Of a stretch of 64,000 bases of DNA, positions 1 through 64,000 are shown piece after piece. Each line of letters begins with the position of its first letter. The first letter of the stretch is position 1. This stretch comes from Octopus sinensis (lineage: Eukaryota). A model generated the notes under the pieces. That model made no database searches and was not told the DNA's origin. It saw only the letters and a program-made list of their open reading frames with translations. Made by a program: the position numbers and the translations under genes. The stretch covers positions 1 through 64,000 of the forward strand of contig NW_021832528.1 in the NCBI RefSeq assembly GCF_006345805.1, in the 5' to 3' direction.

Positions 1-860
1 GTTTTAAAATTTTCAGCAAGATTTGCGTAATTAAAAAGATCCCTACTCAGTTCTCCAAGTTTTTGATATCAATCGAGCTCAATTTTTCAGGGGATCAGTT
101 TGAAATATTTTAGGATAATATGCCCTTTTTACAGCTCGTCTAAAACCTTTTTATGTACTCTATTCTGGCGTTTTAAATTTTTCAGCAAGATTTGCGTAAT
201 TAAAAAAATCCCTACTCAGTTCTCCACGTGTGTGATATAAATCAAGCTCATTTTTTCAGGGGATCAGTTTGAAATATTTCTGTATAATATGCGCTTTTTA
301 CAGCTAGTCTAAAACCTTTTTATCTACTCTATTCTGGCGTTTTAAAATTTTCAGCAAGATTTGCGTAATTAAAAAGATCCCTACTCAGTTCTCCACGTGT
401 GTGATATCAATCGAGCTCATTTTTTCAGGGGATCAGTTTGAAATATTTCTGGATAATATGCGCTTTTTACAGCTCGTCTAAAACCTTTTTATGTACTCTA
501 TTCTGGCGTTTTAAAATTTTCAGCAAGATTTGCGTAATTAAAAAAATCCCTACTCAGTTCTCCACGTGTGTGATATAAATCAAGCTCATTTTTTCAGGGG
601 ATCAGTTTGAAATATTTCTGTATAATATGCGCTTTTTACAGCTAGTCTAAAACCTTTTTATCTACTCTATTCTGGCGTTTTAAAATATTCAGCAAGATTT
701 TCGTAATTATTAAGATCCCTACTCAGTTCTCCACGTGTGTGATATCAATCGAGCTCATTTTTTCAGGGGATCAGTTTGAAATATTTCTGGATAATTTGCG
801 CTTTTTACAGCTCGTCTAAAACCTTTTTATATACTCTATTCTGGCTTTTTAAAATTTTCA
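1..860. repeat. 169-bp tandem satellite, about 5 copies visible (runs off the left edge), alternating A/B variants
   Basis: Unit start GTTTTAAAA(T)TTT recurs at 1, 170, 339, 508, 677 and about 846; copies are near-identical. Confidence 0.95.
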
Positions 861-861
861 A

Positions 862-1263
862 CGTTGAAATATTTTTTGGATCGCACATCGAGAGATTTTA
901 AGTTCTTTTGATACTTGTCGCTGACTCATTCCATTTTTCAAAAAACTAATAACTTTTTGACGATTTTTAAAAGATACACGAGGCATGAAATGGAATTAAC
1001 ACGTTCTAGTTAGATTTAAATGGATATTTAACAAAAATAATGTAATTAAATCTAAATATATTTTAAATAAATAAAGTGGCCTCTTTTCATTGCATGGCCT
1101 AGAAAAGGTCAAATTTAATAAATTAAATAAAATTGGCATTATAATGAAAAATAACTTTTATATTTAGTTTTTTTTGGATAATTAAGACGAACAAAAAGAG
1201 TTTGCTGAATTTTTTAGAAAATTTCATACTTTAATTTTCGAGTATTTCTATTGCACGGGACTG
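862..1263 (-). mobile_element. Tc1/mariner 5' end: TIR plus N-terminal HTH coding sequence, truncated by the satellite
   Basis: Minus strand TA|CAGTCCCGTGCAATAGAAA terminus at 1263; ATG at 986 reads MPRVSFKNRQKVISFLKNGMSQRQVSKELKISRCAIQKIFQR (paired-like HTH). Confidence 0.65.
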
Positions 1264-1265
1264 TA

Positions 1266-1540
1266 TTAATAAGACTTTTTGCGTATTCTATTTTGAGTTA
1301 ATTCCAAATGGATTATATTTTTGCAAATAAATGTTCCTTTTTCAAAAATTCTCTTCCTTTGATTTTTTCTTTAATAAAGGCCCAAACATTCTCTATATAG
1401 TTTAAATCTGGGCTTTGTGTTGGCCATAGTAGCAATTCGATATTATTTACTTGAAAAAACCTCTTTGCTATTGCCGAAGTATGTTTCGGATGATTGTCTT
1501 GTTGGTAACTAGGATCAAGACTCTTCTCATCCAAGTCACA
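1266..1540 (-). mobile_element. Tc1-family DD34E transposase catalytic fragment
   Basis: QQDNHPKHTS...WPTQSPDLNYIENVW motif. Confidence 0.85.
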
Positions 1541-1544
1541 AAAT

Positions 1545-1985
1545 CTCTATTCTAGAAAACAAAAGACACATCATTTCTACTCTGGCCGATCAATGTAGAT
1601 GTCTTTCAAAAATACTCTCAACCAACAATGGGAAAACTGCGAATAAACTAATCCATGACTACATCTCCTCTGGTGCTATCAGGATGCTTAAAAACAACAA
1701 ACTTCTCAACTCTCCCCCCCCGCCGGTACACTCCTCAGAGCAATCACTCGGCAGATATCTCCGTGTCCAGCTTGCTCAGATTCGCTCGGGACATCATCCA
1801 CTCATCTTCGAAACATACCGTTCCTTCACCCCCGAAGACCTCTTCCCCTGTCCTGGACCGCCTCACTTGTCTCCGCCTATTGGGATTCGGGATCTCTGGA
1901 AGCGCCCGATCTTCGCGTCTCGCTACCTGATTGCAGCCGGCCTACGTGCTAGTGAAGCCGGGGTAACATAACCAACTAACTAACT
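1545..1985 (+). mobile_element. 3' end of a non-LTR retrotransposon (relic)
   Basis: PPPVHSSEQSLGRYLRVQLAQIRSGH resembles LINE ORF2 C-termini; ends in a short (TAAC)n tail at about 1969-1985. Confidence 0.55.
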
Positions 1986-2049
1986 TGGTTTCACCTTCGC
2001 TTGGTTTCATTCTCAGCTAGTGACATAATAATTGTATAACGACAGTGCG

Positions 2050-2820
2050 TATTCGTTTATGCAGTAAACACATACCAGAGTTAGGTATTGTTTTCATAAA
2101 TTAATTATTCTATCCATGAGTTTCGTTGGATTGACCTCATAACTTTCTCTTTAATGACATTACTTTCTTTGTCTTTGTAATCCACAAATAATGGTACTTT
2201 TTCATTCTTCCTTAGGTTTAAAAATAAGATATTGTCCAGCTTGGAGACAGATTTTTGAGGATTCAACTCCAACTCAACAGTTTCGAAAATGTGCATCATT
2301 TCTACAATTTTATTCTCTTTGTGTGCAATGAATTTATGATCGTCTACAACGAACAAATGGTTTGTCGAGTTAGTCTCCGTATAACGATCACTTTGGTTAA
2401 TTACAAATTTATGAAATTTTGCATTTAGTATTTCTCTAAGAGGATCCATGATCAGATTTGAAGGAGATGATGAGTCCCTATTTGTAATCTTACGACAAGT
2501 TTTATGTTTTCAACCATTTATAGTATTTATTCACTTACTTTATGTCCTCATTCAGCATTCAAAAAAGCGTATTACGTGAATGACTTGGGAGCTTTCCCCA
2601 CCAGTTTCGTAGAATTCTTTGATCGTGATATTTGCCAGCGTGCGTAATTCAATTCCTAAAAGGTATCAAACAACTTACAACCATGATTAGGGGACTTGGA
2701 ATCGAGAGGGGATCCTTCACTAAAGACAAACCACTTAAATCCTATGAGAGAGCAAAATTGCTTTCAGTGGAAGAGACCTCTGTCAATTGCTTTTTGAAAT
2801 TAATAAATATTGATGGTATG
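2050..2820 (-). mobile_element. Highly degraded RT-like relic
   Basis: HLFVVDDHK and ELNPQKS weakly resemble the RT YxDD region and the following motif; AT-rich and broken. Confidence 0.3.
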
Positions 2821-2863
2821 TTAAATAAAATTAAGTTTGGTTTCAAATAAATTAGTTAATTTG

Positions 2864-4548
2864 ATGATACGTGTCATGCACATTTGGTGGATTATCTACT
2901 CGGTGTATGCCCTGGAAATCCTAAACGTGGAGAGTCACGTGCGGATGAGGGGGGGACTGGTGGAGGTGACAAGCACAATGGAAACAGACTCGGGAAGTGA
3001 GGGACTGTTGCACTGCATATCGCCGAAGTATGTGAGGAATGTGTCGTCGGCAATGGTATAGTGTTGTGAGAGGTCAGTTAGTGGAAGAAGGACTGAGCCC
3101 TCTGAGGGAGTGGAATGGGTGTTATGAAGTGCCAGTGCGGAATGGGAGAGTGAGGATATTGACAACATTGATGGGAGTGGGATGTGCGCGGGAGGAGGGT
3201 GTGGTCGTGACATGTAGTGTGGTGACTGAGTGGCAGTGAATGGGGTGGTCTACTCTCCCTACCCAATCAGACGACAGTCGACTGTCATTCACGGCACATT
3301 CCTCGACTATGAGAGAGGAGTGTTGGAGGGGAATACTCTGAGGGTGGACACACTGGACGTGCCCCCCTACTCCCAAGTACTCCCTCCCCTCATTGCAGGA
3401 TGACCTGTCCGTCTACTTGCTGGCCGACGACCCCCAGCTGAGCATCACACAGTACAAGCGGAGGATTGCCATATCGCAGTGGGGGACAGTGCAGGTGAGT
3501 GAAGTGGTCGAGTTGGTCGAGTCATTGGGGAGACAGGTGTCTTCGGTGGTGACGCGTGTGCCCCTGGGGAGTTCCCGGGTGTATTTCCGTGACCAAGTGG
3601 GGAATATCTCGACGAGTGCAGTGGACGGGCAGTTGGTCACTCTCACATTCCGATTCCCCCTCCGCAGTGGGTGGAACACACAATTCGAGTTTGGGTATCA
3701 ACTCCCCGCCCATTTGTGTGTGCACGTCCGTGGTTGGCCTGGTCTGTCAGTCTAGATGGACAATATGTGTTTGAACACTCCCTCATGTCCACCTTCTTCC
3801 AACACCAGTCCGTCCACAACATGCAATTGGAAATTGTGTTGCCACCTCACTCCACGGGTGTCCTCATCCACACTCTCCCTGTCCAGGCAGGCAACTATTC
3901 CGCACATCTCGATGTCCTCTCCCCTCGACCCACACTCCTTCTCACTGCCACCAATCTCAACCCTCTCCACGCACAACACATTCGCGTACTCCACATGCTC
4001 ACTCCTAGGTCGCATACACTCACTCCACTCACATGCTACTACTCAAGCCTCTCCTCCTCTCCCTCTTTGTCCTACTCCTCTTTGCTCTCCTCATCATTCT
4101 CACACGTCTCCACTTGCCCATCCTCCCTCCACACACTTCACACTCCCCCACCAATCAACTCCTCACCCTCATCCAACGAATCCTCGACATCTCACACTGC
4201 CAACCAACCATCGACGCATTCAAACGCTCTAAGGACCACTCCTCTTTTCAACACTTTCGCACACACTTCGATCGGGACATTCTCCACTTGACCAATCAGG
4301 TCATCGCCATCGAACAACACATCACCACTGGCATCGACCCTGTCCTCGACCATCTCCTCGCCAGTTCCAACAGAATGCGCGAATTGCTCGCCAAACTGAA
4401 TGTTCTCCTTCACAAAACGATGGTCAATGCGGGCAAGTTGGTGAGTGATGTCATGTCTCCCTCCGACTACTCTGCTTTCGAGATTGACAATATTGCCCAG
4501 CGCACTGATCTGGTCACTGCCATCGAGAACATATTGCACGATTTGTGA
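2864..4548 (+). CDS. RPN1: Ribophorin I (oligosaccharyltransferase subunit 1), about 6 exons
   Basis: Signal peptide; YSPYP, RRIAISQWG, YFRDQVGNISTS and RFPLRSGWNTQFEFGY motifs; TM helix LLKPLLLSLFVLLLFALLIIL; frames joined by 22-23 nt GT-AG introns. Confidence 0.9.
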
Positions 4549-4583
4549 TCTAATTCTCTAATCATTTGGTTTATTAGAATTAA

Positions 4584-5033
4584 TTAGTTGTTTTGGGGTG
4601 AGCGGACGACCCTCGTTTTGGAAAAGTATCCAACTGGAGGGGGGTGGATGCCCAACTCCTCGGACATGCACGAGTCAAAGTCCCGGCGGTATTTGCGGCA
4701 TCTACAAGTGAGTGGAATGTGCTACCGAGTTATGTCCATCAGGCTGCCCGACTCCAAGTCGATGCATTTGGCATATTCCTGGAAGGACTGCCCACAATGC
4801 TTCCTTATTTGCCCAAACAGTTCGACTCCGCACTTTGTGACGGCCACTCCTTGGGCAATGCACTTCCGGGGGTCCTTCTCTTCTTTGGAGCACAGCATGA
4901 ATTCCTTCGACTGCCGGTCACAGTATGCCCCAAAGTGGAGTGCCCCTGCTCGCAGAGAGGGCGAGGACAAGTTTATTTCCTTCGTCGCCAGTTCTTCGTC
5001 TGAGGGAAACGAGACTTGGCTAGTTATGACCAT
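4584..5033 (-). CDS. NDUFA8: NADH dehydrogenase 1 alpha subcomplex subunit 8
   Basis: Twin CX9C pattern, KEFMLCSKEEKDPRKCI, CRKYRRDFDSCM; one 24-nt intron. Confidence 0.9.
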
Positions 5034-5082
5034 CCACACACAAGAAATAAGTAATACTAATTTTTTATTCAATTTAAATTAT

Positions 5083-5786
5083 CTAATTAAGAATCCTGAT
5101 CTTCAGTGATTTCTCTTCTTCGCATGGAAGAAGAGACTCTGGACATGCCCACTCCGCAAGATGATTTGCGGAAGAAGCGTACTCTTCGTTGTCTACTTTC
5201 ACTCCATTTGTGTGTTCAATGAGCATACTCTCCAGCATCCTCTTCAGCACAACCGACTGTCCTCGTTCCTTCATTAATGGATATCATATACTTTTAAAGA
5301 ACTATGAGACAAATCCATCCCATGTCAAGACAATTGGAATTAGCTCTTGTGACATTAAGTTTCTGTAGAACTGCCTTCGGTTAAGTTCAAAACACATATT
5401 GTCAGGTGACAATTCTAAATAACTCCCCTTTTTTGACCTTCCGGTATCCATATTGCTCGAATTGTCTCTCAATTCGTCGCTGAATGATTTACTCGTTTTG
5501 TCATTATTAGTTAGTGGTATGACCAACTCGAGTTCCTTCCCAAGTTTGTCAAGCTTCGCGTTCATCATTCCGATCCACTCACTTCTTTTACTGGGTCAAT
5601 GCTCGCTGGCCGAGATGTCAGTCGGTTGATCTGCTTTCATAAATTCCCCAATCGAGGCATCTATCCCTGTCAACATGTCTTTATTAAGAAACTGATAGGG
5701 AACTTTCCTGGTCGGCCTCCGTAAAGGCCTCTGCTTGGGGGAAGGGTTGTGAGATAAGGCAGTGGGCAGTCCTTGGGCCACTTCAT
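5083..5786 (-). CDS. Probable multi-exon gene of unknown function
   Basis: Three consecutive same-strand ORF segments filling the space between NDUFA8 and KDELR; no family recognised and splice model unresolved. Confidence 0.35.
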
Positions 5787-5857
5787 CTATGGAGAGAAGA
5801 TAATAGTTTTAGAAAAGTAAAGAATAAAAGTAATAATAAATAGTGTTGACGTGTAGA

Positions 5858-6514
5858 ATGAATGTGTTCCGTTTGTTGGGCGACATGTCTCATTTGTGTG
5901 CGATGGTGGCACTGTTGTGGAAGATGTACAAGACCAAGTCGTGTCTGGGTATGTGTGTGGTGGGACGAGTAGGCGTGTCGAGGAAGACCCAAGTGCTGTA
6001 CGTGTGTGTGTTCGTGTGTCGCTACGGGAGCATGTGGTGGGTGTATGTGTCCTTGTACAACTCGGTGATGAAGGTGACGTATATCCTCACCAGTCTGGCC
6101 ACGGTGTGGGTGATGGTGTTCAAGTACGGCAGCACATTCGACAAGAGAAACGACACTTTTCCCTACGCATACTTGTTGGTCGGCTGTGCTGTCCTCGCCC
6201 TCCTCGTCACTCGGCAAGTCCGCCTGGCCTTGTGGACATTCTCCCTCATGCTCGAGTCCGTGGCCATGCTCCCCCAACTGTTCATGATCACCAAGTCGGG
6301 GGAGGCACACACCATCACCTCCCACTACATCTTCTTTATGGGCATATACAGACTATTCTACATTTTCAACTGGGTCTATCGATACTACACTCAACACTTT
6401 TTCGACATCACCAGTGTCGCCACCGGCATACTCCAAACCATCCTCTACCTTGACTTTTTCTACCTCTACGTCTACACTGTCCTCAAGGCCAGGAGTATGT
6501 TCATTCCACTCTGA
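5858..6514 (+). CDS. KDELR: ER lumen protein retaining (KDEL) receptor
   Basis: MNVFRLLGDMSHL, LWTFSLMLESVAMLPQL, TITSHYIFFMGIYRLFYIFNW, QTILYLDFFYLY; in-frame 24-nt intron at 5949-5972. Confidence 0.95.
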   Translation: MNVFRLLGDMSHLCAMVALLWKMYKTKSCLGMCVVGRVGVSRKTQVLYVCVFVCRYGSMWWVYVSLYNSVMKVTYILTSLATVWVMVFKYGSTFDKRNDTFPYAYLLVGCAVLALLVTRQVRLALWTFSLMLESVAMLPQLFMITKSGEAHTITSHYIFFMGIYRLFYIFNWVYRYYTQHFFDITSVATGILQTILYLDFFYLYVYTVLKARSMFIPL

Positions 6515-7220
6515 CTGCTCAATATATGCTTTATTATTTATTTTTGTTCACTACCCTTCCTTCCATTGAGAACAAGGGTAGTATGACCCAAATCATTGGA
6601 AGCCTACTACTGGGGGTAATTAATCTTAATTGAGTGTTCGGGGTGTTTTTAATAGTATTCTGCGTGATCATCTGTTCATACTCGCTGTATATCCTCCCTA
6701 CTCCCAAACACCTAACTGTTTTTTACAAAATCATGTCCAGCAGACCAGCCGTGCTCTCTATTATTCTTAAATATGTCCAATTCCGAGATCATCCACTTAT
6801 CTGCTGATCGTGATTGTCGGATTAAGAAACACCGCTCGTGATGATCTGATTATTCTTGGATTGCCCATTTCAGACAAGCTTGTTGTCACTCCTCTCAAAT
6901 TCTAATCGAAAGACCGCACTAAGCGCCTATTAAAGTTGGACTCACATGCTTCCTTTTTCTGATGAAGAATTTTCAATATGCTTCCTCATAGTTATGTGTG
7001 CGCTGGGAACGTCGAACGATGTGGTCTCCATTCAGACATGCATCGACATCGTAGAGAGCAGTTGATCTTTCTGTAATTCTTTAACCTGTTGGGTTTGACT
7101 GTAACGCCTTGAGGAAATGAGGGCAGAGGGAGATTATTATTATTAATACTCGAAAATTAAATTAGTCAGATGATTTGAGGAGTTAATGTTAAAGAGAGTA
7201 TAAATAAATAGTATTAGAGA

Positions 7221-7833
7221 ATGTGGTTGTGGGACTATGTGAAGGACATGTTGAAACAGCTGGGTAGTGTGATAGTTAGAAGTGTAAGGACTGATGAACA
7301 AGTCGGGGGTGATACTACTACTGGGAATAGATGACGCAGGGAAGACGACTCTGTTGCAGTATCTGAAGACAGGGGCAATGCACACACACAACCCGACTCT
7401 GCATGCCAGTGAGGAGTGTGTGGTGAGGTAGATTGTGAGGAGTTGACGATGGGGGGTGTGAATATGCAGGCGTATGACCTGGGAGGACACGAGCAGGCTC
7501 GGCGAGTGTGGAAGGACTATCTGGTGACAGCGGATGCGATCGTGTTCATAGTGGATGCGGCAGAGAGGAGTCGAGTGGAGGAGGGGAGGGAGTGTCTGCA
7601 GGTTGGCCCGTCCCCCATTGCAGTCCGTGCTCACCTCCACCAACATTCCCGTGGCAGTGCTGGCTAACAAGGTGGACAAACCAAATGCAATGGGGCCTGA
7701 CGAGTTCGTGCACACCTTCGGACTGTACGGACACATGAAGGCACTCCGCCCTTTGCAAGTGTTCATGTGCTCGATAAAGAAGAGACACGGCTACCAGGAA
7801 GCATTCGCGTGGTTGGCCAACTACATTAAATGA
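7221..7833 (+). CDS. SAR1: Small GTPase Sar1 (COPII)
   Basis: GIDDAGKTT, DLGGHEQARRVWKDY, NKVD, LQVFMCSIKKRHGYQEAFAWLANYI; three introns of 22-25 nt. Confidence 0.95.
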
Positions 7834-7839
7834 TGTTAT

Positions 7840-8869
7840 TTAATAAAGCATTAGTCGTTCCAGCACGTCCGTGTTCAGTCGCAGGTACTGCAGACGGTAG
7901 GCAGCCGGGAGGCCTGTTGTCTTGCCGCATTGGTGACACGTTATGTCCCAGAACGTCGACTTGAGTTGTCCCAGCACACACCTCTCGCACATGTTGTGCA
8001 GACAAAACAGGCGCAGAGGCCGTCTGTTCACGTTGTCGAACCTGCCTGTCACACACACACCATACACACACGCACTGCCGCAACACGACAAGTACTCCGC
8101 CGACTCCAATTCACACTCCGGAATGTCCCCCCAGTTCGGCATGCTCCACGCTGATGGAAAGTAGTAGGGGATTACACTCGCACTCTCGATACTACTCAAC
8201 ACTGATTGTCTGCTCACTCTGCCCTCACCACTCACACTTACATGCTCACTCCGCTCTTCCTCCCTGTCGAGAACCCACTCCTCATTGTCGATCCACTCAC
8301 TGACCCTTCATTGGAAACCACTCCACTCCTCATTGATCCATCATTGGAAGGGCACGACTCCTTGTTGACCCTTCATTGGAACCCACTCCACTCCTCATTG
8401 ACTCCTGACTCGAGACCACTCCACTCCTCATTGACCCTCCATGGGAAATTGTAGAGGCAACACTCCTCACTGATCCGTGATTGGAGGAAGCACCACTCCG
8501 CACTGACCTTCCCTGGGAAATTGTAGAGGCAGCACTCCCCACTGATCCCCCAGAGGAGACTACACTCACTGACCCGTCATTGGAGGGGACGCCACTCCGC
8601 ACTGACCTCCCATGGGAAATTGTAGAGGCAGTACTCCTAACTCCACTTGTGAGGGATGCCCGACTGGACACACTCTGCACTCCACTGTGGACACTCCCCC
8701 TCACTCTTCTGATGATTGGAGGGGGATGAATATATTCGGTTGCTTTATAAGAGTATAGACTGTGTTTGCCCCACTCGGAGGAAGTGTCCCCATTAAGACC
8801 GTCCATTGATTGTGCGACCGGGTGGGTGGGCTTGCACACATCATTCGACTGGCTGGCCGATCTGCGCAT
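7840..8869 (-). CDS. Ser/Gly-repeat protein with C-terminal RING-HC finger
   Basis: RPLRLFCLHNMCERC...ITCHQC RING pattern; internal tandem repeats at about 8270-8640; intron GTAAGT...GCAG near 8220-8241. Confidence 0.65.
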
Positions 8870-9479
8870 TACAAAATCGAGATGCTGTGTAATCAGTATT
8901 ACTATACAGAGTTGGGTGTAGGACAGTCAATCACACTTTCATTCCCCATCCGAAATAATAAATGCGCAACACAGGGCTACAATTCTAAAATATTATGAAA
9001 TGCAAATCTTTATTTTTTTACTTCAAATCACGTTAACCACCATAAATATATTTATTGTTTTTAAACAATTAAAATTGTTGTGGGAATTATTTCTAACAGT
9101 GTTTTATATGATCTGTTGGAGAGAGTTTATTTCGGAAATGAAAACAGTTATGTCGATAAAATATCTGACCGCATTTTAATTGTAATTGATTAGCACATTC
9201 CTTCCATTTTTGTTTAATCCCAAATTATCACTAACCTATTCTTCGTTTTCAAAAGTAGGATCCATTATTTGGACTTGCTGCATTTACATGGTATTCGGAA
9301 ACCTAAGTATATTTATTTCAAAATTCTTTTAATGAACGGGAAAAGTTACACAAATTTTGCAATCTTTTATAATTTGTTTAATAATTGGGAGTTTTAAGTA
9401 AAATAGAATTCACAACACTTCTTATGATGCTTTTGTATTCCCCAGTGGCATTCTTGGTGAATATCGAATGTCTTCATCC

Positions 9480-11650
9480 TCAAATTAAAGCGAATAACCA
9501 ATGTGTGTTTTTGGTTATTGTCGTGCTTTAGATAAAGATTATGAGTTAGAGATGGTAAGTATACCGATCGTCAATTATTAATCGATTTGCTTTTTTATAG
9601 GTTTGTATTTTCGGATTTAGATGTGGTTGTTATTGGTTTTTAAAGTACATTTACAAGATTTCCGTATTCACTGGCATTTTTCATAAGGTTTGTGACTATG
9701 ATAACATCTTTTGAGGGAAACTAATTCAAATGACGCTAAGCTCTTTTTTATAATAATTTTACAATGTCAAGTATGAGGGTCGCCATGTCAAGTGTTTAGG
9801 TGGCGAGCGTGGGACGCGACATATATTGCTTCACTATCATATGGGAGGAAGATGTCGAAGAAGTCTGCAGGAGAGGATGTGGTGGATGTATCACTAACTT
9901 ATCTTTCCTATTCACTTTCAAAAGTATGATCTTTTATTTCAATTAACCCTTCTTTACTGTAATGTAAAAGGTTCTAGAAAAAGCCCAATTGCGGGAATAT
10001 CCTGAGTGGTGAATCTCCGGAGAGTATTTGTCAAGCTGTTGTCAGATGTAATTGTTAATCAATTGTTTGTGTAGAGAGGTTGTAGAGATTAACACTCCCA
10101 CTGAATGGATTGTTTTCTTTTAGGTTTTCTGTTTGCAATATGAATTGGAATATTTCCGCCATTTTTGGTGCCCTCAAGTTCAGGGAACAATTCCGGTCGA
10201 GAACCCAAGATATGTTTGAGGTGGAGGGGACAAGGCAAGTGTGGTATATGAGCAGTGCCAATGGAGTGCAACAATGCTGAGACTACATTTATTGTGGAGT
10301 ACATGAGTAATCTATATTTGCTGATGGGGAAGGCTGATTACCCATCATCTATATACCGTAGATGTGAGTCACCAACTCAATTTTTGTTGTTGTTGCGTTA
10401 CCCCAATCTCACATTAGATTATGAGACCAGCATCTATCAGAAACGACAGCGCCTGTCAGATTACTTCCATAAGACTTTGGGGGAGTGAATAGCAAATTTT
10501 TCGCCGAGTAGAAGACCAGGACAGTGGAATAGATGAGCATTTGAGTGTTTGCCAGCACAGAAAATGCTATAGAAGGGGAAGATCGAGTTGTCCATTTTGT
10601 GTGCATAGTGGTTTAGTTAGCGGTGATGCACTGAGCGGAAACAAGCAAGGTTTATTTGAGTGGAACGGTCAAGAAGCATTTCTGAAGGGTGAACATCTGG
10701 TAGGAATTTATTGAGGACCGAGTTAGGCGTCAGCTTGAGAATTGATGACGTTGAGATGAAATCGTGAATTCTTTTCATTGGATGTGAACAACGGTGCAGG
10801 CCATCAATTTTAGCAATGGTCGGGAATATAGAGTCGCCGACGTGTTCTACGCTGAACGACCATTTCCGTTTAGCATATTTAGAGCAGAACAAAGATGATA
10901 GGGGATTCACGATGTAAAAATTTCGAAAGTGTTGTTAATTGAGTAGTTGTTGAGTGTAGTGGTTTAAAACCATGTTGATTATGAGAAGTTAGCAAATGTT
11001 TGGATATTTGGCAAGGATTAGTCTTTCAAGGATTTTCGCTAGCCTACACAAAAGAGAGATTGGGCAGTAGGAACTTGAATGCCAACCGGTTTGTTTGGTT
11101 TGATCAATTGAATGATACATGATTTCTTACAAACAGATGGTATTTCGTTTTTTGCAACAGAATTGTTGAAAATAGACTATTGCATTGATAGCATTAGGGC
11201 AAGTCTTTTGAGATGATAGATTGAAATGTTGTGAAGGCCAATTGCAGAAAAGTTTTTTGAGTTTTTAATGCATTGCGAAACTTTATTCGCAGTAAAAGTC
11301 GGTATAGAATTATAAGGGCGTTTACTTTGTGGATGTAACTTTGGGAGAATTTTTTATAATTCCTTGAGGAATGAATTTGGCGATGAAGAGGGAATTTAGA
11401 TAATTGACTGTGTCATTCGAGCGAAAGCTGTTAATTTCGAAATCATTCAATGATTTTTCTAGAGCAAGACGGTAATTATCCAGCTCGTTTGTAATTCGTT
11501 AAACAACAGCGTTGAATTTCGATATTAGATTTAGGGCAATCTCAATAATAATCGGGTTGTGGTTAGAATTTAGGTCGTAGATGACATTCCAGAAAGTGAC
11601 AGAGGCCAGAATTGGAACACACAGCGAGTTGTCAGCAGAAAAAATTGCAT
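9480..11650 (-). mobile_element. Degraded non-LTR retrotransposon RT relic(s)
   Basis: Minus-strand SSYCPISLLCRLAKILERL (about 11020-11080) and NQHGFK (about 10965-10985); many stops; boundaries approximate. Confidence 0.6.
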
Positions 11651-11826
11651 CTCCCTTTCTTGACGGGGTTCTGGTGAGGGATTGTTGAGGAGACTAAACC
11701 ATCAAATTAGTCGAATAGCAGTGATCCCGTTGAGTTGAGAGATTAATTTTGTACCAACTCAGTTGACAAGTGTGGCTAACTTATAGTACATGGGGAAGAG
11801 GGATATAGGAAAGAAGTGTTAGTAAA

Positions 11827-12686
11827 TTATTGTTGAGGGGGAGGGCGTGGCTGCCTGAATGCGTTTTGTATTTGTTCGACAGCGGCAGGATTGGTTTCCT
11901 TCAACTGTTGAGCGAACTGTTGTCCCCTGTGAATGAAAGAGAGAGAGGACATTTGCATGAGTGCGGAGAGGTCGGGGGAGTCATTTCCCTGGAGGAGATT
12001 GCCGACCATGGACTGCATGTTGGGGTCACTCATAAGCTGGGAGGCCTACACATGAGAGAGGGGGAGACTATGCTCATTATGTCGGGAGTGTCCCCCATCT
12101 CCCTCTTGGCCAACTGGAGGTTGTCCTTGTAGGAAGTCTTGGTGTCGTCCAACTGCACGGCCATTTCGAAGGCCTGGACAGCGCGGGGGAAGCGATTGGT
12201 GGCCAAGCAGGCGGATCTGTGGTGAGAGGGGGAGAATACCCGACTCGACCGTACGCCTGAGCATAGTTGGGACTCAGTTGGACTGCCCTCTCCCCGTCGG
12301 ACAGTGCCTCCTCGTACCGTCCCAGATTATAGTAGGCCGCTGATCGGTTGCTGTAGTACGTGCTGAGTGGATTGGCCTCAATAGCCTTGGTGTAGCACTC
12401 CAATGCCTCACTCGCCCGTCCTCCCCGGATGCACTCATTCCCCCGCTCCTTCCACTCCTCCCCCTCCTTCTTCCTCTCCTCACTCACTTGCATTGTCCAA
12501 TACAACTCCTCCAGGTTGTACTTGCTGTACTCCTCCTTTCCTATCTCGAATGCTGACTCCAAACACTCCACAGCCACTGCAATCACACACACTCTTACCT
12601 TGCAGGCTCCCCGATTTGTCCTCCGATAGTGTCAATGCCTTTCCCTTCACGAATTCGATTATCGCCTTCACTAGTTCACGTTCCAT
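11827..12686 (-). CDS. SGTA: Small glutamine-rich TPR co-chaperone (SGTA/Sgt2)
   Basis: N-terminal dimerisation motif LVKAIIEFV...SLQVAVECLESAF; three TPRs (KERGNE...YYSNRSAAY...YAQAYGRVG); C-terminal MSDPNMQSM/GQQFAQQL. Confidence 0.9.
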
Positions 12687-12729
12687 TCACCACACCACCA
12701 ATATTATTTTATTTATTCATTTTAACACT

Positions 12730-12920
12730 GTTGTTCCATAATCCGGATAATCTTTTCAGCACATTCGTTTTCTGTTCATTTTTCCGAATCGTAATCTTTC
12801 CGTGTGGAGAGAAACAGGGATGCATGTCCAGAGTCACTCCTATGACCGTCTGCCTTCTGTTGAATGGTGTGTCCAGCTTCAAAGAGACTTTCTTTCAGAT
12901 CCCTTCTGGATGTCCCGATC
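12730..12920 (-). mobile_element. Non-LTR RT C-terminal relic
   Basis: Minus-strand IGVTLDMHPCFSPH...NVLKRLSGLW. Confidence 0.5.
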
Positions 12921-13352
12921 CCTTGAGCCTTTAATTCAGTATTTTATGTCTGATACGAATCATTAAGTCATCAAGGCGAGTCGTTAAGTAGACCTCCCTT
13001 GACCACTAGCAGCATGAGGTTGTCGTTATTGCTCTTGTTTCGAGAATTGTCTTCGGGAAGTCGTTCAGATCACAATTCTTTAGTATTGATTTCCTGGAAC
13101 CGTGGCCAGTTCCCCGAATGGTAGTTGTATTCCAGAGGGACTTTTCTGTTGCTGAATTCTCTTTTGACCTTCCCCACAATCGGATTGTTTGAATTGCAGA
13201 ATTATTCGAATAGGATTGGAGCGGGAGTGAGCCTGCTTGACGACGAAGGGAAAGGGGGAATGGAGGGGGATGTGAAAAGTGTGAATTGTGTTAAAATGGA
13301 AGGAGAAAGTGTAGTAGTGAAGAAATGAAAAAGGAATAAAGGAAAGCCACAA

Positions 13353-14300
13353 ATGTGGAACTCAGAACAGGTCGAGAAGATGCGAGTGGGAATGTGTGTG
13401 GGAGTGTGTGTGGTGGAGCAGAGCAAAGACCAGGAGGGGTCAAGACGAATGCAGGAGAAAGTGGAGTGCGTGGAGGAGAGGGAGGGGATATTGAGGGAGC
13501 TGTTGGGGAGTGCGTACAGTGTAATGACGGATGTGTTCGGGAACTACGTAATGCAAAAGATGTTTGAGTGTGGGAGTAAAGAGCAGCGGGAGAGACTGGG
13601 GGAGGAAATGAAGGGACGAGTGTTGTCGCTGTCTCTGGACATGTACGGGTGTCGGGTGGTGCAGAAGGCGATCGAGAGTGGGTGGAGGGGGACGATCGAG
13701 GAGGAGTTGAGGGGACACGTGATAAGGTGTGTGCGTGACCAGAACGGGAACCACGTAATCCAAAAGTGCATAGAGTGTCTGCCCGACGCACAGTTCATCA
13801 CACAGTCCTTGAAGGGGCAAGTGTACTCTCTGGCCACACACCCGTACGGATGTCGGGTAATCCAGCGGATACTCGAACACTCGCCCCTCATCCTCGACGA
13901 ACTCGCCCAACACGCCCTCACTCTCATCCACGACCAGTACGGCAACTACGTCATCCAACACCTCATCATCCAACACCCTTCCCACATTCACACACTCCTC
14001 CCCCTCATCCAGGGACGACTCCTCCACCTGTCCATACACAAGTTCGCCAGCAATGTCATCGAAAAGTGCATCATCCACGCCTCCCCACACATCCGCGCAC
14101 GACTCATCCACGAAATACTCACTCACGGATTCTCTTCACTCCTCAAAGACCAGTACGGCAACTACGTCGTCCAGATTATGCTACAACTCGCACACCCCAC
14201 ACACCGACACATCATGCTCGACACCATCAAGGCACAACAACACGTCCTCAAACACTATACTTATGCCAAACACGTCCTCGCTCGCCTCCGCATTAGTTAG
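13353..14300 (+). CDS. PUM: Pumilio-family (PUF) RNA-binding protein, PUM-HD only, intronless ORF
   Basis: Eight PUF repeats with recognition motifs SRRMQ, NYVMQ, CRVVQ, NHVIQ, CRVIQ, NYVIQ, SNVIE, NYVVQ; ends YAKHVLARL. Confidence 0.93.
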   Translation: MWNSEQVEKMRVGMCVGVCVVEQSKDQEGSRRMQEKVECVEEREGILRELLGSAYSVMTDVFGNYVMQKMFECGSKEQRERLGEEMKGRVLSLSLDMYGCRVVQKAIESGWRGTIEEELRGHVIRCVRDQNGNHVIQKCIECLPDAQFITQSLKGQVYSLATHPYGCRVIQRILEHSPLILDELAQHALTLIHDQYGNYVIQHLIIQHPSHIHTLLPLIQGRLLHLSIHKFASNVIEKCIIHASPHIRARLIHEILTHGFSSLLKDQYGNYVVQIMLQLAHPTHRHIMLDTIKAQQHVLKHYTYAKHVLARLRIS

Positions 14301-15227
14301 TACATTCTAATCCTCCTTTATCCACACTTTTTCGGCATTCTTGCTTATTACTTGTGCATACCATTAAATTCTTTCACTATTCGGCACTCCTTTTATTGCC
14401 TCGTCCTCCCTCTTTGTTTGTAAAGACTGCTTAAAATACAATAACTGCAGACAACACATGTCCATTAATGTGGCAGGAACAGGGCTTCATAGACAAGATT
14501 TTGCGCTATAAATTGATATTGGTGGAGACTTTGAACTCATTTGAGACAGAATATGCTCTTTCTAATTACAGGAAGGTGAGTTGACTTGTTGTATTCCCAA
14601 GTCATGTGATAATGGGAGAAGACCCGTGCTGCTTTCGGTGGCTCGAGGAAAGGTCTCTGAGAGGATCGACTTTGGTTTTTTGCTTGTTTTTTTATTTTGT
14701 AGAGAACTACTACGGACGGGCTGTAGTCATGTATGGAGTGCCCTACGTGTACACACAAAGTAGGATTTTAGCGGTGAGTTGTTGGGGGATTTTAAAGGCA
14801 GGCACAACTTGAGTTTCTTAGGAGAATTTTTGTATTTCTGAATCTGAGTTTTTGATGTTTGATGCAATGCGACATACAGCACAGTGTGTGAGGAGAGTAC
14901 TAAGAGGGATTATGGAATAATTATTTTTGACGATTTTGTTTTTTGGTATTTTTTAAAGTTTTAGAGATTTGCGCGGGGAGATAAAAAGTCAAAATTGCCG
15001 AATTGGATTCTTGAGAATTTGCCAGATTCGTTGAGTGATTTGTCGATAGACGAGGCGATTCAAAACGCTAAACATTTTTTAACATTATACTAGTCCTCAC
15101 TTTTCGGCATTCTTGCTTATAATACTCAGACAATTACTTAATGCAATAATTTGCATACCATTAGAAAATAACCGGTTCTTGCTTATTACTTGTGCATACC
15201 ATTAAATTCATTAGAAAATATTAATTA

Positions 15228-16635
15228 CTACTCCGGACGAATGAAGGAGGAGGGGACGTGTCCCTGTGCGTCGTCTGAACGGGCAACATATGACCAGCCA
15301 CTGGAATCTTCGTAGAGTATCTCCACCCGGTCGCCCTGACTGACGGAGAGAGTGCCGGGCTCGTCCACTGAGAATGAGAGTGGGGAGGACTGGAAAAGTC
15401 TTGTAGGATGGTGCCGAAGTGTGTTTGCACGTCTTGACTCCACTCGGAGTCGTGTGTGCAGTAGAAGGAGGAGCTGAGAGCGAGGAGTTGGTCGTGTGCC
15501 TAGAGTAGGGAGAGGGAGTACGGGTTGGTCGAGTTTGAGGAGTTGTTGCATGCCGGCGGAGAATTGTTGAGTGATTTGAGTGAGCCTGGTCTGGACAGTG
15601 CGGACGTCTCCCATGTGTGGGTTGTTGGAGTAGAGGTCGAGCATAGAGCGCATGCCAATGCTAGGGTGAGTGTGAGATGGTACATGGACTTGACGTGTGC
15701 GTGGAGGGTGTTGACGAGGGAGGTGATCTTGGACTGTGACTTTTTGGAGGGCTTAGGTTGGTCGAGTGGGCCCAAGTCTTGGAAGAGGAGTGGTTGGGGG
15801 AGGGGGGACTGTGGGTAGTGGGTGGAGAGGAGGGCAGTGAGTGTGGATTGGGAGAGGGAGGTGTGCTCGACTAAGGACAGTAGACTGGAGAAGGACTGTC
15901 GGAGAGAGTCTTGGAGTGAGGAGAAGAAGGTGAATTGAGCAGTCAGTCGTTGGTCCAAAAGGACTTGCAAGTCTTGTAGGATTTGGTGGATGGTTTGAGT
16001 GATGGTCACGTGACACAACTGGTTGTAAGTGGAGATGGCTGTCCGACACTCCGCCTTGGCCTTGTCACACGTCTGTGCCCTCTCCCTGTACACTGCCCTC
16101 GACTTTTCCATGTCGTTGACCGTGTTGGACTTGTCGGATTCCGTGTCCTTCATCACGGCGAATGCCTTCCTTCCCGCGTTGAATGCGTTGGAGTATCTTT
16201 CGACGGCCTACACTGCCATGCCACCACTACCGCCTTGGCCGCACTCTCCCCCCTGCTCATTTCCGTCGTCGCACTCTCGTATCTCTTCACTACTCGCTTG
16301 TGGCTCTCCTTCTCCCCCCCCGTCACCTTCCCCTCACACACACGCTCCAGCTCCTCCCCCAACTTACTCAACAACTCCAACACCCCCACAAAACTCTCGC
16401 ACAACACATTCACCCCCTCATGCTTCCCTCCCCCGTACTTTTCACTCATTTTCCTACATCTACACACACACTCACTTTAGTCGCCCTCCGAACGAACGAA
16501 ACTCGCCCGACAGTTCCTTGCTCAGCTTCCCCATCTGCGACACTGACCAACACGTCTTGTCGTCCCACCACGCCAGACGATTGAAACTCTCCTTCACGTC
16601 ACCATACACACTACCCACAACGAGTAGTCCCACAT
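15228..16635 (-). CDS. F-BAR/HR1/SH3 protein of the CIP4/FBP17/TOCA family
   Basis: N-terminal MWDYSLW, helical F-BAR region, HR1 motif MLDLYSNNPHMGD, C-terminal SH3 (LSVSQGDRVEILYEDSSGW...GHVPSSFI). Confidence 0.8.
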
Positions 16636-16899
16636 AATCCAATTATGCTAATCACTTTTATTCTACACAATGTGACAGCACTTGTGATATGACCACACTT
16701 TGTTATTTTGTTAATTGTTAACTCTGATTGCTCATTCTAAACTTGTTCTTTGAGGTAGTTGCTGCCACTATGCAACGTCGCCGAAAGACTGTGGATCATC
16801 AAGATGTGGGAGAATGTTGATTACCCTCGTCGTCCCAATGAGGCGGCAAGCTGCATTCACATCTGCCCACTATATAACAGTCTAGGAAGTTAAAGACCC

Positions 16900-17950
16900 A
16901 CTCCGTTCAGTCGACTGTCTCTAATGAGGTGGTCGAATGGACATCAAAGTTCATAAAGTTAAATTAAGCCATATTCAGCCGATTCCGGCCATTGGCGATT
17001 CTGTAAGACAAGTCCCTTTACGAAACTCTATCCCCCACCAGCACTGCTATTTCCGTAAGTTCACTACTTCAGATGTCCAGTTTAAGTTTCGGTCTACCCC
17101 TCTTCCTTTTTCCAGCGAACGAAGACAGCAGGATTTCTTTTCCTATAACATTCTCCCGAAGCACGTGCCCCAAATATGATAATTGTTGGCTTCCAAACTC
17201 GCCACAAGCGACAGTGTAGGTTTAATCTTTTCGAGAAAAACGACATTTGACACTTTGTCGTACCAATTTATGTTCAAAAGTTTATTCAGCACCATAATTC
17301 CTGTGAGTCCCTCTTTTGCTGTAAGCTTTGGACAGTGTCCAAGATTCACAACCATAGAGAAAAACGGGAAACACATCGCGTTGACTAGTCTTATCTTTGT
17401 CCTGAGAGAACATCCTTGCTACTCCAGATCCGATTCAGTTTATCATCGTACTCTTGCCATAGCCATCCGTTATTAATTTCTGAGACACCACCACCATCAT
17501 CTTGTTATTAGACTTCCAAGAAACATAAACTTCAACACATTCTATTTCTTCGTCGTCGACGATGACACTAATTTTTCCAGACAGTGAAGTTGTCATTATT
17601 TTGGTTTTTTTCACATTTAGGAATAGGCCAAAAAAGGCATGTTGTCTTTGACGCTCGGTATTAATTGCCTCAAAGCCATCTTCTGTTTCAGACAGCAAAG
17701 TAGTATGTCTGCATAAAGGAGATTATTTATGTTGAGGCTACCAATCTTGATTCCGATATCATTTTCGCAATTAACTCCTCCATGACTTTCTCTGTGTAAA
17801 TATTAAACAGTAGCGGGGATAGAATACAGCCTTGTCGGACGCCCCTCCCAATACCGAAACAGTCTGTGTCTCCATAAACCAAACATTGCAATAAACCAAA
17901 GTTAATAAACCAAACATTTTTGTCTGACAACCTACTTCCCGACAATCCCT
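16900..17950 (-). mobile_element. RTE-like non-LTR retrotransposon relic
   Basis: GVRQGCILSPLLFNIYTE and GLFLNVKKTKIM motifs; frameshifted. Confidence 0.75.
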
Positions 17951-18197
17951 CAATGTAAATAGAGAAATTGCATACGATCTCTTGGAGAGCGAATATAAGT
18001 TAATTCTCACATGTGATGAGTACAAGCACTACCAAACCTCCCTAAAGAATGCGTCCGACAACTCAGCGACATGACAAGGGTGAGGAAATGAATGAGCCAC
18101 ATATAGCAAGAGGAGGCGGAAGAAGAGAAGGAAGTAATATTATTTAATTGAAATTAATCAAGTAATGGAATAAAATTGTAATAGAATAGAGCACGCA

Positions 18198-18924
18198 ATG
18201 TCTGGTGACGTGGTGGCGACATTCAAGTTGGTGATACTGGGTGACGGGGGGACGGGGAAGACGACATTTGTGGGGCGGCACAAGTCAGGGGAGTTCGAGA
18301 AGAGGTACATCGGTAAGGAGTGTGTGTGATGGCAGCGACGGTGGGGGTGGAAATAACGACTCTGGTGTTTCACACGAACAGAGGGGCAATACAGTTCAAC
18401 GTGTGGGACACGGCGGGGCAGGAGAAGTTCGGAGGACTGCGGGAAGGCTACTATTTGCAAAGTGGAGTGGTCAGTGTATTGCAGGCAACGCGGCAGTGAT
18501 AATGTTCGACCTGACCTCCCGCATAAGCTACAAGAACGTGGAAAATTGGCACCGTGATTTGACGAGGGTTTGTCCGGGCATTCCCGTCGTGTTGTGCGGG
18601 AATAAGGCCGACGTGAAGGACCGGAAAGTGAAGCCGCGGATGATGAACTTTCACCGCAAAAACAACGCGGCAGTAAGTGTTGTCCCTCACTCAGTGCTTC
18701 ATCATCTCCGCCAAGAGCAACTACCAAATCGAGAAGCCCTTCCTCCTCATCATGCAACAGTTGAGTGGCGACAAACATCTCCAACTCGTCAAAGCCCCTC
18801 CTCTCCTCCCCCCACTCCTCTCCCTCGATGTCGACGCCGTACAACGCTATGAACTGGAAATGCAGGTTCTCCTTCCTCACCACCCAAGAACGCACAACAC
18901 ACTGACCTCCCGGACGACGACTAA
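18198..18924 (+). CDS. RAN: GTP-binding nuclear protein Ran
   Basis: [54 protein letters not shown], acidic tail DLPDDD; four introns of 22-23 nt. Confidence 0.95.
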
Positions 18925-19200
18925 TTCACTCTTTTTTCCTGTTCTTTTGTTACTCTCCTCTATGTAGCATATCCTGCGACTGCACTCTTTAGACTGAATG
19001 TGCACTATCTTATATCCAAGGTGATAAGAGTGCGGGACGTGCAGTGGGGCCAATTGGAGAGTATAGTATTCTCCCCTACCGCCCGTGAATAGCGTATAGA
19101 GCAGTGGGACACTCTCAATGGACAATAGCGTGAATTGCGCGATGAGCATTGATTAATAAATATGCGCATTCTCATTATTTCGTGGTCTATTTAAAAGTGA

Positions 19201-22200
19201 ATGTTGGGAGACCTGTTGAAAGGGGAGGAGTTTTACGTGTGGGATGAAGGAGAAAAGTGTGGGAGGACGGTGAGTACAGTGCGACTGCACTCTTCGCGAA
19301 TGTTTTTGACAGTAAAGACGAATTTGGTAGACGTGGTGAGTGATTGTGAGGAGGTAAAAGTGATCGACTGTTGTCGGGTGCGTGACGTGAGGAGGAAAGA
19401 GTGGGGACTGCAAATGTGGCTGGGATGCGACGTGGTGAATTTGAGTGGGGTGAACATGGCTTGCAATTCGGAGGAGAGGATAAAAGTAGAGGGATGTGTA
19501 ACGTGGAGAAATGGTGGGGGTGTTTGTGTGGAGTGGTGTTCGACCCGGTGTTGAACAATTTGTGTCCACAGGACATAATAGTGAAGCAGTGGGTGTGGTT
19601 GTGTGAGGAGTAGGTTTATGATGCTCGAGTCGATAAGGACGGCGGAGGGAGTGGTGGACGTGCGCAAGTAAAGTAGTGTTAGGGAGAGTAGAATTATTCG
19701 GTTTTTCCACGGGAAAATGAGCGAAAAGAGCATTCGCCAAGTACTGAGCCAAGAGGAGGTGTTGAAGGTGGTGAGTGAGTGGTGAATGCAGGGGAACGAA
19801 CTGTGTGGGGAATTCGACGGTGAGCTGTGGAGGGAACTGATGGACAAGTTTGTGGACAGGCCGGACATTGAGGAAATATTCAGGAAATAGTTGGAATGAT
19901 TGGCAGATGTGCAGTTCGAATGGGAGGGAGTGGATTGATTTGGAGTCGCTGGTGGAGTTCATAAACGAGGTTGATGTGAGTGTTAAAGTGGCAGACACAG
20001 CGGGACAGTCGACTGAATACAATCCTGTTTCCCCTCAAAACACGGGAGGAGTGTCTGGAAGTGATCGAGCGATTCGAGAGTGACCCCGAGAACAGAAGAA
20101 AGGGTGAGTGAGTGTGGAGGAGTGTAGAACGGCTGGGTGTGCGTGGGTTCGGGGAGTACCTGTCGTCGAACACGGCGATATCGGCAGGGAACCAGGTGGG
20201 GAAATGTGAGATGAGTGAGCCACTGTGCCACTACTTCATAAACTCGTCGCACAACACATATTTGGTGGGGAGACAGTTCGGGGGCAAGTCCTCTGCGGAG
20301 ATATACCGAAGCATTCTGATTGCGGGGTGTCGATGCGTGGAGTTGGACTGTTGGGACGGGGACGACGAGCCGATAATCACTCACGGACTGGCTGCCTGCA
20401 CAGAAGTGTTGTTTAGAGTAGTGTGTGGGTGGACATGTTAGGACGTGGTGAAGGAGATAAGTGAGTCTGCCTTCATCACATCGGACATGCCCGTCATTCT
20501 CTCCTTCGAGAACCACTGCAGGTGGTCTATTGGGATATTCCAGTTACAAACAACAAAAGAAGATGGTCGACTACTGCATTTCCATATTTGGTGATCTGTT
20601 GCTCAAGGACTCCCTCGAGGACTACCCGTTGGAGGAGGGAGTGCCTTTGCCCTCTCCCGCCTCACTCCGACGCAAAATAATAATCAAAAACAAAAAGACA
20701 CAAAAGATAGTGGAGGACATGGACACAGAAGGTTGTCTTGTGTAGTCCACGAATAGTCAAGTATATTAGTGAAGCACAGGACGTGGCAGAAGTGATCAAG
20801 GCCTACAAACGACAACATGCCACCACCACTGTCCACCCCGAACTGTCCTCCCTCATCAATTACGTCCACTCCGTCAAGTTCGCGGGGTTCCAGGCCGCGG
20901 CGGGTGAGTACCATTCACACACTCATTAGAAAGAAACTACCATTTCCACATTTCCTCATTTGCGGAGAACGCGGGCTACGGACTGATCAAGAACAGTGCC
21001 CAGGACTTTGTACGACACAACAAGAAACAACTCACCAGAATATACCCAAAGGGGGCCCGCTTCGACTCATCCAACTACCTCCCCCAGGCAAGTCCGCCTC
21101 ACTATTTCAGTTGTTTTGGAACGCGGGCTGCCAACTGGTCGCACTCAACTGGCAGACCGCAGGCCCCTGGATGCAGTTGAATCAGGGCAGGTTCGAGTAC
21201 CACGGAAACACGGGCTACATCCTCAAACCCTTGTGCATGCGCTCGCCTGACCAAACCTTGAATCCCTTCACCGAGGCCACCATTGACGGCATCATCGCCG
21301 CCCAGTGCTCCGTCACCGTTCACTGTCCCCAATACCCTTCCCAGGTCATTTCCGGCCAGTTCCTCCACGACAGGAAAATAAGCACTTTTGTGGAGGTGGA
21401 AATGTACGGCCTCCCCACCGACACGATCCGGAAGGAGTTCAGGACCAAGGTCGTCCACTCGAATGGAATGAACCCATTCTACCGAGAGGACCCTTTCGTC
21501 TTTCGCAAAGTCAGTCCTCCTTTCACCCCAGGTCGTGTTGCCCGAGTTGGCCATCCTCAAAATCGCCGTCTACGACTGGAACACCAGCAAACTGATCGGG
21601 CAGAGGCACCTCCCCTTCGAACTGATCGAAAACGGTTAGACGGAGGAATGACCCGTAGGCTACAGGTATGTGGTGCTGAGGAGTGAGGCCAACACTCCTC
21701 TCAACCTGCCGACCCTGCTCTGCCACTTTGAACTGGGCACGTACATCCCCCACGCACACGGCGGTTGGTCTGCTCACTCACACCAGACATCGCCGACGTC
21801 CTCTCCGACCCCACTCGCTTCCTCTCCGACGCCGAAAAGGCCAGGAAGATGCTCAACTACATGGGAGTCGAGGACAACGACATCGAGGAGGACTACTATC
21901 AAGACCTCCACTTGCCCACCATCGACCAACTCAAACACGACACCGAATACATCTCTCTCCACAAACGCTCCCTCGCTGAGTTGGCCGCCATGAAGCAGTC
22001 CTTCATCAAACGCAGAATGTCCATCAGCAAGGACCAATGTCACACCTTTGTCAAAAAGATCTCCAAAGTCAAACACACTTCCCAAGAGGTCCCTCCTCTC
22101 ACCCATTTCTAGCAAATCGCCAAGATTAACGACTTACAAAACTACAAGTGGAGAGCCCTGGTGGCCCAGCAGGAGAACCAGTTCCTCCACAAAAAACAGG

Positions 22201-22660
22201 AGATGTGCACTGCACTCTTCAACAAACTCTCCAAACTCGCCCGCAAGTCACACCAACTATTCCGCAAACAACTCGACTGCAAACTCAAATGGTTTCACTC
22301 ATTTCTCATCCAGTATGCTCGACCAAGTCACTGAGAGACACGCCAAGTCCGTCCTCCACATGGACAACCTCAAACACCTCCCAAGCCTGAAAAAATACGG
22401 TTCCTCCTCTTCCTTATCTCAGACGACGTAAGGAAATGCAGGACGAACGACTCAAACGATTCATCCAAGACCGCCGACATGTCGAAAAGGAACGAGACCA
22501 CCTCGAAAAGTACTGGAATGCCGCCATGGCCTCACAGATCGACCAAATACAGAATGACTATGATCACGTACTCCACTCCTCACACACTCAGGAATGCCTC
22601 ACTCTCCGCCTCAAGAAGAATACACTCGACCTGGAAGACTGCGACCACGCATACGTCTGA
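19201..22660 (+). CDS. PLCB: Phospholipase C beta (PH-EF-X/Y-C2-coiled-coil), many micro-introns
   Basis: [45 protein letters not shown]...[24 protein letters not shown]2 [20 protein letters not shown]; one apparent homopolymer frameshift near 22390. Confidence 0.92.
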
Positions 22661-22759
22661 CTTTTTGTATTTCCATAACACTCAGTCCTCTTTACTTTGT
22701 CCATTAGTTAGTCATAGTAAACTCCCCAATAAAATTCTTGCCTGGCAACGAGGGAATGG

Positions 22760-23819
22760 AGTGTAGTGGGGTGCCCTACAACCAGGGGAGAAGACAACTG
22801 CTGATTCACTCCACATTGCAGACTGACGAGCGAATACACTTGAAATGTACACACTCCGTTATTCTGCAGATTTGAAAAGCGAACAACAAATATTGCAGCA
22901 TCTCCCGGAATTGGCGGAGGACCTCTCGTGCATTGGCCGTGAGCTTCTCAAATTGGCCGGCCCAGGACGGTGACACATCCAGTCCTCAAATCAGCAGCAA
23001 GTCAGCGCGGACTGTGCATTGCGTGAGGACATTGGAGGGACATCATTTGGAGTATCCCCAAGCAGTGGCCGTGTCTGCCACAACAGGGCACATCGCAGTC
23101 CTCGACCGATTCACTGGACGCATGTCGGTCTTGAACGGCTGTGGCATATTTCTTTATTCTGTGGGAGTCATGGAGGAGAAGGAAGGGGTGGGTGCTGTCT
23201 CCCTCACATTTCTCCACGACCAGTCTCTCCTCCTCAGCAAGAGCTGTGAGAGTGGGAACATGACTGTAATCAGCTTGATTAGTCGCAGATATACCGGGAC
23301 GGGGTAATGACTGACCAGTGGGACTACCAGCCACCTCCCCTCTGCGTTTGTGCGAGTGGAGTCAACGTGTGTGTCCTCGACCAGTCCCCCACCATTCGAA
23401 TATGCCCAGGAACTCCGCGGAATCCCCCAATTCTGTCAGTATCCATCCAGGCAGACTTGACTGAGGGACTGTTCAATCAGTTCAGTGTGTGTCTCCACTC
23501 GGACGTCGTCTATATTTGCAGCAAAACGGAGAACAAGATTAGGACAGTCGGACTGGCGGATGGTCTGGTTGGGTTCATCCGCCTCCCTGACGGGGACCTG
23601 CCCCTTCGTCCGTCGGCCATTTGTGTTGATAAGGACGGGAATGTGTTATTGGCCGACTCGTTTAATGACAGAATTTGGTGTTGTGGAGAGAATGGTTCGT
23701 TGATATTGGACAAGCGGGACGGAATTAGGGGAGTGACTGCACTGGCAATGTCCCCCCAACACCATTTAATACTCCTGGAGACGAATACCCACTCATCCCT
23801 GACAATACTCTCACTCTAG
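22760..23819 (+). CDS. NHL-repeat beta-propeller protein
   Basis: YPQAVAVSATTGHIAVLD and RPSAICVDKDGNVLLADSFNDRI; 5' end uncertain. Confidence 0.6.
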
Positions 23820-25126
23820 ACTAATACCAGTCCATTTACTTGATACAAACTAAGGAGGAATAAAGCGATTGGATGCGCCTAGAGAACTGCCTTGGTAGCG
23901 TGACAAGTCATTACGGATGTCCCAAAATAGTTCCCCATAGTGACAATCCAGTCGACACACCCTGTCCTCAAGTCTGCACTGCCCACGTCAGTCCAATCTC
24001 GCTAATGTTTTCAGAAACCGCCTAACGATCTGGTTCATGGTTTCGGACATGATGAGTTTCGCATTTTATATGTGCCATTCACTGGATATCTTGGTATCAA
24101 TATCGGCATTTGTAAAACAGAGCGGATTGTTTAATTCTAATTTGATTCATTCAATATTAAGTGTTGGTTTTCTTCAATGGTTTAATAACAAGCTTGTCGA
24201 ATTTACTTTGTTCATGGGTAATTCCTTTTCCAACATTATTAGGATCGAATCAATCATATAACATTTCTTCCTCGATCATCAAATGGTTCGAATTATCGAT
24301 AGCCATAAATGACTCCAAGTTGATGGCAAGCTACTGAGGGTTCATTACAAGGTACGGTTATCCGGCAATGACATCCACTATTTTTGTGAACATATCCTTT
24401 TTGACCAAATACTTTGAGATCATGGATTGATAATATCTGTTCCTTCCAAAATGCACTGTAAATGTTTGAGAATACATTCAACAATTAGAATTATTACTAA
24501 ACTATAAAATAGATATAAATAAACTTTAGCATTAACCATGTATTTTGCCCCCAAATATTCTAAGCTCATATATCAAAATGAATTAGAGATTGGTTGGGAT
24601 TCGTCAATTCTAAGCCACATTACAGACCTTGCAATATCAATTTCGAATCAAAAGTCGCGAATGTTTATAAAAGACAATACGTTTTGCATTTTGGCAAATG
24701 ACTAACAAATACAGATATGAAAAATTTGAAAAGTCAAAAATGCCAAACGATCAAAAACAGCAATTCCGGCATTTTGGGAGAGCTCTGTAGTTAAAAATAA
24801 TTGAATTAAGCAATTATACTGTATATAATGATTACATACCATGAAAAGTATCATTCATCATATACATTAAGGAACCAGAACAGCCTTTAGATTTTTTTGG
24901 ATTTGATGAATTTTGTCAGTTGGTGAATTCTGTTTTGACATTTGTACTAATTTCTCTTTTCTTTGTACTCGAGTATCGTCAGTAATAAGTTTATTTGCAA
25001 TTAATTTATGCATGACTGTGGAGAAGGATGTCTACAGTGTCCGCCCTCAAACTTTCTTAGACACCTAGGACAATAACGTTCTCGAAAAGTAGAAACGGAA
25101 TGAACAATTAAAGACACAAACACAAA

Positions 25127-26150
25127 TCAGTCACGAGTAGGGGGATAGGGAGAGTAGTAGCGGAGGGGAGGGTAGGCCGTGCCGCCAATGTTGAGGGAGG
25201 CAATGTCCAGGTCGTCGTGAGGACAAAACATTTGTTGGTAGTACATCCTGGCCTGGGAAGGACTTTGGAAGAGGACAGAGGGGCGCTTCCTGTCGCGGGG
25301 GACGGCGGTGGAAATGTGGACAGAGCAGTGTTTGATGACCAATTCCCTGCCAACGAGACTGGCGGCGACTTGTGGGTCGGAGAAAGTGACGAAAACAAAA
25401 GTCCTTGGGGGGAGGGGGACGAAGACGTCGATGACTTGTCCGAACTGTGAAAAGAACTCTTCAATGTCGGCCTTGTCCAAAGTGTGGTCGACTCGGCCGA
25501 CGAAAATCCTCCTGCGCAGTTCGTGGTCGTGGGGAGTGAGTGCCCGCAGCCTGGAATTGGGGATTCTGACTTTGCAGTGCCTTCCGTCGAGTTGGTGACA
25601 GGCGGCCAGACAGGCGAGCTGGTCCTCCCACTCAGTGAAGCGGACAAAGCCATATCCCTTGGGTCGGTTGGTGTTCATGTCCTTCTTTATCTACTCCTCC
25701 CCCACAACACACAACCTCCACCATGGCCACTCGCCCGAAAGTCTCAAAGTACTCTCTCAGTTGCTGGGAAGTGTAATGCCACGGCAGTCCCAGGATTATC
25801 AAGTCACTGCACTCCCGATACTCCGCCCGTCTCTTGGACTCCTTCGCGTACACTGTGTGGTACGTCAGCTCCCCCCACCCTTCCCTCGGGGCAATCAGCA
25901 GGTCCTCCACTCGCCGCACTACTCGGAACGGGTCGCTCGTCTTTCTCCTATATTTCAGTCCAGACGCGTAGCCGAATTGCGTGTTCAGAGTCCCCACCGA
26001 CAAGTTTCCACACTTTTCCAATGGCAGTTCAATCACCTCCGAACAGTCGTCCTCACACACCTTCACAAACTCCGACAAGTTTCCACACTTTTCCAATGGC
26101 AGTTCAATCACCTCCGAACAGTCATCCTCACACACTCTCACAAACTCCAT
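25127..26150 (-). CDS. TARDBP: TDP-43 orthologue (NTD plus two RRMs)
   Basis: NTD EFVRVCEDD..VIELPLE...QFGYASGLKYR; RRM1 SDLIILGLPW...KGYGFVRF; RRM2 IFVGR...RTFVFVTF; one 25-nt intron. Confidence 0.92.
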
Positions 26151-26235
26151 TCACACAACAACCACACCACACCACTTTTATATTATTATTATTTAAGCCA
26201 AACAAAATCACCGTCTTAACCATTAACTAACACGT

Positions 26236-27420
26236 TCAGGTGATTCCGACACTTCTCAACAGTCGAGCCATCTTTTTACGATGTTCCGACCGTGACCCCA
26301 CACACTTTCTGTATGTACGGTGAATGGTTTGTGGTCCATTTCCACGATCCCCCCCATTTGCCTCTACGAGAGACTCCAGTGTTCTATGGACAATTTCCCT
26401 ATCGGTATGGTCCTTCAGTAGGTTGATAGATCTTTCTTGAATTTTTTCGATTTTTAGCTGATTCGTTGCCGCCAGGTTACAGCCCCAAGCAGCACATGCA
26501 TAGCCTATTGTTGGCTCGATATACTGCTTGTAAAGGGTCTCTACCGCTGGCGGATAAGTTCTCCCACAGTTCCAAAGGAAGGCTTTTACAAAATTGATCT
26601 TCTTTATACAGGTTGATTCTACGTGAGGTGAAAAACAGAGGAAAGTATCAAACGTTACTCCCAATATCTTCTGTGTTTTCTTTTGTGGTATTGGGACTCC
26701 ATTCAGCGTGACATCAATAGTTTTCGTCCCCATCTTCCTATTTTTCGTGAATAGAGTGACTGCTGACTTTTCGGAACATGCATGTAGTCTGTTTTCATAT
26801 AGCCATCCATATAAGTCGTCCAGTATTCTTTGTAGTCTTTCCTTCGCGTATTCGACATTTACATCCCTAGATGCGACAACTATGTCATCGGCATAGGAGA
26901 GTAGTATGTCATTATTATCCATAGGAACCGGGTGATCATTCAGAAATAAGTTGAAGAGGTCGGGGATAAAGGAGAACCCTGGGGTACCCCATTGGGCAAT
27001 AAGCGTGATCTTGAACTCTCGTTCCCGACGCACACTTTCCCACGACGTCCGCTCAAAAAATTCGCTATCCATAGCTTCATAGGTGTAGAAATATTTGTAC
27101 CAAATATCTTTTCAATTAGGATCTTCCTTGGGACGGAGTCAAACGCTTTTTCAATGTCGATAGTGCATACAATTGATTTCTCCTGCAATTTCTTTTTTTT
27201 GTGTCCTTCATTTATGAAATCTGTTAGTGTGGTAAGGAAGGAGGTCGTTGACAATCCTTCCTTGAATCCATGTTGGAATGTAGATTGTGGGAGGAAAGGG
27301 CGAATATGTTTTAGGACCAGTTTTTCCAAGATTCTTGACAACACACATATAATGGATACTGGTCTATAGGAGCCGGGGTCGTTCTTCGGTCTTCCAGGTT
27401 TTAATATTGGCCGGATTCGG
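26236..27420 (-). mobile_element. Non-LTR retrotransposon RT, frameshifted and 5'-truncated
   Basis: QHGF, DIEKAFDSV, GVPQG, YADD and ILGVTFD motifs across two overlapping ORFs. Confidence 0.9.
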
Positions 27421-27970
27421 TATAGAGTTTGTGATTAATGACGTGTTATAGATCGTGGTTGAAGCATACGCTCTTTATATTCCACTCTTCAACGAGATAT
27501 TTAGTAAAGATATCTCGGTGCCAACTCGGGAATGATGCATCAATCGGGCCATAGCTTACGCGATCGTGCGTGAGGGAGACAATGCACGAGATCTATTTGT
27601 ACTCGGCAAGACAACCTATGATGAAATCACTCAGAGGCCTGCCCCAAAGAGTGGGAGAACATTGCCGCAAGAAAGGCCGACATTTGTGAGCAATAGGGCA
27701 AGACTCCCCCCTTAGTGCGTACTTTACTTTGTCGGGAACGAACTGCCAAATGGGAACTCAACGAGTTGAAGCGTGTCCTGGCAGAGAGGGAGGAGCTGAT
27801 TCACGTTTATCAGAAGAAACTCTCAACTCATGTCAGCGCAGGCGAGAGAACAATTTGAGTTTAATCGCAGGTTGTCCAGCCTGATTGTAGACAAGGCGTG
27901 TGATCAGACAGATGGTTTCTTGGCCACGTAAATTCGCAGGTTAGTCAGGAGTATTTATTGAAACAACAAG

Positions 27971-29336
27971 TCAAATGACTGATCGAATGAGAGCAAGCAG
28001 TTCACTGTCAGGAGACAGCATGTCGGCAATCCTAGTCAACTCTGCCTGCAATTGAAGACACTTGTCCCTCCTGGAATCGGCAGTGAGGTCGACCCCGATG
28101 GGACTGAGAGGAGCGAGGTTGTCTCGAATGAGTGGGCCGAAGTGTGTGAGGACGAGGGTGACAGTGTGGTGGAGTGTGTGGTCGGGGGAGGAGAGGAGTG
28201 GGAGGACAGTGAGAGCCAAGTCGAGAGTCCAGAAGTGAGAGGGGAGGACTCCAAGGAAGTGTGTGAGTGCAGTGTAGTCGTGTGCAAGAGTGAGAATGGC
28301 CCCCTTGTGTGAGTGAGTGAATTACCGGAATATTGCGAGTGCGGCACATGTGTGAGGCCAGTTGGAGGTGTGCGAGTGTGGTGGTGAGAATGGGGAGGAT
28401 GGTGTTGTGCCAGGTGGTGAGTGTGTGGCCTTGGAAGGCGGCGACGAGGACTCGGTGTTGGTCACAAAAGAGGTCAGCAACATTGTGGATGGGGAGTGAG
28501 GAGTGGTGTGTGTAGGGTTCCCAGGACACCAATTTGAGTGAGTGGTTGGTGGCACAGTACATGGAAGTGTGGTGGCCTGTGAATCGAATAGCCCTATGAG
28601 TGAGGAGAGGGGAGTACTTGACAGGGAGTGCGTCGAGTGGACTGCGATCGACGACTTGCATCAGGTCCAAGTCGAGCAAGGCCATAGCCCGATCAGCGCC
28701 GGCGGAAGAGAGGAGGAGCATGGAGGGGTGGAATTGGAGAGCAGTGACTGCGTCGTTGTGCGTCCTCAAGTCGTGGAGGACCCTCCCGGCGGCGACATCC
28801 CAGAGTGTGATGTGCCCGTTCTGACACCCGGCGGCCACCCACCGTCCGTCGGGGGAGAACTGTACGTGAAGTGGGGGGGACTGTGAGTGGTAGGTGGAGT
28901 GGCACTTGCTCTCCCGACTGTCCCACAACTCAGTCAACAACACCCTCACACCTTAATTCGCGAGTCGACTCCTCCTGACACGAGGAATGTGTCCCCCGGG
29001 TGCCAGTCCACACTCAGCACACCACTCGAATGACCCATTAACTTGCACACCACTTAATTTGACTGGTTGGGTGATACATCTCCCTGTCCTCACGTCCCAT
29101 TCCTTTATCACACCCGACTGCGACCCTCCCACTGCCATGTTGTTCTCGTTGTTAAATGTCACTGCTGTCACTGACTCGCACATTCCCTCCAGCCTCATCA
29201 CACTCTCCTTCTCCCCCACTTTCCACAACTCGACTTGTCCTTCCTCCCCTCCCGTTATTACCATTTCCCCCCATTTCTTCCCTATCGACATGCACCGGAT
29301 TGTTGTACACGACCTTAATGCACCACCTGAATACAT
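27971..29336 (-). CDS. KATNB1: Katanin p80 WD40 subunit B1
   Basis: WD40 repeats TGGEEGQVELW, GSQSGVIKEWDV, QFSPDGRWVA, QFHPSMLLLSSAGADR; con80 tail FGPLIRDNLAPLSPIGVDLTADSRRDKC. Confidence 0.88.
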
Positions 29337-29347
29337 TAACAATTTAT

Positions 29348-30017
29348 TCAGAAAATGACACAGTTCTTCTGGTTTTTAGTCTTTGATTGTTGTTGCGTGT
29401 TCCAAGTGTCGATAATCCTCGAAAAGATTGCCCGCACGTTGATCTACGACTGGCAGAGGGCAATTACGTCTTGCTTGGCCGAGGTCTCCTCGTAAATCAT
29501 GTTGTGCTTTCTGGCCAGGGACTTGCCGCGTTCTTCCGAGATGGGGGTCTCTTTGTGGGAGGCGAGTCGTTGGATTATTTTCAGGTCGTCGCGGAGGTCG
29601 ATTTGAGTCCCCACGAGGATTCTGATTTTGGCGTCGCTGTGTTTGTCGAGTTCGGGGATCCACTAAAGTAGGCCAGTGGTCTCACCTGACTCACAATGTT
29701 ATCGAAACTGTCGGGGCGGACCACCGAGAAGCACACAATGAACACGTCCGTCTGCGAGTAGGACAGCACTCGCAGTGTGACCAAGTCCGGCTGTCCCGCC
29801 GTGTCAAAGATGGCCAGTTTGTAATTCACGCCCTTTACGTTCATGTCCAGCACGCTGTTGTCAAAAACCTACGATTGCCCATTACTCAAAGCACTGTCGG
29901 GACGTAGAAATCAGAGAATGTTTGGTGGACTGCCCGTCCGATGAAGGAGGTCTTGCCCACTGCCCCGTCCCCCACCACCACGCACTTTAAGCACTTGTCG
30001 TTGTTCATGCCTATCAT
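29348..30017 (-). CDS. Rho-family GTPase, Cdc42-like
   Basis: KCVVVGDGAVGKTS, YVPTVFDN, FDTAGQ, LSYSQTDVFIVCFSVV, GTQIDLRD, CAAX box CVIF; three micro-introns; start at 30017 or 30008. Confidence 0.9.
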
Positions 30018-30100
30018 CAACGAGCTTGCCTAGATTAATATCCAATTCCATCAGCGCATTAATCGCTTCCGCTTCCTTGTTGCTTACGCAGTATAGAGGA

Positions 30101-31706
30101 CTATTTTATGTAATCCATCAGGGCTATCATCAATTCTATTCCTTTCGACGTCTCCATCAACGTCTTCAACGGGTCCTTCCACTCCCCCGCCCTCAATATG
30201 TTGGGAGCCATCACCATCGCCAAGTTGTTTCTGTCCATCTTTGTCTCTCCCACCAATCCCTCAATCTCCTACAATGTCAACTATACACCCACTTTCAAAA
30301 ACTTGATCAAATATATCAAAATTGACTTGTTCAGCCCCGGCAGTTGCCCAATTACCACCTCCAACGGACTTTTCCCCATACACTTTTCGTACATCTCCCG
30401 CGGGATTATCGGGCAGCCCACTTCCTGCAACCACATTTTCAGCAGGCCCGTCGCTGTCTTGCTTAGTTCACAACTGCCATACAATCACGTCCATCTCGCA
30501 CTCGCAGTACTGTTCGTACGACTGCTTCGCTCGCAACACTTCCTCCACGTCCGCCGAGATTCTGAGTCACCACACACACTTACCTGAAGATGCCCTCCAC
30601 TAGACTCGACTTGATTTGTTCGCACAACACCACCAGCACCCACGGCAGACGCAATTCCGGAAAACGCCTTTTTTGGTCACTCATCATGTCGGGCAGAGTG
30701 GACGTGAAGTTGGACCGTTTATACATGAAGGTCTACCAATCCACACAACTATGCCTACTTGCAAGTGCTCCACCTCTTCTGTCGACGGCATCCTGTTCGA
30801 CGTTTTGATTCGCATTTCCTTTCCCCGACAAACAAGGAGGCCAATGTTTTCTGTAAAAATGCTGAAATTTGGATTTTCGGCCAAATTGTTCACCAATCCC
30901 AATTTGTTGAGGGATTTGCTCACAAAGTTTTCCAACTGCGCCCACACTTCCACTTTGGGCCCGCAGAATGTGGCGAGAGCGTAGAACAGTTCCCACCCGT
31001 CCAACGTGTCCTCCCTACATTCAACGAGGACGAGTTACACGGAGGGGTTCCCGTTTAGTTGGATGCACAAAAACTGAAACATTTTTTCTCTCAATTTATG
31101 GTTTTTTAGTCCAAAGGAGATCAGTCTCAACGTCTCTTCCAATTTCGACTTTGTTTTGTGCTTCCTCATGAAATTGTGGACCAGTACTGCAAGGTTAAGG
31201 AAAAGGGAGAATATATAATGAATAATGATTAAAAGGATATTTTTCAGTCCCTCTGACAGTATTTTCTGGTCTTCCTTTTCGGGGAGGGCAAACAGTTCTT
31301 TGGGAATGCACTAAACATGACTGGGACACTCACCTTCGACCAATAGGCGTACGGGTAGTCTTGGTCGGCCTCGTAGTCTCGCGATGCTTTTTTAAAATTC
31401 TGTTGTATTGCAAGTCAACTTTACTTTGAACAGGTTCTTGAGTTTGTCTTTTTTATAATCCTTCGACTCCGTCTCGTTTATCGAGTCGGCCAAGGCTGGG
31501 TTTAAGGTTATCGTCTGCAGGGACTTTGTGGGAGAGGAACGCAAATTTTGGAAGGAAATCCCCGCTTGCACGTTCTTCCTATGCTGCACGTGATTACCAC
31601 CACTCACGATTGACATTTTCCGGTAATTGGTGGACATCTCGTCGTATTGCTCGATGAGCATTCGGACTCGGGTTTTAGTTTTGGACAAAGACAGGCCTTC
31701 CTCCAT
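30101..31706 (-). CDS. MyTH4-RhoGAP protein (ARHGAP39/Vilse-like)
   Basis: MyTH4-like GWELFYALATF; RhoGAP VEGIFR, ATGLLKMWLQE..PIIP, KMDRNNLAMVMAPNILR; 5' end uncertain (up to about 31775). Confidence 0.75.
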
Positions 31707-31827
31707 TTGAGTGGCGTCCGTGTCGTTGTGAATATGACTGGCAAGGCAGCCGTCTTAATTGTGTCGCATTTCATTGGCCCATTTATAGTGCGTCATCTTG
31801 CAACTTAAATTTTATTCCCAGGCAACC

Positions 31828-34071
31828 ATGGAAGCAAGAAAATTGGAACGCCGTGAACGAATAGCGAACAAGACCCAAATACTCCCGTAGTTGACTCCAT
31901 TCAACAATAGGCCGTCGGAGAATAGGGAGAGTCGAGGGAATGTGGGGACGAGGCGGGTGGATTCGGGGAAAAGAAGAGTCGAGAAAGCGGGGAGCTCTGC
32001 CCTGACATTGATAAACAACATAAAAGTTGCGGTGGAGGAGCGGACTGTGGAGAAGCAGAGGCAGGAGTGCGTGGACTTGTGCAAAATGTGTAAGACCACA
32101 AAACATGTTTAGAAAAGAGAAATGTAAGCACAATAGTGTAGCCCAGGCGAGTCAACTGGAGCAGGTGATATTGTGATTGGCAGGGCAGATACGCGACCAG
32201 TGGACAAGAATATACGACCTGGTTGCCCCCACCAAAATATATGACGTACTGAGGGTGTCGCATTGGTAGGAACTGCTGAGAACGAAGGAGAGTTGTGACC
32301 AGCTACTGGCGGAGAAAGACACCATAATTCAGGAATTGAAGGAGGTCTGGATAAGGCCTCAATTGGCAGCATTTGAAGAATATGGACACTTGTTACGTTC
32401 ACAATTTGGAGGCCCAGACTAACGATTTTGACATTCTGGCCGAACGAATCGCGGAACAGACGAGAAGGATTTCGGCAGTCAAATGGGAGGAGATGCTCAG
32501 ACTCCAAGTCGTGGTCGAGTCATTCCTCGTAGAGTCTGTACGAGAGTCGGCGACTGGAACTGCTGGAAGGACACGTGAGGGCGTACAACGAGGCCTTGGA
32601 GGAGAGACGCCTGTACGAGGACGACTATTTGGAAAGGAGACTGGCCATGTTGGACAAAAACGACGAATGTTTGGCGGAAATGCGGGAAAACGACAACGAG
32701 GACTATATTTTGGTGAAGGGCAAACTCGAGTCGGACATTCACGTGAATATTAATCACACAAATTGCCAAAGGAGTTGCAACAGAAACTGCAGCACGTCAA
32801 GGCTGTCTTCCAACTCAACCAGGAGAAACTCGAGTACAACTACCAGGTCCTCCGGAAAAGGGAAGAGGAGAACTCGATAATCAAGTCCCGCCAGAAGAGG
32901 AGACTGACAAAGTACTCTCTAATGCATTTTCGAAGGGCTCACGACGTTCTTGTGGCCGTCAGAGAGCGACTCAAAAGGCAGGAAAAGGACTTTTGGTAAC
33001 AAGCACACACCCAACAAATTAGGGACGAAAACACGAGCATCCGTACGGACTATCGTCGAGTGTTGGAACATATCCGAGACTTTCAAAAAATGGCCAAGTC
33101 CATCATTCTGAGCGACGAAAACAAGATCAACGACGTCTGGAGACACAACTACGAGGACTGCTCTAATCTGCTCACCCAAATCCTATCCGTGAGCAGTCTA
33201 TTCTACCAACAGCAATTGGGACTGCAGTACACTCCCCCGCCAATGTCTGCTTGTGTCCACACCTTGTAGTCCAAACATTGAACAAGCCAAGAATCCCTGC
33301 CACAACAAATCAAACTCGATCAGAATCGCCGCCCAAATAATGAGTCCGACTGAGGGTACGCCCATGGAGACAGTCCTCCGGGTGTTGGCCACTGAGGGGC
33401 AGTTCTTGGTGGAGAACAGACTCACCAGTGTTTTGAACGCACTCGATAGCACAGAATCTTTGCTTATTGGAGTCGACGCAGTCCTCTCCGCCCTTGACAT
33501 CACCGACGAGGCTGACGTGAGGGAAATAACCGAATTTTTTGTCAACAAGACCAGTCTGCTCAGGGACGAGTCATTTTGTGTCAATTCAGAGGTATTGTGA
33601 CATCATTGTGAGCAGAATGAAATGGTCTATCAAGACGGGAATCTATTTTTGCACCCAAATTATGTACTCGGAGTACTCAAGGAGTATGTGGAGGAACAGC
33701 AGAAATACGTCAAGTATTTGTGATTTGATAAAAGGAATGCAATTTGTACCAAGACCACTCTCGGGGAACTCATATCAGACTTTGACCAGGACACCAATTC
33801 CTGTTGGGACCAATTCGTCATTGCTGGGAGGAAAGAGGAGGTGCTTTGGGAAAATATGATACGTTATTTCGACAAGTACAGGTCTTGTGCGAGTGTAAAG
33901 GTTAGGAGAGTACTGGGTAGGAGGGTCGAGTTGAGTGAGGAAAATGCACGTCTCGAGAAGCAGAATTGTGAATTGCGGGGATTGATAAAGGAGTATTTCA
34001 ATTCGGATATCAACAATTTATTGAACATTCCTCCTCCAATGACAATTAATCAGTCAATTAACAATTTCTAA
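31828..34071 (+). CDS. DRC1: Dynein regulatory complex protein 1 (CCDC164)
   Basis: FQLNQEKLEYNYQVLRKREEENSIIKSRQKRR and C-terminal QNCELRGLIKEYFNSDINNLLNIPP. Confidence 0.88.
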
Positions 34072-34941
34072 TGTTTATCCTACTAAATTGTCCACTATTG
34101 CGGTTATAACTAATGGCACTTTCCTCCTTCCAATAATAAGATATTAATAAATGCACGTTTAGTGACAATGAATAAATAAAAGACAATACATGTATTTATC
34201 TAATGTACTTTGTAACACAATTCTAAATTTATTAAGGACAAGGAAAGTTATATGTCCAGTGTAACGAATAAAAAGTTTGTCCATAACATTATTAGTCCAG
34301 TTATAATGTAGGTTTTTTTAATTACGAGAATTTCTTTTCCCAGTGTAAAAAGCGTTGCTATAAGCCTTATATGTGTTTCTTTATACGTTTCAAATAATTT
34401 TTTATATAAAATTTGTATCCTGTTGTACATTTTATTTGAAATATTACTTTCTAGTATTTAAAATGTTTCCTGCGTGTATTTACCATTCTTCAAGATGAGA
34501 CCAATTTTCCTGATAAAGTTATACATTAAGTAATAAATTATAAATTTTACTGATTATCTGTATAAAAAACTATTCGAAAGTATTTATTTAGTTTATTTTA
34601 AGGTAAAAATTAAAGAATATTGATGGGAAAGTAAGTTCAATTATGTAAAATTAATAAATTTATTAAAGCTGAAAAATATTTTATTCAGATAATATTGATT
34701 CCAGCTTCCTCCTCTTTGCATCCTATCCGCCTCCTTCTGCAGGACTCATGGGCCGGGATACAACGTCCGTGTGCTCGACAGGTTCCACTGATTTCTTATA
34801 GTGGCTACTTTTTCCATTCAGTCTCTCATTGATTGCCCCAACATTAATTCCAAAACTTGTTATGTGATTCGTTGTTGTAGCTGGGAGTTTGTGTCCCGGA
34901 TGCATGCTCTCTAATATCTTTTTAATCACAATTGTCTAGGC

Positions 34942-37089
34942 CAGGGGTCACCAAACTTTTGCACTCGCGGGCCGGATTGACCCCAACACAATGAACGCGG
35001 CCGGAGCACGTGCATAGGATTATAATTTACTAGAAATTCATAAGTGTGTTTTTTACAATAAAAACTAATTAAACAAAAATAAAGTAACAAAAATTTTAAT
35101 GAGAGCTATGGAACTGTGATCTTTTTTTGATAAGTTCATCAATATTTGGTTTTAAATTGCTGCATCCTATCATGAGAATTGATTTTAAGTGTCAGTCAAT
35201 CTTGCACGATGGGCAGACTTAACATATTTCATCCTCGAAAACGTTTGCTCACATTGGTAAGTTGTGCCAAATATAGAAATCATCTTTATCGCAAAATTCT
35301 TTAGTCTCGGAAACTCATCATCCTTGAGATATTCGTAGAACTCAGCGAGTTTGGTCCGTCTGTGACAATCTTTGAGCTGTTCATTTGATTGTAAGTCAAT
35401 AACTTCTAATTGTAATTCATGTTGAACATTTTCAACATTACAAGAAATGGATTTTCGAACAAAATTATATCGCTTTCAATTTTGTCAAGTTCAGAAAACT
35501 TATGTAAAAAATGATGTTTTAATTCTTTGATAATTCCAATTTGGAAAGTAATGTCGATCTCATTACAGTTTGCCTCACAAAAACTTTTAAAACAAGAAAA
35601 GTGTGAAAACTGACGTACTCCAAGTTGTGACTCGAATAACATCAATTTTTGTCGAAATGCTTTAATTATCCTGTAGAAATCACAAATTAAGTTTTCCTTT
35701 CCTTGTAATTTCAGATTTAGCTCATTCATGTGAGTTGTAACACAACACAAAAATGATAATTTTATAGCCAAGCAAGATCTGATAATTCGGGATAATAGTT
35801 ATTTTTACTGGTTAGAAAAATATCAATCTCACTTCGGAGTTTATAAAATCTATTTAATACATTACCACAGCTAAGCCATCTAACTGCAGTGTAATATGGT
35901 AAGTCAAAATATTCAGATCCAAAATCGTCAAGTAAAACTTTAAACTGACGGTGATTAAGTGAGCTCCCTCGAACAAAGTTTATTATGCGAATAACTGGAT
36001 TCAACACACATGAAATATTAAGAGCCTTCGCACATAGTGCGTGCTGATGAAGGATGCAATGAATGAACAAAGTGTTTGAAATATGTAATTCCTCCAATTT
36101 ATTAGTTATTTGCCCAACTAGACCCTTTTTAGAACCAGCCATATTCTTTGCCCCGTCAATCGTAACACAACTCAGTTTCTCCCATTCAAGGTTTAGTCAC
36201 TTATAGTTTGTTCCAATTCATCAAAAATATCTTTTCCAGTGGTTGTTCCATGAATAGAACAAACAGTTCTTCAGTTATGGAATATTCTCATCAACTCCAC
36301 GAATAAAAATAAGAAGTTGCGATTTCCCGAAATGTCAACTGACTCATCCAATGCAAGAGAATACCACAACATATTACTTGTCTTTTCACAAATTTGTAAA
36401 TATATATTTTTCCAAGCTCTTCAGTTCTCCGTGATACAGAACTCGCCGACAAACTTATTCCATCAAATAAGGAAGAATTTAGTGGGCACAAACATTAACT
36501 GCTTCAATAATGCAATTTTTGATATACATCCCATCACTAAAGGGTTTCCCGTGTTGTGAAATAATTTTCGTTATCTCGTATCCAGCTCTTGTTACATTTT
36601 CATTATTTTCAAAATTTTTTTTATAAGGCCTTGTTGAATTTGTAAAGTGCGTTTCAGTGATTCAACTTTATCCTCACGTAGCTTTCCAGTGTACTTGGAA
36701 TATATCGGAGCATGATTCGTTTCATAATGACGTCGAATGTTATACTCCTTCATAACAGAGAGATGTTCGTGGCATATTAAACAATAAGCTTTCTGCTTTA
36801 ATTCATCTTTCGCAAAAAAATACTTCAATTCCCATAATTTATTGAATACACGGCATTCGCGGTCAACCTTTCTTTCATATTAGACATAGCAACAAAGAAA
36901 AATTTAACGTTAATGCTGATAAGTTTTTTTTCGAATTAAATCTTGCAAAATAGTTTAATTTTTTAATTAAAGTTTTTATTTAAGTTAATTATTAAGGTAT
37001 TAATTGAATATCTCGAAATAGTGCGCGGGCCGGATAAAATGTTGTCGCGGGCCGGATCCGGCCCGCGGGCCGTAGTTTGGTGACGTCTG
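34942..37089 (-). mobile_element. hAT DNA transposon (Buster/Charlie/SPIN, GTF2IRD2-like), full length with decayed transposase
   Basis: TIRs CAGGGGTCACCAAACT / AGTTTGGTGACGTCTG (14 of 16 match); 8-bp TSD GTCTAGGC at 34934-34941 and 37090-37097; CLIC..KEYNIRRHYETNH, HCILHQHALC, VRWLS, LNLKLQG motifs. Confidence 0.95.
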
Positions 37090-37599
37090 GTCTAGGCATA
37101 GGCACGAGTTGAATCCTCGACTTTTATGGAATTTGATGGCGCTTGTAACTTAAAAATAAAAGTGTGCACATTTAATATCCACTATTTCCATCAGTCATTT
37201 AATTTAAATTTAAAAAATTGTACTCTTTATTCAGAACAGTGTGGAATTCTGTTGACTTGCATTCGAGCCGAGTGTTAGCATCGATGAGTAGGCAACGGCA
37301 CTCTTAAAGGAGATCGGAAGTAGGATCTCAAAACCCACATTGGAGAGGAGGGAAACGCCATGGTTGTTTTATAAAATCACTGTGGCAATCCTGAGAGAGA
37401 ATTGATAGCTATCCTCGGCACGATAGATTCTCTACTCCTCGAATGGATTAATCAAATAAATACCAATTTTTGATTATCCTATTTCACAAAATAAACTAAC
37501 AAAAAGCTCAGGCAAAGCACATTGGAATATATTAGATTAATAATTTATTTCCTCAACACTATGGTGGAATGAAATAAAGTAAATGTTAGTTATGTCTAT

Positions 37600-39370
37600 T
37601 TAAATGTCAAAGAACCCAAAAGGATTATTTGTCGGCTCCTGAAAGATTTGGTTGGTGGCATTTTGCTGTTGCATGGGTGGTCTCCCCGCGGGATTTGAGA
37701 AGGTCATTTCCGGAGCCGTCATTGCAAAATTATTTTGTACATCGAACATTCCAACCTGTGTGTTTGGTTGTTGCATTGGTTGTGCTTGCTGAAACATAGG
37801 CACTGGTTGCTGCTGTTGAAATGGACATGTCAGTTTTACCCAGAAAGTCCCCGATTGGCCCATGGACTGTACTGGGTCGAGGGTATTCATATTGAGAGGA
37901 TTGGTGCCTCGTGGTTGGGGAGTGCTGTACATATTTGGTTGTGTTGTTTCGTGGGCGGGCTGCATCAAATGTGAATGTTCACTGTTCTGAGTGTTGCTTG
38001 GACCAAACATGTCAAAACTACAATTTGAGCGCAGTGTACATTACGTTTGAGGAGAGACTTGATTTAGTTTTTGGTCATTGACAAAAGACGAGTCTTCAGG
38101 AAATAAGAATTCGTAATTGTTATCTGCAGAACGGATTTGTTCAGACTGACTGAGAACATTCGGCGGACGATTGCCAGTCATGTCTAAAAATAATCAAGAC
38201 ATTTTAATGACCAAATAACAAATCTTCAAGATCGCCTTTGTCAGGCTGCGGTTGAGTTTGTGGAATTTCTTGTTCCATTATTAAAAGTGGCTTGTCATTA
38301 GAACTAGGCATTATTAAACAAGCTGCACTTTAAATATGATTTCATTTCATCATAAACCCTCTCTTCTATCAACTCGACTGGAATCTCAACATTAAGCAGT
38401 TCCTGAGTGTAAGCGAAGACTTATACTTTGGCGTTCTCAAAGAGACTGGCGAATTCCTTCTGATGTCGCAGATAGCACTCAAACTCGCGCAATATTTGTT
38501 GTCCTGTGTTCTTGTCGGCGTTGTAGAACTCCTCTACGGACTCGAGTGACTCAGACAACTGAGGAGGATTGCCAACACTTTGTTGTAGCAGCAGTAGGCT
38601 TTGGAGACATCCTGGTACATCAGGTTGAAGATGAAGAGAAGCATTTTGGAGGAGAAGGTGTGTTTGTGAATCTAGGGTAGATCGACGAGCGTACTTGCGT
38701 GTCGAACGTGGATGTGGAGAGGGAATTCAGGTTGTTGCAAATGGGAAGCAACTGAAAAATAATGCAACCACAAATTACATCTTTAATCGTCTTGTCGTCA
38801 AAGTTGAGACTAGATTAGAGACCTATTAGTCACCTCGCCAAAGATTTCGTGACATCAAAGCCCAGTCTGTAGTAGGTCTCCAACTTTACCTTCAAATAGG
38901 CTGCGTAATGCTCGAGAAAATTGACGATAGTTCGATCTATCACTGCTTACAGGCCTCACTACTTTGCTCCTTCACGAGTTCGGAAAAGTTGAACAAATTG
39001 GAAAATATGGACAAGTTGGAGGTGAGGTAGAGGGCGAATCTCTAAAACAGTAAACCTGGACATGTCAACGTCTTCCCCATTTATCAGCAAATAGTGGATA
39101 GTCATCAAACTCTTTGTCACCACCAACCAGTTGGGACTGACCAGTCGTTGTTGTAGGGCCGACACAAAGTCAGGCATCGAAGTGAGCGAAGTGCGAGTGT
39201 ATGCTTCCAAGGCTTGTGGGTCAATTCTCATTACCACAACCCATCAAATGCTTTTCCTTCGGAGGGATCTCTTCTTCCGTAGTGGCCTTGACCACCGACT
39301 TGGCCAGAAGATCGCCTTTGACGATTTTGATTGCACTGTCATATCTGTCTTTGATGCTCTGCCGACTCAT
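37600..39370 (-). CDS. PICALM: Clathrin assembly protein PICALM/AP180 (ANTH domain)
   Basis: MSRQSIKDRYDSA...KSVVKATTEEEIPPKEKH, NWLVVTKSLMTIHYL, Q/P-rich tail ending NNPFGFFDI. Confidence 0.85.
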
Positions 39371-39883
39371 TTCACTTATTTCCAATTAACGAGATTTTAA
39401 ATTAATTAATTGTCCTTTAATTGTCGTGGTTCGACTAATGGCCAAAATTTTGTAAAGTAGCAAAATTGAAAAATCCAAAAAATAAATATTGTGATTTATT
39501 TATTTCTGAATCAATTAATGCTTTTATTGAAAAAGCCAGTCATAGATCATTTTTCACTTATATTCTTTCAGTAGACTGAACTAAGGGGACAACACGTTTT
39601 TTTGTTTTATAAAGGAGGAACGAGTTTTTTGAAAGATATTTTTGGCTATTTAGCGAGACTGTATGAGACAGTTATGTTGTAGAATTAATTAATTTTCATT
39701 AAAAATAAACAGAAAAGTCAACCAAATGTGGGAAGACTATTCACTGCCGGACGAGTCGTGTCAGATAATGACAGTTAATGTGTGAAATGTATAATTTAAT
39801 TAGCCTATGGAATAGTAATACGTCAAATACAAATTGGCATTGATTTTAGGGCAAAAAATAGTATTAGAAATATTATTAGAATA

Positions 39884-40302
39884 TTAGTCAGCCACTGTCG
39901 GGTTGGGAGGAGAAGGCGTGGCTTCCCCCTTGGGGGAGTACTTGTTGGCAATCCACACTGCAGGATGACTGATGATGACAACCTGAGCCGACGGTGATGA
40001 GAATAGCGAGGACTACTCCCAGACAAATCATCATCTGAGGACTCCCGAACACGACTAACCTTTATGTTCTTCCACCAATATTTTCGTTTCAGACGTGCCG
40101 CGGAGACGTTGAAGTTGGAGGCCCCTTCTTGGAGTGCCTCGGCTCGCCCGCCCAATTCGGACAACTGGACATCTCGCTCCAAGACTTTCTCGACGTTCGA
40201 CCTCATGATGTCGACCACCTCCTCCACTTGTGCTTGGGCCATTTCCAGTTTTTTGTTGGGTTGTGGGGGATTCCTAGAATTGGAAATGACAATCAGCAAC
40301 AT
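39884..40302 (-). CDS. VAMP: Synaptobrevin/VAMP R-SNARE
   Basis: [28 protein letters not shown]...[11 protein letters not shown], then [21 protein letters not shown] after two 25-nt introns. Confidence 0.92.
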
Positions 40303-43300
40303 GTCTGTGACTGATCGCTCTGACAATTTGTAATTAACTGTTTAAATACTTATTATATCAAATACGTACAAAGAGAGTCGATTTTTGTATTGAATAACTA
40401 TTAAATATATATAATATACAAAATTGTATCCCCAAAGACGGAATCCTTGGCCAATGTACCATATTGTGTTTATAAATCCAAAGTAATATTATTTATTAGA
40501 AAACATAAATTGACTGATGCATTTAGGTGGTTATGACTCGTTCTAGACCAAAGAGCATTTGAGAGAGTCAGCCTGTTTGTGTTTATTGTATGTGACTAAT
40601 CAAATGCCATCAAGTGAAAGGATTTACATCAGAACAAAAAATGCTTTTAAGGGCAGTGATTGACCATTATTCCCAATGATTCAGTCAACACGCAAAGAGA
40701 AAGTAAAATCTTGTTTTTAAATTTGTGTTAAAATTTCGGACAATATAATTTATAATCTTATAATTTTAATTAATTTGATTAAAAAATATCTACCATTTTT
40801 ATAATATTGTATTAATTTTTTTTTTTTTTTTTAATTTTATAATTTATAATTAAAAGAAAAGAAAATGGAACAGAAGTCAGCTACTAGCCGCAGAGAGATA
40901 AAGAACTAGTACGGCTAATTGAGACGCTCAAAAAGCCGATTGACTCGCGGTCGTTTCTATCCTCCCGATGATCTCTTGAGAAAACGTAGCGTGGCTGGAA
41001 TGTGCCTGTGTTTTCGACTGAAACAGGCATAGGAATCTGTCGGCGAGCGAGGCGTATTAATTATTTAATAATTATTCATTGGCTACCATGCAAAAAATAA
41101 TACAATAAAAGCTCGTGCGAATTATAATTAAATTTTATAGTCAGTGTTGGTTCATTTATTCCGCAAATTTAAATTTGAAAACAGGCAATATTTTGAAGTA
41201 ATTCAATAGAAAAAATAGTTAAGGGACTTTAATCACGAAGAAAATAATACCCGGATATCACAAATGGAAGAAAAGTAGCAACGTGGTTGTATTAGTAAAA
41301 CTAAATCACTGTGAAATGGAGGATGGATGATGTCTGTATAAATATCATTATATTGCCTTAATCATCAATACTTTTAATCATCATCTATAGTCGAAAGAAG
41401 AAAACATTTTGTTTATTTTGATTGTAGATCGCATCATATTTATATGTAATAGTTATATCTCATTTATATTCCATCTTTATAATTCTTTTTTCTATTTGGT
41501 TACTTACTGAACCATACCAGTTCCAGCAAAAATACATTTTTGTTTGAAGAAGCAATTTTATAATTGTTTCTTTCTCGCATATGTCAGTTTTCATAATCAT
41601 TCATCGAAAATATTAACTGTGCAGTCTTTTCGACAAATGACACCTAAGACCCTAATAATTAATTTAAAAGTTATAAATTTTACAATTTCATTATTTTTCT
41701 ATGGTGTTCAATAACATACATTTAATAGTACATCATTAACTAAATATGTACAATGATTTTTAACAGATAACAGGCATTCTGTTAAAAATCATTAATTAAT
41801 GTCGGCTTATTTAATAAGAGAACTTCAAATTCTCTCATGACACAATAGCCAATAATATAAAAATTGAGTCTTTTAAAGAAGAAAATTTCTTCTCCGCGCT
41901 CTGAAAGATTCTAAAAATGAGATCGCATATTTTCCGTATGTTCATTATACTCTAATTACATAAAATTAGAAAATATACTCGTAAAAATTATTCCCGTGGG
42001 TATTATATATTTTCTTAAAACATTTGTGTTCATCATATTGAAAATGCATTAATGCTAGATTATTTAATAAGCGAATAAAAAGTTTGCCCATAAGACTTGT
42101 ACAAAACACTAATAATCATAAATTCACTTATTAGGGTATGCCATTTGAGTAGATCATTTTTAATTATTCAGACCCATTGCCGATCTCAATAATATAATTG
42201 AGTAATGCAACCTGTATAACACATTTGTGGAATATGCAGTCTATAAATTTTTTTATCAATGTACACGAATTGAATAGATGAATAGGCTTCATCTAAATAA
42301 AAATAGATTGCAATACTATAATTGAATATAGATTTGATCTATCTAATGCAAGCTGTATAATGAATTTTTTAGCCAAAGTCGTTAAATTCATTTATTAATG
42401 TAGGCCATGCTTAGTAGATTATTTTAATCATCCAGACTGTTGGTCGATCTCAATAATATAATTGAGTATAAAAGATACCGATCCAGGCATAATAAAATTT
42501 AGGCCTGACTGTCACGAGAATTTATTCTCGAAAGGTATATAACGTTCGAAAAAATACAATCGCATATTTTTCCTATCTTCATTATATTTGAATTACATAA
42601 AATTATACAAAAATACTTGTACAAATTATACCCGTAAGGTATCATATAATTTCTATTTATATTAAAAGATATTACATAATCGTAGTTGCCTAATAGTTAT
42701 TACATCTTTTATTATTCCTTTTTTATTTTGTTACTTTCTGAAACAGCAGTTTCAGCTTATATAATCATTTTTAAAAATTCTTCAACAGCAGAATGCAATG
42801 GTTTGCTACCACTAAAAAAATATTCAAGGAAATGAATTATTTACTCTAAAATTTCTATTTCAAATTTCTAACCTGTTGTATATTTTGATTGAAATATTAA
42901 TTTCCAGTATTCCAGAAAATGGTCATTAAATTTGAAGATTTAGACGCCCCGAGAATCTACGATGCATTTCCTTCAAGGATCCCAAATCTCTTGTATACCC
43001 AAGCTGTTTCCTGCGTTATTGATTTAGTACTAAAATATCTTTCACTGTTTTGACTTTTTTATTTAAAAACTATATTTTTTGTTTTTACGCAAATATGAGG
43101 AAATAAAAGCAGTAATACAGTATGACCCCGGTTTGGGGCAGACCCCAGGGATGGTCCACCCTCGGTTTTTGGAGCAGTTTTAAAAAACATGAAAAAAAAT
43201 TTCTACAAAAATAAATTAAGAATCATTTAAGGTTAAGACATCAAATGGATGGCTCGGCCGGTTCAAGTAAAGGCACGAGGTACTATTCAAAACTATAAGT

Positions 43301-43495
43301 GAAGAAAAGAATTCGTCTGACCCTCCTTCATTATCCAATTTTTTCTCTGATTATGAAAACTGTTAGGAAACTGTAGGAAATGAAAAAATTTTTAAATGTA
43401 CAAAACTACTTTATACATACAGCGAACGCCGGCGAAATCTTTTGTTCATTCTAATAGCAAATGCAATGTAAATAAAAAGAGTAAAGAGAACGTTT

Positions 43496-43700
43496 ACCTC
43501 CACCTCAACCCGGCCGATGCAGTACATGACATTCATATATATGGGAGAGTCCCCTGATGGTCGACCGGGGGCTGTCTCGAATTGGTCGTTCGCAATGGAC
43601 ATCTCATCTCCACCACTTCCTCCCGTCATACCCGGGGGACGACCCTTTCATTCTTCGCGAATGTCCCCATATCTTATTCGGGGGACCTTCTAAGGCAGGA
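43496..43700 (+). pseudogene. DNA polymerase delta subunit 2 C-terminal fragment (stop and frameshift)
   Basis: AVHDIHIYG*..CLELVVRNGHL then SYPGDDPFILRECPHILFGG, matching the POLD2 NVxDIxxY...LExxLxxRH...YP..DPFI..CPHVYF region. Confidence 0.5.
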
Positions 43701-44334
43701 AAAAACGAGGAGATTAGCTCTCAAGGTGGTTTTTGGCGTAAATCTAGAAGAGAAAATACCGAGCTGTCAGGAAACTTTTCCTATGATTGGTGACCTTGTC
43801 GAAAGCCAGTTCTGGAATGTGAGAGTGAGAGAAGGCGAGGAGTGATATGTCAAGTAGACAACCTGTCGACTACTGGCATAGCAGCTGGAATGTGAATGAA
43901 CAGACTGGTGATGGCCATCGGGGACTTGGAGAATGGTGTCGTGGAGGAGTGTGAGTGCAGGAGAAGGACCGTCTCCTAAGTTGCGTGTCTAGAGTAGTGT
44001 GACCTTGCCAACACACCCAGCAAGAAAAGCATTGAATATATTGAGTAGCGAAAGGGTAGGCGAGTCGTTCCTCCAATTCTTGGTCCAATTCGAAGTAGTT
44101 GCGGAGGGATTAGTAGGCAATGAGTGGTGAGGACAGAAATATACTAGCCCCGTGAATCATCTATCAGGCAGGCATATTCGAATCACACAGTTGGACGACA
44201 ATGGGGATAGGCCCAGCAAGCACATCACCATCTCCTATCAATCAGCCGAGTCGATCCTTCAAGTTGAATTGAATGATATAAGAAGGGAGTGAGATGAGTC
44301 AAACAGTCGAAAGGTCAGGACAAATTTAAAAAAC

Positions 44335-44461
44335 ATGAGGTGGCCACTGCGAATGAGAAATTCGAGACAGTCGAGTTCCCCCGGTCGACCATTAGGGGAC
44401 TCTCGCATATATATAAATGCCATTTACTGCATTGGCCGGGTTTAACACGAGGTGGAGGTTG
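44335..44461 (-). pseudogene. Second, inverted POLD2-like fragment
   Basis: Reverse complement aligns to 43496-43607 with two short indels; reads NAVNGIYIYARVP*..ELDCLEFLIRSGHL. Confidence 0.45.
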
Positions 44462-44625
44462 ACGAGTGGATATACATATACCAGTCGGGGAGTGTTGTGT
44501 GGTGACAGGCAGGGCAGACCATTCAGTTGTCCCACCCATTGTGGACATATCTGTGGGGGATGACTATATATTTTGTTGTTTCCCATTTACTTATTATTAA
44601 TTATTTAAATAGACTACAACTAGGC

Positions 44626-46741
44626 ATGTTCGGAATAGTGGTTGATCAAGAAAATACGAGTTTTGTAGACGACTATGCAGAGTTCATTAACACACAGTTA
44701 GTTTGTGTTGTAATGCAAGATTTGGATATTTGGTGACCCCCCTGAATTGGCTGGGGGAGAGTGGAGAGTACCACATCAACGACATTGAAATGGGCCGTGC
44801 ATTCCCTGGTTGATAACCCGTGTTACATTAGACTGGCAACACAAAACACAAATCAGGATTAATATTTCGACAGTTTGTGCCTCCCCCACTTGCGAGGAAT
44901 TGGAGAGAAATCTGAAAGTGAGTGTTGTGGTGATGGAAGGGTTATCTGGACTACTTGGGGTACTGCGAATACTTGGAAGTGAATGTGATTCATTTGGAGG
45001 GGATTAGTTGTGGTGTGAATGTCATCCAGACCGTGATGGCCACTCTCGAACACTTCAAGGGGACGGTTGTCTTTATATATTATTGCTGATTATTGTACAA
45101 ATGGAAGGAATGAGTTCGGAGTGGTGGCACTGCTGGAATAATATACGAACATGTTGTGGGTACAACCCTCTTCTTGCTCTCTCTCTCCTTCTCCCACCCG
45201 ACCTCCCTCATCACCTCACCACCTGGTTTGCCGAGCCTGTCAAAGTCCTCATTCTCACTCCTCCAGTCTTCATTACCCACCAAACTGGCCAATCCATTCT
45301 GTCCGATCAACACAGCCAAACTGTCATTTCATTCTTTAAGGTCACTCAGACTGTATATTTCAGAATTCATGTGATGTTGCTCTTTCTGGGTTTGAGATGG
45401 GGAATAAATTGACACAACAAGTGCACGATTACCTGTCCTTTCTTAAGAGAAAAAGTGGGGAGTTTGCTTCTGTTTTTGAGGAATATGCCCAGCAATATAA
45501 CAATATTCTCCAACACCCCATCCAAGTTGCCACTTTTTGACAATCTCAGCCTCTCAGTGAGAATTTGTCCACGGATATGTACAGGACGTTCGAACTCGAC
45601 AGGGTTAAGTATGACAAGTACCAGCAGGTAATAATATTCATTTGTAATTTCATTTATACCATTTTAAACTAAATTCCTTAATTATATAATGTACTATTAT
45701 TAATAATGATTATTTTAAGGCAGTCTACCATGCTCTTCTGGACCTGGTGTCGTTTGATGAGAAAGCACATAAAGTGGTGTGAGTGACCTTCCTGGCCATA
45801 GTTTAGAACAATCGTGGTGGTGGGGGCAGGGAGGGGTCCCCTGGTGACCTCCTCACTGAAGGCAGCCCAGTCGGCGGACAGGAGAGTGAGGATCTACGCA
45901 GTGGAGAAGAACATGAATGCAGTGTCCGCGTATGACACAACCAGCTATTTAAGATTGCAATATTTGAATCGAGTTGAGTGGAATGGACAGGTGCACATCA
46001 TTTCGGGGGATGTCCGCCACTTGTCCTTCCCAACCAAGGCCGACATCATCCTTTCCGAGTTGTTGGGCTCCTTCGGCGACAACGAACTGTCCCCAGAGGT
46101 CCTCGTTGGCTTGGAACGTCATCTCTCCGGTTGTCTGTTTTCCGTGATTGAGGAAAAGGGAATAATGATTCCGCGGTCGTACTCCTCCTATTTGTCCCCA
46201 ATCATGTCCCATAAATTCTTCTGTGAGTTGTCCTCCTTCGCAGACCGGGTCATTTTCGTTTGAGTACTCCAGAATGTGTACCACGTGATGTATGTCGTGA
46301 GGTTACTCAGTTTGTACACCATTTGCCCCCCAAAAGAGGTGTGGGGGTTCCTCCACCCTTCCAAGGGTTCATTTCTTCTCTCATTTGGCCAGACTCCACT
46401 TCCAGAATGAACATTTTGGAGTTTGAGGTACCGCGGGCGGCAGTCCTCCACGGATTCAACGGGTTTTTTGTGGCCAATTTGTATAAACACGTGGATCTGA
46501 GTATTTTGCCTGACAGTCACACTCCGGGACTGGTCAGTTGGTTTTCCGTGGTCTTCCCGTTGGAGGTATTCGTGGGTGACCTGAGCAGAGCCCCGTCGAG
46601 GTGAGTGCCGGGCAGACCATTCGACTGGCCATATGGAGGAAGGTTTCGGGGGTGAAGGTCTGGTATGAGTGGATGTTGCGCAGTCCTGCCAATTCCGTCA
46701 TTCACAATCGCAACGGATGTGCTGATTCCATGCATTTGTAG
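44626..46741 (+). CDS. PRMT5: Protein arginine N-methyltransferase 5
   Basis: QHPIQPLSENL...YRTFELDRVKYDKYQQA, VVGAGRGPLV, YAVEKN, SELLGSFGDNELSPE, KVWYEW...IHNRNG; micro-introns plus one 92-nt AT-rich intron at 45628-45719. Confidence 0.93.
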
Positions 46742-46894
46742 ATACTTTTTGTACTCTTTTGTTCTTGTCCTTTAAATAGCCACCCAGTTTAATCCGTGGA
46801 AATTGTAGGTTAAGGAACTCAAGAACGGCCTCTCATAAAGATTGCATCAGACCTCACCGAATTGACAAAAAGTGAATTTCTGGACTAAATTACG

Positions 46895-49800
46895 TTTTAT
46901 ATATTTAACCTGTCAGTAAGAGAATTTAAGTTGTAATGAAACGTAACATGGTCTGCTGTGAATCTACTTTCCAGTCGATTCTGAATGAAAGTGGAGGAGA
47001 AGTTTTTTGCAAATCCTAATATCTATTTCTGATTCTCGTTTTCTGTCAAATGCTCCACCGGAAGTGAACATATTTCAAAACAAAATTGTATTTTAATTTC
47101 TGTGAATAATAAAATATTTTACTTATTTATTTACTATTTGAAAACGAAAGATATACTATTTATAAAAAAAATAAGTCAATGAATTGTGAATAATTTTATC
47201 ATAAATGATCGAATTGGTGATTCTTCTAGTTTTTAAAGCTACAAAAGCTACATTAACCAATTGTGAAATATCAAAAGGCAATAATACGTTTTTTTACAAA
47301 TTTTAAAATGTTCGTAGGGCTCTTCAAAATTGCATTTATCAAACAGACGGAAGTTTTTATTCAAATATAAAAAAGCTTAAAATAAAAAAAAACGTTTTTT
47401 TTGTTGAAAGGCCAAATTTTCAAATTTTCCCATCACTTGAAATGGCGAATCACAAAATTTGCTTTTACCCGAACAATGGGGATTTCGTGGAGGAAGATCA
47501 CAACGCCTCAGGGAGTTAGAGCACCATTATCCCGTTGCTGACGAAATGAAGCATGGCTAACTGTGGTGTGTCTGATCTGGCAAAGCCTTCGATAGCGTGT
47601 GGCACCTGGGCCACTCTCCAGAATCCATGACATCGGAGCCGGGTAAAGACTATCGATGGCTGGAGAGCTTCTTGTCAGGAAGACAATCATTTGTCCGCTG
47701 TGGAAACCGCTTATCGGGTGTGTGGAACTTAGAGGGGAGTCCCGCAGGGATCTATCTTGAGTCCACTTCGTTAACCTCTCTTGGCCGACATTCCTCTGCC
47801 GTCGACACGTACTGGCAAGCTCGTTATCTATGCTGACGATATCCTGGTCATGGATACCTCGAAAAGGATATCGCAGTCTTGAGACGACTGAAATCATACA
47901 TTGCAACGCTAAAGATTTGGACTATAGAGAAGTTTTGACCCTGCACCGGAGAAGAGCACCATTCATGGTTGCGGAGAGGAAGTCGCTATGCGGAGTCGTG
48001 TGCATATGCGATGAGTAGCTATGTGATGGATCTCTCGAAAAGAAAAAATCTTTCTTACCTGGGAGCAAACCATCAACTGTCGTGGTATACGTAGAGCATT
48101 TAGCAAATCAGAGAAAGAGGAGTGTGAGATCCTCAAAAGCTAACCAGGTTCCATCTGGATCCGGAAACGTACATCTACGTATTCAAAACGTGTGTGCAGC
48201 CAGTCCTCACATAGGCTACGAGGGCTGTAGGTACGGAGGAGAGTGACTACCTGATCGAACAGTTGGAAAAGACAAGACGTTTCGCTATGAAATTGGCTTA
48301 CGGAGTACAATTGACGGAAGTTAAAAGACTCACAAGAATCCTCTGTGCCCACGATCCGGATGGTCTGGAGAATTGTCGTCAACAGACTAGTATTGGGGAT
48401 ACGCATGGGAAGAGACACTCGGTGCCTTGTTTTTATCCCCCGCGAGATTTTTCCTGTTTTTCTTTTTCTTTTCGCTCAATAAACACTATTCTATTCATCA
48501 CTGAAATATTGTTGATAATTGTCAATATATTTTTGTAGTGACTGTTATGGATCTTTGATGTATATTATGAATGACACATTTCATGAACTGGCATCATTAA
48601 ATACAGTGTACTGACTTAAATAAATAATTTTTAACTACAGGTGGCTACTTAGCTGTAGGGAATTGCAATATTTCAGTCGTTCGGCATTTTTGACTTGTTC
48701 GAGTTTGACATATCTGTATTTTTAAGTATAACAAAATTTTAGTCTTTTGCCGCAATACAAAACGTTCCGTCCGTTTATCAACATTCAATACGAAATTTAT
48801 TTTGAAATGTCTATAATGTGCCTTCAAATTAGTGATTCACAGCCAATATCGTATTCATTTCGATCTTCAAGTTTAGAATACTTGGAGGCAGGAATGCTTG
48901 GCTTATGCTAGAGTATGCCCATATCAATTTAATAGCCTAGTAGCGATTCTGTGTGGCGAATGTTTTCCGGAAATTTTACATTGACCACTTTGGGAGCCAC
49001 AGGTATGAATATTACTTATCCAAGCATGCAATGAGTGCCTCCCATACGATTCAAACAACGCCCTATGCTATAATGTCTAAAAATAATACAAATATTAACA
49101 GTTTTTCTAATAATACTAATATTCATTCCTGTTCTTAATTAACCTCACTTCCGTTATTGAAATTCTTTATCTGTTCAATTTAGTTTTTTGCAAAGTTCAA
49201 TTTTTTTCTTCAACTTTTATCCTAACTTTCCCACCCATTTAAGTGAGCGACTTCGTCCAAGATACCCGAACATTGTGGAGTAGTGTATCCCAAAGAAACT
49301 TCACCATCAGTGTTCCCGAAAACACATGCGGACCAAGGCTATGTGTCGGCTGAGTCATTTTTTATATTACTTATACAAGCTTGCAATGAGTCAAATGTCG
49401 GGGACTACGTGATATGCTCAGATATCAGGAAATGACACAAATATGACCATTCTTTTGTGTATTACTAATATTTATCCTCCTAATTAATTAAGACATTTAT
49501 TTTCTCAATCACAAATTGATCTCCCGAATAGTGTGGCATTCTTTTGAGACGTGTGGTCTCGTCGGTGAGAAGGAAAATGTATAAAAAGTGCATATTCCGT
49601 TTATTTATATATATCTCTCAAACCAAACTAGTTGCCATACTTTACCGTAAATTAATTGAAAAACAAATAAATATTGAATCAGTCTTGTATTAGTAGCAAC
49701 GACTTATTGTCTACAAAGTTGACATTCAAACTTAGTTAAAAGGCGTTTTTTTATCTAAAACACAGGCAAATAAGAAAAATGAAGGACAAGGACGTTTCAT

Positions 49801-50255
49801 TGAAGTGCAACCCACTGGTCATTTTAAAGAGGGCAATGGAGAACTGTCGGCCGGCCATGAACTGCCTTTGCTCGATCAGTAGGATTTGGTAATATTAAGA
49901 CTTTGTTGTGCTGGGGACTCCACGTGCAGTGCGATATCCTCGAGTTACGCCCACGATTTGGTATGTTGACTGACTGATTTGTAGTGTGCGAGTACTTTCG
50001 AAACTTTTATTGGATGAGTTACTATTTTAATGATTTTTAATAAAGTGAGGGTTTTTTAAACACGTTCTCATAACTTGTGCGCTAATAGCAAAAAATATTT
50101 ATTATGTATAAAGTAGTTTTCACAAAAATCTATGGTGCAAAAGTGATTCTAGTTTAAAAAAGGTTGAGAACCCCAGTTTTAAAGTGTTGGTCGTTATTAT
50201 TTTAAAACTTTCAAAACTTAACTAGTGCCTTATTATCTTTTAATTTAATAATATT
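46895..50255 (+). repeat. About 2.2-kb interspersed repeat, copy A (interrupted by a LINE)
   Basis: Colinear with 51985-53633 and inverted to 59470-61655 and 61860-64000; hAT-like end GGTTGAGAACCCCAG at about 50162-50176. Confidence 0.85.
47444..48495 (+). mobile_element. 5'-truncated non-LTR element inserted in repeat copy A
   Basis: WLESFLSGRQSFV, GVPQG-like and YADD (about 47830) motifs; 3' AATAAA; flanked by CATCAC(T)TGAAAT duplication, which is single in the uninterrupted copy at about 52496. Confidence 0.85.
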
Positions 50256-50999
50256 ATTAACCTCAAAAATTTCACAAAATAGTCAACAGTTTTCCAAGAA
50301 CAATTTATTAATAGAACATACATAGATTAATTAAGTTAATATTATTTTATTGATGTTAATCCGACATAGGCGGGGTACATCTCGTTTTTTGAGTTAAATA
50401 TCCGGAATATTGGAGGAATCCTCTCAGACAATGCCCTGATAAGAAATCGACTTCCCTGATACGAATATAACCGAGTTCATTTTTTTAAAATTGGATTTTG
50501 TCAAACTTTACAAACGGAAAACAAGCCTCAATCATAATTTTATAAAATTTACAATAAATCAGTGTTTAATTGAGGGCTTTAATCAAAAATTGACAAGAGG
50601 AATACTAAAACGATGGATAAAAAAAAACTAATTTTTTTGGGAACAATTTTTAGTCAAAGTTACTTTTTCTATGATACGCCACATTACTCGGCTAAAAGTA
50701 TATAAGAATATTTTAATATCATTCTATTGAGTAAAAGAAAATAGAATAGAATGTTCTGATGATAAATAACTATGATCCAATTTTAGTATAGAAGCGTATG
50801 CTCATCGGACATAAACGTGAATTTACAAAATAAATCTACCTTAGAGGCAGCCCTACATATCCAAGCATGCAATGAGTGCCTCCATACGATTCAGACAACG
50901 CCCTATGCTATAATGTCTATTAATATTTTTTCTTATAATACTAATATTCATTCCTGTTCTTAATTAAGCACATTTTCTTTGTCTGTTCGATTTCGTCAA

Positions 51000-51400
51000 A
51001 GGAAATGTTTAAAACTGCTTCCGTGCAAGATTTCGATGATTTTTCCATGGAGGAGAAAATGTCTGGATGGGACTAGCATGGCAGGCAGCGGAGCGTGTAC
51101 AGAAGTTTTGGCATATGCATACTGCTTTTCATGAGGAAAAAAGCGATGTGCGAGTCTTGCTCCAAAAATCTGCTTGTGAGGTTACAAAATTCCATGTCTT
51201 TCTTCGCCAGATGGGCCTTTAGGCCAGATGGGCTTAGAGGGCAGCCAAGGAATGTAGCTTCTGACATGTTGATAATCTTAATGCCTGGGATGAGATCGGT
51301 TATTGACTTTTTTGAGTCGAGAAAATTTGCCAGCAGATAGTTGTCATTCATAAGCTCACATTTTTCTTCATTTACTTCAAGCCCAAACACGCCCATTCAG
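51000..51400 (-). mobile_element. RT thumb-region relic of an RLE-type (CRE/NeSL/R2-like) non-LTR element
   Basis: GLEVNEEKCEL...FLGCPL...PKLLYTLRC. Confidence 0.55.
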
Positions 51401-51984
51401 GGTGAGCGTATTTTTGATGAAGAAAGTGAGACATTTGAAAACTTGTATCCTTGCTGACTTTGAAATGAGAAGAGGAATTTTCAAAGATCTTCGAAAGCTG
51501 GACATTTTAATGAGGAATAAGTTGGCATCCAATTGATGAGCATTAGCACTGGTTGCCTTTTAGAGGGTTCAGGGGAACCAGGGGGTGGGGTGCAGTTCGG
51601 AAGGAGGCATGAGGGGCACGCCCATTTTGTGATAGCTGATGCAGTTTTTTACTCAACTTGACACAGTACAGTTGGTTACATCGAAAGCAGCGGATACTTT
51701 TTTTCCAGGGGGAAGAGGCTGCAGGCTTCACAAATCGAGCTCTCGCGAAGGAAATTGCGAATAGGAAGGCACGGATTCCTGGGATAATGAGGAAAGAGAT
51801 GAAAAAGAAAATAAGATAGGAAAAAAAGAGTGAGATGAAAGAAAAAATGGGGTAGTCAAAAGAGAATAAAATGAAAGAGAGTGGGTTAATTAGATCAAAA
51901 AAAGTAAAAAGAAGTGATAAGAGAAAGAAAACAGAGAATGAAAAAGAAAATGAAATGGACAACAATAATCAGATTTTTTCTGAT

Positions 51985-53633
51985 TAAGAGAATTTAAGTA
52001 GTAATGAAACGTAACATGTTCTGCTGTGAATCTAATTTCCTGTCGATACTGAATGAAAGTGGAGGTAAAGTTTTTTGCAAATCCTGATTTCTATTTCTGA
52101 TTTTCGTTTCCTGCCAAATTTTACACTGGAAGTAGACATATATCAAAAAAATTGTATTTTAATTTCTGAAAATAATAAAATATTTTATTTATTTATTTGA
52201 TGTTTTAAAATGAAAGAGATAATATTTATAAAAAATAAGTCAATGAATTGTGAATAATTTTATCATAAATGATCGAATTGGTGATTCTTCTAGTTTTTAA
52301 AACTACAAAAGCTACATTAACAAATTGTGAAATGTCAAAAGGCAATAATACGTTTTTTTTACAAATTTTAAAATGTTCGTAGGGCTCTTCGAGATTGCAT
52401 TTATCAATCAGACGGAACTTTTTATTCAAATATAACAAGACTAAAGATATTTAAAAATGTTTTTTTTGTTGAAAGGCCAAATTTTCGAATTTTCACATCA
52501 CTTGAAATATTGTTGATAATTGTCAATATATTATTGTAGTGACTGTTATGGTTCTTTGATGTATATTATGAATGACACATTTCATGGACTGACATCATTA
52601 AATACAGTGTAATGACTTAAATAAATTAATTTTTAACTACAGGTCGCTCCTTAACTGCAGGGAATTGCAATATTTCAGTCGTTCGGCATTTTTGACTTGT
52701 TCGAGTTTGAAATATCTGTATTTTTAAGTATAACAAAATTTTAGTCTTTTGCCGCAATACAAAACGTTCCGTCCGTTTATCAACATTCAATACAAAATTT
52801 ATTTTGAAATGTCTATAATGTGCCTTCAAATTAGTGAATCACAGCCAATATCGTATTCATTTCGATCTTCTAGTTTAGAATACTTGGAGGCGAGGATGCT
52901 CGGTTCATGCTAGAGTATGTCCATATCTATTTAATAGCATAGTAATGACTTCAAGTGGCGTTTATTTTCCGGAACTTTCACATTGACCACTGTGGGAGCC
53001 ACAGGTATGAATATTACTTATCCAAGCATGCAATGAGTGTCTCCCATACGATTCAGACAACGCCCTATGCTATAATGTCTAAAAATAATACAAATATTAA
53101 CAGTTTTTCTAATAATACTAATATTCTTTCCTGTTCTTAATTAACCTCATTTCCGTTATTAAAATTCTTTATCTGTTCAATTTAGTATTTTACAAAGTTC
53201 AATTTTTTTCCTCAACTTTTATCCTAGTTTTCCCACCCATTTAAGTTAGCGACTTCGTCCAAGATACCCGAACATTGTGGAGTAGTGTATCCCAAAGGAA
53301 CTTCACCATCAGTGTTGCCGAAAACACATGTAGAACAAGGCTATGTATCGGCTGAATCATTTTTTATACGTGATATGCTCAGATATCAGGAAATGACACA
53401 ATTCATCCTCCTAATTAATTACGACATTTATTTTCTCAATCAAGAAATTGATCTCCCGAATACTGTTGCATTTCTTTGAGACGCGTGGTATCGTCGGTGA
53501 GAAAGAAAATGTATAAAAAGTGCATATTCCGTTTATTTATATATATCTCTCAAACCAAACCAGTTGCCATACTTTGCCATCAAATTAATTGAAAAAGAAA
53601 TAAAAATTCAATCAGTCTTGTATTAGTAGCAAC
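51985..53633 (+). repeat. About 2.2-kb repeat family, copy B (3'-truncated)
   Basis: Diverged colinear copy of 46915-49700 without the LINE insert. Confidence 0.85.
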
Positions 53634-53699
53634 TTCTTGAGTGAAAAATACTAACTTGAAGCCGAATAAATAAATTTGTCAGGAAATAAAACTAGAACA

Positions 53700-55257
53700 A
53701 CAAATTCTTGTGGTGCCTTTTCTTATAATATTATAATAAATTTCCTGAACATCTTACAAAGCAAAAAAATATAGACTAGTTTAGAAAATTGAAAATTTTA
53801 CTGTAATTAATGAAAGGTATCATACAAATTGTAAATGTATAGATTGTATCTTAAATGTGCGAATTCAGATCACAAGCTAGTGATTTGTCTAGACAATGAA
53901 CCCGAAATGGAGATCGTTGCTAAAAGTTTGCATGACTTCTCGCATGGAGGAGTTAACAAAATTGAATATGAATGTCGACAACGATATTTCACAGTTAAAA
54001 ATGAGATTATTCGAAAAGTCATTCGAAACTGTGAAATTTGTAAATTTGCGCGACCCTTAAAAGTTTTAACTTTTTTAAATCCTAGATTGGAGATATAAAT
54101 AACCATGTCTTTGCATCTTGCCCAAATGAAAGATTTCAGATAGATCTTATAGATCTGAAAAGTTTTTCTACTATAAATAAAAATTTTAAATGGATTTTAA
54201 CGGCCATTGACGTATATAGCAGGTTAGTTTTTTTAACAATTTTTATAGATTTGCATTTGCGAGGCCGCTTTACACTAAGTCCTCAAATGAAGTTTGTGAA
54301 AACCTCAGATCATTATCTTTCTTAAATGGTCCGTGTCAATTTCTTCAGTCCGATAATGGGACTGAATTCAAGAATCGTGAAATGACCAATCTATGTGAGG
54401 AATTCAATATCAAACGAATTCACGGAAGACCAAACAATCCCCGCTCACTAGGGATTGTCGAACGCTTCAACCAGTCAATTACTAGAAAAATGGCAAAAAT
54501 GATCGACAATGATAATAAAAAGTGGCTGGAAAAATTAGAAAATGCAGTGTACAATCATAACATTTCTGTCCACTCATTTTCTAATGAGAGCCCTTTTGAA
54601 AGATACCGGGGAATAAGTGGAATAAATACAATATTTTATGGTTGTAATTATAAAATTATTCCTTAGATAATTCAAGTAATGATTTGTTGAGTCCTGATCA
54701 AGTCGATGATGCAAACAATTGTCCGAGTCCAATTGAAAATTCATGTAATTTGAATTTCTATATGTAGATGATTGTAATTATTTGTTTACAAGTCCGAAAG
54801 GATTTCAGTTCGAAATCAACCCCATTGATCCTAATTCTAATTATTACAAAGCGATGAACAGAAAAGTGAATGTTCACAATAGTAAGTATGAATTTAGTGT
54901 TGGTGGTAAAGCATGCATAAAAATTAATGTTTAGGTTCGAGTTAAAAAAGACTTGGGAACAGACTTGGGAACAAAAAAGACTTGGACTGGATAAGTTTGA
55001 ATCTCCATATTATCCATCTGCAGAAATTATCAGTATTTTATCAAACAATCGCGTTGAGGTAGTTTAAACATTTAAATTTAATAGATAAAAAATTCGATGA
55101 GCGAAATTTCGATTGTGCAAATGTCCAGACTTAAAAAATAATTAGCAAGTTATTATTCTTTGAAGTTTAATATTGATTACAATATTGACACTAAGTTAAG
55201 CTTCAAGGTCACGTCAGGTATCACGCGGCCCATAGGCATCACGCAAACCATGTCACA
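53700..55257 (+). mobile_element. Ginger-type (retroviral-like integrase) DNA transposon with micro-introns
   Basis: HHCC finger (HDFSHGG...CEIC), DDE triad QIDLID / QSDNG / IVERFN, 23-26 nt GT-AG introns restore the frame; right end ...CCATGTCACA (TGT-start terminus); no RT or LTR seen. Confidence 0.75.
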
Positions 55258-55263
55258 TATTAG

Positions 55264-57331
55264 CAGGGTTGTTAAAAATCATGATTTTTTTCAAAAAAAT
55301 CAAAAAAATCTGATTTTTTTGATTTAATCACGATTTTTTTGATTTAAATCAGATTTTTTTGAATTAAATGATCTTTATTTCAAAACGACCCTTTCCACCT
55401 GGCTTATCAGAGAACCTCTCTCTTTGTACATAAACACTGAAAAACGGCCACGCAGAACGATCTATCGTAGTTCCTTATGTCCACCGGGATCACTTAACTA
55501 GTTTGCATTACGCTTTTTCTTTGTGGTCTTCGGGTTAATAAATAAAAAAATATTTCAAAGCGAATAAAATAAAAAACAAAAACAATGGAAATCGTTTTTA
55601 TTTATTTAAAAGCTTGTAAATGGAAACAAGTTTGGCTGCTTTTTCGATCCCCAGCCTATTGCGTACATTTGAATGTAGAAATCCGAATGTTGAAAAGATT
55701 CTTTCTATTCCACCTGTCGAAGCAACTGCTCCAAGAATTTTTTTGCATAGTGAAATTACTTGTGAAGGTAACTGGTATGAATTCGACTCCCACCAAGCTA
55801 TAGGTGATACTTTACTCAATAATTCGGAGCAAACATGTATTGTTTAAATGGATCAGCTTTTGCTCTGAAATTAATCAGAGTCGGAAGTGCATATTCATAA
55901 TTTTGAGCAAATAACTCAATGCAATGTCAATCTCAACATTTGAAAGAGATTTCCCACTACATGTCGGGTCGATCAAATTCGCAAGTAAGTGGAAAGGTGT
56001 TAATGCTTGTTTTGCTCGAATTCTCACTTTTCCTAAAATATTCGTACATCCATTGTCAATATATGTCTGTTCAAGTTCTTTCCAAATTTCTACAGCATGA
56101 CTAATCGTGGTAGAATCATTCTGAATTTTATCTAAAGCGACAGCAATTGGTTTAATAAGCATCAGATATTCTTCAACGCGTCGTTTTAGGGAAATATTTT
56201 GGACCTTGGAAAAAATCTCTGTATCAATATCCGTTCTGTGTTCCTCACAAGTTCTCAAAATAATAGACCAATTATCCAGATAAGATTGAAAACAGTCTGA
56301 TAAAGTGTTCCACCGTACATCAATCGGAAGAACGAGTTTTTTTCCTCCATTAGATTTGTACCATGCAGCTGGAAGATGGACGTTTCGGAAATATTTATTG
56401 ATTGTTACAATAGTTCCTTTAACGTCCGCTACCTCGACATCCTTCACAAGAAGGTTGAGATAATGTGCCGAGCAACCATAAGTAATTATTTCATTGCCAT
56501 CTTCCATCATTATCCGTCTCATTTTAGTCATGTTGGCAGCATTATCCGTTACAAGACTGCCGATTTTACATCCAAACCGTTGTTCAGCCAATTGTGCGGA
56601 GGCTAAAGCAACAGATTGAAGATATTCCGCAGTGTGGCTATATCCAGAAGTGTCCACAGTGTCAATGAGATAATTTTCCCCATCGGATGTCACAACCGAG
56701 ACACAAATAACGGGTTCATTATGAATGTTGCTCCACCCGTCCAACATCATAGACACTGTTTTGTCCTGGAGTCTTTGTCGACAGTCTTCATGTATTTGGT
56801 CGTACACATGATCAAGTAATGTACCACCAATTTGATGACGAGAGGGTAAACGATACCCAGGAAGAAGCATTTGGACGAATTTGACAAATTCGGGATGTTC
56901 TACAGCAGCAAACGGAGTGTTTGTAGAAAATATGTATCTAGCGAGTTGCAGATCCATCAAATCTTTCTTAGATGAAGTCGTCGTAGTTACGAAATTGATT
57001 AATGAATGGTCCTTCATCCTTGGAGGAAATTCGCTTTCAGGTCTCGGCATATTTTCAGGGATATCAATATTACTTCGACATAATAAATGATGCTGCCTCA
57101 TCCGAGATACAAGACCTTGTATGTCCTTCCCACAATTACGACATCTGGCACGGCTTCCGGTCTTTCCAGGAATAATACGTTTATCAAAATAAGCCCACAA
57201 AGAATCACGCTTCTTCCAGACATTTAAAAAAATTTAAATGATTTTTTTGATTTTTTTGATTTTTTTTAATGATTTAAATCATTGATTTTTATTGTTGATT
57301 AAAATCAAATGATTTAAATCTAACAACCCTG
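55264..57331 (-). mobile_element. hAT DNA transposon with BED-finger transposase, near intact
   Basis: Perfect 11-bp TIR CAGGGTTGTTA / TAACAACCCTG; 8-bp TSD CATATTAG at 55256-55263 and 57332-57339; DGWS, TDNAANM, CSAHYLNL, RWN, ERIFS motifs; subterminal GATTTAAATC/GATTTTTT repeats; frameshifts near 57210 and 55880. Confidence 0.95.
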
Positions 57332-58139
57332 CATATTAGTAGCAACTTCTTGAGTGAAAAATACTAACTTGAAGCCGAATAAATAAATTTGTCATGAAAT
57401 AAAATGAACAAGTTTTGTTATCTCTACTCTCTACTCTTCGGGTGTAGTTTGAAATTACCAAGATAATAAAATTAGCCGAACAAGTCAATCGGATTTTGGT
57501 GATCTCGGCCAAGAGGAAAAGAATTACGCTTTTCTTTAAAAAAATAAATCAAAATATCATAATAATTATTTTATAAAACTTAGTAAAATCCTTTATTAAT
57601 CCAAGAAATCATTAAATTAGTTAAATTTATTTTAAATTCCTTTTTCTAAATAGTTTTTCCAATTCTGATTACTGGTTGAGTTTCCTCTCCTCCTCGGCAT
57701 ACTTAATTAAAAGTAGAACAATACATATTCCATAAGTTTTGATCTTTTCACAAACATTGCTGCGACTTCCAGGTCAACTGCCGCTTTTTTGTCTTCGTTC
57801 TTGGCTTTGTTCAGCTTTTTCAATTAAAATGTTTATCCAATTCAGTTTTAGAAGAGTTGACTCCACTTGTACTTTTAATGATTAATTTTACGTTTTAACT
57901 GACACCTTGATTTCGGATTTGAAATCTTTCGGCAGGTGTGCCATTAAAAGTGTTTTTTATTCCGAATAATTTATTATTTAAAAAATTATAAAATTAATTA
58001 AATGATATATCAAGTAATTGCTATGATACAAATTATCAAATATTTTAAAATAATGTAGTTTTATCAACACAAGTATATATTTTAATTATAAAATAAATAA
58101 TTTTAAATAAAAATAAATAAAACGTGTTAAATTAGTGTC

Positions 58140-58538
58140 ATGTTGATCTCTCAGTTGTGTCGCCGGTGGAATATAATAGCGTAGGGATTATACCTTATAT
58201 TAGACACTCCCAAAGACAGTGTCAGAACGTCCCGTGGGATCCTTCCTCGAGGTCTCAGGGAGCCTCCGACATAACCGACTTATTCGACGACAAATACTGG
58301 AAAGTATCCCATCCTGACTATTCAGATGTCCGACCAGCTGTACGTCTCAGTCAAGCAGTTCAATGGATCCAACAATGTCAACATCCGACGATACTTCGAG
58401 ACAAACGGGAGGGTTTTCCCCACCAAAAAAGGTGCTTTTCTCCTTCTATTTTTAGGAGTTTTTTTAAATCTTGAGCAGTGGAATCACTTCAAGTCCATTA
58501 TCGACGAAATTGATAAGGCAATGTGTACTCAGGATTAA
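58140..58538 (+). CDS. SUB1: PC4/Sub1-family ssDNA-binding protein
   Basis: YVSVKQFNGSNNVNIRRYF...PTKKGVFLNLEQWNHFKSIIDEIDKA; introns of 23, 22 and 24 nt. Confidence 0.85.
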
Positions 58539-58599
58539 AATTTACTTTTTGTCTCTTTTCTTTACAATTTGGATTTAAAAATATATTAATTAAAAATTA

Positions 58600-59412
58600 T
58601 TATTTATAAAAAGAAGGAGGTGTTTCGAATCTGGGGACTCTGGAAGTCTAAAGGCTTGAATCAACACCCTGAAGAGTCGGATCGACGAGCTGACTAAAGC
58701 TAACACAGATGAGGCATGGAAGAGAGAATGCTTAAAACTCAACAAGAAAAATCCTAAATTCTGGAAACTATACAAAATAATGAACGGGACGGAGGCGAAA
58801 GGTGAAGAAATCATTCTTAAATCGGTGGATGGAGGCTTTGTTCCTCCTACTGAGGAAGTCCCGGAGGTCTTCCGCCAGCAGCTAGCAGGGATTCAGGAGG
58901 TGGACCCTTCGTCTATCCTGCCTCTGAAAATATTCGAGGAGTCGATCCGAAATTCCCGCTCAAAATTTGTTTTGGATGGACCCTTGTGCAGGGAAATAAC
59001 CACGGAAGAGACGTTCGAAGCAATCAGAGGTTGCAAGAACAACGCTCCTGGATTTGACTTCATCCCTATGGAGGTGTTCAAGAAGGCACCCGGATGCTTG
59101 CTTCGTATTCTGGTAAAACTATTCAATGCCAGTTGGGACAATGGTCACGTCCCATCTAGCTGGAAACGAACAATCGTCCGAATGATCCCAAAACCTGGAA
59201 AACAAAATACGCAGGCAGGAAGTTATAGGCCAATTAGCCTTATCTGCACAACGTCGAGGATAATGGAAAGAATTATTTTCAATCGTTTATCGGCTTACGT
59301 GGAACAAAATAATATACTCGCGGAGGAACAGTGGGGTTTTAGACCTGGTCGTTCAACCGGTCACTGTTTCTCGCTTCTTGAGGAAGAACTGTCTCGGGCT
59401 AACATTAATTGA
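58600..59412 (+). mobile_element. Non-LTR ORF2 fragment (pre-RT and RT domains 0-2), 3'-truncated
   Basis: APGFDFIP, PSSWK...MIPKPGK, SYRPISL, QWGFRPGRST. Confidence 0.88.
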
Positions 59413-62400
59413 AGGTCAGTGTAACGCGCATCCCATACGTATCATGTGGCCCATGTCACATAATAAAATTATTAAATTAAAAGATAGTTAAGTTTTGAAA
59501 GTTTTAAAATAATAACGACCAACACCTTAAAACTGGGGTTCTCAACCTTTTTAGACTAGAATCACTTTTGCACCATAGATTTTTGAGAAGACCACTTTAT
59601 ATAAAATAAATATTTTTTGCTATTAGCGCACAAGTTATGAGAACGTGTTTAAAAAACCCTCACTTCATTAAAAATCATTAGAATAGTAACTCATCCAATA
59701 AAAGTTTCGAAAGTACTCGCACACTACAAATCAGTCAGTCAACATACCAAATCGTGGGCGTAACTCGAGGATATCGCACTGCACGTGGATCCCCCAGAAC
59801 AACAAAGTCTTAATATTACCAAATCCTACTGATCGAGCAAAGGCAGTTCATGACCGGCCGACAGTTCTCCATTTCCCTCTTTAAAATGACCAGTGGGTTG
59901 CACTTCAATGAAACGTCCTTGTCCTTCATTTTTCTTATTTTCCCGTGTTTTAGATAAAAAAAACGCCTTTTAACTAAGTTTGAATGCCAACTTTGTAGAC
60001 AATAATTCGTTGCTACTAATACAAGACTGATTCAATATTTATTTCTTTTTCAATTAATTTACGGTAAAGTATGGCAACTGGTTTGGTTTGAGAGATATAT
60101 AAATAAACGGAATATGCACTTTTTATACATTTTCCTTCTCACCGACGAGACCACACGTCTCGAGGGGATGCCGCACTATTCGGGAGATTAATTTGTGATT
60201 GAGAAAATAAATGTGTTAATTAATTAGGAGGATAAATATTAGTAATACACAAAAGAATGGTCATATTTGTGTCATTTCCTGATATCTGAGCATATCACGT
60301 AGTCCCGACATTTGACTCATTGCAAGCTTGTATAAGTAATATAAAAAATGATTCAGCCGATACATAGCCTTGTTCTATATGTGTTTTCGGCAACACTGAT
60401 GGTGAAGTTCCTTTGGGATACACTACTCCACAATGTTCGGGTATCTTGGACAAAGTCGCTCACTTAAATGGGTGGGAAAGTTAGGATAAAAGTTGAGGAA
60501 AAAAATTGAACTTTGCAAAAAACTAAATTGAACAGATAAAGAATTTCAATAACGGAAATGAGGTTAATTAAGAACAGGAATGAATATTAGTATTATAAGA
60601 AAAACTGTTAATATTTGTATTATTTTTAGACATTATAGCATAGAACGTTGTCTGAATCGTATGGGAGGCACTCATTGCATGCTTGGATAAGTAATATTCA
60701 TACCTGTGGCTCCCAAAGTGGTCAATGTAAAATTTCCGGAAAACATTCGCCACACAGAATCGCTACTAGGCTATTAAATTGATATTGGCATACTCTAGCA
60801 TAAGCCAAGCATTCCTGCCTCCAAGTATTCTAAACTTGAAGATCGAAATGAATACGATATTGGCTGTGAATCACTAATTTGAAGGCACATTATAGACATT
60901 TCAAAATAAATTTCGTATTGAATGTTGATAAACGGACGGAACGTTTTGTATTGCGGCAAAACACTAAAATTTTGTTATACTTAAAAATACAGATATTTCA
61001 ATCTCGAACAAGTCAAAAATGCCGAACGACTGAAATATTGCAATCCCCTGCAGCTAAAAAGCCACCTGTAGTAAAAATTAATTTATTTAAGTCATTACAC
61101 TGTATTTAATGATGTCAGTCCATGAAATGTGTCATTCATAATATACATCAAAGAACCATAACAGTCACTACAATAATATATTGACAATTATCAACAATAT
61201 TTCAAGTGATGGGAAAATACGAAAATTTGGCCTTTCAACAAAAAAAACGTTTTTTTCTATTTTAAGCTTTTTTATATTTGAATAAAAAGTTCCGTCTGTT
61301 TGATAAATGCAATTTTGAAGAGCCCTACGAACATTTTAAAATTTGTAAAAAAACGTATTATTGTCTTTTGATATTTCACAATTGGTTAATGTAGCTTTTG
61401 TAGCTTTAAAAACTAGAAGAATCACCAATCCGATCATTTATGATAAAATTATTCACAATTCATTGACTTATTTTTTTTATAAATATTATATCTTTCATTT
61501 TGAAACATCAAATAAATAAATAAAATATTTTATTATTCACAGTAATTAAAATCCAATTTTGTTTTGAAATATGTCCACTTCCGGTGGAGCATTTGACAGA
61601 AAACGAGAATCAGAAATAGAAATGAGGATTTTCAAAGAACTTCACCTCCATTTTCATTCCGAATTCATTATTTTCAATCGTCTATCGGCTTACGTGGAAC
61701 AAAATAATATACTCGCGGAGGAACAGTGGGGTTTTAGACCTGGTCGTTCAACCGGTCACTGTTTCTCGCTTCTTGAGGAAGAACTGTCTCGGGCTAACAT
61801 TAATTGAAGGTCAGTGTAACGCGCATCCCATACGTATCATGTGGCCCATGTCACATAATAAAATTATTAAATTAAAAGATAGTTAAGTTTTGAAAGTTTT
61901 AAAATAATAACGACCAACACTTAAAAACTGGGGTTCTCAACTTTTTAGACTAGAATCACTTTTGCCACCATAGATTTTTGAGAAGACCACTTTATATAAA
62001 ATAAATATTTTTTGCTATTAGCGCACAAGTTATGAGAACGTGTTAAAAACCCTCACTTCATTAAAAATCATTAGAATAGTAACTCATCCAATAAAAGTTT
62101 CGAAAGTACTCGCACACTACAATCAGTCAGTCAACATACCAAATCGTGGGGGCGTAACTCGAGGATATCGCACTGCACGTGGATCCCCCAGAACAACAAA
62201 GTCTTAATATTACCAAATCCTACTGATCGAGCAAAGGCAGTTCATGACCGGCCGACAGTTCTCCATTTCCCTCTTTAAAATGACCAGTGGGTTGCACTTC
62301 AATGAAACGTCCTTGTCCTTCATTTTTCTTATTTTCCCGTGTTTTAGATAAAAAAAACGCTTTTAACTAAGTTTGAATGCCAACTTTGTAGACAATAATT

Positions 62401-64000
62401 CGTGCTACTAATACAAGACTGATTCAATATTTATTTCTTTTTCAATTAATTTACGGTAAAGTATGGCAACTGGTTTGGTTTGAGAGATATATAAATAAAC
62501 GGAATATGCACTTTTTATACATTTTCCTTCTCACCGACGAGACCACACGTCTCGAGGGGATGCCGCACTATTCGGGAGATTAATTTGTGATTGAGAAAAT
62601 AAATGTGTTAATTAATTAGGAGATAAATATTAGTAATACACAAAAGAATGGTCATATTTGTGTCATTTCCTGATATCTGAGCATATCACGTAGTCCCGAC
62701 ATTGACTCATTGCAAGCTTGTATAAGTAATATAAAAAATGATTCAGCCGATACATAGCCTTGTTCTATATGTGTTTTCGGCAACACTGATGGTGAAGTTC
62801 CTTTGGGATACACTACTCCACAATGTTCGGGTATCTTGGACAAAGTCGCTCACTTAAATGGGTGGGAAAGTTAGGATAAAAGTTGAGGAAAAAAATTGAA
62901 CTTTGCAAAAAACTAAATTGAACAGATAAAGAATTTCAATAACGGAAATGAGGTTAATTAAGAACAGGAATGAATATTAGTATTATAAGAAAAACTGTTA
63001 ATATTTGTATTATTTTTAGACATTATAGCATAGAACGTTGTCTGAATCGTATGGGAGGCACTCATTGCATGCTTGGATAAGTAATATTCATACCTGTGGC
63101 TCCCAAAGTGGTCAATGTAAAATTTCCGGAAAACATTCGCCACACAGAATCGCTACTAGGCTATTAAATTGATATTGGCATACTCTAGCATAAGCCAAGC
63201 ATTCCTGCCTCCAAGTATTCTAAACTTGAAGATCGAAATGAATACGATATGGCTGTGAATCACTATTTGAAGGCACATTATAGACATTTCAAAATAAATT
63301 TCGTATTGAATGTTGATAAACGGACGGAACGTTTTGTATTGCGGCAAAACACTAAAATTTTGTTATACTTAAAAATACAGATATGTCAAACTCGAACAAG
63401 TCAAAAATGCCGAACGACTAAAATATTGCAATCCCCTGCAGCTAAAAAGCCACCTGTAGTAAAAATTAATTTATTTAGGTCATTACACTGTATTTAATGA
63501 TGCCAGTCCATTAAAAGTGTCATTCATAATATACATCAAGGAACCATAACAGTAACTACAAAAATATATTGACAATTATCAACAATATTTCAAGTGATGG
63601 GAAAATACGAAAATTTGGCCTTTCAAAAAAAAAAAACGTTTTTTTCTATTTTAAGCTTTTTTATATTTGAATAAAAAGTTCCGTCTGTTTGATAAATGCA
63701 ATTTTGAAGAGCCCTACGAACATTTTAAAATTTGTAAAAAAACGTATTATTGTCTTTTGATATTTACAATTGGTTAATGTAGCTTTTGTAGCTTAAAAAC
63801 TAGAAGAATCACCAATCCGATCATTTATGATAAAATTATTCACAATTCATTGACTTATTTTTTTTTATAAATATTATATCTTTCATTTTGAAACATCAAA
63901 TAAATAAATAAAAAATATTTTATTATCACAGTAATTAAAATCCAATTTTGTTTTGAAATATGTCCACTTCCGGTGGAGCATTTGACAGAAAACGAGAATC
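59270..64000 (-). repeat. About 2.4-kb tandem duplication carrying inverted copies C and D of the repeat family
   Basis: 59272-61610 is repeated from about 61668 to the window end, including the RT tail IIFNRLSAYVEQ...NIN* and a CCCATGTCACA terminus. Confidence 0.9.

What the first reader, a model, noticed from the sequence alone, without database searches (positions are those of the whole stretch)
2864..29336. Gene-scale G-to-C skew inversion repeated in gene after gene
Genes begin strongly G/T-rich and end strongly C/A-rich. Hand counts: Pumilio 13381-13440 has G30/C5 while 13981-14040 has G5/C30. For minus-strand KATNB1, the plus strand has G34/C3 at 28141-28200 and G5/C29 at 29161-29220. 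The same pattern is visible in RPN1, KDELR, SGTA, TOCA, RAN, PLCB and TDP-43. It is strand-symmetric, scales with gene length (0.65-3.5 kb) and resets at AT-rich spacers, for example between tandem RAN and PLCB. Ordinary transcription-coupled bias gives one sign across a gene, not a mid-gene flip. Inference: a bidirectional process starts at the spacers and meets mid-gene. Candidates are gene-sized replicons with fixed origins, programmed excision or amplification of gene-sized units, convergent transcription, or polarised repair or conversion. This is the best candidate for an undescribed system in the window.
Basis: partly seen in the sequence, partly recalled or inferred. Interest (0 to 1): 0.92.

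Follow-up and report, generated by a model that had tools for sequence, protein, structure and literature searches.

The report
Mid-gene G-to-C flip island, dicyemid-like parasite
In one 27-kb gene cluster of a tiny-intron animal parasite, silent sites are mostly G in the first part of nearly every gene and mostly C in the rest, strongly enough to reshape the proteins, which looks most like the scar of repeated DNA-break repair centred inside genes, although that mechanism is inferred and not shown.

Summary
The flip is real. All four hand counts are exact. Fourfold-degenerate sites of 12 island genes go from GC skew +0.75 to about -0.7; introns and codon positions 1-2 follow. Pumilio's amino-acid shift is 9 SD beyond 120 homologues.

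- The A/T component runs purine to pyrimidine, not G/T to C/A.
- It is regional. 112 other gene models show a weak opposite gradient, the sign published for fungi.
- Arms spill over gene borders and not every spacer resets.

The contig belongs to a compact co-biont genome, probably a dicyemid, inside a 2.7-Gb mollusc-like assembly.

Best reading (0.45): double-strand-break repair centred 0.3-0.7 kb inside genes, favouring G on the 3'-overhang strand. It rests on the polarity, arms that fade 0.75-1 kb from the switch, raised GC, and a displaced gene copy that loses G. Whether the bias is mutation or conversion is unresolved. Rivals are transcription-phase bias (0.25) and spacer origins (0.12). 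Fold-back selection and gene-sized circles got no support. Verdict: an extreme, sign-reversed, localised variant of a known but unexplained pattern.

The parts
1..860 (+). 169-bp satellite array at the contig start; the island begins 2 kb from it
   Evidence: same satellite at or near the ends of many compact-genome contigs, also internal on some
2876..4548 (+). RPN1 (ribophorin I); neutral skew +0.40 to -0.69, broad switch about 3550-3640
4584..5033 (-). CX9C protein (NDUFA8-like by eye); weak flip, p=0.06
5858..6514 (+). KDEL receptor; +0.39 to -0.71, switch about 6130
7221..7833 (+). SAR1 (Arf family); carries the G arm of a unit shared with the convergent neighbour (raw G/C 113/45 then 94/77)
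7848..8732 (-). Convergent gene with a Cys-rich zinc-finger-like end and internal tandem repeats (bounds by eye, no Pfam hit); C-rich on + throughout, no flip of its own
10380..11755 (-). Old LINE fragment beside the SGTA 3' end; its G skew (+0.29) is intrinsic; used as a neutral control
11827..12686 (-). SGTA-like TPR gene; +0.63 to -0.85 on the sense strand, switch about 12330
13353..14300 (+). Pumilio; +0.85 to -0.76, switch about 13750-13850; amino-acid composition shifted; broken displaced copy on C12461
15228..16635 (-). TOCA family (HR1, SH3); +0.46 to -0.80, switch about 16040-16100
18198..18923 (+). RAN (Ras family; stop position by eye, the model ran to 18997); +0.74 to -0.25, switch about 18600
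19201..22660 (+). Phospholipase C beta; G arm to about 20400, mixed zone to about 21200, C arm running into the next gene to about 23000
22756..23819 (+). NHL-repeat gene inside the island without a flip (-0.19, +0.05)
25127..26150 (-). TDP-43; +0.69 to -0.80, switch about 25620-25680
26174..27470 (-). Young LINE fragment (reverse transcriptase), 92-98% identical to about 40 copies on other compact contigs; ties the island to that genome
27971..29333 (-).
29348..30008 (-). Rho-like Ras-family GTPase; moderate flip (+0.33 to -0.29); its C arm continues into the next gene to about 30700, the island's edge

Best explanation
The island is a chromosomal zone where germ-line double-strand breaks are repaired very often, at sites about 0.3-0.7 kb inside genes (several sites in long genes). 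Resection leaves the top strand single-stranded left of the break and the bottom strand right of it (known). Repair then favours G on that 3'-overhang strand. This could happen by translesion C insertion opposite damaged bases, or by heteroduplex mismatches being resolved in favour of the G-bearing strand. Over time each tract of about 0.8-1 kb becomes G-rich left and C-rich right of the centre, with raised GC, overriding selection on the protein. SHOWN: the neutral-site flip; G gained at the cost of A, T and C on the inward-reading strand; arm geometry; regional confinement; loss of G in a displaced copy. INFERRED: the breaks, their mid-gene position, their meiotic origin and the repair chemistry.
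For: Polarity matches the human hot-spot footprint: ssDNA lies left of the break on the forward strand, and C>G and A>G peak 700-800 bp off centre (PMC7615360, passages and figure legends). Here, 3' arm skew is 0.42, 0.72, 0.91, 0.91, 0.92, 0.51, 0.47, -0.42 in 150-bp steps from the switch (9 genes, PLCB and RHO left out). Arms cross gene borders in three places, ending about 1 kb from the nearest switch for SAR1 and RHO. Neutral GC is 0.57-0.75 in the island against a median of 0.36 in 60 other models, and it keeps falling with distance along C8999 outside the island (rho -0.65, n=21). 44 models next to the same satellite on 10 other contigs have higher GC (0.44 vs 0.36, p=0.003) and a skew change shifted towards the island sign (+0.03 vs -0.13, p=0.003). 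Displaced Pumilio/TOCA copy: at 262 neutral sites there are 6 window-G/copy-other differences and 0 of the reverse, where about 5 are expected if the island lost G at the copy's rate (P=0.005). The old LINE has 12 AT>GC against 14 GC>AT private changes within 480 bp of SGTA, but 4 against 37 further away (p=0.001). G-C exchanges are 212 of 843 differences from relative X9, against 36 of 338 and 5 of 79 in LINE copies elsewhere. Compact contigs encode SPO11, MSH2, MSH6, two more MutS genes and polymerase kappa.
Against: No break, recombination or polymorphism-frequency data exist here. A fixed fraction of gene length predicts the switch at least as well as a fixed distance (residual 112 vs 128 bp without PLCB, 107 vs 315 bp with it), which suits sources at gene ends. 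For RPN1, TOCA and KATNB1 the fade coincides with the approach to the stop codon; only the 69-kb gene separates the two, and its 3' end is uncertain. The LINE part nearest SGTA shows no polarity (7 changes to G, 7 to C) and still lost G 12 times, which fits neither strong G protection nor G gain; its near/far contrast against other copies is only p=0.08. Eight other high-GC genes do not flip, and outside the island GC and flip size are uncorrelated (rho 0.09, n=104). Twenty kb beside the satellite on 10 other contigs holds no comparable island. REV1 was not seen among the compact-genome Y-family matches (a lower bound). The X9 spectrum includes repeats and has no outside-island control. Default hot spots in species without PRDM9 lie at promoters, not mid-gene (recalled).
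Confidence: 0.45

Rival explanations
1. Transcription-phase bias with reversed sign. Sense transcription (R-loops or exposed non-template strand) makes the 5' part G-rich; antisense transcription from the 3' end, or late-elongation repair factors, make the rest C-rich. This is the McLean-Tirosh idea, amplified in one germ-line-active chromatin domain.
For: Skew is at full strength at the start codon, and the switch is 5'-shifted and scales with gene length. The effect is largely gene-bound and the LINE is spared. In the convergent SAR1/zinc-finger pair each gene is G-rich from its own start. Gene-linked flips that reach fourfold sites and amino acids are published (PMC3315797, parts 1-2 of 4 read).
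Against: Chaperonin and other housekeeping genes elsewhere in this genome lean the opposite way (10 of 112 significant). NHL inside the island has no G arm. Clustering by position, GC gradients along the contig and spill-over past gene ends are not predicted. A pure mutation bias does not easily explain the 0 G losses in the island lineage.
Confidence: 0.25
2. Gene-sized replicons: efficient origins in AT-rich spacers fire both ways, forks meet mid-gene, and the lagging-strand template becomes G-rich.
For: The sign at spacers (C left, G right) is the bacterial and human origin sign (PMC2817419, passages). The switch lies near a fixed fraction of gene length, and the mixed zone is broad in PLCB.
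Against: An origin at SGTA's 3' spacer should give a C arm in the adjacent LINE, but it shows G>C 4, C>G 2 and background-like decay among 83 changes. Skew weakens inside spacers. Not all spacers reset. Replication alone does not explain raised GC or G retention. The rest of the genome has equally AT-rich spacers and the opposite lean.
Confidence: 0.12
3. Breaks lie at spacers and the chemistry is reversed, for example unrepaired C:C mismatches in heteroduplex DNA, or G misincorporation in the newly made strand.
For: Promoter and terminator hot spots are the default without PRDM9, and C:C mismatches are poorly repaired (both recalled). The LINE gains GC near the spacer.
Against: GC is no higher at gene ends than inside (fourfold sites 0.64 within 75 bp of an end, 0.75 beyond 600 bp). 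Skew is weaker in spacers. G is gained over A and T as well as over C.
Confidence: 0.08
4. Selection on RNA or single-stranded DNA structure: G-rich 5' halves pair with C-rich 3' halves.
For: G retention looks like a fixation bias. Reverse-complement 8-mers shared between halves exceed local shuffles in 5 of 7 genes.
Against: A gene's left arm matches its own right arm no better than other genes' arms (0.83 vs 0.74, mean rank 0.58, 10 units). Keeping the gradient gives no folding gain over global shuffles in 4 of 4 genes. Introns carry the skew. The genes are functionally unrelated neighbours.
Confidence: 0.06
5. Programmed excision or amplification of gene-sized units, as reported for dicyemid somatic cells, leaves the bias.
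For: Chromatin elimination, circles and selective amplification are reported in Dicyema (PMC6543705, passages). Ciliate gene-sized chromosomes carry end-linked purine skews (PMC5863220, passages).
Against: Somatic events are not inherited. No gene-sized back-joint appears among the 15 of 36 joints shown or the 6 rows of table 5c (contigs drop rare forms). No shared terminal repeat marks unit ends among the repeats shown. Ciliate skews are confined to about 40 nt.
Confidence: 0.03

Closest known systems
Opposite GC skews at 5' and 3' gene ends in unicellular fungi (McLean & Tirosh 2011, PMC3315797; parts 1-2 of 4 read)
   Same: Gene-linked sign change of GC skew that reaches fourfold sites, UTRs and amino-acid use; cause unexplained. 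The non-island genes here have this same sign, weakly.
   Different: The island has the reverse sign (G first, C last), near-saturating amplitude, an A/T flip, raised GC and confinement to one 27-kb cluster, and it is in an animal. The fungal pattern is genome-wide with flat AT skew.
Strand-asymmetric mutagenesis around human meiotic break hot spots (Hinch et al. 2023, PMC7615360; passages and figure legends)
   Same: Same left/right polarity for C>G and A>G on resected single strands; off-centre peaks at several hundred bp; 1-2 kb scale.
   Different: There it is a small excess of rare variants at PRDM9 sites. Here it is fixed composition, repeated gene after gene, with T also depleted and no break data.
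Bidirectional asymmetries at CpG islands and replication origins (Polak & Arndt 2009, PMC2817419; passages)
   Same: C-to-G sign change at a source, together with GC-biased conversion.
   Different: Their range is hundreds of kb, acts in intergenic DNA and has small amplitude. Here the scale is 1 kb, and adjacent transposon DNA is spared.
Subtelomeric purine skew of ciliate gene-sized chromosomes (PMC5863220; passages)
   Same: Strand-symmetric bias read inward from both ends of gene-sized units.
   Different: About 40 nt long and on real nanochromosomes. No such molecules are shown here.
GC-biased gene conversion (established knowledge; described in PMC2817419)
   Same: Raised GC, apparent fixation bias, override of protein-level selection, regional gradient.
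   Different: Ordinary gBGC is strand-symmetric. Here only G rises on a given strand, while C relative to A+T stays near background.

Membership tests
Fungal-type 5'/3' opposite GC skew | Skew changes sign along genes, including fourfold sites and amino-acid use | tested here: met
Fungal-type 5'/3' opposite GC skew | Coding strand C-biased at the 5' end and G-biased at the 3' end | tested here: not met
   Island is reversed; met only weakly by non-island genes
Fungal-type 5'/3' opposite GC skew | Genome-wide, with flat AT skew | tested here: not met
   Regional; AT skew goes +0.54 to -0.30
Break-hot-spot strand-asymmetry footprint | G gain left and C gain right of a centre | tested here: met
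Break-hot-spot strand-asymmetry footprint | Off-centre peaks fading at about 1-2 kb regardless of gene borders | tested here: inconclusive
   Fade at 750-1050 bp and three spill-overs, but confounded with gene ends; the LINE shows no polarity
Break-hot-spot strand-asymmetry footprint | Mapped breaks or crossovers at the centre | not testable with these tools
   No such data
Break-hot-spot strand-asymmetry footprint | SPO11, mismatch-repair and translesion machinery present | tested here: inconclusive
   SPO11, MSH2, MSH6 and Pol kappa found; REV1 not seen, and the REV1_C and UDG searches were blank even for the host
GC-biased gene conversion | Fixation bias of G/C over A/T | tested here: inconclusive
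   The displaced copy supports it; the LINE shows more gains but no fewer losses; no allele frequencies
GC-biased gene conversion | Strand symmetry (G and C rise together on a strand) | tested here: not met
   Fourfold sites in the arms are about G 0.63, C 0.05-0.09
Replication-origin skew domains | C-to-G step at the source acting on all flanking DNA, genic or not | tested here: not met
   Old LINE beside the spacer has no C gain; several spacers do not reset
Replication-origin skew domains | Fork direction reverses at the switches | not testable with these tools
   Needs OK-seq
Dicyemida (identity of the organism) | Animal with introns mostly under 30 nt | tested here: met
   Peak 22-28 nt with lengths of 17-110 allowed; median 25 of 947 with a 19-35 cap; 21-23 nt gaps in spliced contigs. 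Only dicyemids and myxobolids are reported with such introns (PMC13644364, PMC6543705; passages)
Dicyemida (identity of the organism) | Lives in a cephalopod; ciliated | tested here: inconclusive
   A host Pumilio exon is 89% identical to Lottia's, tied with an unnamed protein and 1-2 points above an insect and a mussel protein; 2.72-Gb assembly with low-numbered contigs tens of Mb long; a DRC1/CCDC65-type domain at E=3e-5, under the cut-off. That myxozoans lack cilia is recalled
Dicyemida (identity of the organism) | Phylogenetic placement with named dicyemid sequences | not tested
   No named dicyemid protein among the listed hits (best identity 56% and 54%)

The most novel reading that the evidence does not exclude
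A strand-specific form of biased gene conversion: in heteroduplex DNA formed at gene-body break sites, G on the 3'-overhang strand wins over A, T and C. It is strong enough to remodel the two halves of conserved proteins in opposite directions. The same chemistry with breaks at gene ends would give the weak opposite gradient seen in the rest of this genome and in fungi, so base composition alone would map where breaks fall.
Probability: 0.25. Interest if true: 0.85.

Novelty: new variant of a known kind. Interest (0 to 1): 0.66.

Why it matters
Gene-linked skew flips have been described in fungi without a cause. This locus offers an unusually clean natural test. The amplitude is near saturation, both signs occur in one genome, and there are internal controls (a displaced gene copy, transposons, a non-flipping neighbour). 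Relatives at about 89-99% identity exist in public runs. If break repair is the cause, it shows a non-adaptive, strand-specific drive that can push conserved proteins 4-9 SD out of their family's composition, and it would let recombination sites be read from sequence in an unculturable animal. It also warns that the 2.7-Gb assembly holds much of a parasite genome, and that such genes can mislead codon-usage and phylogenetic analyses.

Tried and rejected
1. Assembly or sequencing artefact: rejected; short-read contigs reproduce the sequence and relatives align in order.
2. Island from a different organism than the other compact contigs: unlikely; it shares LINE copies at 92-98%, a displaced gene copy and similar intron sizes.
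3. C12461 as a syntenic haplotype for substitution spectra: only two pieces (1.2 and 0.5 kb) align.
4. Satellite adjacency as a sufficient cause: no island in 20 kb beside the satellite on 10 of 10 contigs; only a weak shift. The array is also internal on some contigs, so it is not shown to be subtelomeric.
5. Young LINE as a clock: 11 private changes, uninformative.
6. G-rich stretch at 9.4-11.7 kb as an extended arm: rejected for the 10.4-11.75 kb part, where the skew is intrinsic to the LINE in all 12 other copies.
7. Fold-back selection: not supported. No long inverted repeat at 9 flip sites tested (one 24-bp palindrome), and no boundary motif among the repeats shown.
8. Loss of mismatch repair: rejected; MSH2 and MSH6 are present.
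9. REV1_C and UDG family searches were blank even for the host, so they say nothing. The HhH-GPD search gave three matches on compact contigs; the one examined is NTH1 (a lower bound).
10. No RNA holder was listed as such; runs X3 and X5 behave as spliced contigs.
11. Switch-width fits were too loose to rank the two switch types.
12. Literature. Searches 'dicyemid + skew' (listing only), 'GC skew/switch/middle of genes', 'opposite GC skews' and two on conversion and skew showed no report of this polarity in an animal; subscription journals are not covered. A recalled mouse hot-spot paper on skew that flips at hot-spot centres (Smagulova 2011) was not held and is not used as evidence. Noto 2003 and Awata 2006 were seen only as cited in PMC6543705. 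No supplements were read.

Full report
WHAT THE WINDOW IS. The window is the start of contig C8999 (274,785 bases) in a 2.72-Gb, 13,516-contig assembly. Its Pumilio has a 97%-identical twin on another small contig and a long-intron counterpart at about 56% on a large scaffold. Chaperonin and kinase searches likewise split into compact genes on small contigs and long-intron genes on low-numbered large scaffolds. The window therefore belongs to a compact co-biont genome inside a host assembly. Introns peak at 22-28 nt (median 25 of 947), and spliced contigs show 21-23 nt gaps. Best protein hits are animals at 50-56%. Among animals only dicyemids and myxobolid myxozoans are reported with such introns (PMC13644364 and PMC6543705, passages). 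The host Pumilio exon is 89% identical to a mollusc's, with an insect protein one point behind, and the window holds a DRC1/CCDC65-like domain under the Pfam cut-off. No phylogeny was run.

THE OBSERVATION. The four hand counts are exact and far outside shuffles. I wrote a self-trained gene finder whose intron sums match spliced contigs for four genes; gene identities were checked by Pfam on exon frames. In the 12 island genes, fourfold-site GC skew runs +0.75, +0.71, +0.65, +0.17, -0.16, -0.50, -0.68, -0.69, -0.73, -0.53 by decile. Intron interiors run from about +0.6 to -0.7, codon position 1 from +0.53 to about -0.15, and position 2 from +0.31 to -0.42. Eleven of 12 genes have the same sign and 10 of 12 reach p<0.01. 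The protein effect is large. Pumilio's N-minus-C index is 0.68 against 0.02 +/- 0.07 in 120 homologues (maximum 0.25); its differences from the family majority go towards G-rich codons 43:15 in the N arm and towards C-rich codons 52:21 in the C arm. KDEL receptor gives 0.23 against -0.02 +/- 0.065 in 109 homologues.

CORRECTIONS. A/T skew at fourfold sites goes +0.54 to -0.30, so the strand read inward from each end is purine-rich, not keto-rich. On that strand fourfold sites are about G 0.63, A 0.17, T 0.12, C 0.07. In introns C relative to A+T is about 0.21, against 0.24 in other genes (computed). G has risen at the cost of all three other bases, most strongly next to A or T. Units are not strictly genes. 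SAR1 and its convergent neighbour share one flip; RHO's C arm runs to about 30,700; PLCB's runs into NHL, which has no flip; yet the 3'-3' junction of Pumilio and TOCA resets. The switch sits at 0.41 of CDS span, 258-724 bp from the start codon except in PLCB (1,449). Skew is +0.84 in the first 120 bp but 0.49 in the last 120 bp.

HOW GENERAL. I modelled genes in 700,915 bases from the window and other compact contigs (156 models with score >=18), chosen around chaperonin, kinase and satellite matches, so the sample is not random. After dropping the island, models with fewer than 3 introns, the displaced copy and tandem-repeat models, 112 remain. They show a weak opposite gradient (fourfold skew -0.22 to about 0; 65 negative, 45 positive; p=0.001). 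Ten of 112 are significantly reversed and 2 have the island sign, against 0.56 expected each. A model-free scan of 820,797 bases finds 14 strong G-to-C flips: 7 in the island, one gene at C8999:69.4 kb with full strength, the displaced copy, and 5 in lower-GC DNA. Twenty further kinase stretches gave one moderate island-sign gene and three of opposite sign at p<0.01. Neutral GC falls along C8999 (rho -0.77, n=33; -0.65, n=21 outside the island). The contig starts with a 169-bp satellite found at many contig ends. Twenty kb beside it on 10 other contigs holds no island, but its 44 genes have higher GC and a small shift towards the island sign.

INTERNAL CONTROLS. (a) A broken copy of Pumilio and the 3' part of TOCA lies on C12461. 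On the G strand, 262 neutral sites give 6 window-G/copy-other and 0 reverse differences; codon positions 1-2 give 9 G changes at 266 G sites (sites before 13,420 and one allele-like site, 15,428, were left out). If the island lost G at the copy's rate, about 5 reverse differences are expected (P=0.005). This points to G being protected in place, not to hypermutation, though a lower mutation rate in active genes would also do it. (b) An old LINE abutting SGTA has the same +0.29 skew as 12 other copies, and its 83 private changes are AT-biased like theirs (C>G 2, G>C 4). Within 480 bp of the gene, AT>GC:GC>AT is 12:14 against 4:37 further out, but without polarity and without fewer G losses. This argues against any process that spreads from spacers over all DNA, and it is only partly what the best model predicts. 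(c) A young LINE was uninformative. (d) Against relative X9, G-C exchanges are 212 of 843 differences; X5 gives 45 of 294, X1 25 of 282 and X3 5 of 37. LINE copies elsewhere give 36 of 338 and 5 of 79. There is no outside-island control for X9.

MECHANISM. Any model must make the inward-reading strand G-rich. Three geometries expose that strand: resection from a break in mid-gene, lagging-strand templates from spacer origins, and sense plus antisense transcription from the ends. In humans resected DNA lies left of the break on the forward strand and C>G and A>G peak 700-800 bp off centre, attributed to translesion polymerases (PMC7615360). That is the island's polarity for a mid-gene centre. 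The 3' arms here peak 300-750 bp from the switch and fade by about 1 kb, skew weakens in spacers, GC is not higher at gene ends, and arms ignore some gene borders. With the regional GC gradient and the presence of SPO11, MSH2, MSH6 and two further MutS genes (MSH4/5-like by eye), I put break repair centred inside genes first (0.45). Against it stand the length scaling of the switch, the confounding of fade with gene ends, the unpolarised LINE, and high-GC genes that do not flip. Whether G is gained by mutation or wins in heteroduplex repair is open; controls (a) and (b) disagree. Transcription-phase bias (0.25), spacer origins (0.12), spacer breaks with reversed chemistry (0.08), structure selection (0.06) and programmed excision (0.03) follow.

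COMPARISON AND NOVELTY. The closest description is McLean & Tirosh 2011 (PMC3315797; the lead came from earlier scan notes): fungal genes are C-biased at the 5' end and G-biased at the 3' end, cause unknown. The bulk of this genome shares that sign weakly; the island reverses it, nearly saturates it, adds an A/T flip and confines it to one cluster. It works like a hot-spot strand-asymmetry footprint combined with GC-biased conversion, but membership in either is not shown: no breaks were mapped, and ordinary conversion is strand-symmetric. My searches showed no report of this polarity in an animal or of skew in dicyemid nuclear genes; subscription journals are not covered. Verdict: real, striking and testable; a new variant of a known, unexplained kind; interest 0.66.

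Noticed in passing
G000 small contigs (e.g. C8999, C12461, C6303, C8702, C1794, C8459): Much of a compact, tiny-intron parasite genome lies among the unplaced contigs of this large animal assembly, with duplicated haplotype-like contigs (C9737/C6088, C12467/C8901).
   Followed up: partly
window:14338-15212: About 0.85 kb between Pumilio and TOCA is bounded by 37-bp direct repeats and is much shorter in the C12461 copy. Run X1 has a joint from 15177 back to 14363 (depth 41.8), so a tandem or circular form exists somewhere.
   Followed up: partly
window:1-860: The 169-bp satellite mostly keeps one orientation relative to contig ends (+ at starts, - at ends; exceptions C3122, C9002, C13496) and is also internal on some contigs; its chromosomal role is unknown.
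   Followed up: partly
G000:C8999:67908-70623 (L017): An isolated full-strength flip gene 40 kb from the island; its head-to-head neighbour (ACBD3-like by eye) alternates C, G, C within one gene, with a C-to-G switch at an AT-rich intron.
   Followed up: partly
L025, L028, L040, L036, L071: Chaperonin and eIF3e-like housekeeping genes show the reverse gradient (C/A-rich 5', G/T-rich 3'), the fungal sign.
   Followed up: partly
window:13737-13778 and 18396-18459 (loose ends): Runs X3 and X5 hold AT-rich Pumilio homologue pieces, and X3 a RAN one, possibly from a second co-infecting species that lacks the skew; only 30-base pieces were seen.
   Followed up: no
window:25997-26148: A 75-bp tandem duplication lies in the 5' coding part of TDP-43, and a 95%-identical piece of this region lies on C12461 near 118.1 kb.
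   Followed up: no
window:8296-8642: Internal 33-99 bp tandem repeats in the zinc-finger-like gene differ in copy number between runs.
   Followed up: no
window:21180-21237: The PLCB frame breaks here in the assembly; an X1 contig over this gene has 6 gap letters, which suggests consensus indel errors.
   Followed up: no
L115-L116 (C8459, about 263.7-268.2 kb): A 405-bp tandem array of 11 copies, strongly C/A-rich on one strand.
   Followed up: no
L125, L129: Polymerase kappa with few introns on C12463 and a degenerate second copy on C8750; three NTH1-like matches; four MutS genes against five in the host, so MSH3 may be absent.
   Followed up: partly
window:31826-34071, 37600-40462, 43896-46779, 54220-57233: Outside the island: a DRC1/CCDC65-like gene, synaptobrevin and PRMT5 with little skew, an integrase-core fragment under the Pfam cut-off, and a BED/DUF659 transposase.
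   Followed up: partly

Follow-up and report, generated by a model that had tools for sequence, protein, structure and literature searches.

Spliced micro-introns of 21-27 nt in a likely dicyemid contig within a host genome assembly

Conserved reading frames at the start of contig C8999 are broken by GT..AG segments of little more than 20 nt, which raises the questions of whether these segments are introns, how such small introns would be recognized, and to which organism they belong. The window analysed here is the first 64,000 nt of this 275-kb contig, which is part of a 2.7-Gb assembly. The segments are real spliceosomal micro-introns. The preferred reading, with a probability of about 0.8, is that they are 21-27-nt GT(GC)-AG introns, that they probably belong to a dicyemid, and that an ordinary U2-type spliceosome near its size floor probably removes them.

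Evidence for their removal comes from the contigs of X1 and X2, two public runs of one study that behave as cDNA, are not recorded as RNA and reveal the dominant form only; two further runs, X3 and X6, gave no alignment and do not enter the analysis. Checked against these contigs for segments that cDNAs might keep, 36 of the modelled introns, with lengths of 21-27 nt (median 23), are gone: 12 correspond to explicit deletion rows, two to loose ends, and 22 were deduced from sums, the contig piece being shorter than the genome by the summed length of the modelled introns. For example, 240 nt are missing from the piece that covers ten PLC-beta introns at 20160-22180; for three introns of this gene the length sum fits only if one extra base is inserted. 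The removed pieces restore the reading frames in about 14 complete gene models. The four introns cited in the original prediction were confirmed at their coordinates and sizes, namely RPN1 3377-3398 (22 nt; a loose end in X2 that matches the next exon), SAR1 7409-7431 (23 nt; the exons on its two sides align, in different frames, with residues 22-58 and 62-112 of human SAR1A), RAN 18313-18335 (a 23-nt deletion in X1) and RAN 18866-18888 (23 nt; beyond the listed contig piece, with the open frame as its sole basis). The gene models are collected in the table.

Table. Genes of the window and their introns (positions in the window; cDNA, supported by contigs of X1/X2)
Feature	Position	Strand	Introns and remarks
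RPN1	2876..4549	+	519-aa open frame; cDNA 3377-3398, 3733-3755, 3986-4008; predicted 3056-3077, 3214-3236
NDUFA8-like, CX9C	4584..5033	-	predicted 4702-4725; name presumed from similarity
KDEL receptor	5858..6514	+	cDNA 5949-5972 (24 nt, in frame)
SAR1	7221..7833	+	7264-7288 (loose end, X2); 7409-7431, 7602-7623 (homology or frame)
Transcript(s) without name	7814..8907	-	cDNA rows 8042-8065, 8219-8241, 8885-8907; gene model tentative
SGTA-like TPR gene	11822..12686	-	cDNA rows 11927-11950, 12046-12068, 12217-12239, 12577-12598
Pumilio	13353..14300	+	intron-free over 13438-14281; decoy control; strong G-to-C skew
TOCA/CIP4-like	15226..16635	-	cDNA (sum 68) 15500-15521, 15661-15683, 16208-16230; predicted 15368-15390, 16454-16475, 16592-16614
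RAN	18198..18926	+	cDNA rows 18313-18335, 18462-18484, 18673-18694; predicted 18866-18888
PLC-beta (PLCB)	19201..22663	+	20 introns, 22-27 nt: 13 cDNA (20418-20441 to 22568-22591), 7 predicted (19486-20127)
PLC-beta GC-AG intron	21088..21110	+	23 nt; without it neither the cDNA sum (240 nt) nor the open frame works out
TDP-43	25128..26150	-	predicted 25691-25715
Katanin p80	27975..29291	-	predicted 29053-29077, 28929-28951, 28594-28617, 28304-28325
Rho-type GTPase	29346..30014	-	cDNA row 29663-29685; predicted 29869-29894, 29444-29467
RhoGAP gene	30101..31775	-	six predicted, 22-26 nt; partial model
DRC1-like	32041..34071	+	cDNA 33245-33269, 33592-33615, 33714-33734 (21 nt, shortest); six predicted, 24-29 nt; partial model
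PICALM-like (ANTH)	37600..39370	-	four predicted, 24-28 nt; partial model
Synaptobrevin	39888..40302	-	cDNA 40035-40059; predicted 39958-39982
PRMT5	44628..46742	+	seven predicted, 22-26 nt, and one of 92 nt (45628-45719); partial model, outside run coverage
PC4	58140..58540	+	predicted 58181-58203, 58304-58325, 58432-58455

The lengths of the 36 supported introns fall into a narrow range, with one of 21 nt, seven of 22, fourteen of 23, eight of 24, four of 25 and one each of 26 and 27, so that 29 of them measure 22-24 nt. Fifty further introns of the window are predicted, 49 of 22-29 nt and one of 92 nt; taken together, 85 of 86 modelled introns span 21-29 nt (median 24), a figure in which long introns are under-represented, the modelling having been directed chiefly at sizes of 20-29 nt. 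The window's contig also carries longer introns, of 31 and 92 nt and, probably, of 363 nt; the 31-nt one, AT-rich and located in an innexin gene, indicates that length varies within the contig. Several ambiguous calls stand outside the counts: RhoGAP near 30480, PRMT5 near 45526, 45774, 46130 and 46566, PICALM 38962 with the PICALM 3' introns, the DRC1 5' introns, one PRP8 junction, two alpha-tubulin calls, and TOCA 16614, which entered the skew analysis only. Among the 85 short introns, 84 have GT-AG and one GC-AG ends, and no U12-type 5' consensus was found.

The 5' sites are as degenerate as had been claimed, with 60 different 5' hexamers in the 85 introns, a GTRAG start in 12 and a GTA start (+3A) in 38. 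The lack of a polypyrimidine tract, noted for many introns, likewise holds (pyrimidine fraction 0.55 at +3..+12 versus 0.57 at -14..-4, p=0.25). Nevertheless, "almost no consensus" overstated the case, since a model of weak signals (A at +16/+17, YAG, +3A and exon -2A) jointly separates introns from exonic decoys with an AUC of 0.967. An A occurs at +16/+17 in 33 of the 36 supported introns against 12.4 in shuffles, a pair of positions picked on that same set, and out of sample in 31 of 49 predicted introns against 19.4; this A stands out against the high GC content (0.47) and strand skew of the introns in the window. A TNA with its A at -6..-10 is found in 21/36 supported (shuffles 10.0) and 31/49 predicted introns (shuffles 15.4); the positional A and the TNA are also commoner than in the exonic decoys. 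The branch-like TNA of the original prediction is thus positioned, but it is anchored from the 5' end and not tied to the AG: in 53 introns with a single candidate TNA, its distance from the 5' end is independent of length (slope 0.03), whereas its distance to the AG scales with length (slope 0.97). In 80 of the 85 introns, the acceptor is the earliest AG whose last base lies at position 21 or beyond, and each of the five exceptions skips a GAG; GAG acceptors are avoided and YAG is enriched at the 3' site.

These signals suggest a model in which the intron would be recognized as one unit (intron definition), presumably in the following order. A weak 5' site (exon AG/GTA bias) would pair with a branch adenosine that lies some 16-17 nt further on, in most cases within a TNA, and that may be the positional A described above; the 3' site would be the nearest AG, other than a GAG, that lies 5 nt or more past this adenosine. 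The polypyrimidine tract would go unused, so that the remaining intron bases could follow the base composition around them, which is rich in G/T towards the start of a gene and in C/T towards its end.

Such a composition agrees with a skew observed along the genes at 3-30 kb of the window, which run from G to C in the 5' to 3' direction (skew +0.77 to -0.84). The missing pyrimidine tract is attributed to this skew along each gene, which also explains why some introns seem to have a tract and others do not. The skew is regional, because the window-wide island test was weak (20 G-to-C versus 14 C-to-G); one gene further along the contig is skewed in the opposite direction. Intron length and GC content are not significantly correlated inside the window (rho -0.19, p=0.09), and rho is -0.52 when the window is pooled with other contigs. 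In the parts of the literature available to us, no report was found of nuclear GC skew in dicyemids or of a gene-polar G-to-C skew of such kind in animals.

The origin of the contig has to be traced through its repeats, which are common to the contigs of an 18S, U6, RPS13 and one tubulin gene (94-99% identical) and have no match to chromosome-scale loci; none of the 42 matches listed for a LINE of the window lies on C1-C30. Furthermore, the assembly holds two types each of PRP8, SF1, U1-70K and 18S. The 18S types are a 1,667-nt gene on C1618 and copies of 2.54-2.65 kb, lengths that we take to fit dicyemids and coleoids, respectively. The host SF1 exon has molluscs as its best named matches by identity. 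The window is therefore likely to be parasite DNA that entered the assembly of its host, apparently a mollusc. As for the parasite, RPS13 on C7758, whose repeats in common with C8999 are 94-95% identical, shares 117 of 151 residues (77%, by eye) with Dicyema japonicum, including a 22-residue identical run, and, compared with a published alignment, it keeps three introns and lacks three, the same ones as D. japonicum. This match and intron pattern on a linked contig point to another dicyemid, and the identity of only 77% to a species likely other than D. japonicum. Conserved metazoan intron positions were seen on linked or similar contigs (RPS13, PRP8); 9 of 14 introns of the PRP8 gene on a small contig lie where the chromosome-scale copy also breaks (by eye). 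The ciliated metazoan, with dicyemids as comparison, that had been proposed from the window is supported by POU, homeobox, innexin and EGF genes on the same contig. The Pumilio protein of the window is 50-53% identical to its best matches, with no close relative in the protein collection; no dicyemid-named protein was among the matches of the beta-tubulin and Pumilio searches, and a search with a 41-aa RAN exon returned the window itself as the sole match. Because no window gene is comparable with a dicyemid orthologue, the assignment to a dicyemid, likely as it is, rests on the linked contigs. On other small contigs (RPS13, PRP8, tubulin), 29 introns measure 25-34 nt (median 27) and are longer than those of the window (p=2.5e-13), so that two parasite species may be present in the assembly.

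Three other readings have to be weighed. That the "introns" reflect faulty assembly or indels in pseudogenes has next to no probability left: the contig does contain single-base errors, as the public runs show many 1-nt insertions over 34956-36872 and one close to the end of PLC-beta, but the deleted pieces begin with GT or GC, end with AG, mend the frames and are also missing from independent contigs; for the 36 supported introns this reading is refuted by their absence from the X1/X2 contigs. Quite improbable, too, is that the introns are as described and the contig comes from another small-intron animal parasite or symbiont (a myxozoan, an orthonectid or other), as the indirect taxon case, the myxobolid median of 22-27 nt and the shortness of the window introns relative to the other small contigs might suggest. 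Such a source is opposed by the repeats held in common with the Dicyema-like RPS13 contig, by the 31-nt innexin intron that shows length to vary, by the mollusc affinity of the host SF1 exon, by the orthonectid median of 57 nt and by the presence of a DRC1-like ciliary gene.

The third reading, akin to the length-based recognition that the original prediction had favored, is that a modified spliceosome gauges length directly (about 23 nt from GT to AG) and requires no internal signal. The very narrow sizes and the variety of 5' hexamers are in its favor, as are a shortened 5' stem in the U6 of the linked contigs and the SF1 on C8459, whose U2AF65-binding motif reads SRF, whereas a W is found in 74 of 81 matched homologues. 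However, 173 stretches of 21-27 nt that run from GT to AG within exons are kept in the same cDNA-like pieces from which 33 true introns are removed, and thus length and GT-AG do not suffice to define an intron, contrary to what had been proposed; the rules of A at +16/+17, YAG and first AG are incomplete as well, since 20 of the 173 decoys meet all three. The enrichment of A at +16/+17 and of YAG also argues against direct gauging, as do the longer introns on the same contig (31 nt, 92 nt and a probable one of 363 nt). Nor was a modified spliceosome borne out: the U6 on C2675, C2687 and C12638 has its ACAGAGA, AGC and ISL intact, and PRP8 (C8697), SF1 (C8459) and U1-70K (C8695) are encoded on small contigs, although only the U6 contigs are tied to C8999 by common repeats. 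Among the best 42-48 U1 and U2 candidates scored, all were host-like and none of the parasite, host copies having filled the scored lists. A U1 match on C9998 is a truncated copy in microsatellite-rich DNA; the U2 search pattern missed even host U2 copies, which have an extra base, making its blank uninformative, and no snRNA was found in the further 210 kb of C8999. Direct gauging of length is accordingly unlikely, and an ordinary U2-type spliceosome near its size floor is preferred.

A wider reading is offered tentatively and is, on balance, doubtful. In an unsequenced dicyemid, a gene-polar G-to-C mutational skew would overwrite nearly all intron bases, leaving GT, A+16/+17 and YAG as a 5'-anchored ruler, with the shortest introns (21-24 nt) in GC-rich skewed genes and introns of 25-34 nt in AT-rich ones of the same genome. 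If true, this dicyemid would be a natural experiment that reveals how little sequence code and how small a lariat an animal spliceosome needs, and its SF1 would have lost the U2AF65-binding tryptophan. Independently of this wider reading, the GC-rich introns render the 5'-anchored branch-like A measurable and so offer a concrete test of how an animal spliceosome copes with a 16-17-nt lariat and no polypyrimidine tract, which a 2026 paper leaves as a question. Moreover, a considerable share of what is likely a dicyemid genome lies among the small contigs of the host assembly, where it is prone to be mis-annotated as host genes; the literature searched yielded no paper that brings together dicyemids, contamination and octopus genome scaffolds.

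The micro-intron trait itself is already known from dicyemids, with ultra-short introns published for D. japonicum (PMC13644364 and its supplement, PMC6736024), Dicyema sp. (PMC6543705) and D. acuticephalum (PMC2222250). Those of D. japonicum have a minimum of 20, a Q10 of 22, a median of 24 and a Q75 of 25 nt, and their quantiles of 22/23/24/25/32 bracket the window set; they show reduced GTa/AG signals and 5'-anchored A residues (PMC13644364). The window introns resemble them in length, in a 5' signal of only GTa and a 3' signal of only AG, in weak A residues and in an AG distance that grows with length, and old intron positions are shared on linked or similar contigs; unlike those of D. japonicum, the window introns are GC-rich and strand-skewed, and the median on the other contigs is 27 nt. 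Myxobolids have similar medians and reduced signals, with canonical U2 and U2AF reported (PMC13644364), but they are cnidarian parasites of fish, whereas in the present assembly the linked RPS13 resembles that of Dicyema and the host appears to be a mollusc. The 15-16-nt introns of Stentor coeruleus (PMC9505925) are alike in their near-fixed branch A, weak branch consensus and conserved U6 ACAGAGA; they differ as those of a ciliate, their loop being 10-11 nt (16-17 nt in the window) and their GUA start strict (GTA in just 38/85 in the window). For the skew, the closest case is that of unicellular fungi, whose genes have opposite GC skews at their ends (McLean and Tirosh 2011, PMC3315797). The fungal skew likewise switches within genes and touches both fourfold sites and amino-acid choice, but it runs from C (5') to G (3'), whereas the window genes run from G to C and belong to an animal.

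When all 446 stop-to-stop frames of at least 55 aa in the window were scanned with Pfam, about 20 conserved genes split into short frames emerged, and the introns cited in the original prediction were found in the window sequence where it had placed them. Two sequencing runs from a single study, X1 and X2, match the window; the kind of run is not on record. Their assembled contigs span genes and transposons without pieces of 21-27 nt that start with GT and end with AG on the coding strand, and because of this X1 and X2 behave as cDNA, one that lacks the proposed introns instead of keeping them. The gaps considered were the 12 listed of 47 and the 12 listed of 29, and the net length of each listed contig piece was used as a second line of evidence: across one PLC-beta piece, X1 is 240 nt shorter than the window, which equals ten modelled introns, one of them GC-AG. 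The supported introns, those absent from the contigs, number 36 (12 via explicit rows, 2 via loose ends and 22 via length sums) with a median length of 23 nt. A further 50 were predicted from frame switches, measuring 22-29 nt apart from one of 92 nt; the DRC1, PRMT5, PICALM and RhoGAP models fail to close into full open frames, and thus the predicted introns in them are local inferences.

The 5′ sites are degenerate, as had been claimed, with 60 different hexamers in the 85 short introns, but "almost no consensus" overstates the case, as there are signals, albeit weak and diffuse ones. Among these introns, A occupies +3 in 38 and exon position -2 in 56%, and YAG ends 72. The reported lack of a polypyrimidine tract was borne out, the pyrimidine fraction being 0.57 near the intron 3′ end versus 0.55 near the 5′ end, as was the TNA near the acceptor, found at -6 to -10 in 21 of 36 introns versus 10.0 in shuffles. 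Of the 36 supported introns, on which this position was picked, 33 carry an A at +16 or +17, versus 12.4 ± 2.7 in shuffles; the predicted introns, whose modelling preceded the test, have it in 31 of 49 versus 19.4. Where only one TNA is a candidate (53 introns), its spacing from the 5′ end hardly changes with intron length (slope 0.03) and that to the AG climbs one for one (slope 0.97). In 80/85 introns the first AG that ends at or beyond position 21 serves as the acceptor, and all five exceptions pass over a GAG.

Length-based recognition, as originally proposed, is not enough by itself, since the 8,275 exonic nt covered by contigs contain 173 decoys (exonic GT..AG stretches of 21-27 nt retained in X1/X2) versus 33 true introns. 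Trained on the predicted introns and with length among its features, a position model separated supported introns from held-out decoys with an AUC of 0.967, but the three simple rules (A at +16/+17, YAG and first AG) are still satisfied by 20 of the 173 decoys. The enrichment of A at +16/+17, of YAG and of the first AG, together with the decoy counts, thus indicates weak but real signals and a length that is insufficient.

Canonical U2-type splicing by intron definition is the best reading: a weak 5′ site would be used, the A 16-17 nt downstream would serve as the branch point, and scanning from there would stop at the first AG other than GAG. The minimum branch distance (about 16) and the minimum AG distance (about 5) would together account for the floor of 21-22 nt observed in these introns. 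The analysis shows the removal, the lengths and the positional statistics; from these we infer branch use, scanning and intron definition. In the 100-nt U6 carried by three small contigs, ACAGAGA, AGC and the internal stem are intact, with an unchanged catalytic core and a shortened 5′ stem-loop, and the small-contig PRP8 shares 60-97% identity with the host copy across the main pieces of the alignment. The small-contig SF1 has SRF instead of SRW in its U2AF-ligand motif; this W, which binds U2AF65, is found in 74 of 81 matched homologues. No parasite U1 or U2 RNA turned up among the 42-48 best candidates scored, all host-like. These results do not establish the modified spliceosome that had been implied, which is at most possible.

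Intron GC skew tracks gene position, from +0.52 in the first third to -0.42 in the last (rho -0.58), and fourfold-degenerate sites behave alike on both strands, dropping from +0.77 in the opening tenth to -0.84 in the ninth. The switch falls at 0.29-0.66 of gene length in the 12 genes located at 3-30 kb; VAMP and PC4, further along the window, have little or no fourfold skew. In window 2876-30014 the coding strand passes from G-rich to C-rich along the genes, and this shifts the amino acids: the E/V/G/W fraction goes from 0.33 to 0.13 and that of H/T/L/P from 0.15 to about 0.3. A proteasome-subunit gene outside the window is reversed, with C-rich first introns and G-rich last ones, and a contig-wide test gave a weak result; therefore, the pattern is regional. 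Transcription-linked mutation and repair from AT-rich spacers are guesses at its cause.

The window is the start of C8999, a contig of 274,785 nt inside a 2.72-Gb assembly with chromosome-size contigs, and C8999 very probably (about 0.9) belongs to a dicyemid other than D. japonicum. PRP8, SF1 and U1-70K each exist in two versions in the assembly, and the 18S is likewise of two kinds, with one of each pair on chromosome-scale contigs and the other on small contigs. The best named matches by identity of the host SF1 exon are bivalves and gastropods (83-87%). Copies of the window LINE at 26.3-27.4 kb, 92-99% identical, lie on many small contigs, and none of the 42 matches listed (best 40 of 160 candidates scored) is on the chromosome-scale contigs C1-C30. 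C8999 repeats are 94-99% identical to those on contigs with the short 18S, the variant U6, RPS13 and one tubulin; C8999 had no match to the chromosome-scale loci compared, whose microsatellites it lacks. POU, homeobox, innexin, EGF and CNG genes, seen in a scan of 150 of 364 frames, mark C8999 as animal DNA, in line with the predicted metazoan source. On C7758, RPS13 is interrupted by introns of 27, 26 and 25 nt at the three positions retained in D. japonicum, lacks the three introns also missing there, and shares 117 of 151 residues with it (by eye).

Introns of PRP8, tubulin and RPS13 (25-34 nt, median 27, n = 29) are longer and AT-richer than those of the window, and two parasite species in the assembly are possible. 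Variation inside one genome is favoured because C8999 itself has a 31-nt AT-rich intron and the repeats are held in common. Two contigs carry four near-identical RPS13 copies between them, and three PRP8 fragments contain stops, suggesting duplicated or decayed segments.

Positions of features in the window and on related contigs (C, contigs; L, loci)
Feature	Position	Observation
LINE, hAT and integrase-bearing transposon remains	26239-27434, 35188-36879, 53835-54663, 55601-57233, 58660-59409	
PLC-beta	20160-22180 (piece compared with X1)	
X1 weak joint, minus strand, GT-AG ends	28860-28949	90 nt skipped; at odds with the katanin model, may be alternative splicing
X1 weak joint, minus strand, GT-AG ends	41356-41718	363 nt skipped
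X1/X2 single-base insertions	34956-36872, about 22314-22399	suggest indel errors in C8999 or further transposon copies within the hAT region
Transcribed tandem repeat	8333-8926	length differs among X1, X2 and assembly
TDP-43 N-terminal domain	25998-26129	22 residues duplicated almost exactly in tandem; genuine or an artefact of assembly
Nodavirus-type methyltransferase domain (PF19222, E 2e-17)	L046:6686-7357 (C8999 about 130.7-131.4 kb)	probably an endogenous viral fragment
Proteasome-subunit gene	L015:8900-9700 (C8999 about 102.9-103.7 kb)	
U6	L029-L031 (C2675, C2687, C12638)	
SF1	L062 (C8459)	
RPS13 copies	C7758, C10384	
PRP8 fragments	C8311, C9082, C12602	

The micro-introns are real and an ordinary feature for their group. 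D. japonicum introns have a median of 24 nt, signals cut down to GTa and AG, and A residues lying farther from the AG in longer introns (PMC13644364); a median of 27 is given for Dicyema sp. (PMC6543705), a mean of 38 for D. japonicum (PMC6736024) and a mean of 26.2 for D. acuticephalum (PMC2222250). No usable marker came from PMC12953835. The logos in the PMC13644364 supplement may already show the +16/+17 position. The sharper parts here are the A anchored to the 5′ end, the test against decoys, the skew along genes and the parasite genome hidden in the assembly. Stentor has its branch A at a fixed position (PMC9505925), and the closest published pattern to the skew is fungal GC skew (PMC3315797), whose polarity is opposite to that of the window genes.

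Follow-up and report, generated by a model that had tools for sequence, protein, structure and literature searches.

In mitochondria and bacteria, the replication strand on which a gene lies biases its amino acids, with the G-rich strand favouring glycine and valine and the C-rich strand favouring threonine, proline and histidine, and this bias is known to mislead phylogenetic trees. In human DNA, a bidirectional substitution asymmetry around CpG islands has been ascribed to replication origins (PMC2817419). Human meiotic breaks leave single-stranded DNA to the left of the break on the forward strand and carry asymmetric C>N and A>N changes within 2 kb; C>G, read as the mark of REV1, peaks 700-800 bp from the centre (PMC7615360). 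Here we describe a 64-kb stretch of DNA (the window; all coordinates refer to it) in which most of the well-conserved genes carry a mirrored skew, G-rich in the 5′ part and C-rich in the 3′ part. In a single judgement that covers three points together, we hold with high confidence that the unit of skew is a DNA domain of 0.6-3.5 kb, in whose left part one strand is driven to G and in whose right part the other strand is; that this mirrored pressure fixes silent and amino-acid changes alike; and that purifying selection retains only the most constrained residues. The skew is real and strong, the window is a single one, and the mechanisms discussed below are candidates only.

Fifteen genes were modelled, with introns corrected by hand (those at 19327 in the PLC-beta gene and 29077 in KATNB1 are uncertain), and at neutral sites the flip is strong in ten of them, with p between 4e-44 and 1e-6. 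Counting G against C at these sites, 5′ then 3′, we find 86:40 then 17:94 in RPN1 (2876-4548, + strand, five introns), 35:14 then 6:36 in the KDEL receptor gene (5858-6514, +, one intron), 41:1 then 23:20 in SAR1 (7221-7833, +, three introns), which forms one domain with a convergent RING-finger-like gene, and 31:8 then 5:63 in an SGTA-like TPR gene (11827-12686, −, four introns). The counts are 71:18 then 5:109 in a TOCA/CIP4-like gene (15228-16635, −, six introns), 51:7 then 15:43 in RAN (18198-18924, +, four introns), 186:39 then 49:193 in a PLC-beta4-like gene (19201-22660, +, 19 introns modelled to 22386, where the model was cut), 54:10 then 6:53 in TDP-43 (25127-26150, −, one intron) and 48:37 then 7:88 in KATNB1 (27971-29336, −, four introns). 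TOCA, KATNB1 and RAN had all been expected from an earlier reading of the sequence to share one drift, and in each the flip is seen at DNA level. A RAC/CDC42-like GTPase gene (29348-30008, −; 34:16 then 16:30, p 0.002) and a DRC1-like ciliary gene (31912-34071, +, start not fixed; 83:59 then 39:60, p 0.004) flip weakly with the same sign; the flip of NDUFA8 is not significant, and four further genes examined by segments look flat, with few sites. Further genes lie at 43660-44600 and 5080-5790.

The genes are packed very tightly, with 11 nt from the RAC stop to the KATNB1 start (29336-29348), 6 nt between the convergent SAR1 and RING gene stops (7833-7840) and about 90 nt from ARHGAP39 to RAC (30008-30101), a layout that makes operon-like transcription possible. 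The TDP-43 N-terminus holds an in-frame 75-nt tandem duplication (25997-26146, 96%), and a Ser/Gly/Val-rich stretch of the RING gene (8296-8642) is built from degenerate tandem repeats of 33-99 nt; near 8350 its frame changes. A 169-nt tandem satellite of at least five copies fills 1-976. Remnants of LINE-type reverse transcriptase, together with a BED-finger hAT-like transposase (26236-27434, 55875-57233 and 58660-59412), sit in AT-rich surroundings that show little skew.

Pooled counts and fits refer to the ten strongly flipping genes, which were picked after the gene-by-gene skew result was seen and which all come from this one 64-kb window. Four-fold sites are 63% G and 8% C before the switch and 9% G and 62% C after it, and introns of 22-25 nt are skewed just as strongly (G 43%, C 6% before; G 7%, C 45% after). 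Genes on the two strands are alike in skew: because a G-then-C order is unchanged by reverse complementation, the + strand has G before C whatever the gene direction, as it does in six + and four − genes. Four-fold G+C stays at 71-73% in every zone, so C and G have been exchanged, not lost. Two-fold sites are asymmetric as well, with a G share of A/G sites of 74% versus 46%, and A and T are mirrored only partly, A falling from 22% to 15% and T rising from 7% to 14% across the switch. In sigmoid fits to 1677 sites, a width relative to gene length (AIC 1367) did better than an absolute width (1410), and a common relative midpoint of 0.44 (1458) did better than a fixed distance from the start (1790) or from the end (2023); the switch point and its width scale with gene length. 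The skew holds a plateau of about 0.7-0.9 out to the gene ends and, in pooled flanks, is gone 150 nt upstream of the start and about 50 nt past the stop, and across the 277-nt gap between RAN and PLC-beta G:C jumps from 2:38 to 33:1. The sign changes sharply at the source and smoothly at the midpoint, with exceptions at the ARHGAP39/RAC and SAR1/RING boundaries. No boundary motif was shared among the 20 largest repeat families listed. PLC-beta has a probable GC-AG intron, and 2 of 21 G-zone introns end in a GAG acceptor; these cases (21088-21110, 19486-19508 and 28929-28951) suggest that the skew reaches splice sites.

This shape bears on a reading that we consider fairly unlikely, in which double-strand breaks fall in mid-gene, resection exposes the + strand leftward and the − strand rightward, error-prone refilling gives C>G and A>G changes, and biased conversion raises G+C. 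Its polarity and scale match those of human hotspots (PMC7615360), and the gain of G to the left and of C to the right of the centre on the forward strand is what we see. A fixed resection length does not, however, yield a width that scales with gene length; pooled flanks lose the skew within 50-150 nt, and the sign flips across the short RAN/PLC-beta gap. The skew does not keep a fixed reach of 1-2 kb regardless of gene ends, although single flanks (SGTA, RAC) do extend.

A quite unlikely reading, of our own construction, is a bias of fixation rather than of mutation, in which breaks fall in the flanking gaps and heteroduplex repair fixes G:G and misses C:C mismatches, so that on the + strand C/G polymorphisms are resolved as G rightward of the break and as C leftward of it. 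C:C mismatches are poorly repaired. Such a bias predicts the observed polarity with its source at the gaps, as well as the high G+C of the genes, whose four-fold sites reach 71% where the repeat-rich part of the window has about 30%. It would easily override weak selection, as in gerbil Pdx1 (PMC6573468), and a separate C-C mismatch pathway is mentioned for fission yeast in PMC4154643. By itself, however, the bias does not make two-fold A/G and C/T sites asymmetric.

That the pattern is an artefact of assembly, sequencing or gene modelling is extremely improbable. Contigs of four runs cover the same genes with few differences (1, 1, 12 and 48 other letters in Pumilio), their gap sums of 70, 68, 68 and 240 nt fit the modelled introns of SGTA, TOCA, RAN and PLC-beta, and the proteins align full length; for 11800-23000 the run contigs refute this reading. 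In its favour are at least one probable indel error, near 22390 in PLC-beta, and a peptide, considered below, that may be intron. The frame break in PLC-beta falls at an A run (22386-22400), where the contig gap total is 70 nt against 69 nt of intron, which suggests a one-base assembly error and no pseudogene. C and G replace each other at 42 of 158 places of difference in run X5, 111 of 566 in X9, 20 of 173 in X1, the closest run, and 3 of 32 in X3; these counts are unpolarised, and repeats and contigs from other organisms are among them. Pumilio and RAN homologues richer in AT are also present in X3 and X5, with matches confined to short cores (13737, 18396-18635); they possibly come from a related species with weaker skew, which could serve as an outgroup.

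Genes are not the strict unit of the pattern, and 2 of the 15 modelled genes run against a gene-wise rule. An ARHGAP39-like MyTH4-RhoGAP gene (30101-31706, −; RhoGAP E 3e-6, MyTH4 E 0.08) is reversed: its neutral sites count 45:44 over the 5′ half and 81:19 over the 3′ half, and this G-rich end lies just upstream of RAC. The RING-finger-like gene, assigned by its Cys/His pattern with no Pfam match, has its last exon at 7840-8217 (−), and this 3′ end, 6 nt from the convergent SAR1 stop, is G-rich on the sense strand (31:9). No reset is found at the ARHGAP39/RAC boundary or at the SAR1/RING junction. Mid-gene breaks would account for both cases: the G-rich DNA that lies upstream of RAC would extend into ARHGAP39, and the C zone of SAR1 into the RING gene. 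PRMT5 (44627-46742, +) goes through two G-to-C cycles: its segments read 1:19 before an AT-rich intron (about 94 nt, 45628-45721), 12:4 beyond it and 4:15 further on (reset p 2e-5; segments P1, P8, P13 and P14, out of frame, were left out), and its C-rich stretch, rich in Leu, Pro, His and Thr, lies in the N-terminal TIM barrel, where the homologous human stretch was identified. ARHGAP39, the RING gene and PRMT5 thereby break the rule of the original prediction, by which each protein differs between its N-terminal and C-terminal halves. G-rich DNA also continues 2.3 kb past the SGTA 3′ end, which a decayed retroelement may explain.

The effect on proteins is clearest in Pumilio, whose homologous repeats provide a built-in control for a compositional push within one protein. 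The 948-nt frame at 13353-14300 (+; start codon and first 29 codons uncertain) matches the Pfam PUF family (E 2e-58), and its predicted model (pLDDT 93.3; TM 0.88-0.90 against human PUM1, PUM2 and fly Pum) has the eight PUF repeats and curved alpha-solenoid of the PUM-HD. Provided that no upstream exon was missed, the protein is the RNA-binding domain alone, with shortened loops and at most 315 residues. The base-recognition triplets of repeats 1-8 are SRQ, NYQ, CRQ, NHQ, CRQ, NYQ, SNE and NYQ, and all 24 residues stand in invariant columns of a 45-row alignment of the window protein with 44 homologues, taken from 120 matches listed; they are as canonical as had been proposed. Around them the DNA changes character. 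Four-fold G:C is 33:2 in repeats 1-4 and 7:40 in repeats 5-8, and from one repeat to the next it runs 8:0, 8:0, 12:0, 5:2 through the G zone (13422-13760, +, repeats 1-3 and into 4), 6:7 in repeat 5, and 0:11, 1:10, 0:12 in the C zone (13890-14300, +, repeats 6-8). The switch, which has no strand, lies at 13750-13890 in repeats 4-5 (estimates 13749-13781, about 13840, and 13886).

The encoded residues follow. The mean index of G-minus-C codons falls from +0.70 to −0.53 across the Pumilio repeats, while homologues stay between −0.12 and +0.23. Histidine is absent from the first 105 residues and occurs 14 times in the last 105 (glutamate 15 versus 2), and the C zone holds 18 histidines, where homologues have a median of 7 and a maximum of 10. 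Arg, Glu and Gly are gained early and His, Leu and Ile late, with no enrichment in Pumilio of Val (13 seen, 15 expected) or Pro (4, 4). At residue 301, Lys in 42 of 44 homologues, runs X1, X5 and X9 have Asn and the window has His, one step caught in progress as far as these sequences tell; Arg 285, the residue of the homologues, is Leu in the same three runs, a difference in the opposite direction.

All four Pumilio peptides quoted in the original prediction lie inside the frame, but the first, GMCVGVCVVE (13389-13418), is probably in part intron. It overlaps a candidate in-frame 24-nt intron of the form GT..CAG (13398-13421, +; a 21-nt or 33-nt variant fits too), a stretch that scores like the G/T-rich 5′ introns of the same genome: its intron log-odds are 2.4, true 5′ introns average 3.0, and contig-covered Pumilio coding 24-mers average −3.0, with 5% reaching 2.4. 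The KDEL receptor gene has an in-frame 24-nt intron whose read-through yields a similar peptide. Intron-skipping contigs span Pumilio at 13438-14281 without an intron gap; GMCVGVCVVE lies outside all listed spliced contigs, whose cover begins at 13438 and 13442. A contig of X5 appears to start at the candidate acceptor (13421/13422), which we do not count as evidence because contigs cannot reveal RNA starts. At 13444/13445 a contig of X5 carries an intron-like G/T-rich insert of about 24 nt that is missing from X1, X3 and the window; an intron may recently have been lost or gained here with precision. Parts of the 3′ flank of Pumilio recur on the same strand beside the TOCA 3′ end (14325-14372 and 15100-15210), and an X1 contig joins 15177 to 14363.

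We compared Pumilio (286 of 315 residues aligned, the first 29 left out), PLC-beta (900 of 910) and RPN1 (378 of 519) with their homologues. The PLC-beta set comprised 28 full-length homologues from 120 matches listed, and the RPN1 set 86 homologues of 430-630 aa among 150 matches listed in a HMMER search. The codon index falls along the window proteins (rho −0.39 in Pumilio, p 1e-11; −0.22 in PLC-beta; −0.28 in RPN1) and shows no trend with position in the homologue columns (rho 0.02 for 44 Pumilio, 0.04 for 28 PLC-beta and 0.04 for 86 RPN1 sequences). The original prediction had named a shared N-to-C gradient in outgroup orthologues as the finding that would speak against it, and homologues of these three proteins have none. 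Measured against leave-one-out controls, the before-minus-after shift reaches z 9.9 in Pumilio, 10.2 in PLC-beta and 7.4 in RPN1, exceeding every control and, for RPN1, bearing out the claim that it shares the drift. Changes from consensus towards G and towards C number 16:4 before and 8:20 after the switch in Pumilio, 71:46 and 44:69 in PLC-beta, and 21:13 and 3:11 in RPN1.

Pooled, residues seen against expected before the switch are G 61/39, E 73/51, V 81/60, R 63/37 and C 27/18, and after it H 54/20, L 105/80, I 58/44 and T 45/34, with no gain of proline (36/38). The residues gained overall are G, E, R, V, C and W early and H, L, I and T late, histidine being the best marker. The proposed contrast of V, G, E and C with H, L, P and T accordingly holds for G, E, V, C, H, L and T, and fails for proline and, in Pumilio, for valine, both of which are flat. 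In the 13-residue RAN motif that had been quoted as drift, one proline and four leucines are new, and the other three of its four prolines are ancestral, common to yeast and human Ran. The tallies are unaffected by these prolines or by a possible intron in the first Pumilio peptide.

The shift in index is damped by conservation, from +0.33/−0.32 in columns less than 50% conserved to +0.21/−0.22 at 50-90% and +0.08/−0.06 above 90%. PLC-beta and RPN1 show no direction among changes in columns more than 90% conserved; in Pumilio, 20 of 120 such columns have changed, 9:0 towards G versus C early and 1:7 late. The suggestion that changes are fixed at tolerant sites understates what happened in Pumilio. 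That nucleotide pressure, and not protein function, drives the gradient is upheld: the skew is strongest at four-fold sites and in introns, absent from homologues and weaker with conservation.

The same facts weigh on selection at the level of RNA or protein, by which G-rich 5′ and C-rich 3′ halves would pair and close up the mRNA, or would adjust splicing, translation or the ends of the protein, and which we judge very improbable. The skew is bounded by gene ends, as this reading would have it, and Pumilio has 200 predicted cross-half pairs versus 133 after global synonymous shuffling. Yet introns carry the same skew, homologues lack the gradient, and a per-transcript rule is broken by ARHGAP39, the RING gene and PRMT5; in five of six genes, moreover, there is no gain in folding energy over local or global synonymous shuffles (14 each), with z −0.8 for Pumilio and −2.5 for the KDEL receptor.

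The skew had also been expected to distort phylogenies. PLC-beta was the one protein for which trees were built (23 rows), and comparing whole-protein with by-zone trees gave no supported shift in placement; the query sits among long branches (Nematostella, Toxocara) with weak support, on a branch of 1.16 for the whole protein, 1.58 for the 5′ zone and 0.90 for the 3′ zone. Distortion, not borne out here, is still plausible. In composition tests PLC-beta passes as a whole (p 0.18) and fails by halves (p 0.002 and 0.025), Pumilio gives p 0.018 as a whole and 5e-8 and 7e-4 by halves, and RPN1 fails both ways. The two halves partly cancel, so a whole-protein test can pass while the halves fail, and this is the main risk for trees.

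The source animal is likely a dicyemid parasite. The 69 modelled introns are 21-29 nt long (median 24; the longer PRMT5 intron is outside the set), run contigs skip 23 nt at modelled intron places, and the genes use the standard code and are of animal type (TDP-43 with its N domain, PLC-beta4, DRC1-like, katanin). Introns mostly shorter than 30 nt in animal genes are what a dicyemid would show. A DRC1-like, probably ciliary gene (Pfam E 3e-5, below the cut-off) and KATNB1 would lean towards a dicyemid over a myxozoan, since myxozoans are not known to have cilia. Across 51 animal genomes, PMC13644364 reports such tiny introns only in myxobolids and Dicyema japonicum. No named dicyemid was among the matches listed. 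If the organism is a dicyemid, per-gene heterogeneity filters like that of PMC6543705 would partly miss the skew.

By a modest margin over even odds, we favour a two-directional process that would start in AT-rich gaps beside, and sometimes inside, genes, run inward from both sides and meet near the middle. Such an inward process fits the sharp jumps seen at gaps, the plateau, and a switch that is smooth and scales with length. Its carriers could be two replication forks or sense and antisense polymerases, which our data do not separate; two observations tilt against plain transcript ends, namely that RAC starts without a reset and that PRMT5 has one internally. Because both transitions and C/G transversions are asymmetric, we infer by analogy with human breaks that the G-rich strand was exposed as single-stranded DNA, either as lagging template or as non-template strand. 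On it, deamination and REV1-type bypass of abasic sites would have turned C into G or T, and A into G, in the course of very many generations of fast evolution. Spacing replication origins 1-3 kb apart would far exceed any density known to us. A bolder version, which we regard as unlikely, treats every gene or closely packed set of genes as a mini-replicon that is inherited, spans 1-3 kb and is copied from its two flanks, either in its chromosomal place or after excision or amplification. If true, single genes would carry bacterial-style two-replichore skew, and the extreme divergence of dicyemid proteins, which makes the group difficult to place, would be partly one directional mutational process, its sign readable from position. 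DNA is rearranged, amplified and circularised during dicyemid somatic development, according to earlier work cited in PMC6543705, but somatic events leave the germ line unshaped unless those cells found new individuals.

What matters beyond the mechanism is a mutational or conversion force strong enough to push a single protein in two opposite compositional directions, and it yields base-level predictions of the sites of origins, antisense starts or breaks in an animal about whose DNA handling little is known. A search of mostly open-access main texts brought up no report of a mirrored skew on the scale of a gene, in dicyemids or in any other animal's nuclear genome; the word 'skew' is absent from PMC6736024, and 'strand' from PMC6543705. 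The pattern is known in kind, as origin-type asymmetry and as skew-driven protein bias, and it is its scale and strength that we did not find described.

Mitochondrial and bacterial genes lie whole on one replichore, whereas the genes described here are nuclear and have a bias that changes sign within each protein. Runaway GC of the gerbil Pdx1 type is alike in that a nucleotide-level force alters deeply conserved residues while residues that contact DNA or RNA stay; its 'GC skew', however, is G+C content, raised strand-symmetrically over large regions (PMC6573468), and here G stands against C at constant G+C and reverses in-gene, with no strand-symmetric rise of both bases (63:8 then 9:62). 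R-loop-linked human skew shares the positive sense-strand skew after the promoter, but its 3′ skew is positive and lies past the termination site (PMC3787257), whereas the 3′ half here is strongly negative, within coding sequence (about −0.75 in the 3′ zones), so that positive skew at both gene ends is not found. Human meiotic breaks are alike in mirrored polarity, in C>G and A>G changes and in a 1-2 kb reach; they show an excess of rare variants at PRDM9 sites with a fixed reach (PMC7615360), where the window shows saturated composition that scales with the gene. Closest are the human CpG islands, which share the sharp jump at the source, the constant level, the smooth midpoint switch and the A>G and C>G asymmetry; in PMC2817419 their asymmetry is about 9% and extends across hundreds of kb of non-coding DNA, and in the window the G/C ratio is 7-fold within about 1 kb, the putative sources lie in AT-rich gaps, and coding sequence has been rewritten.
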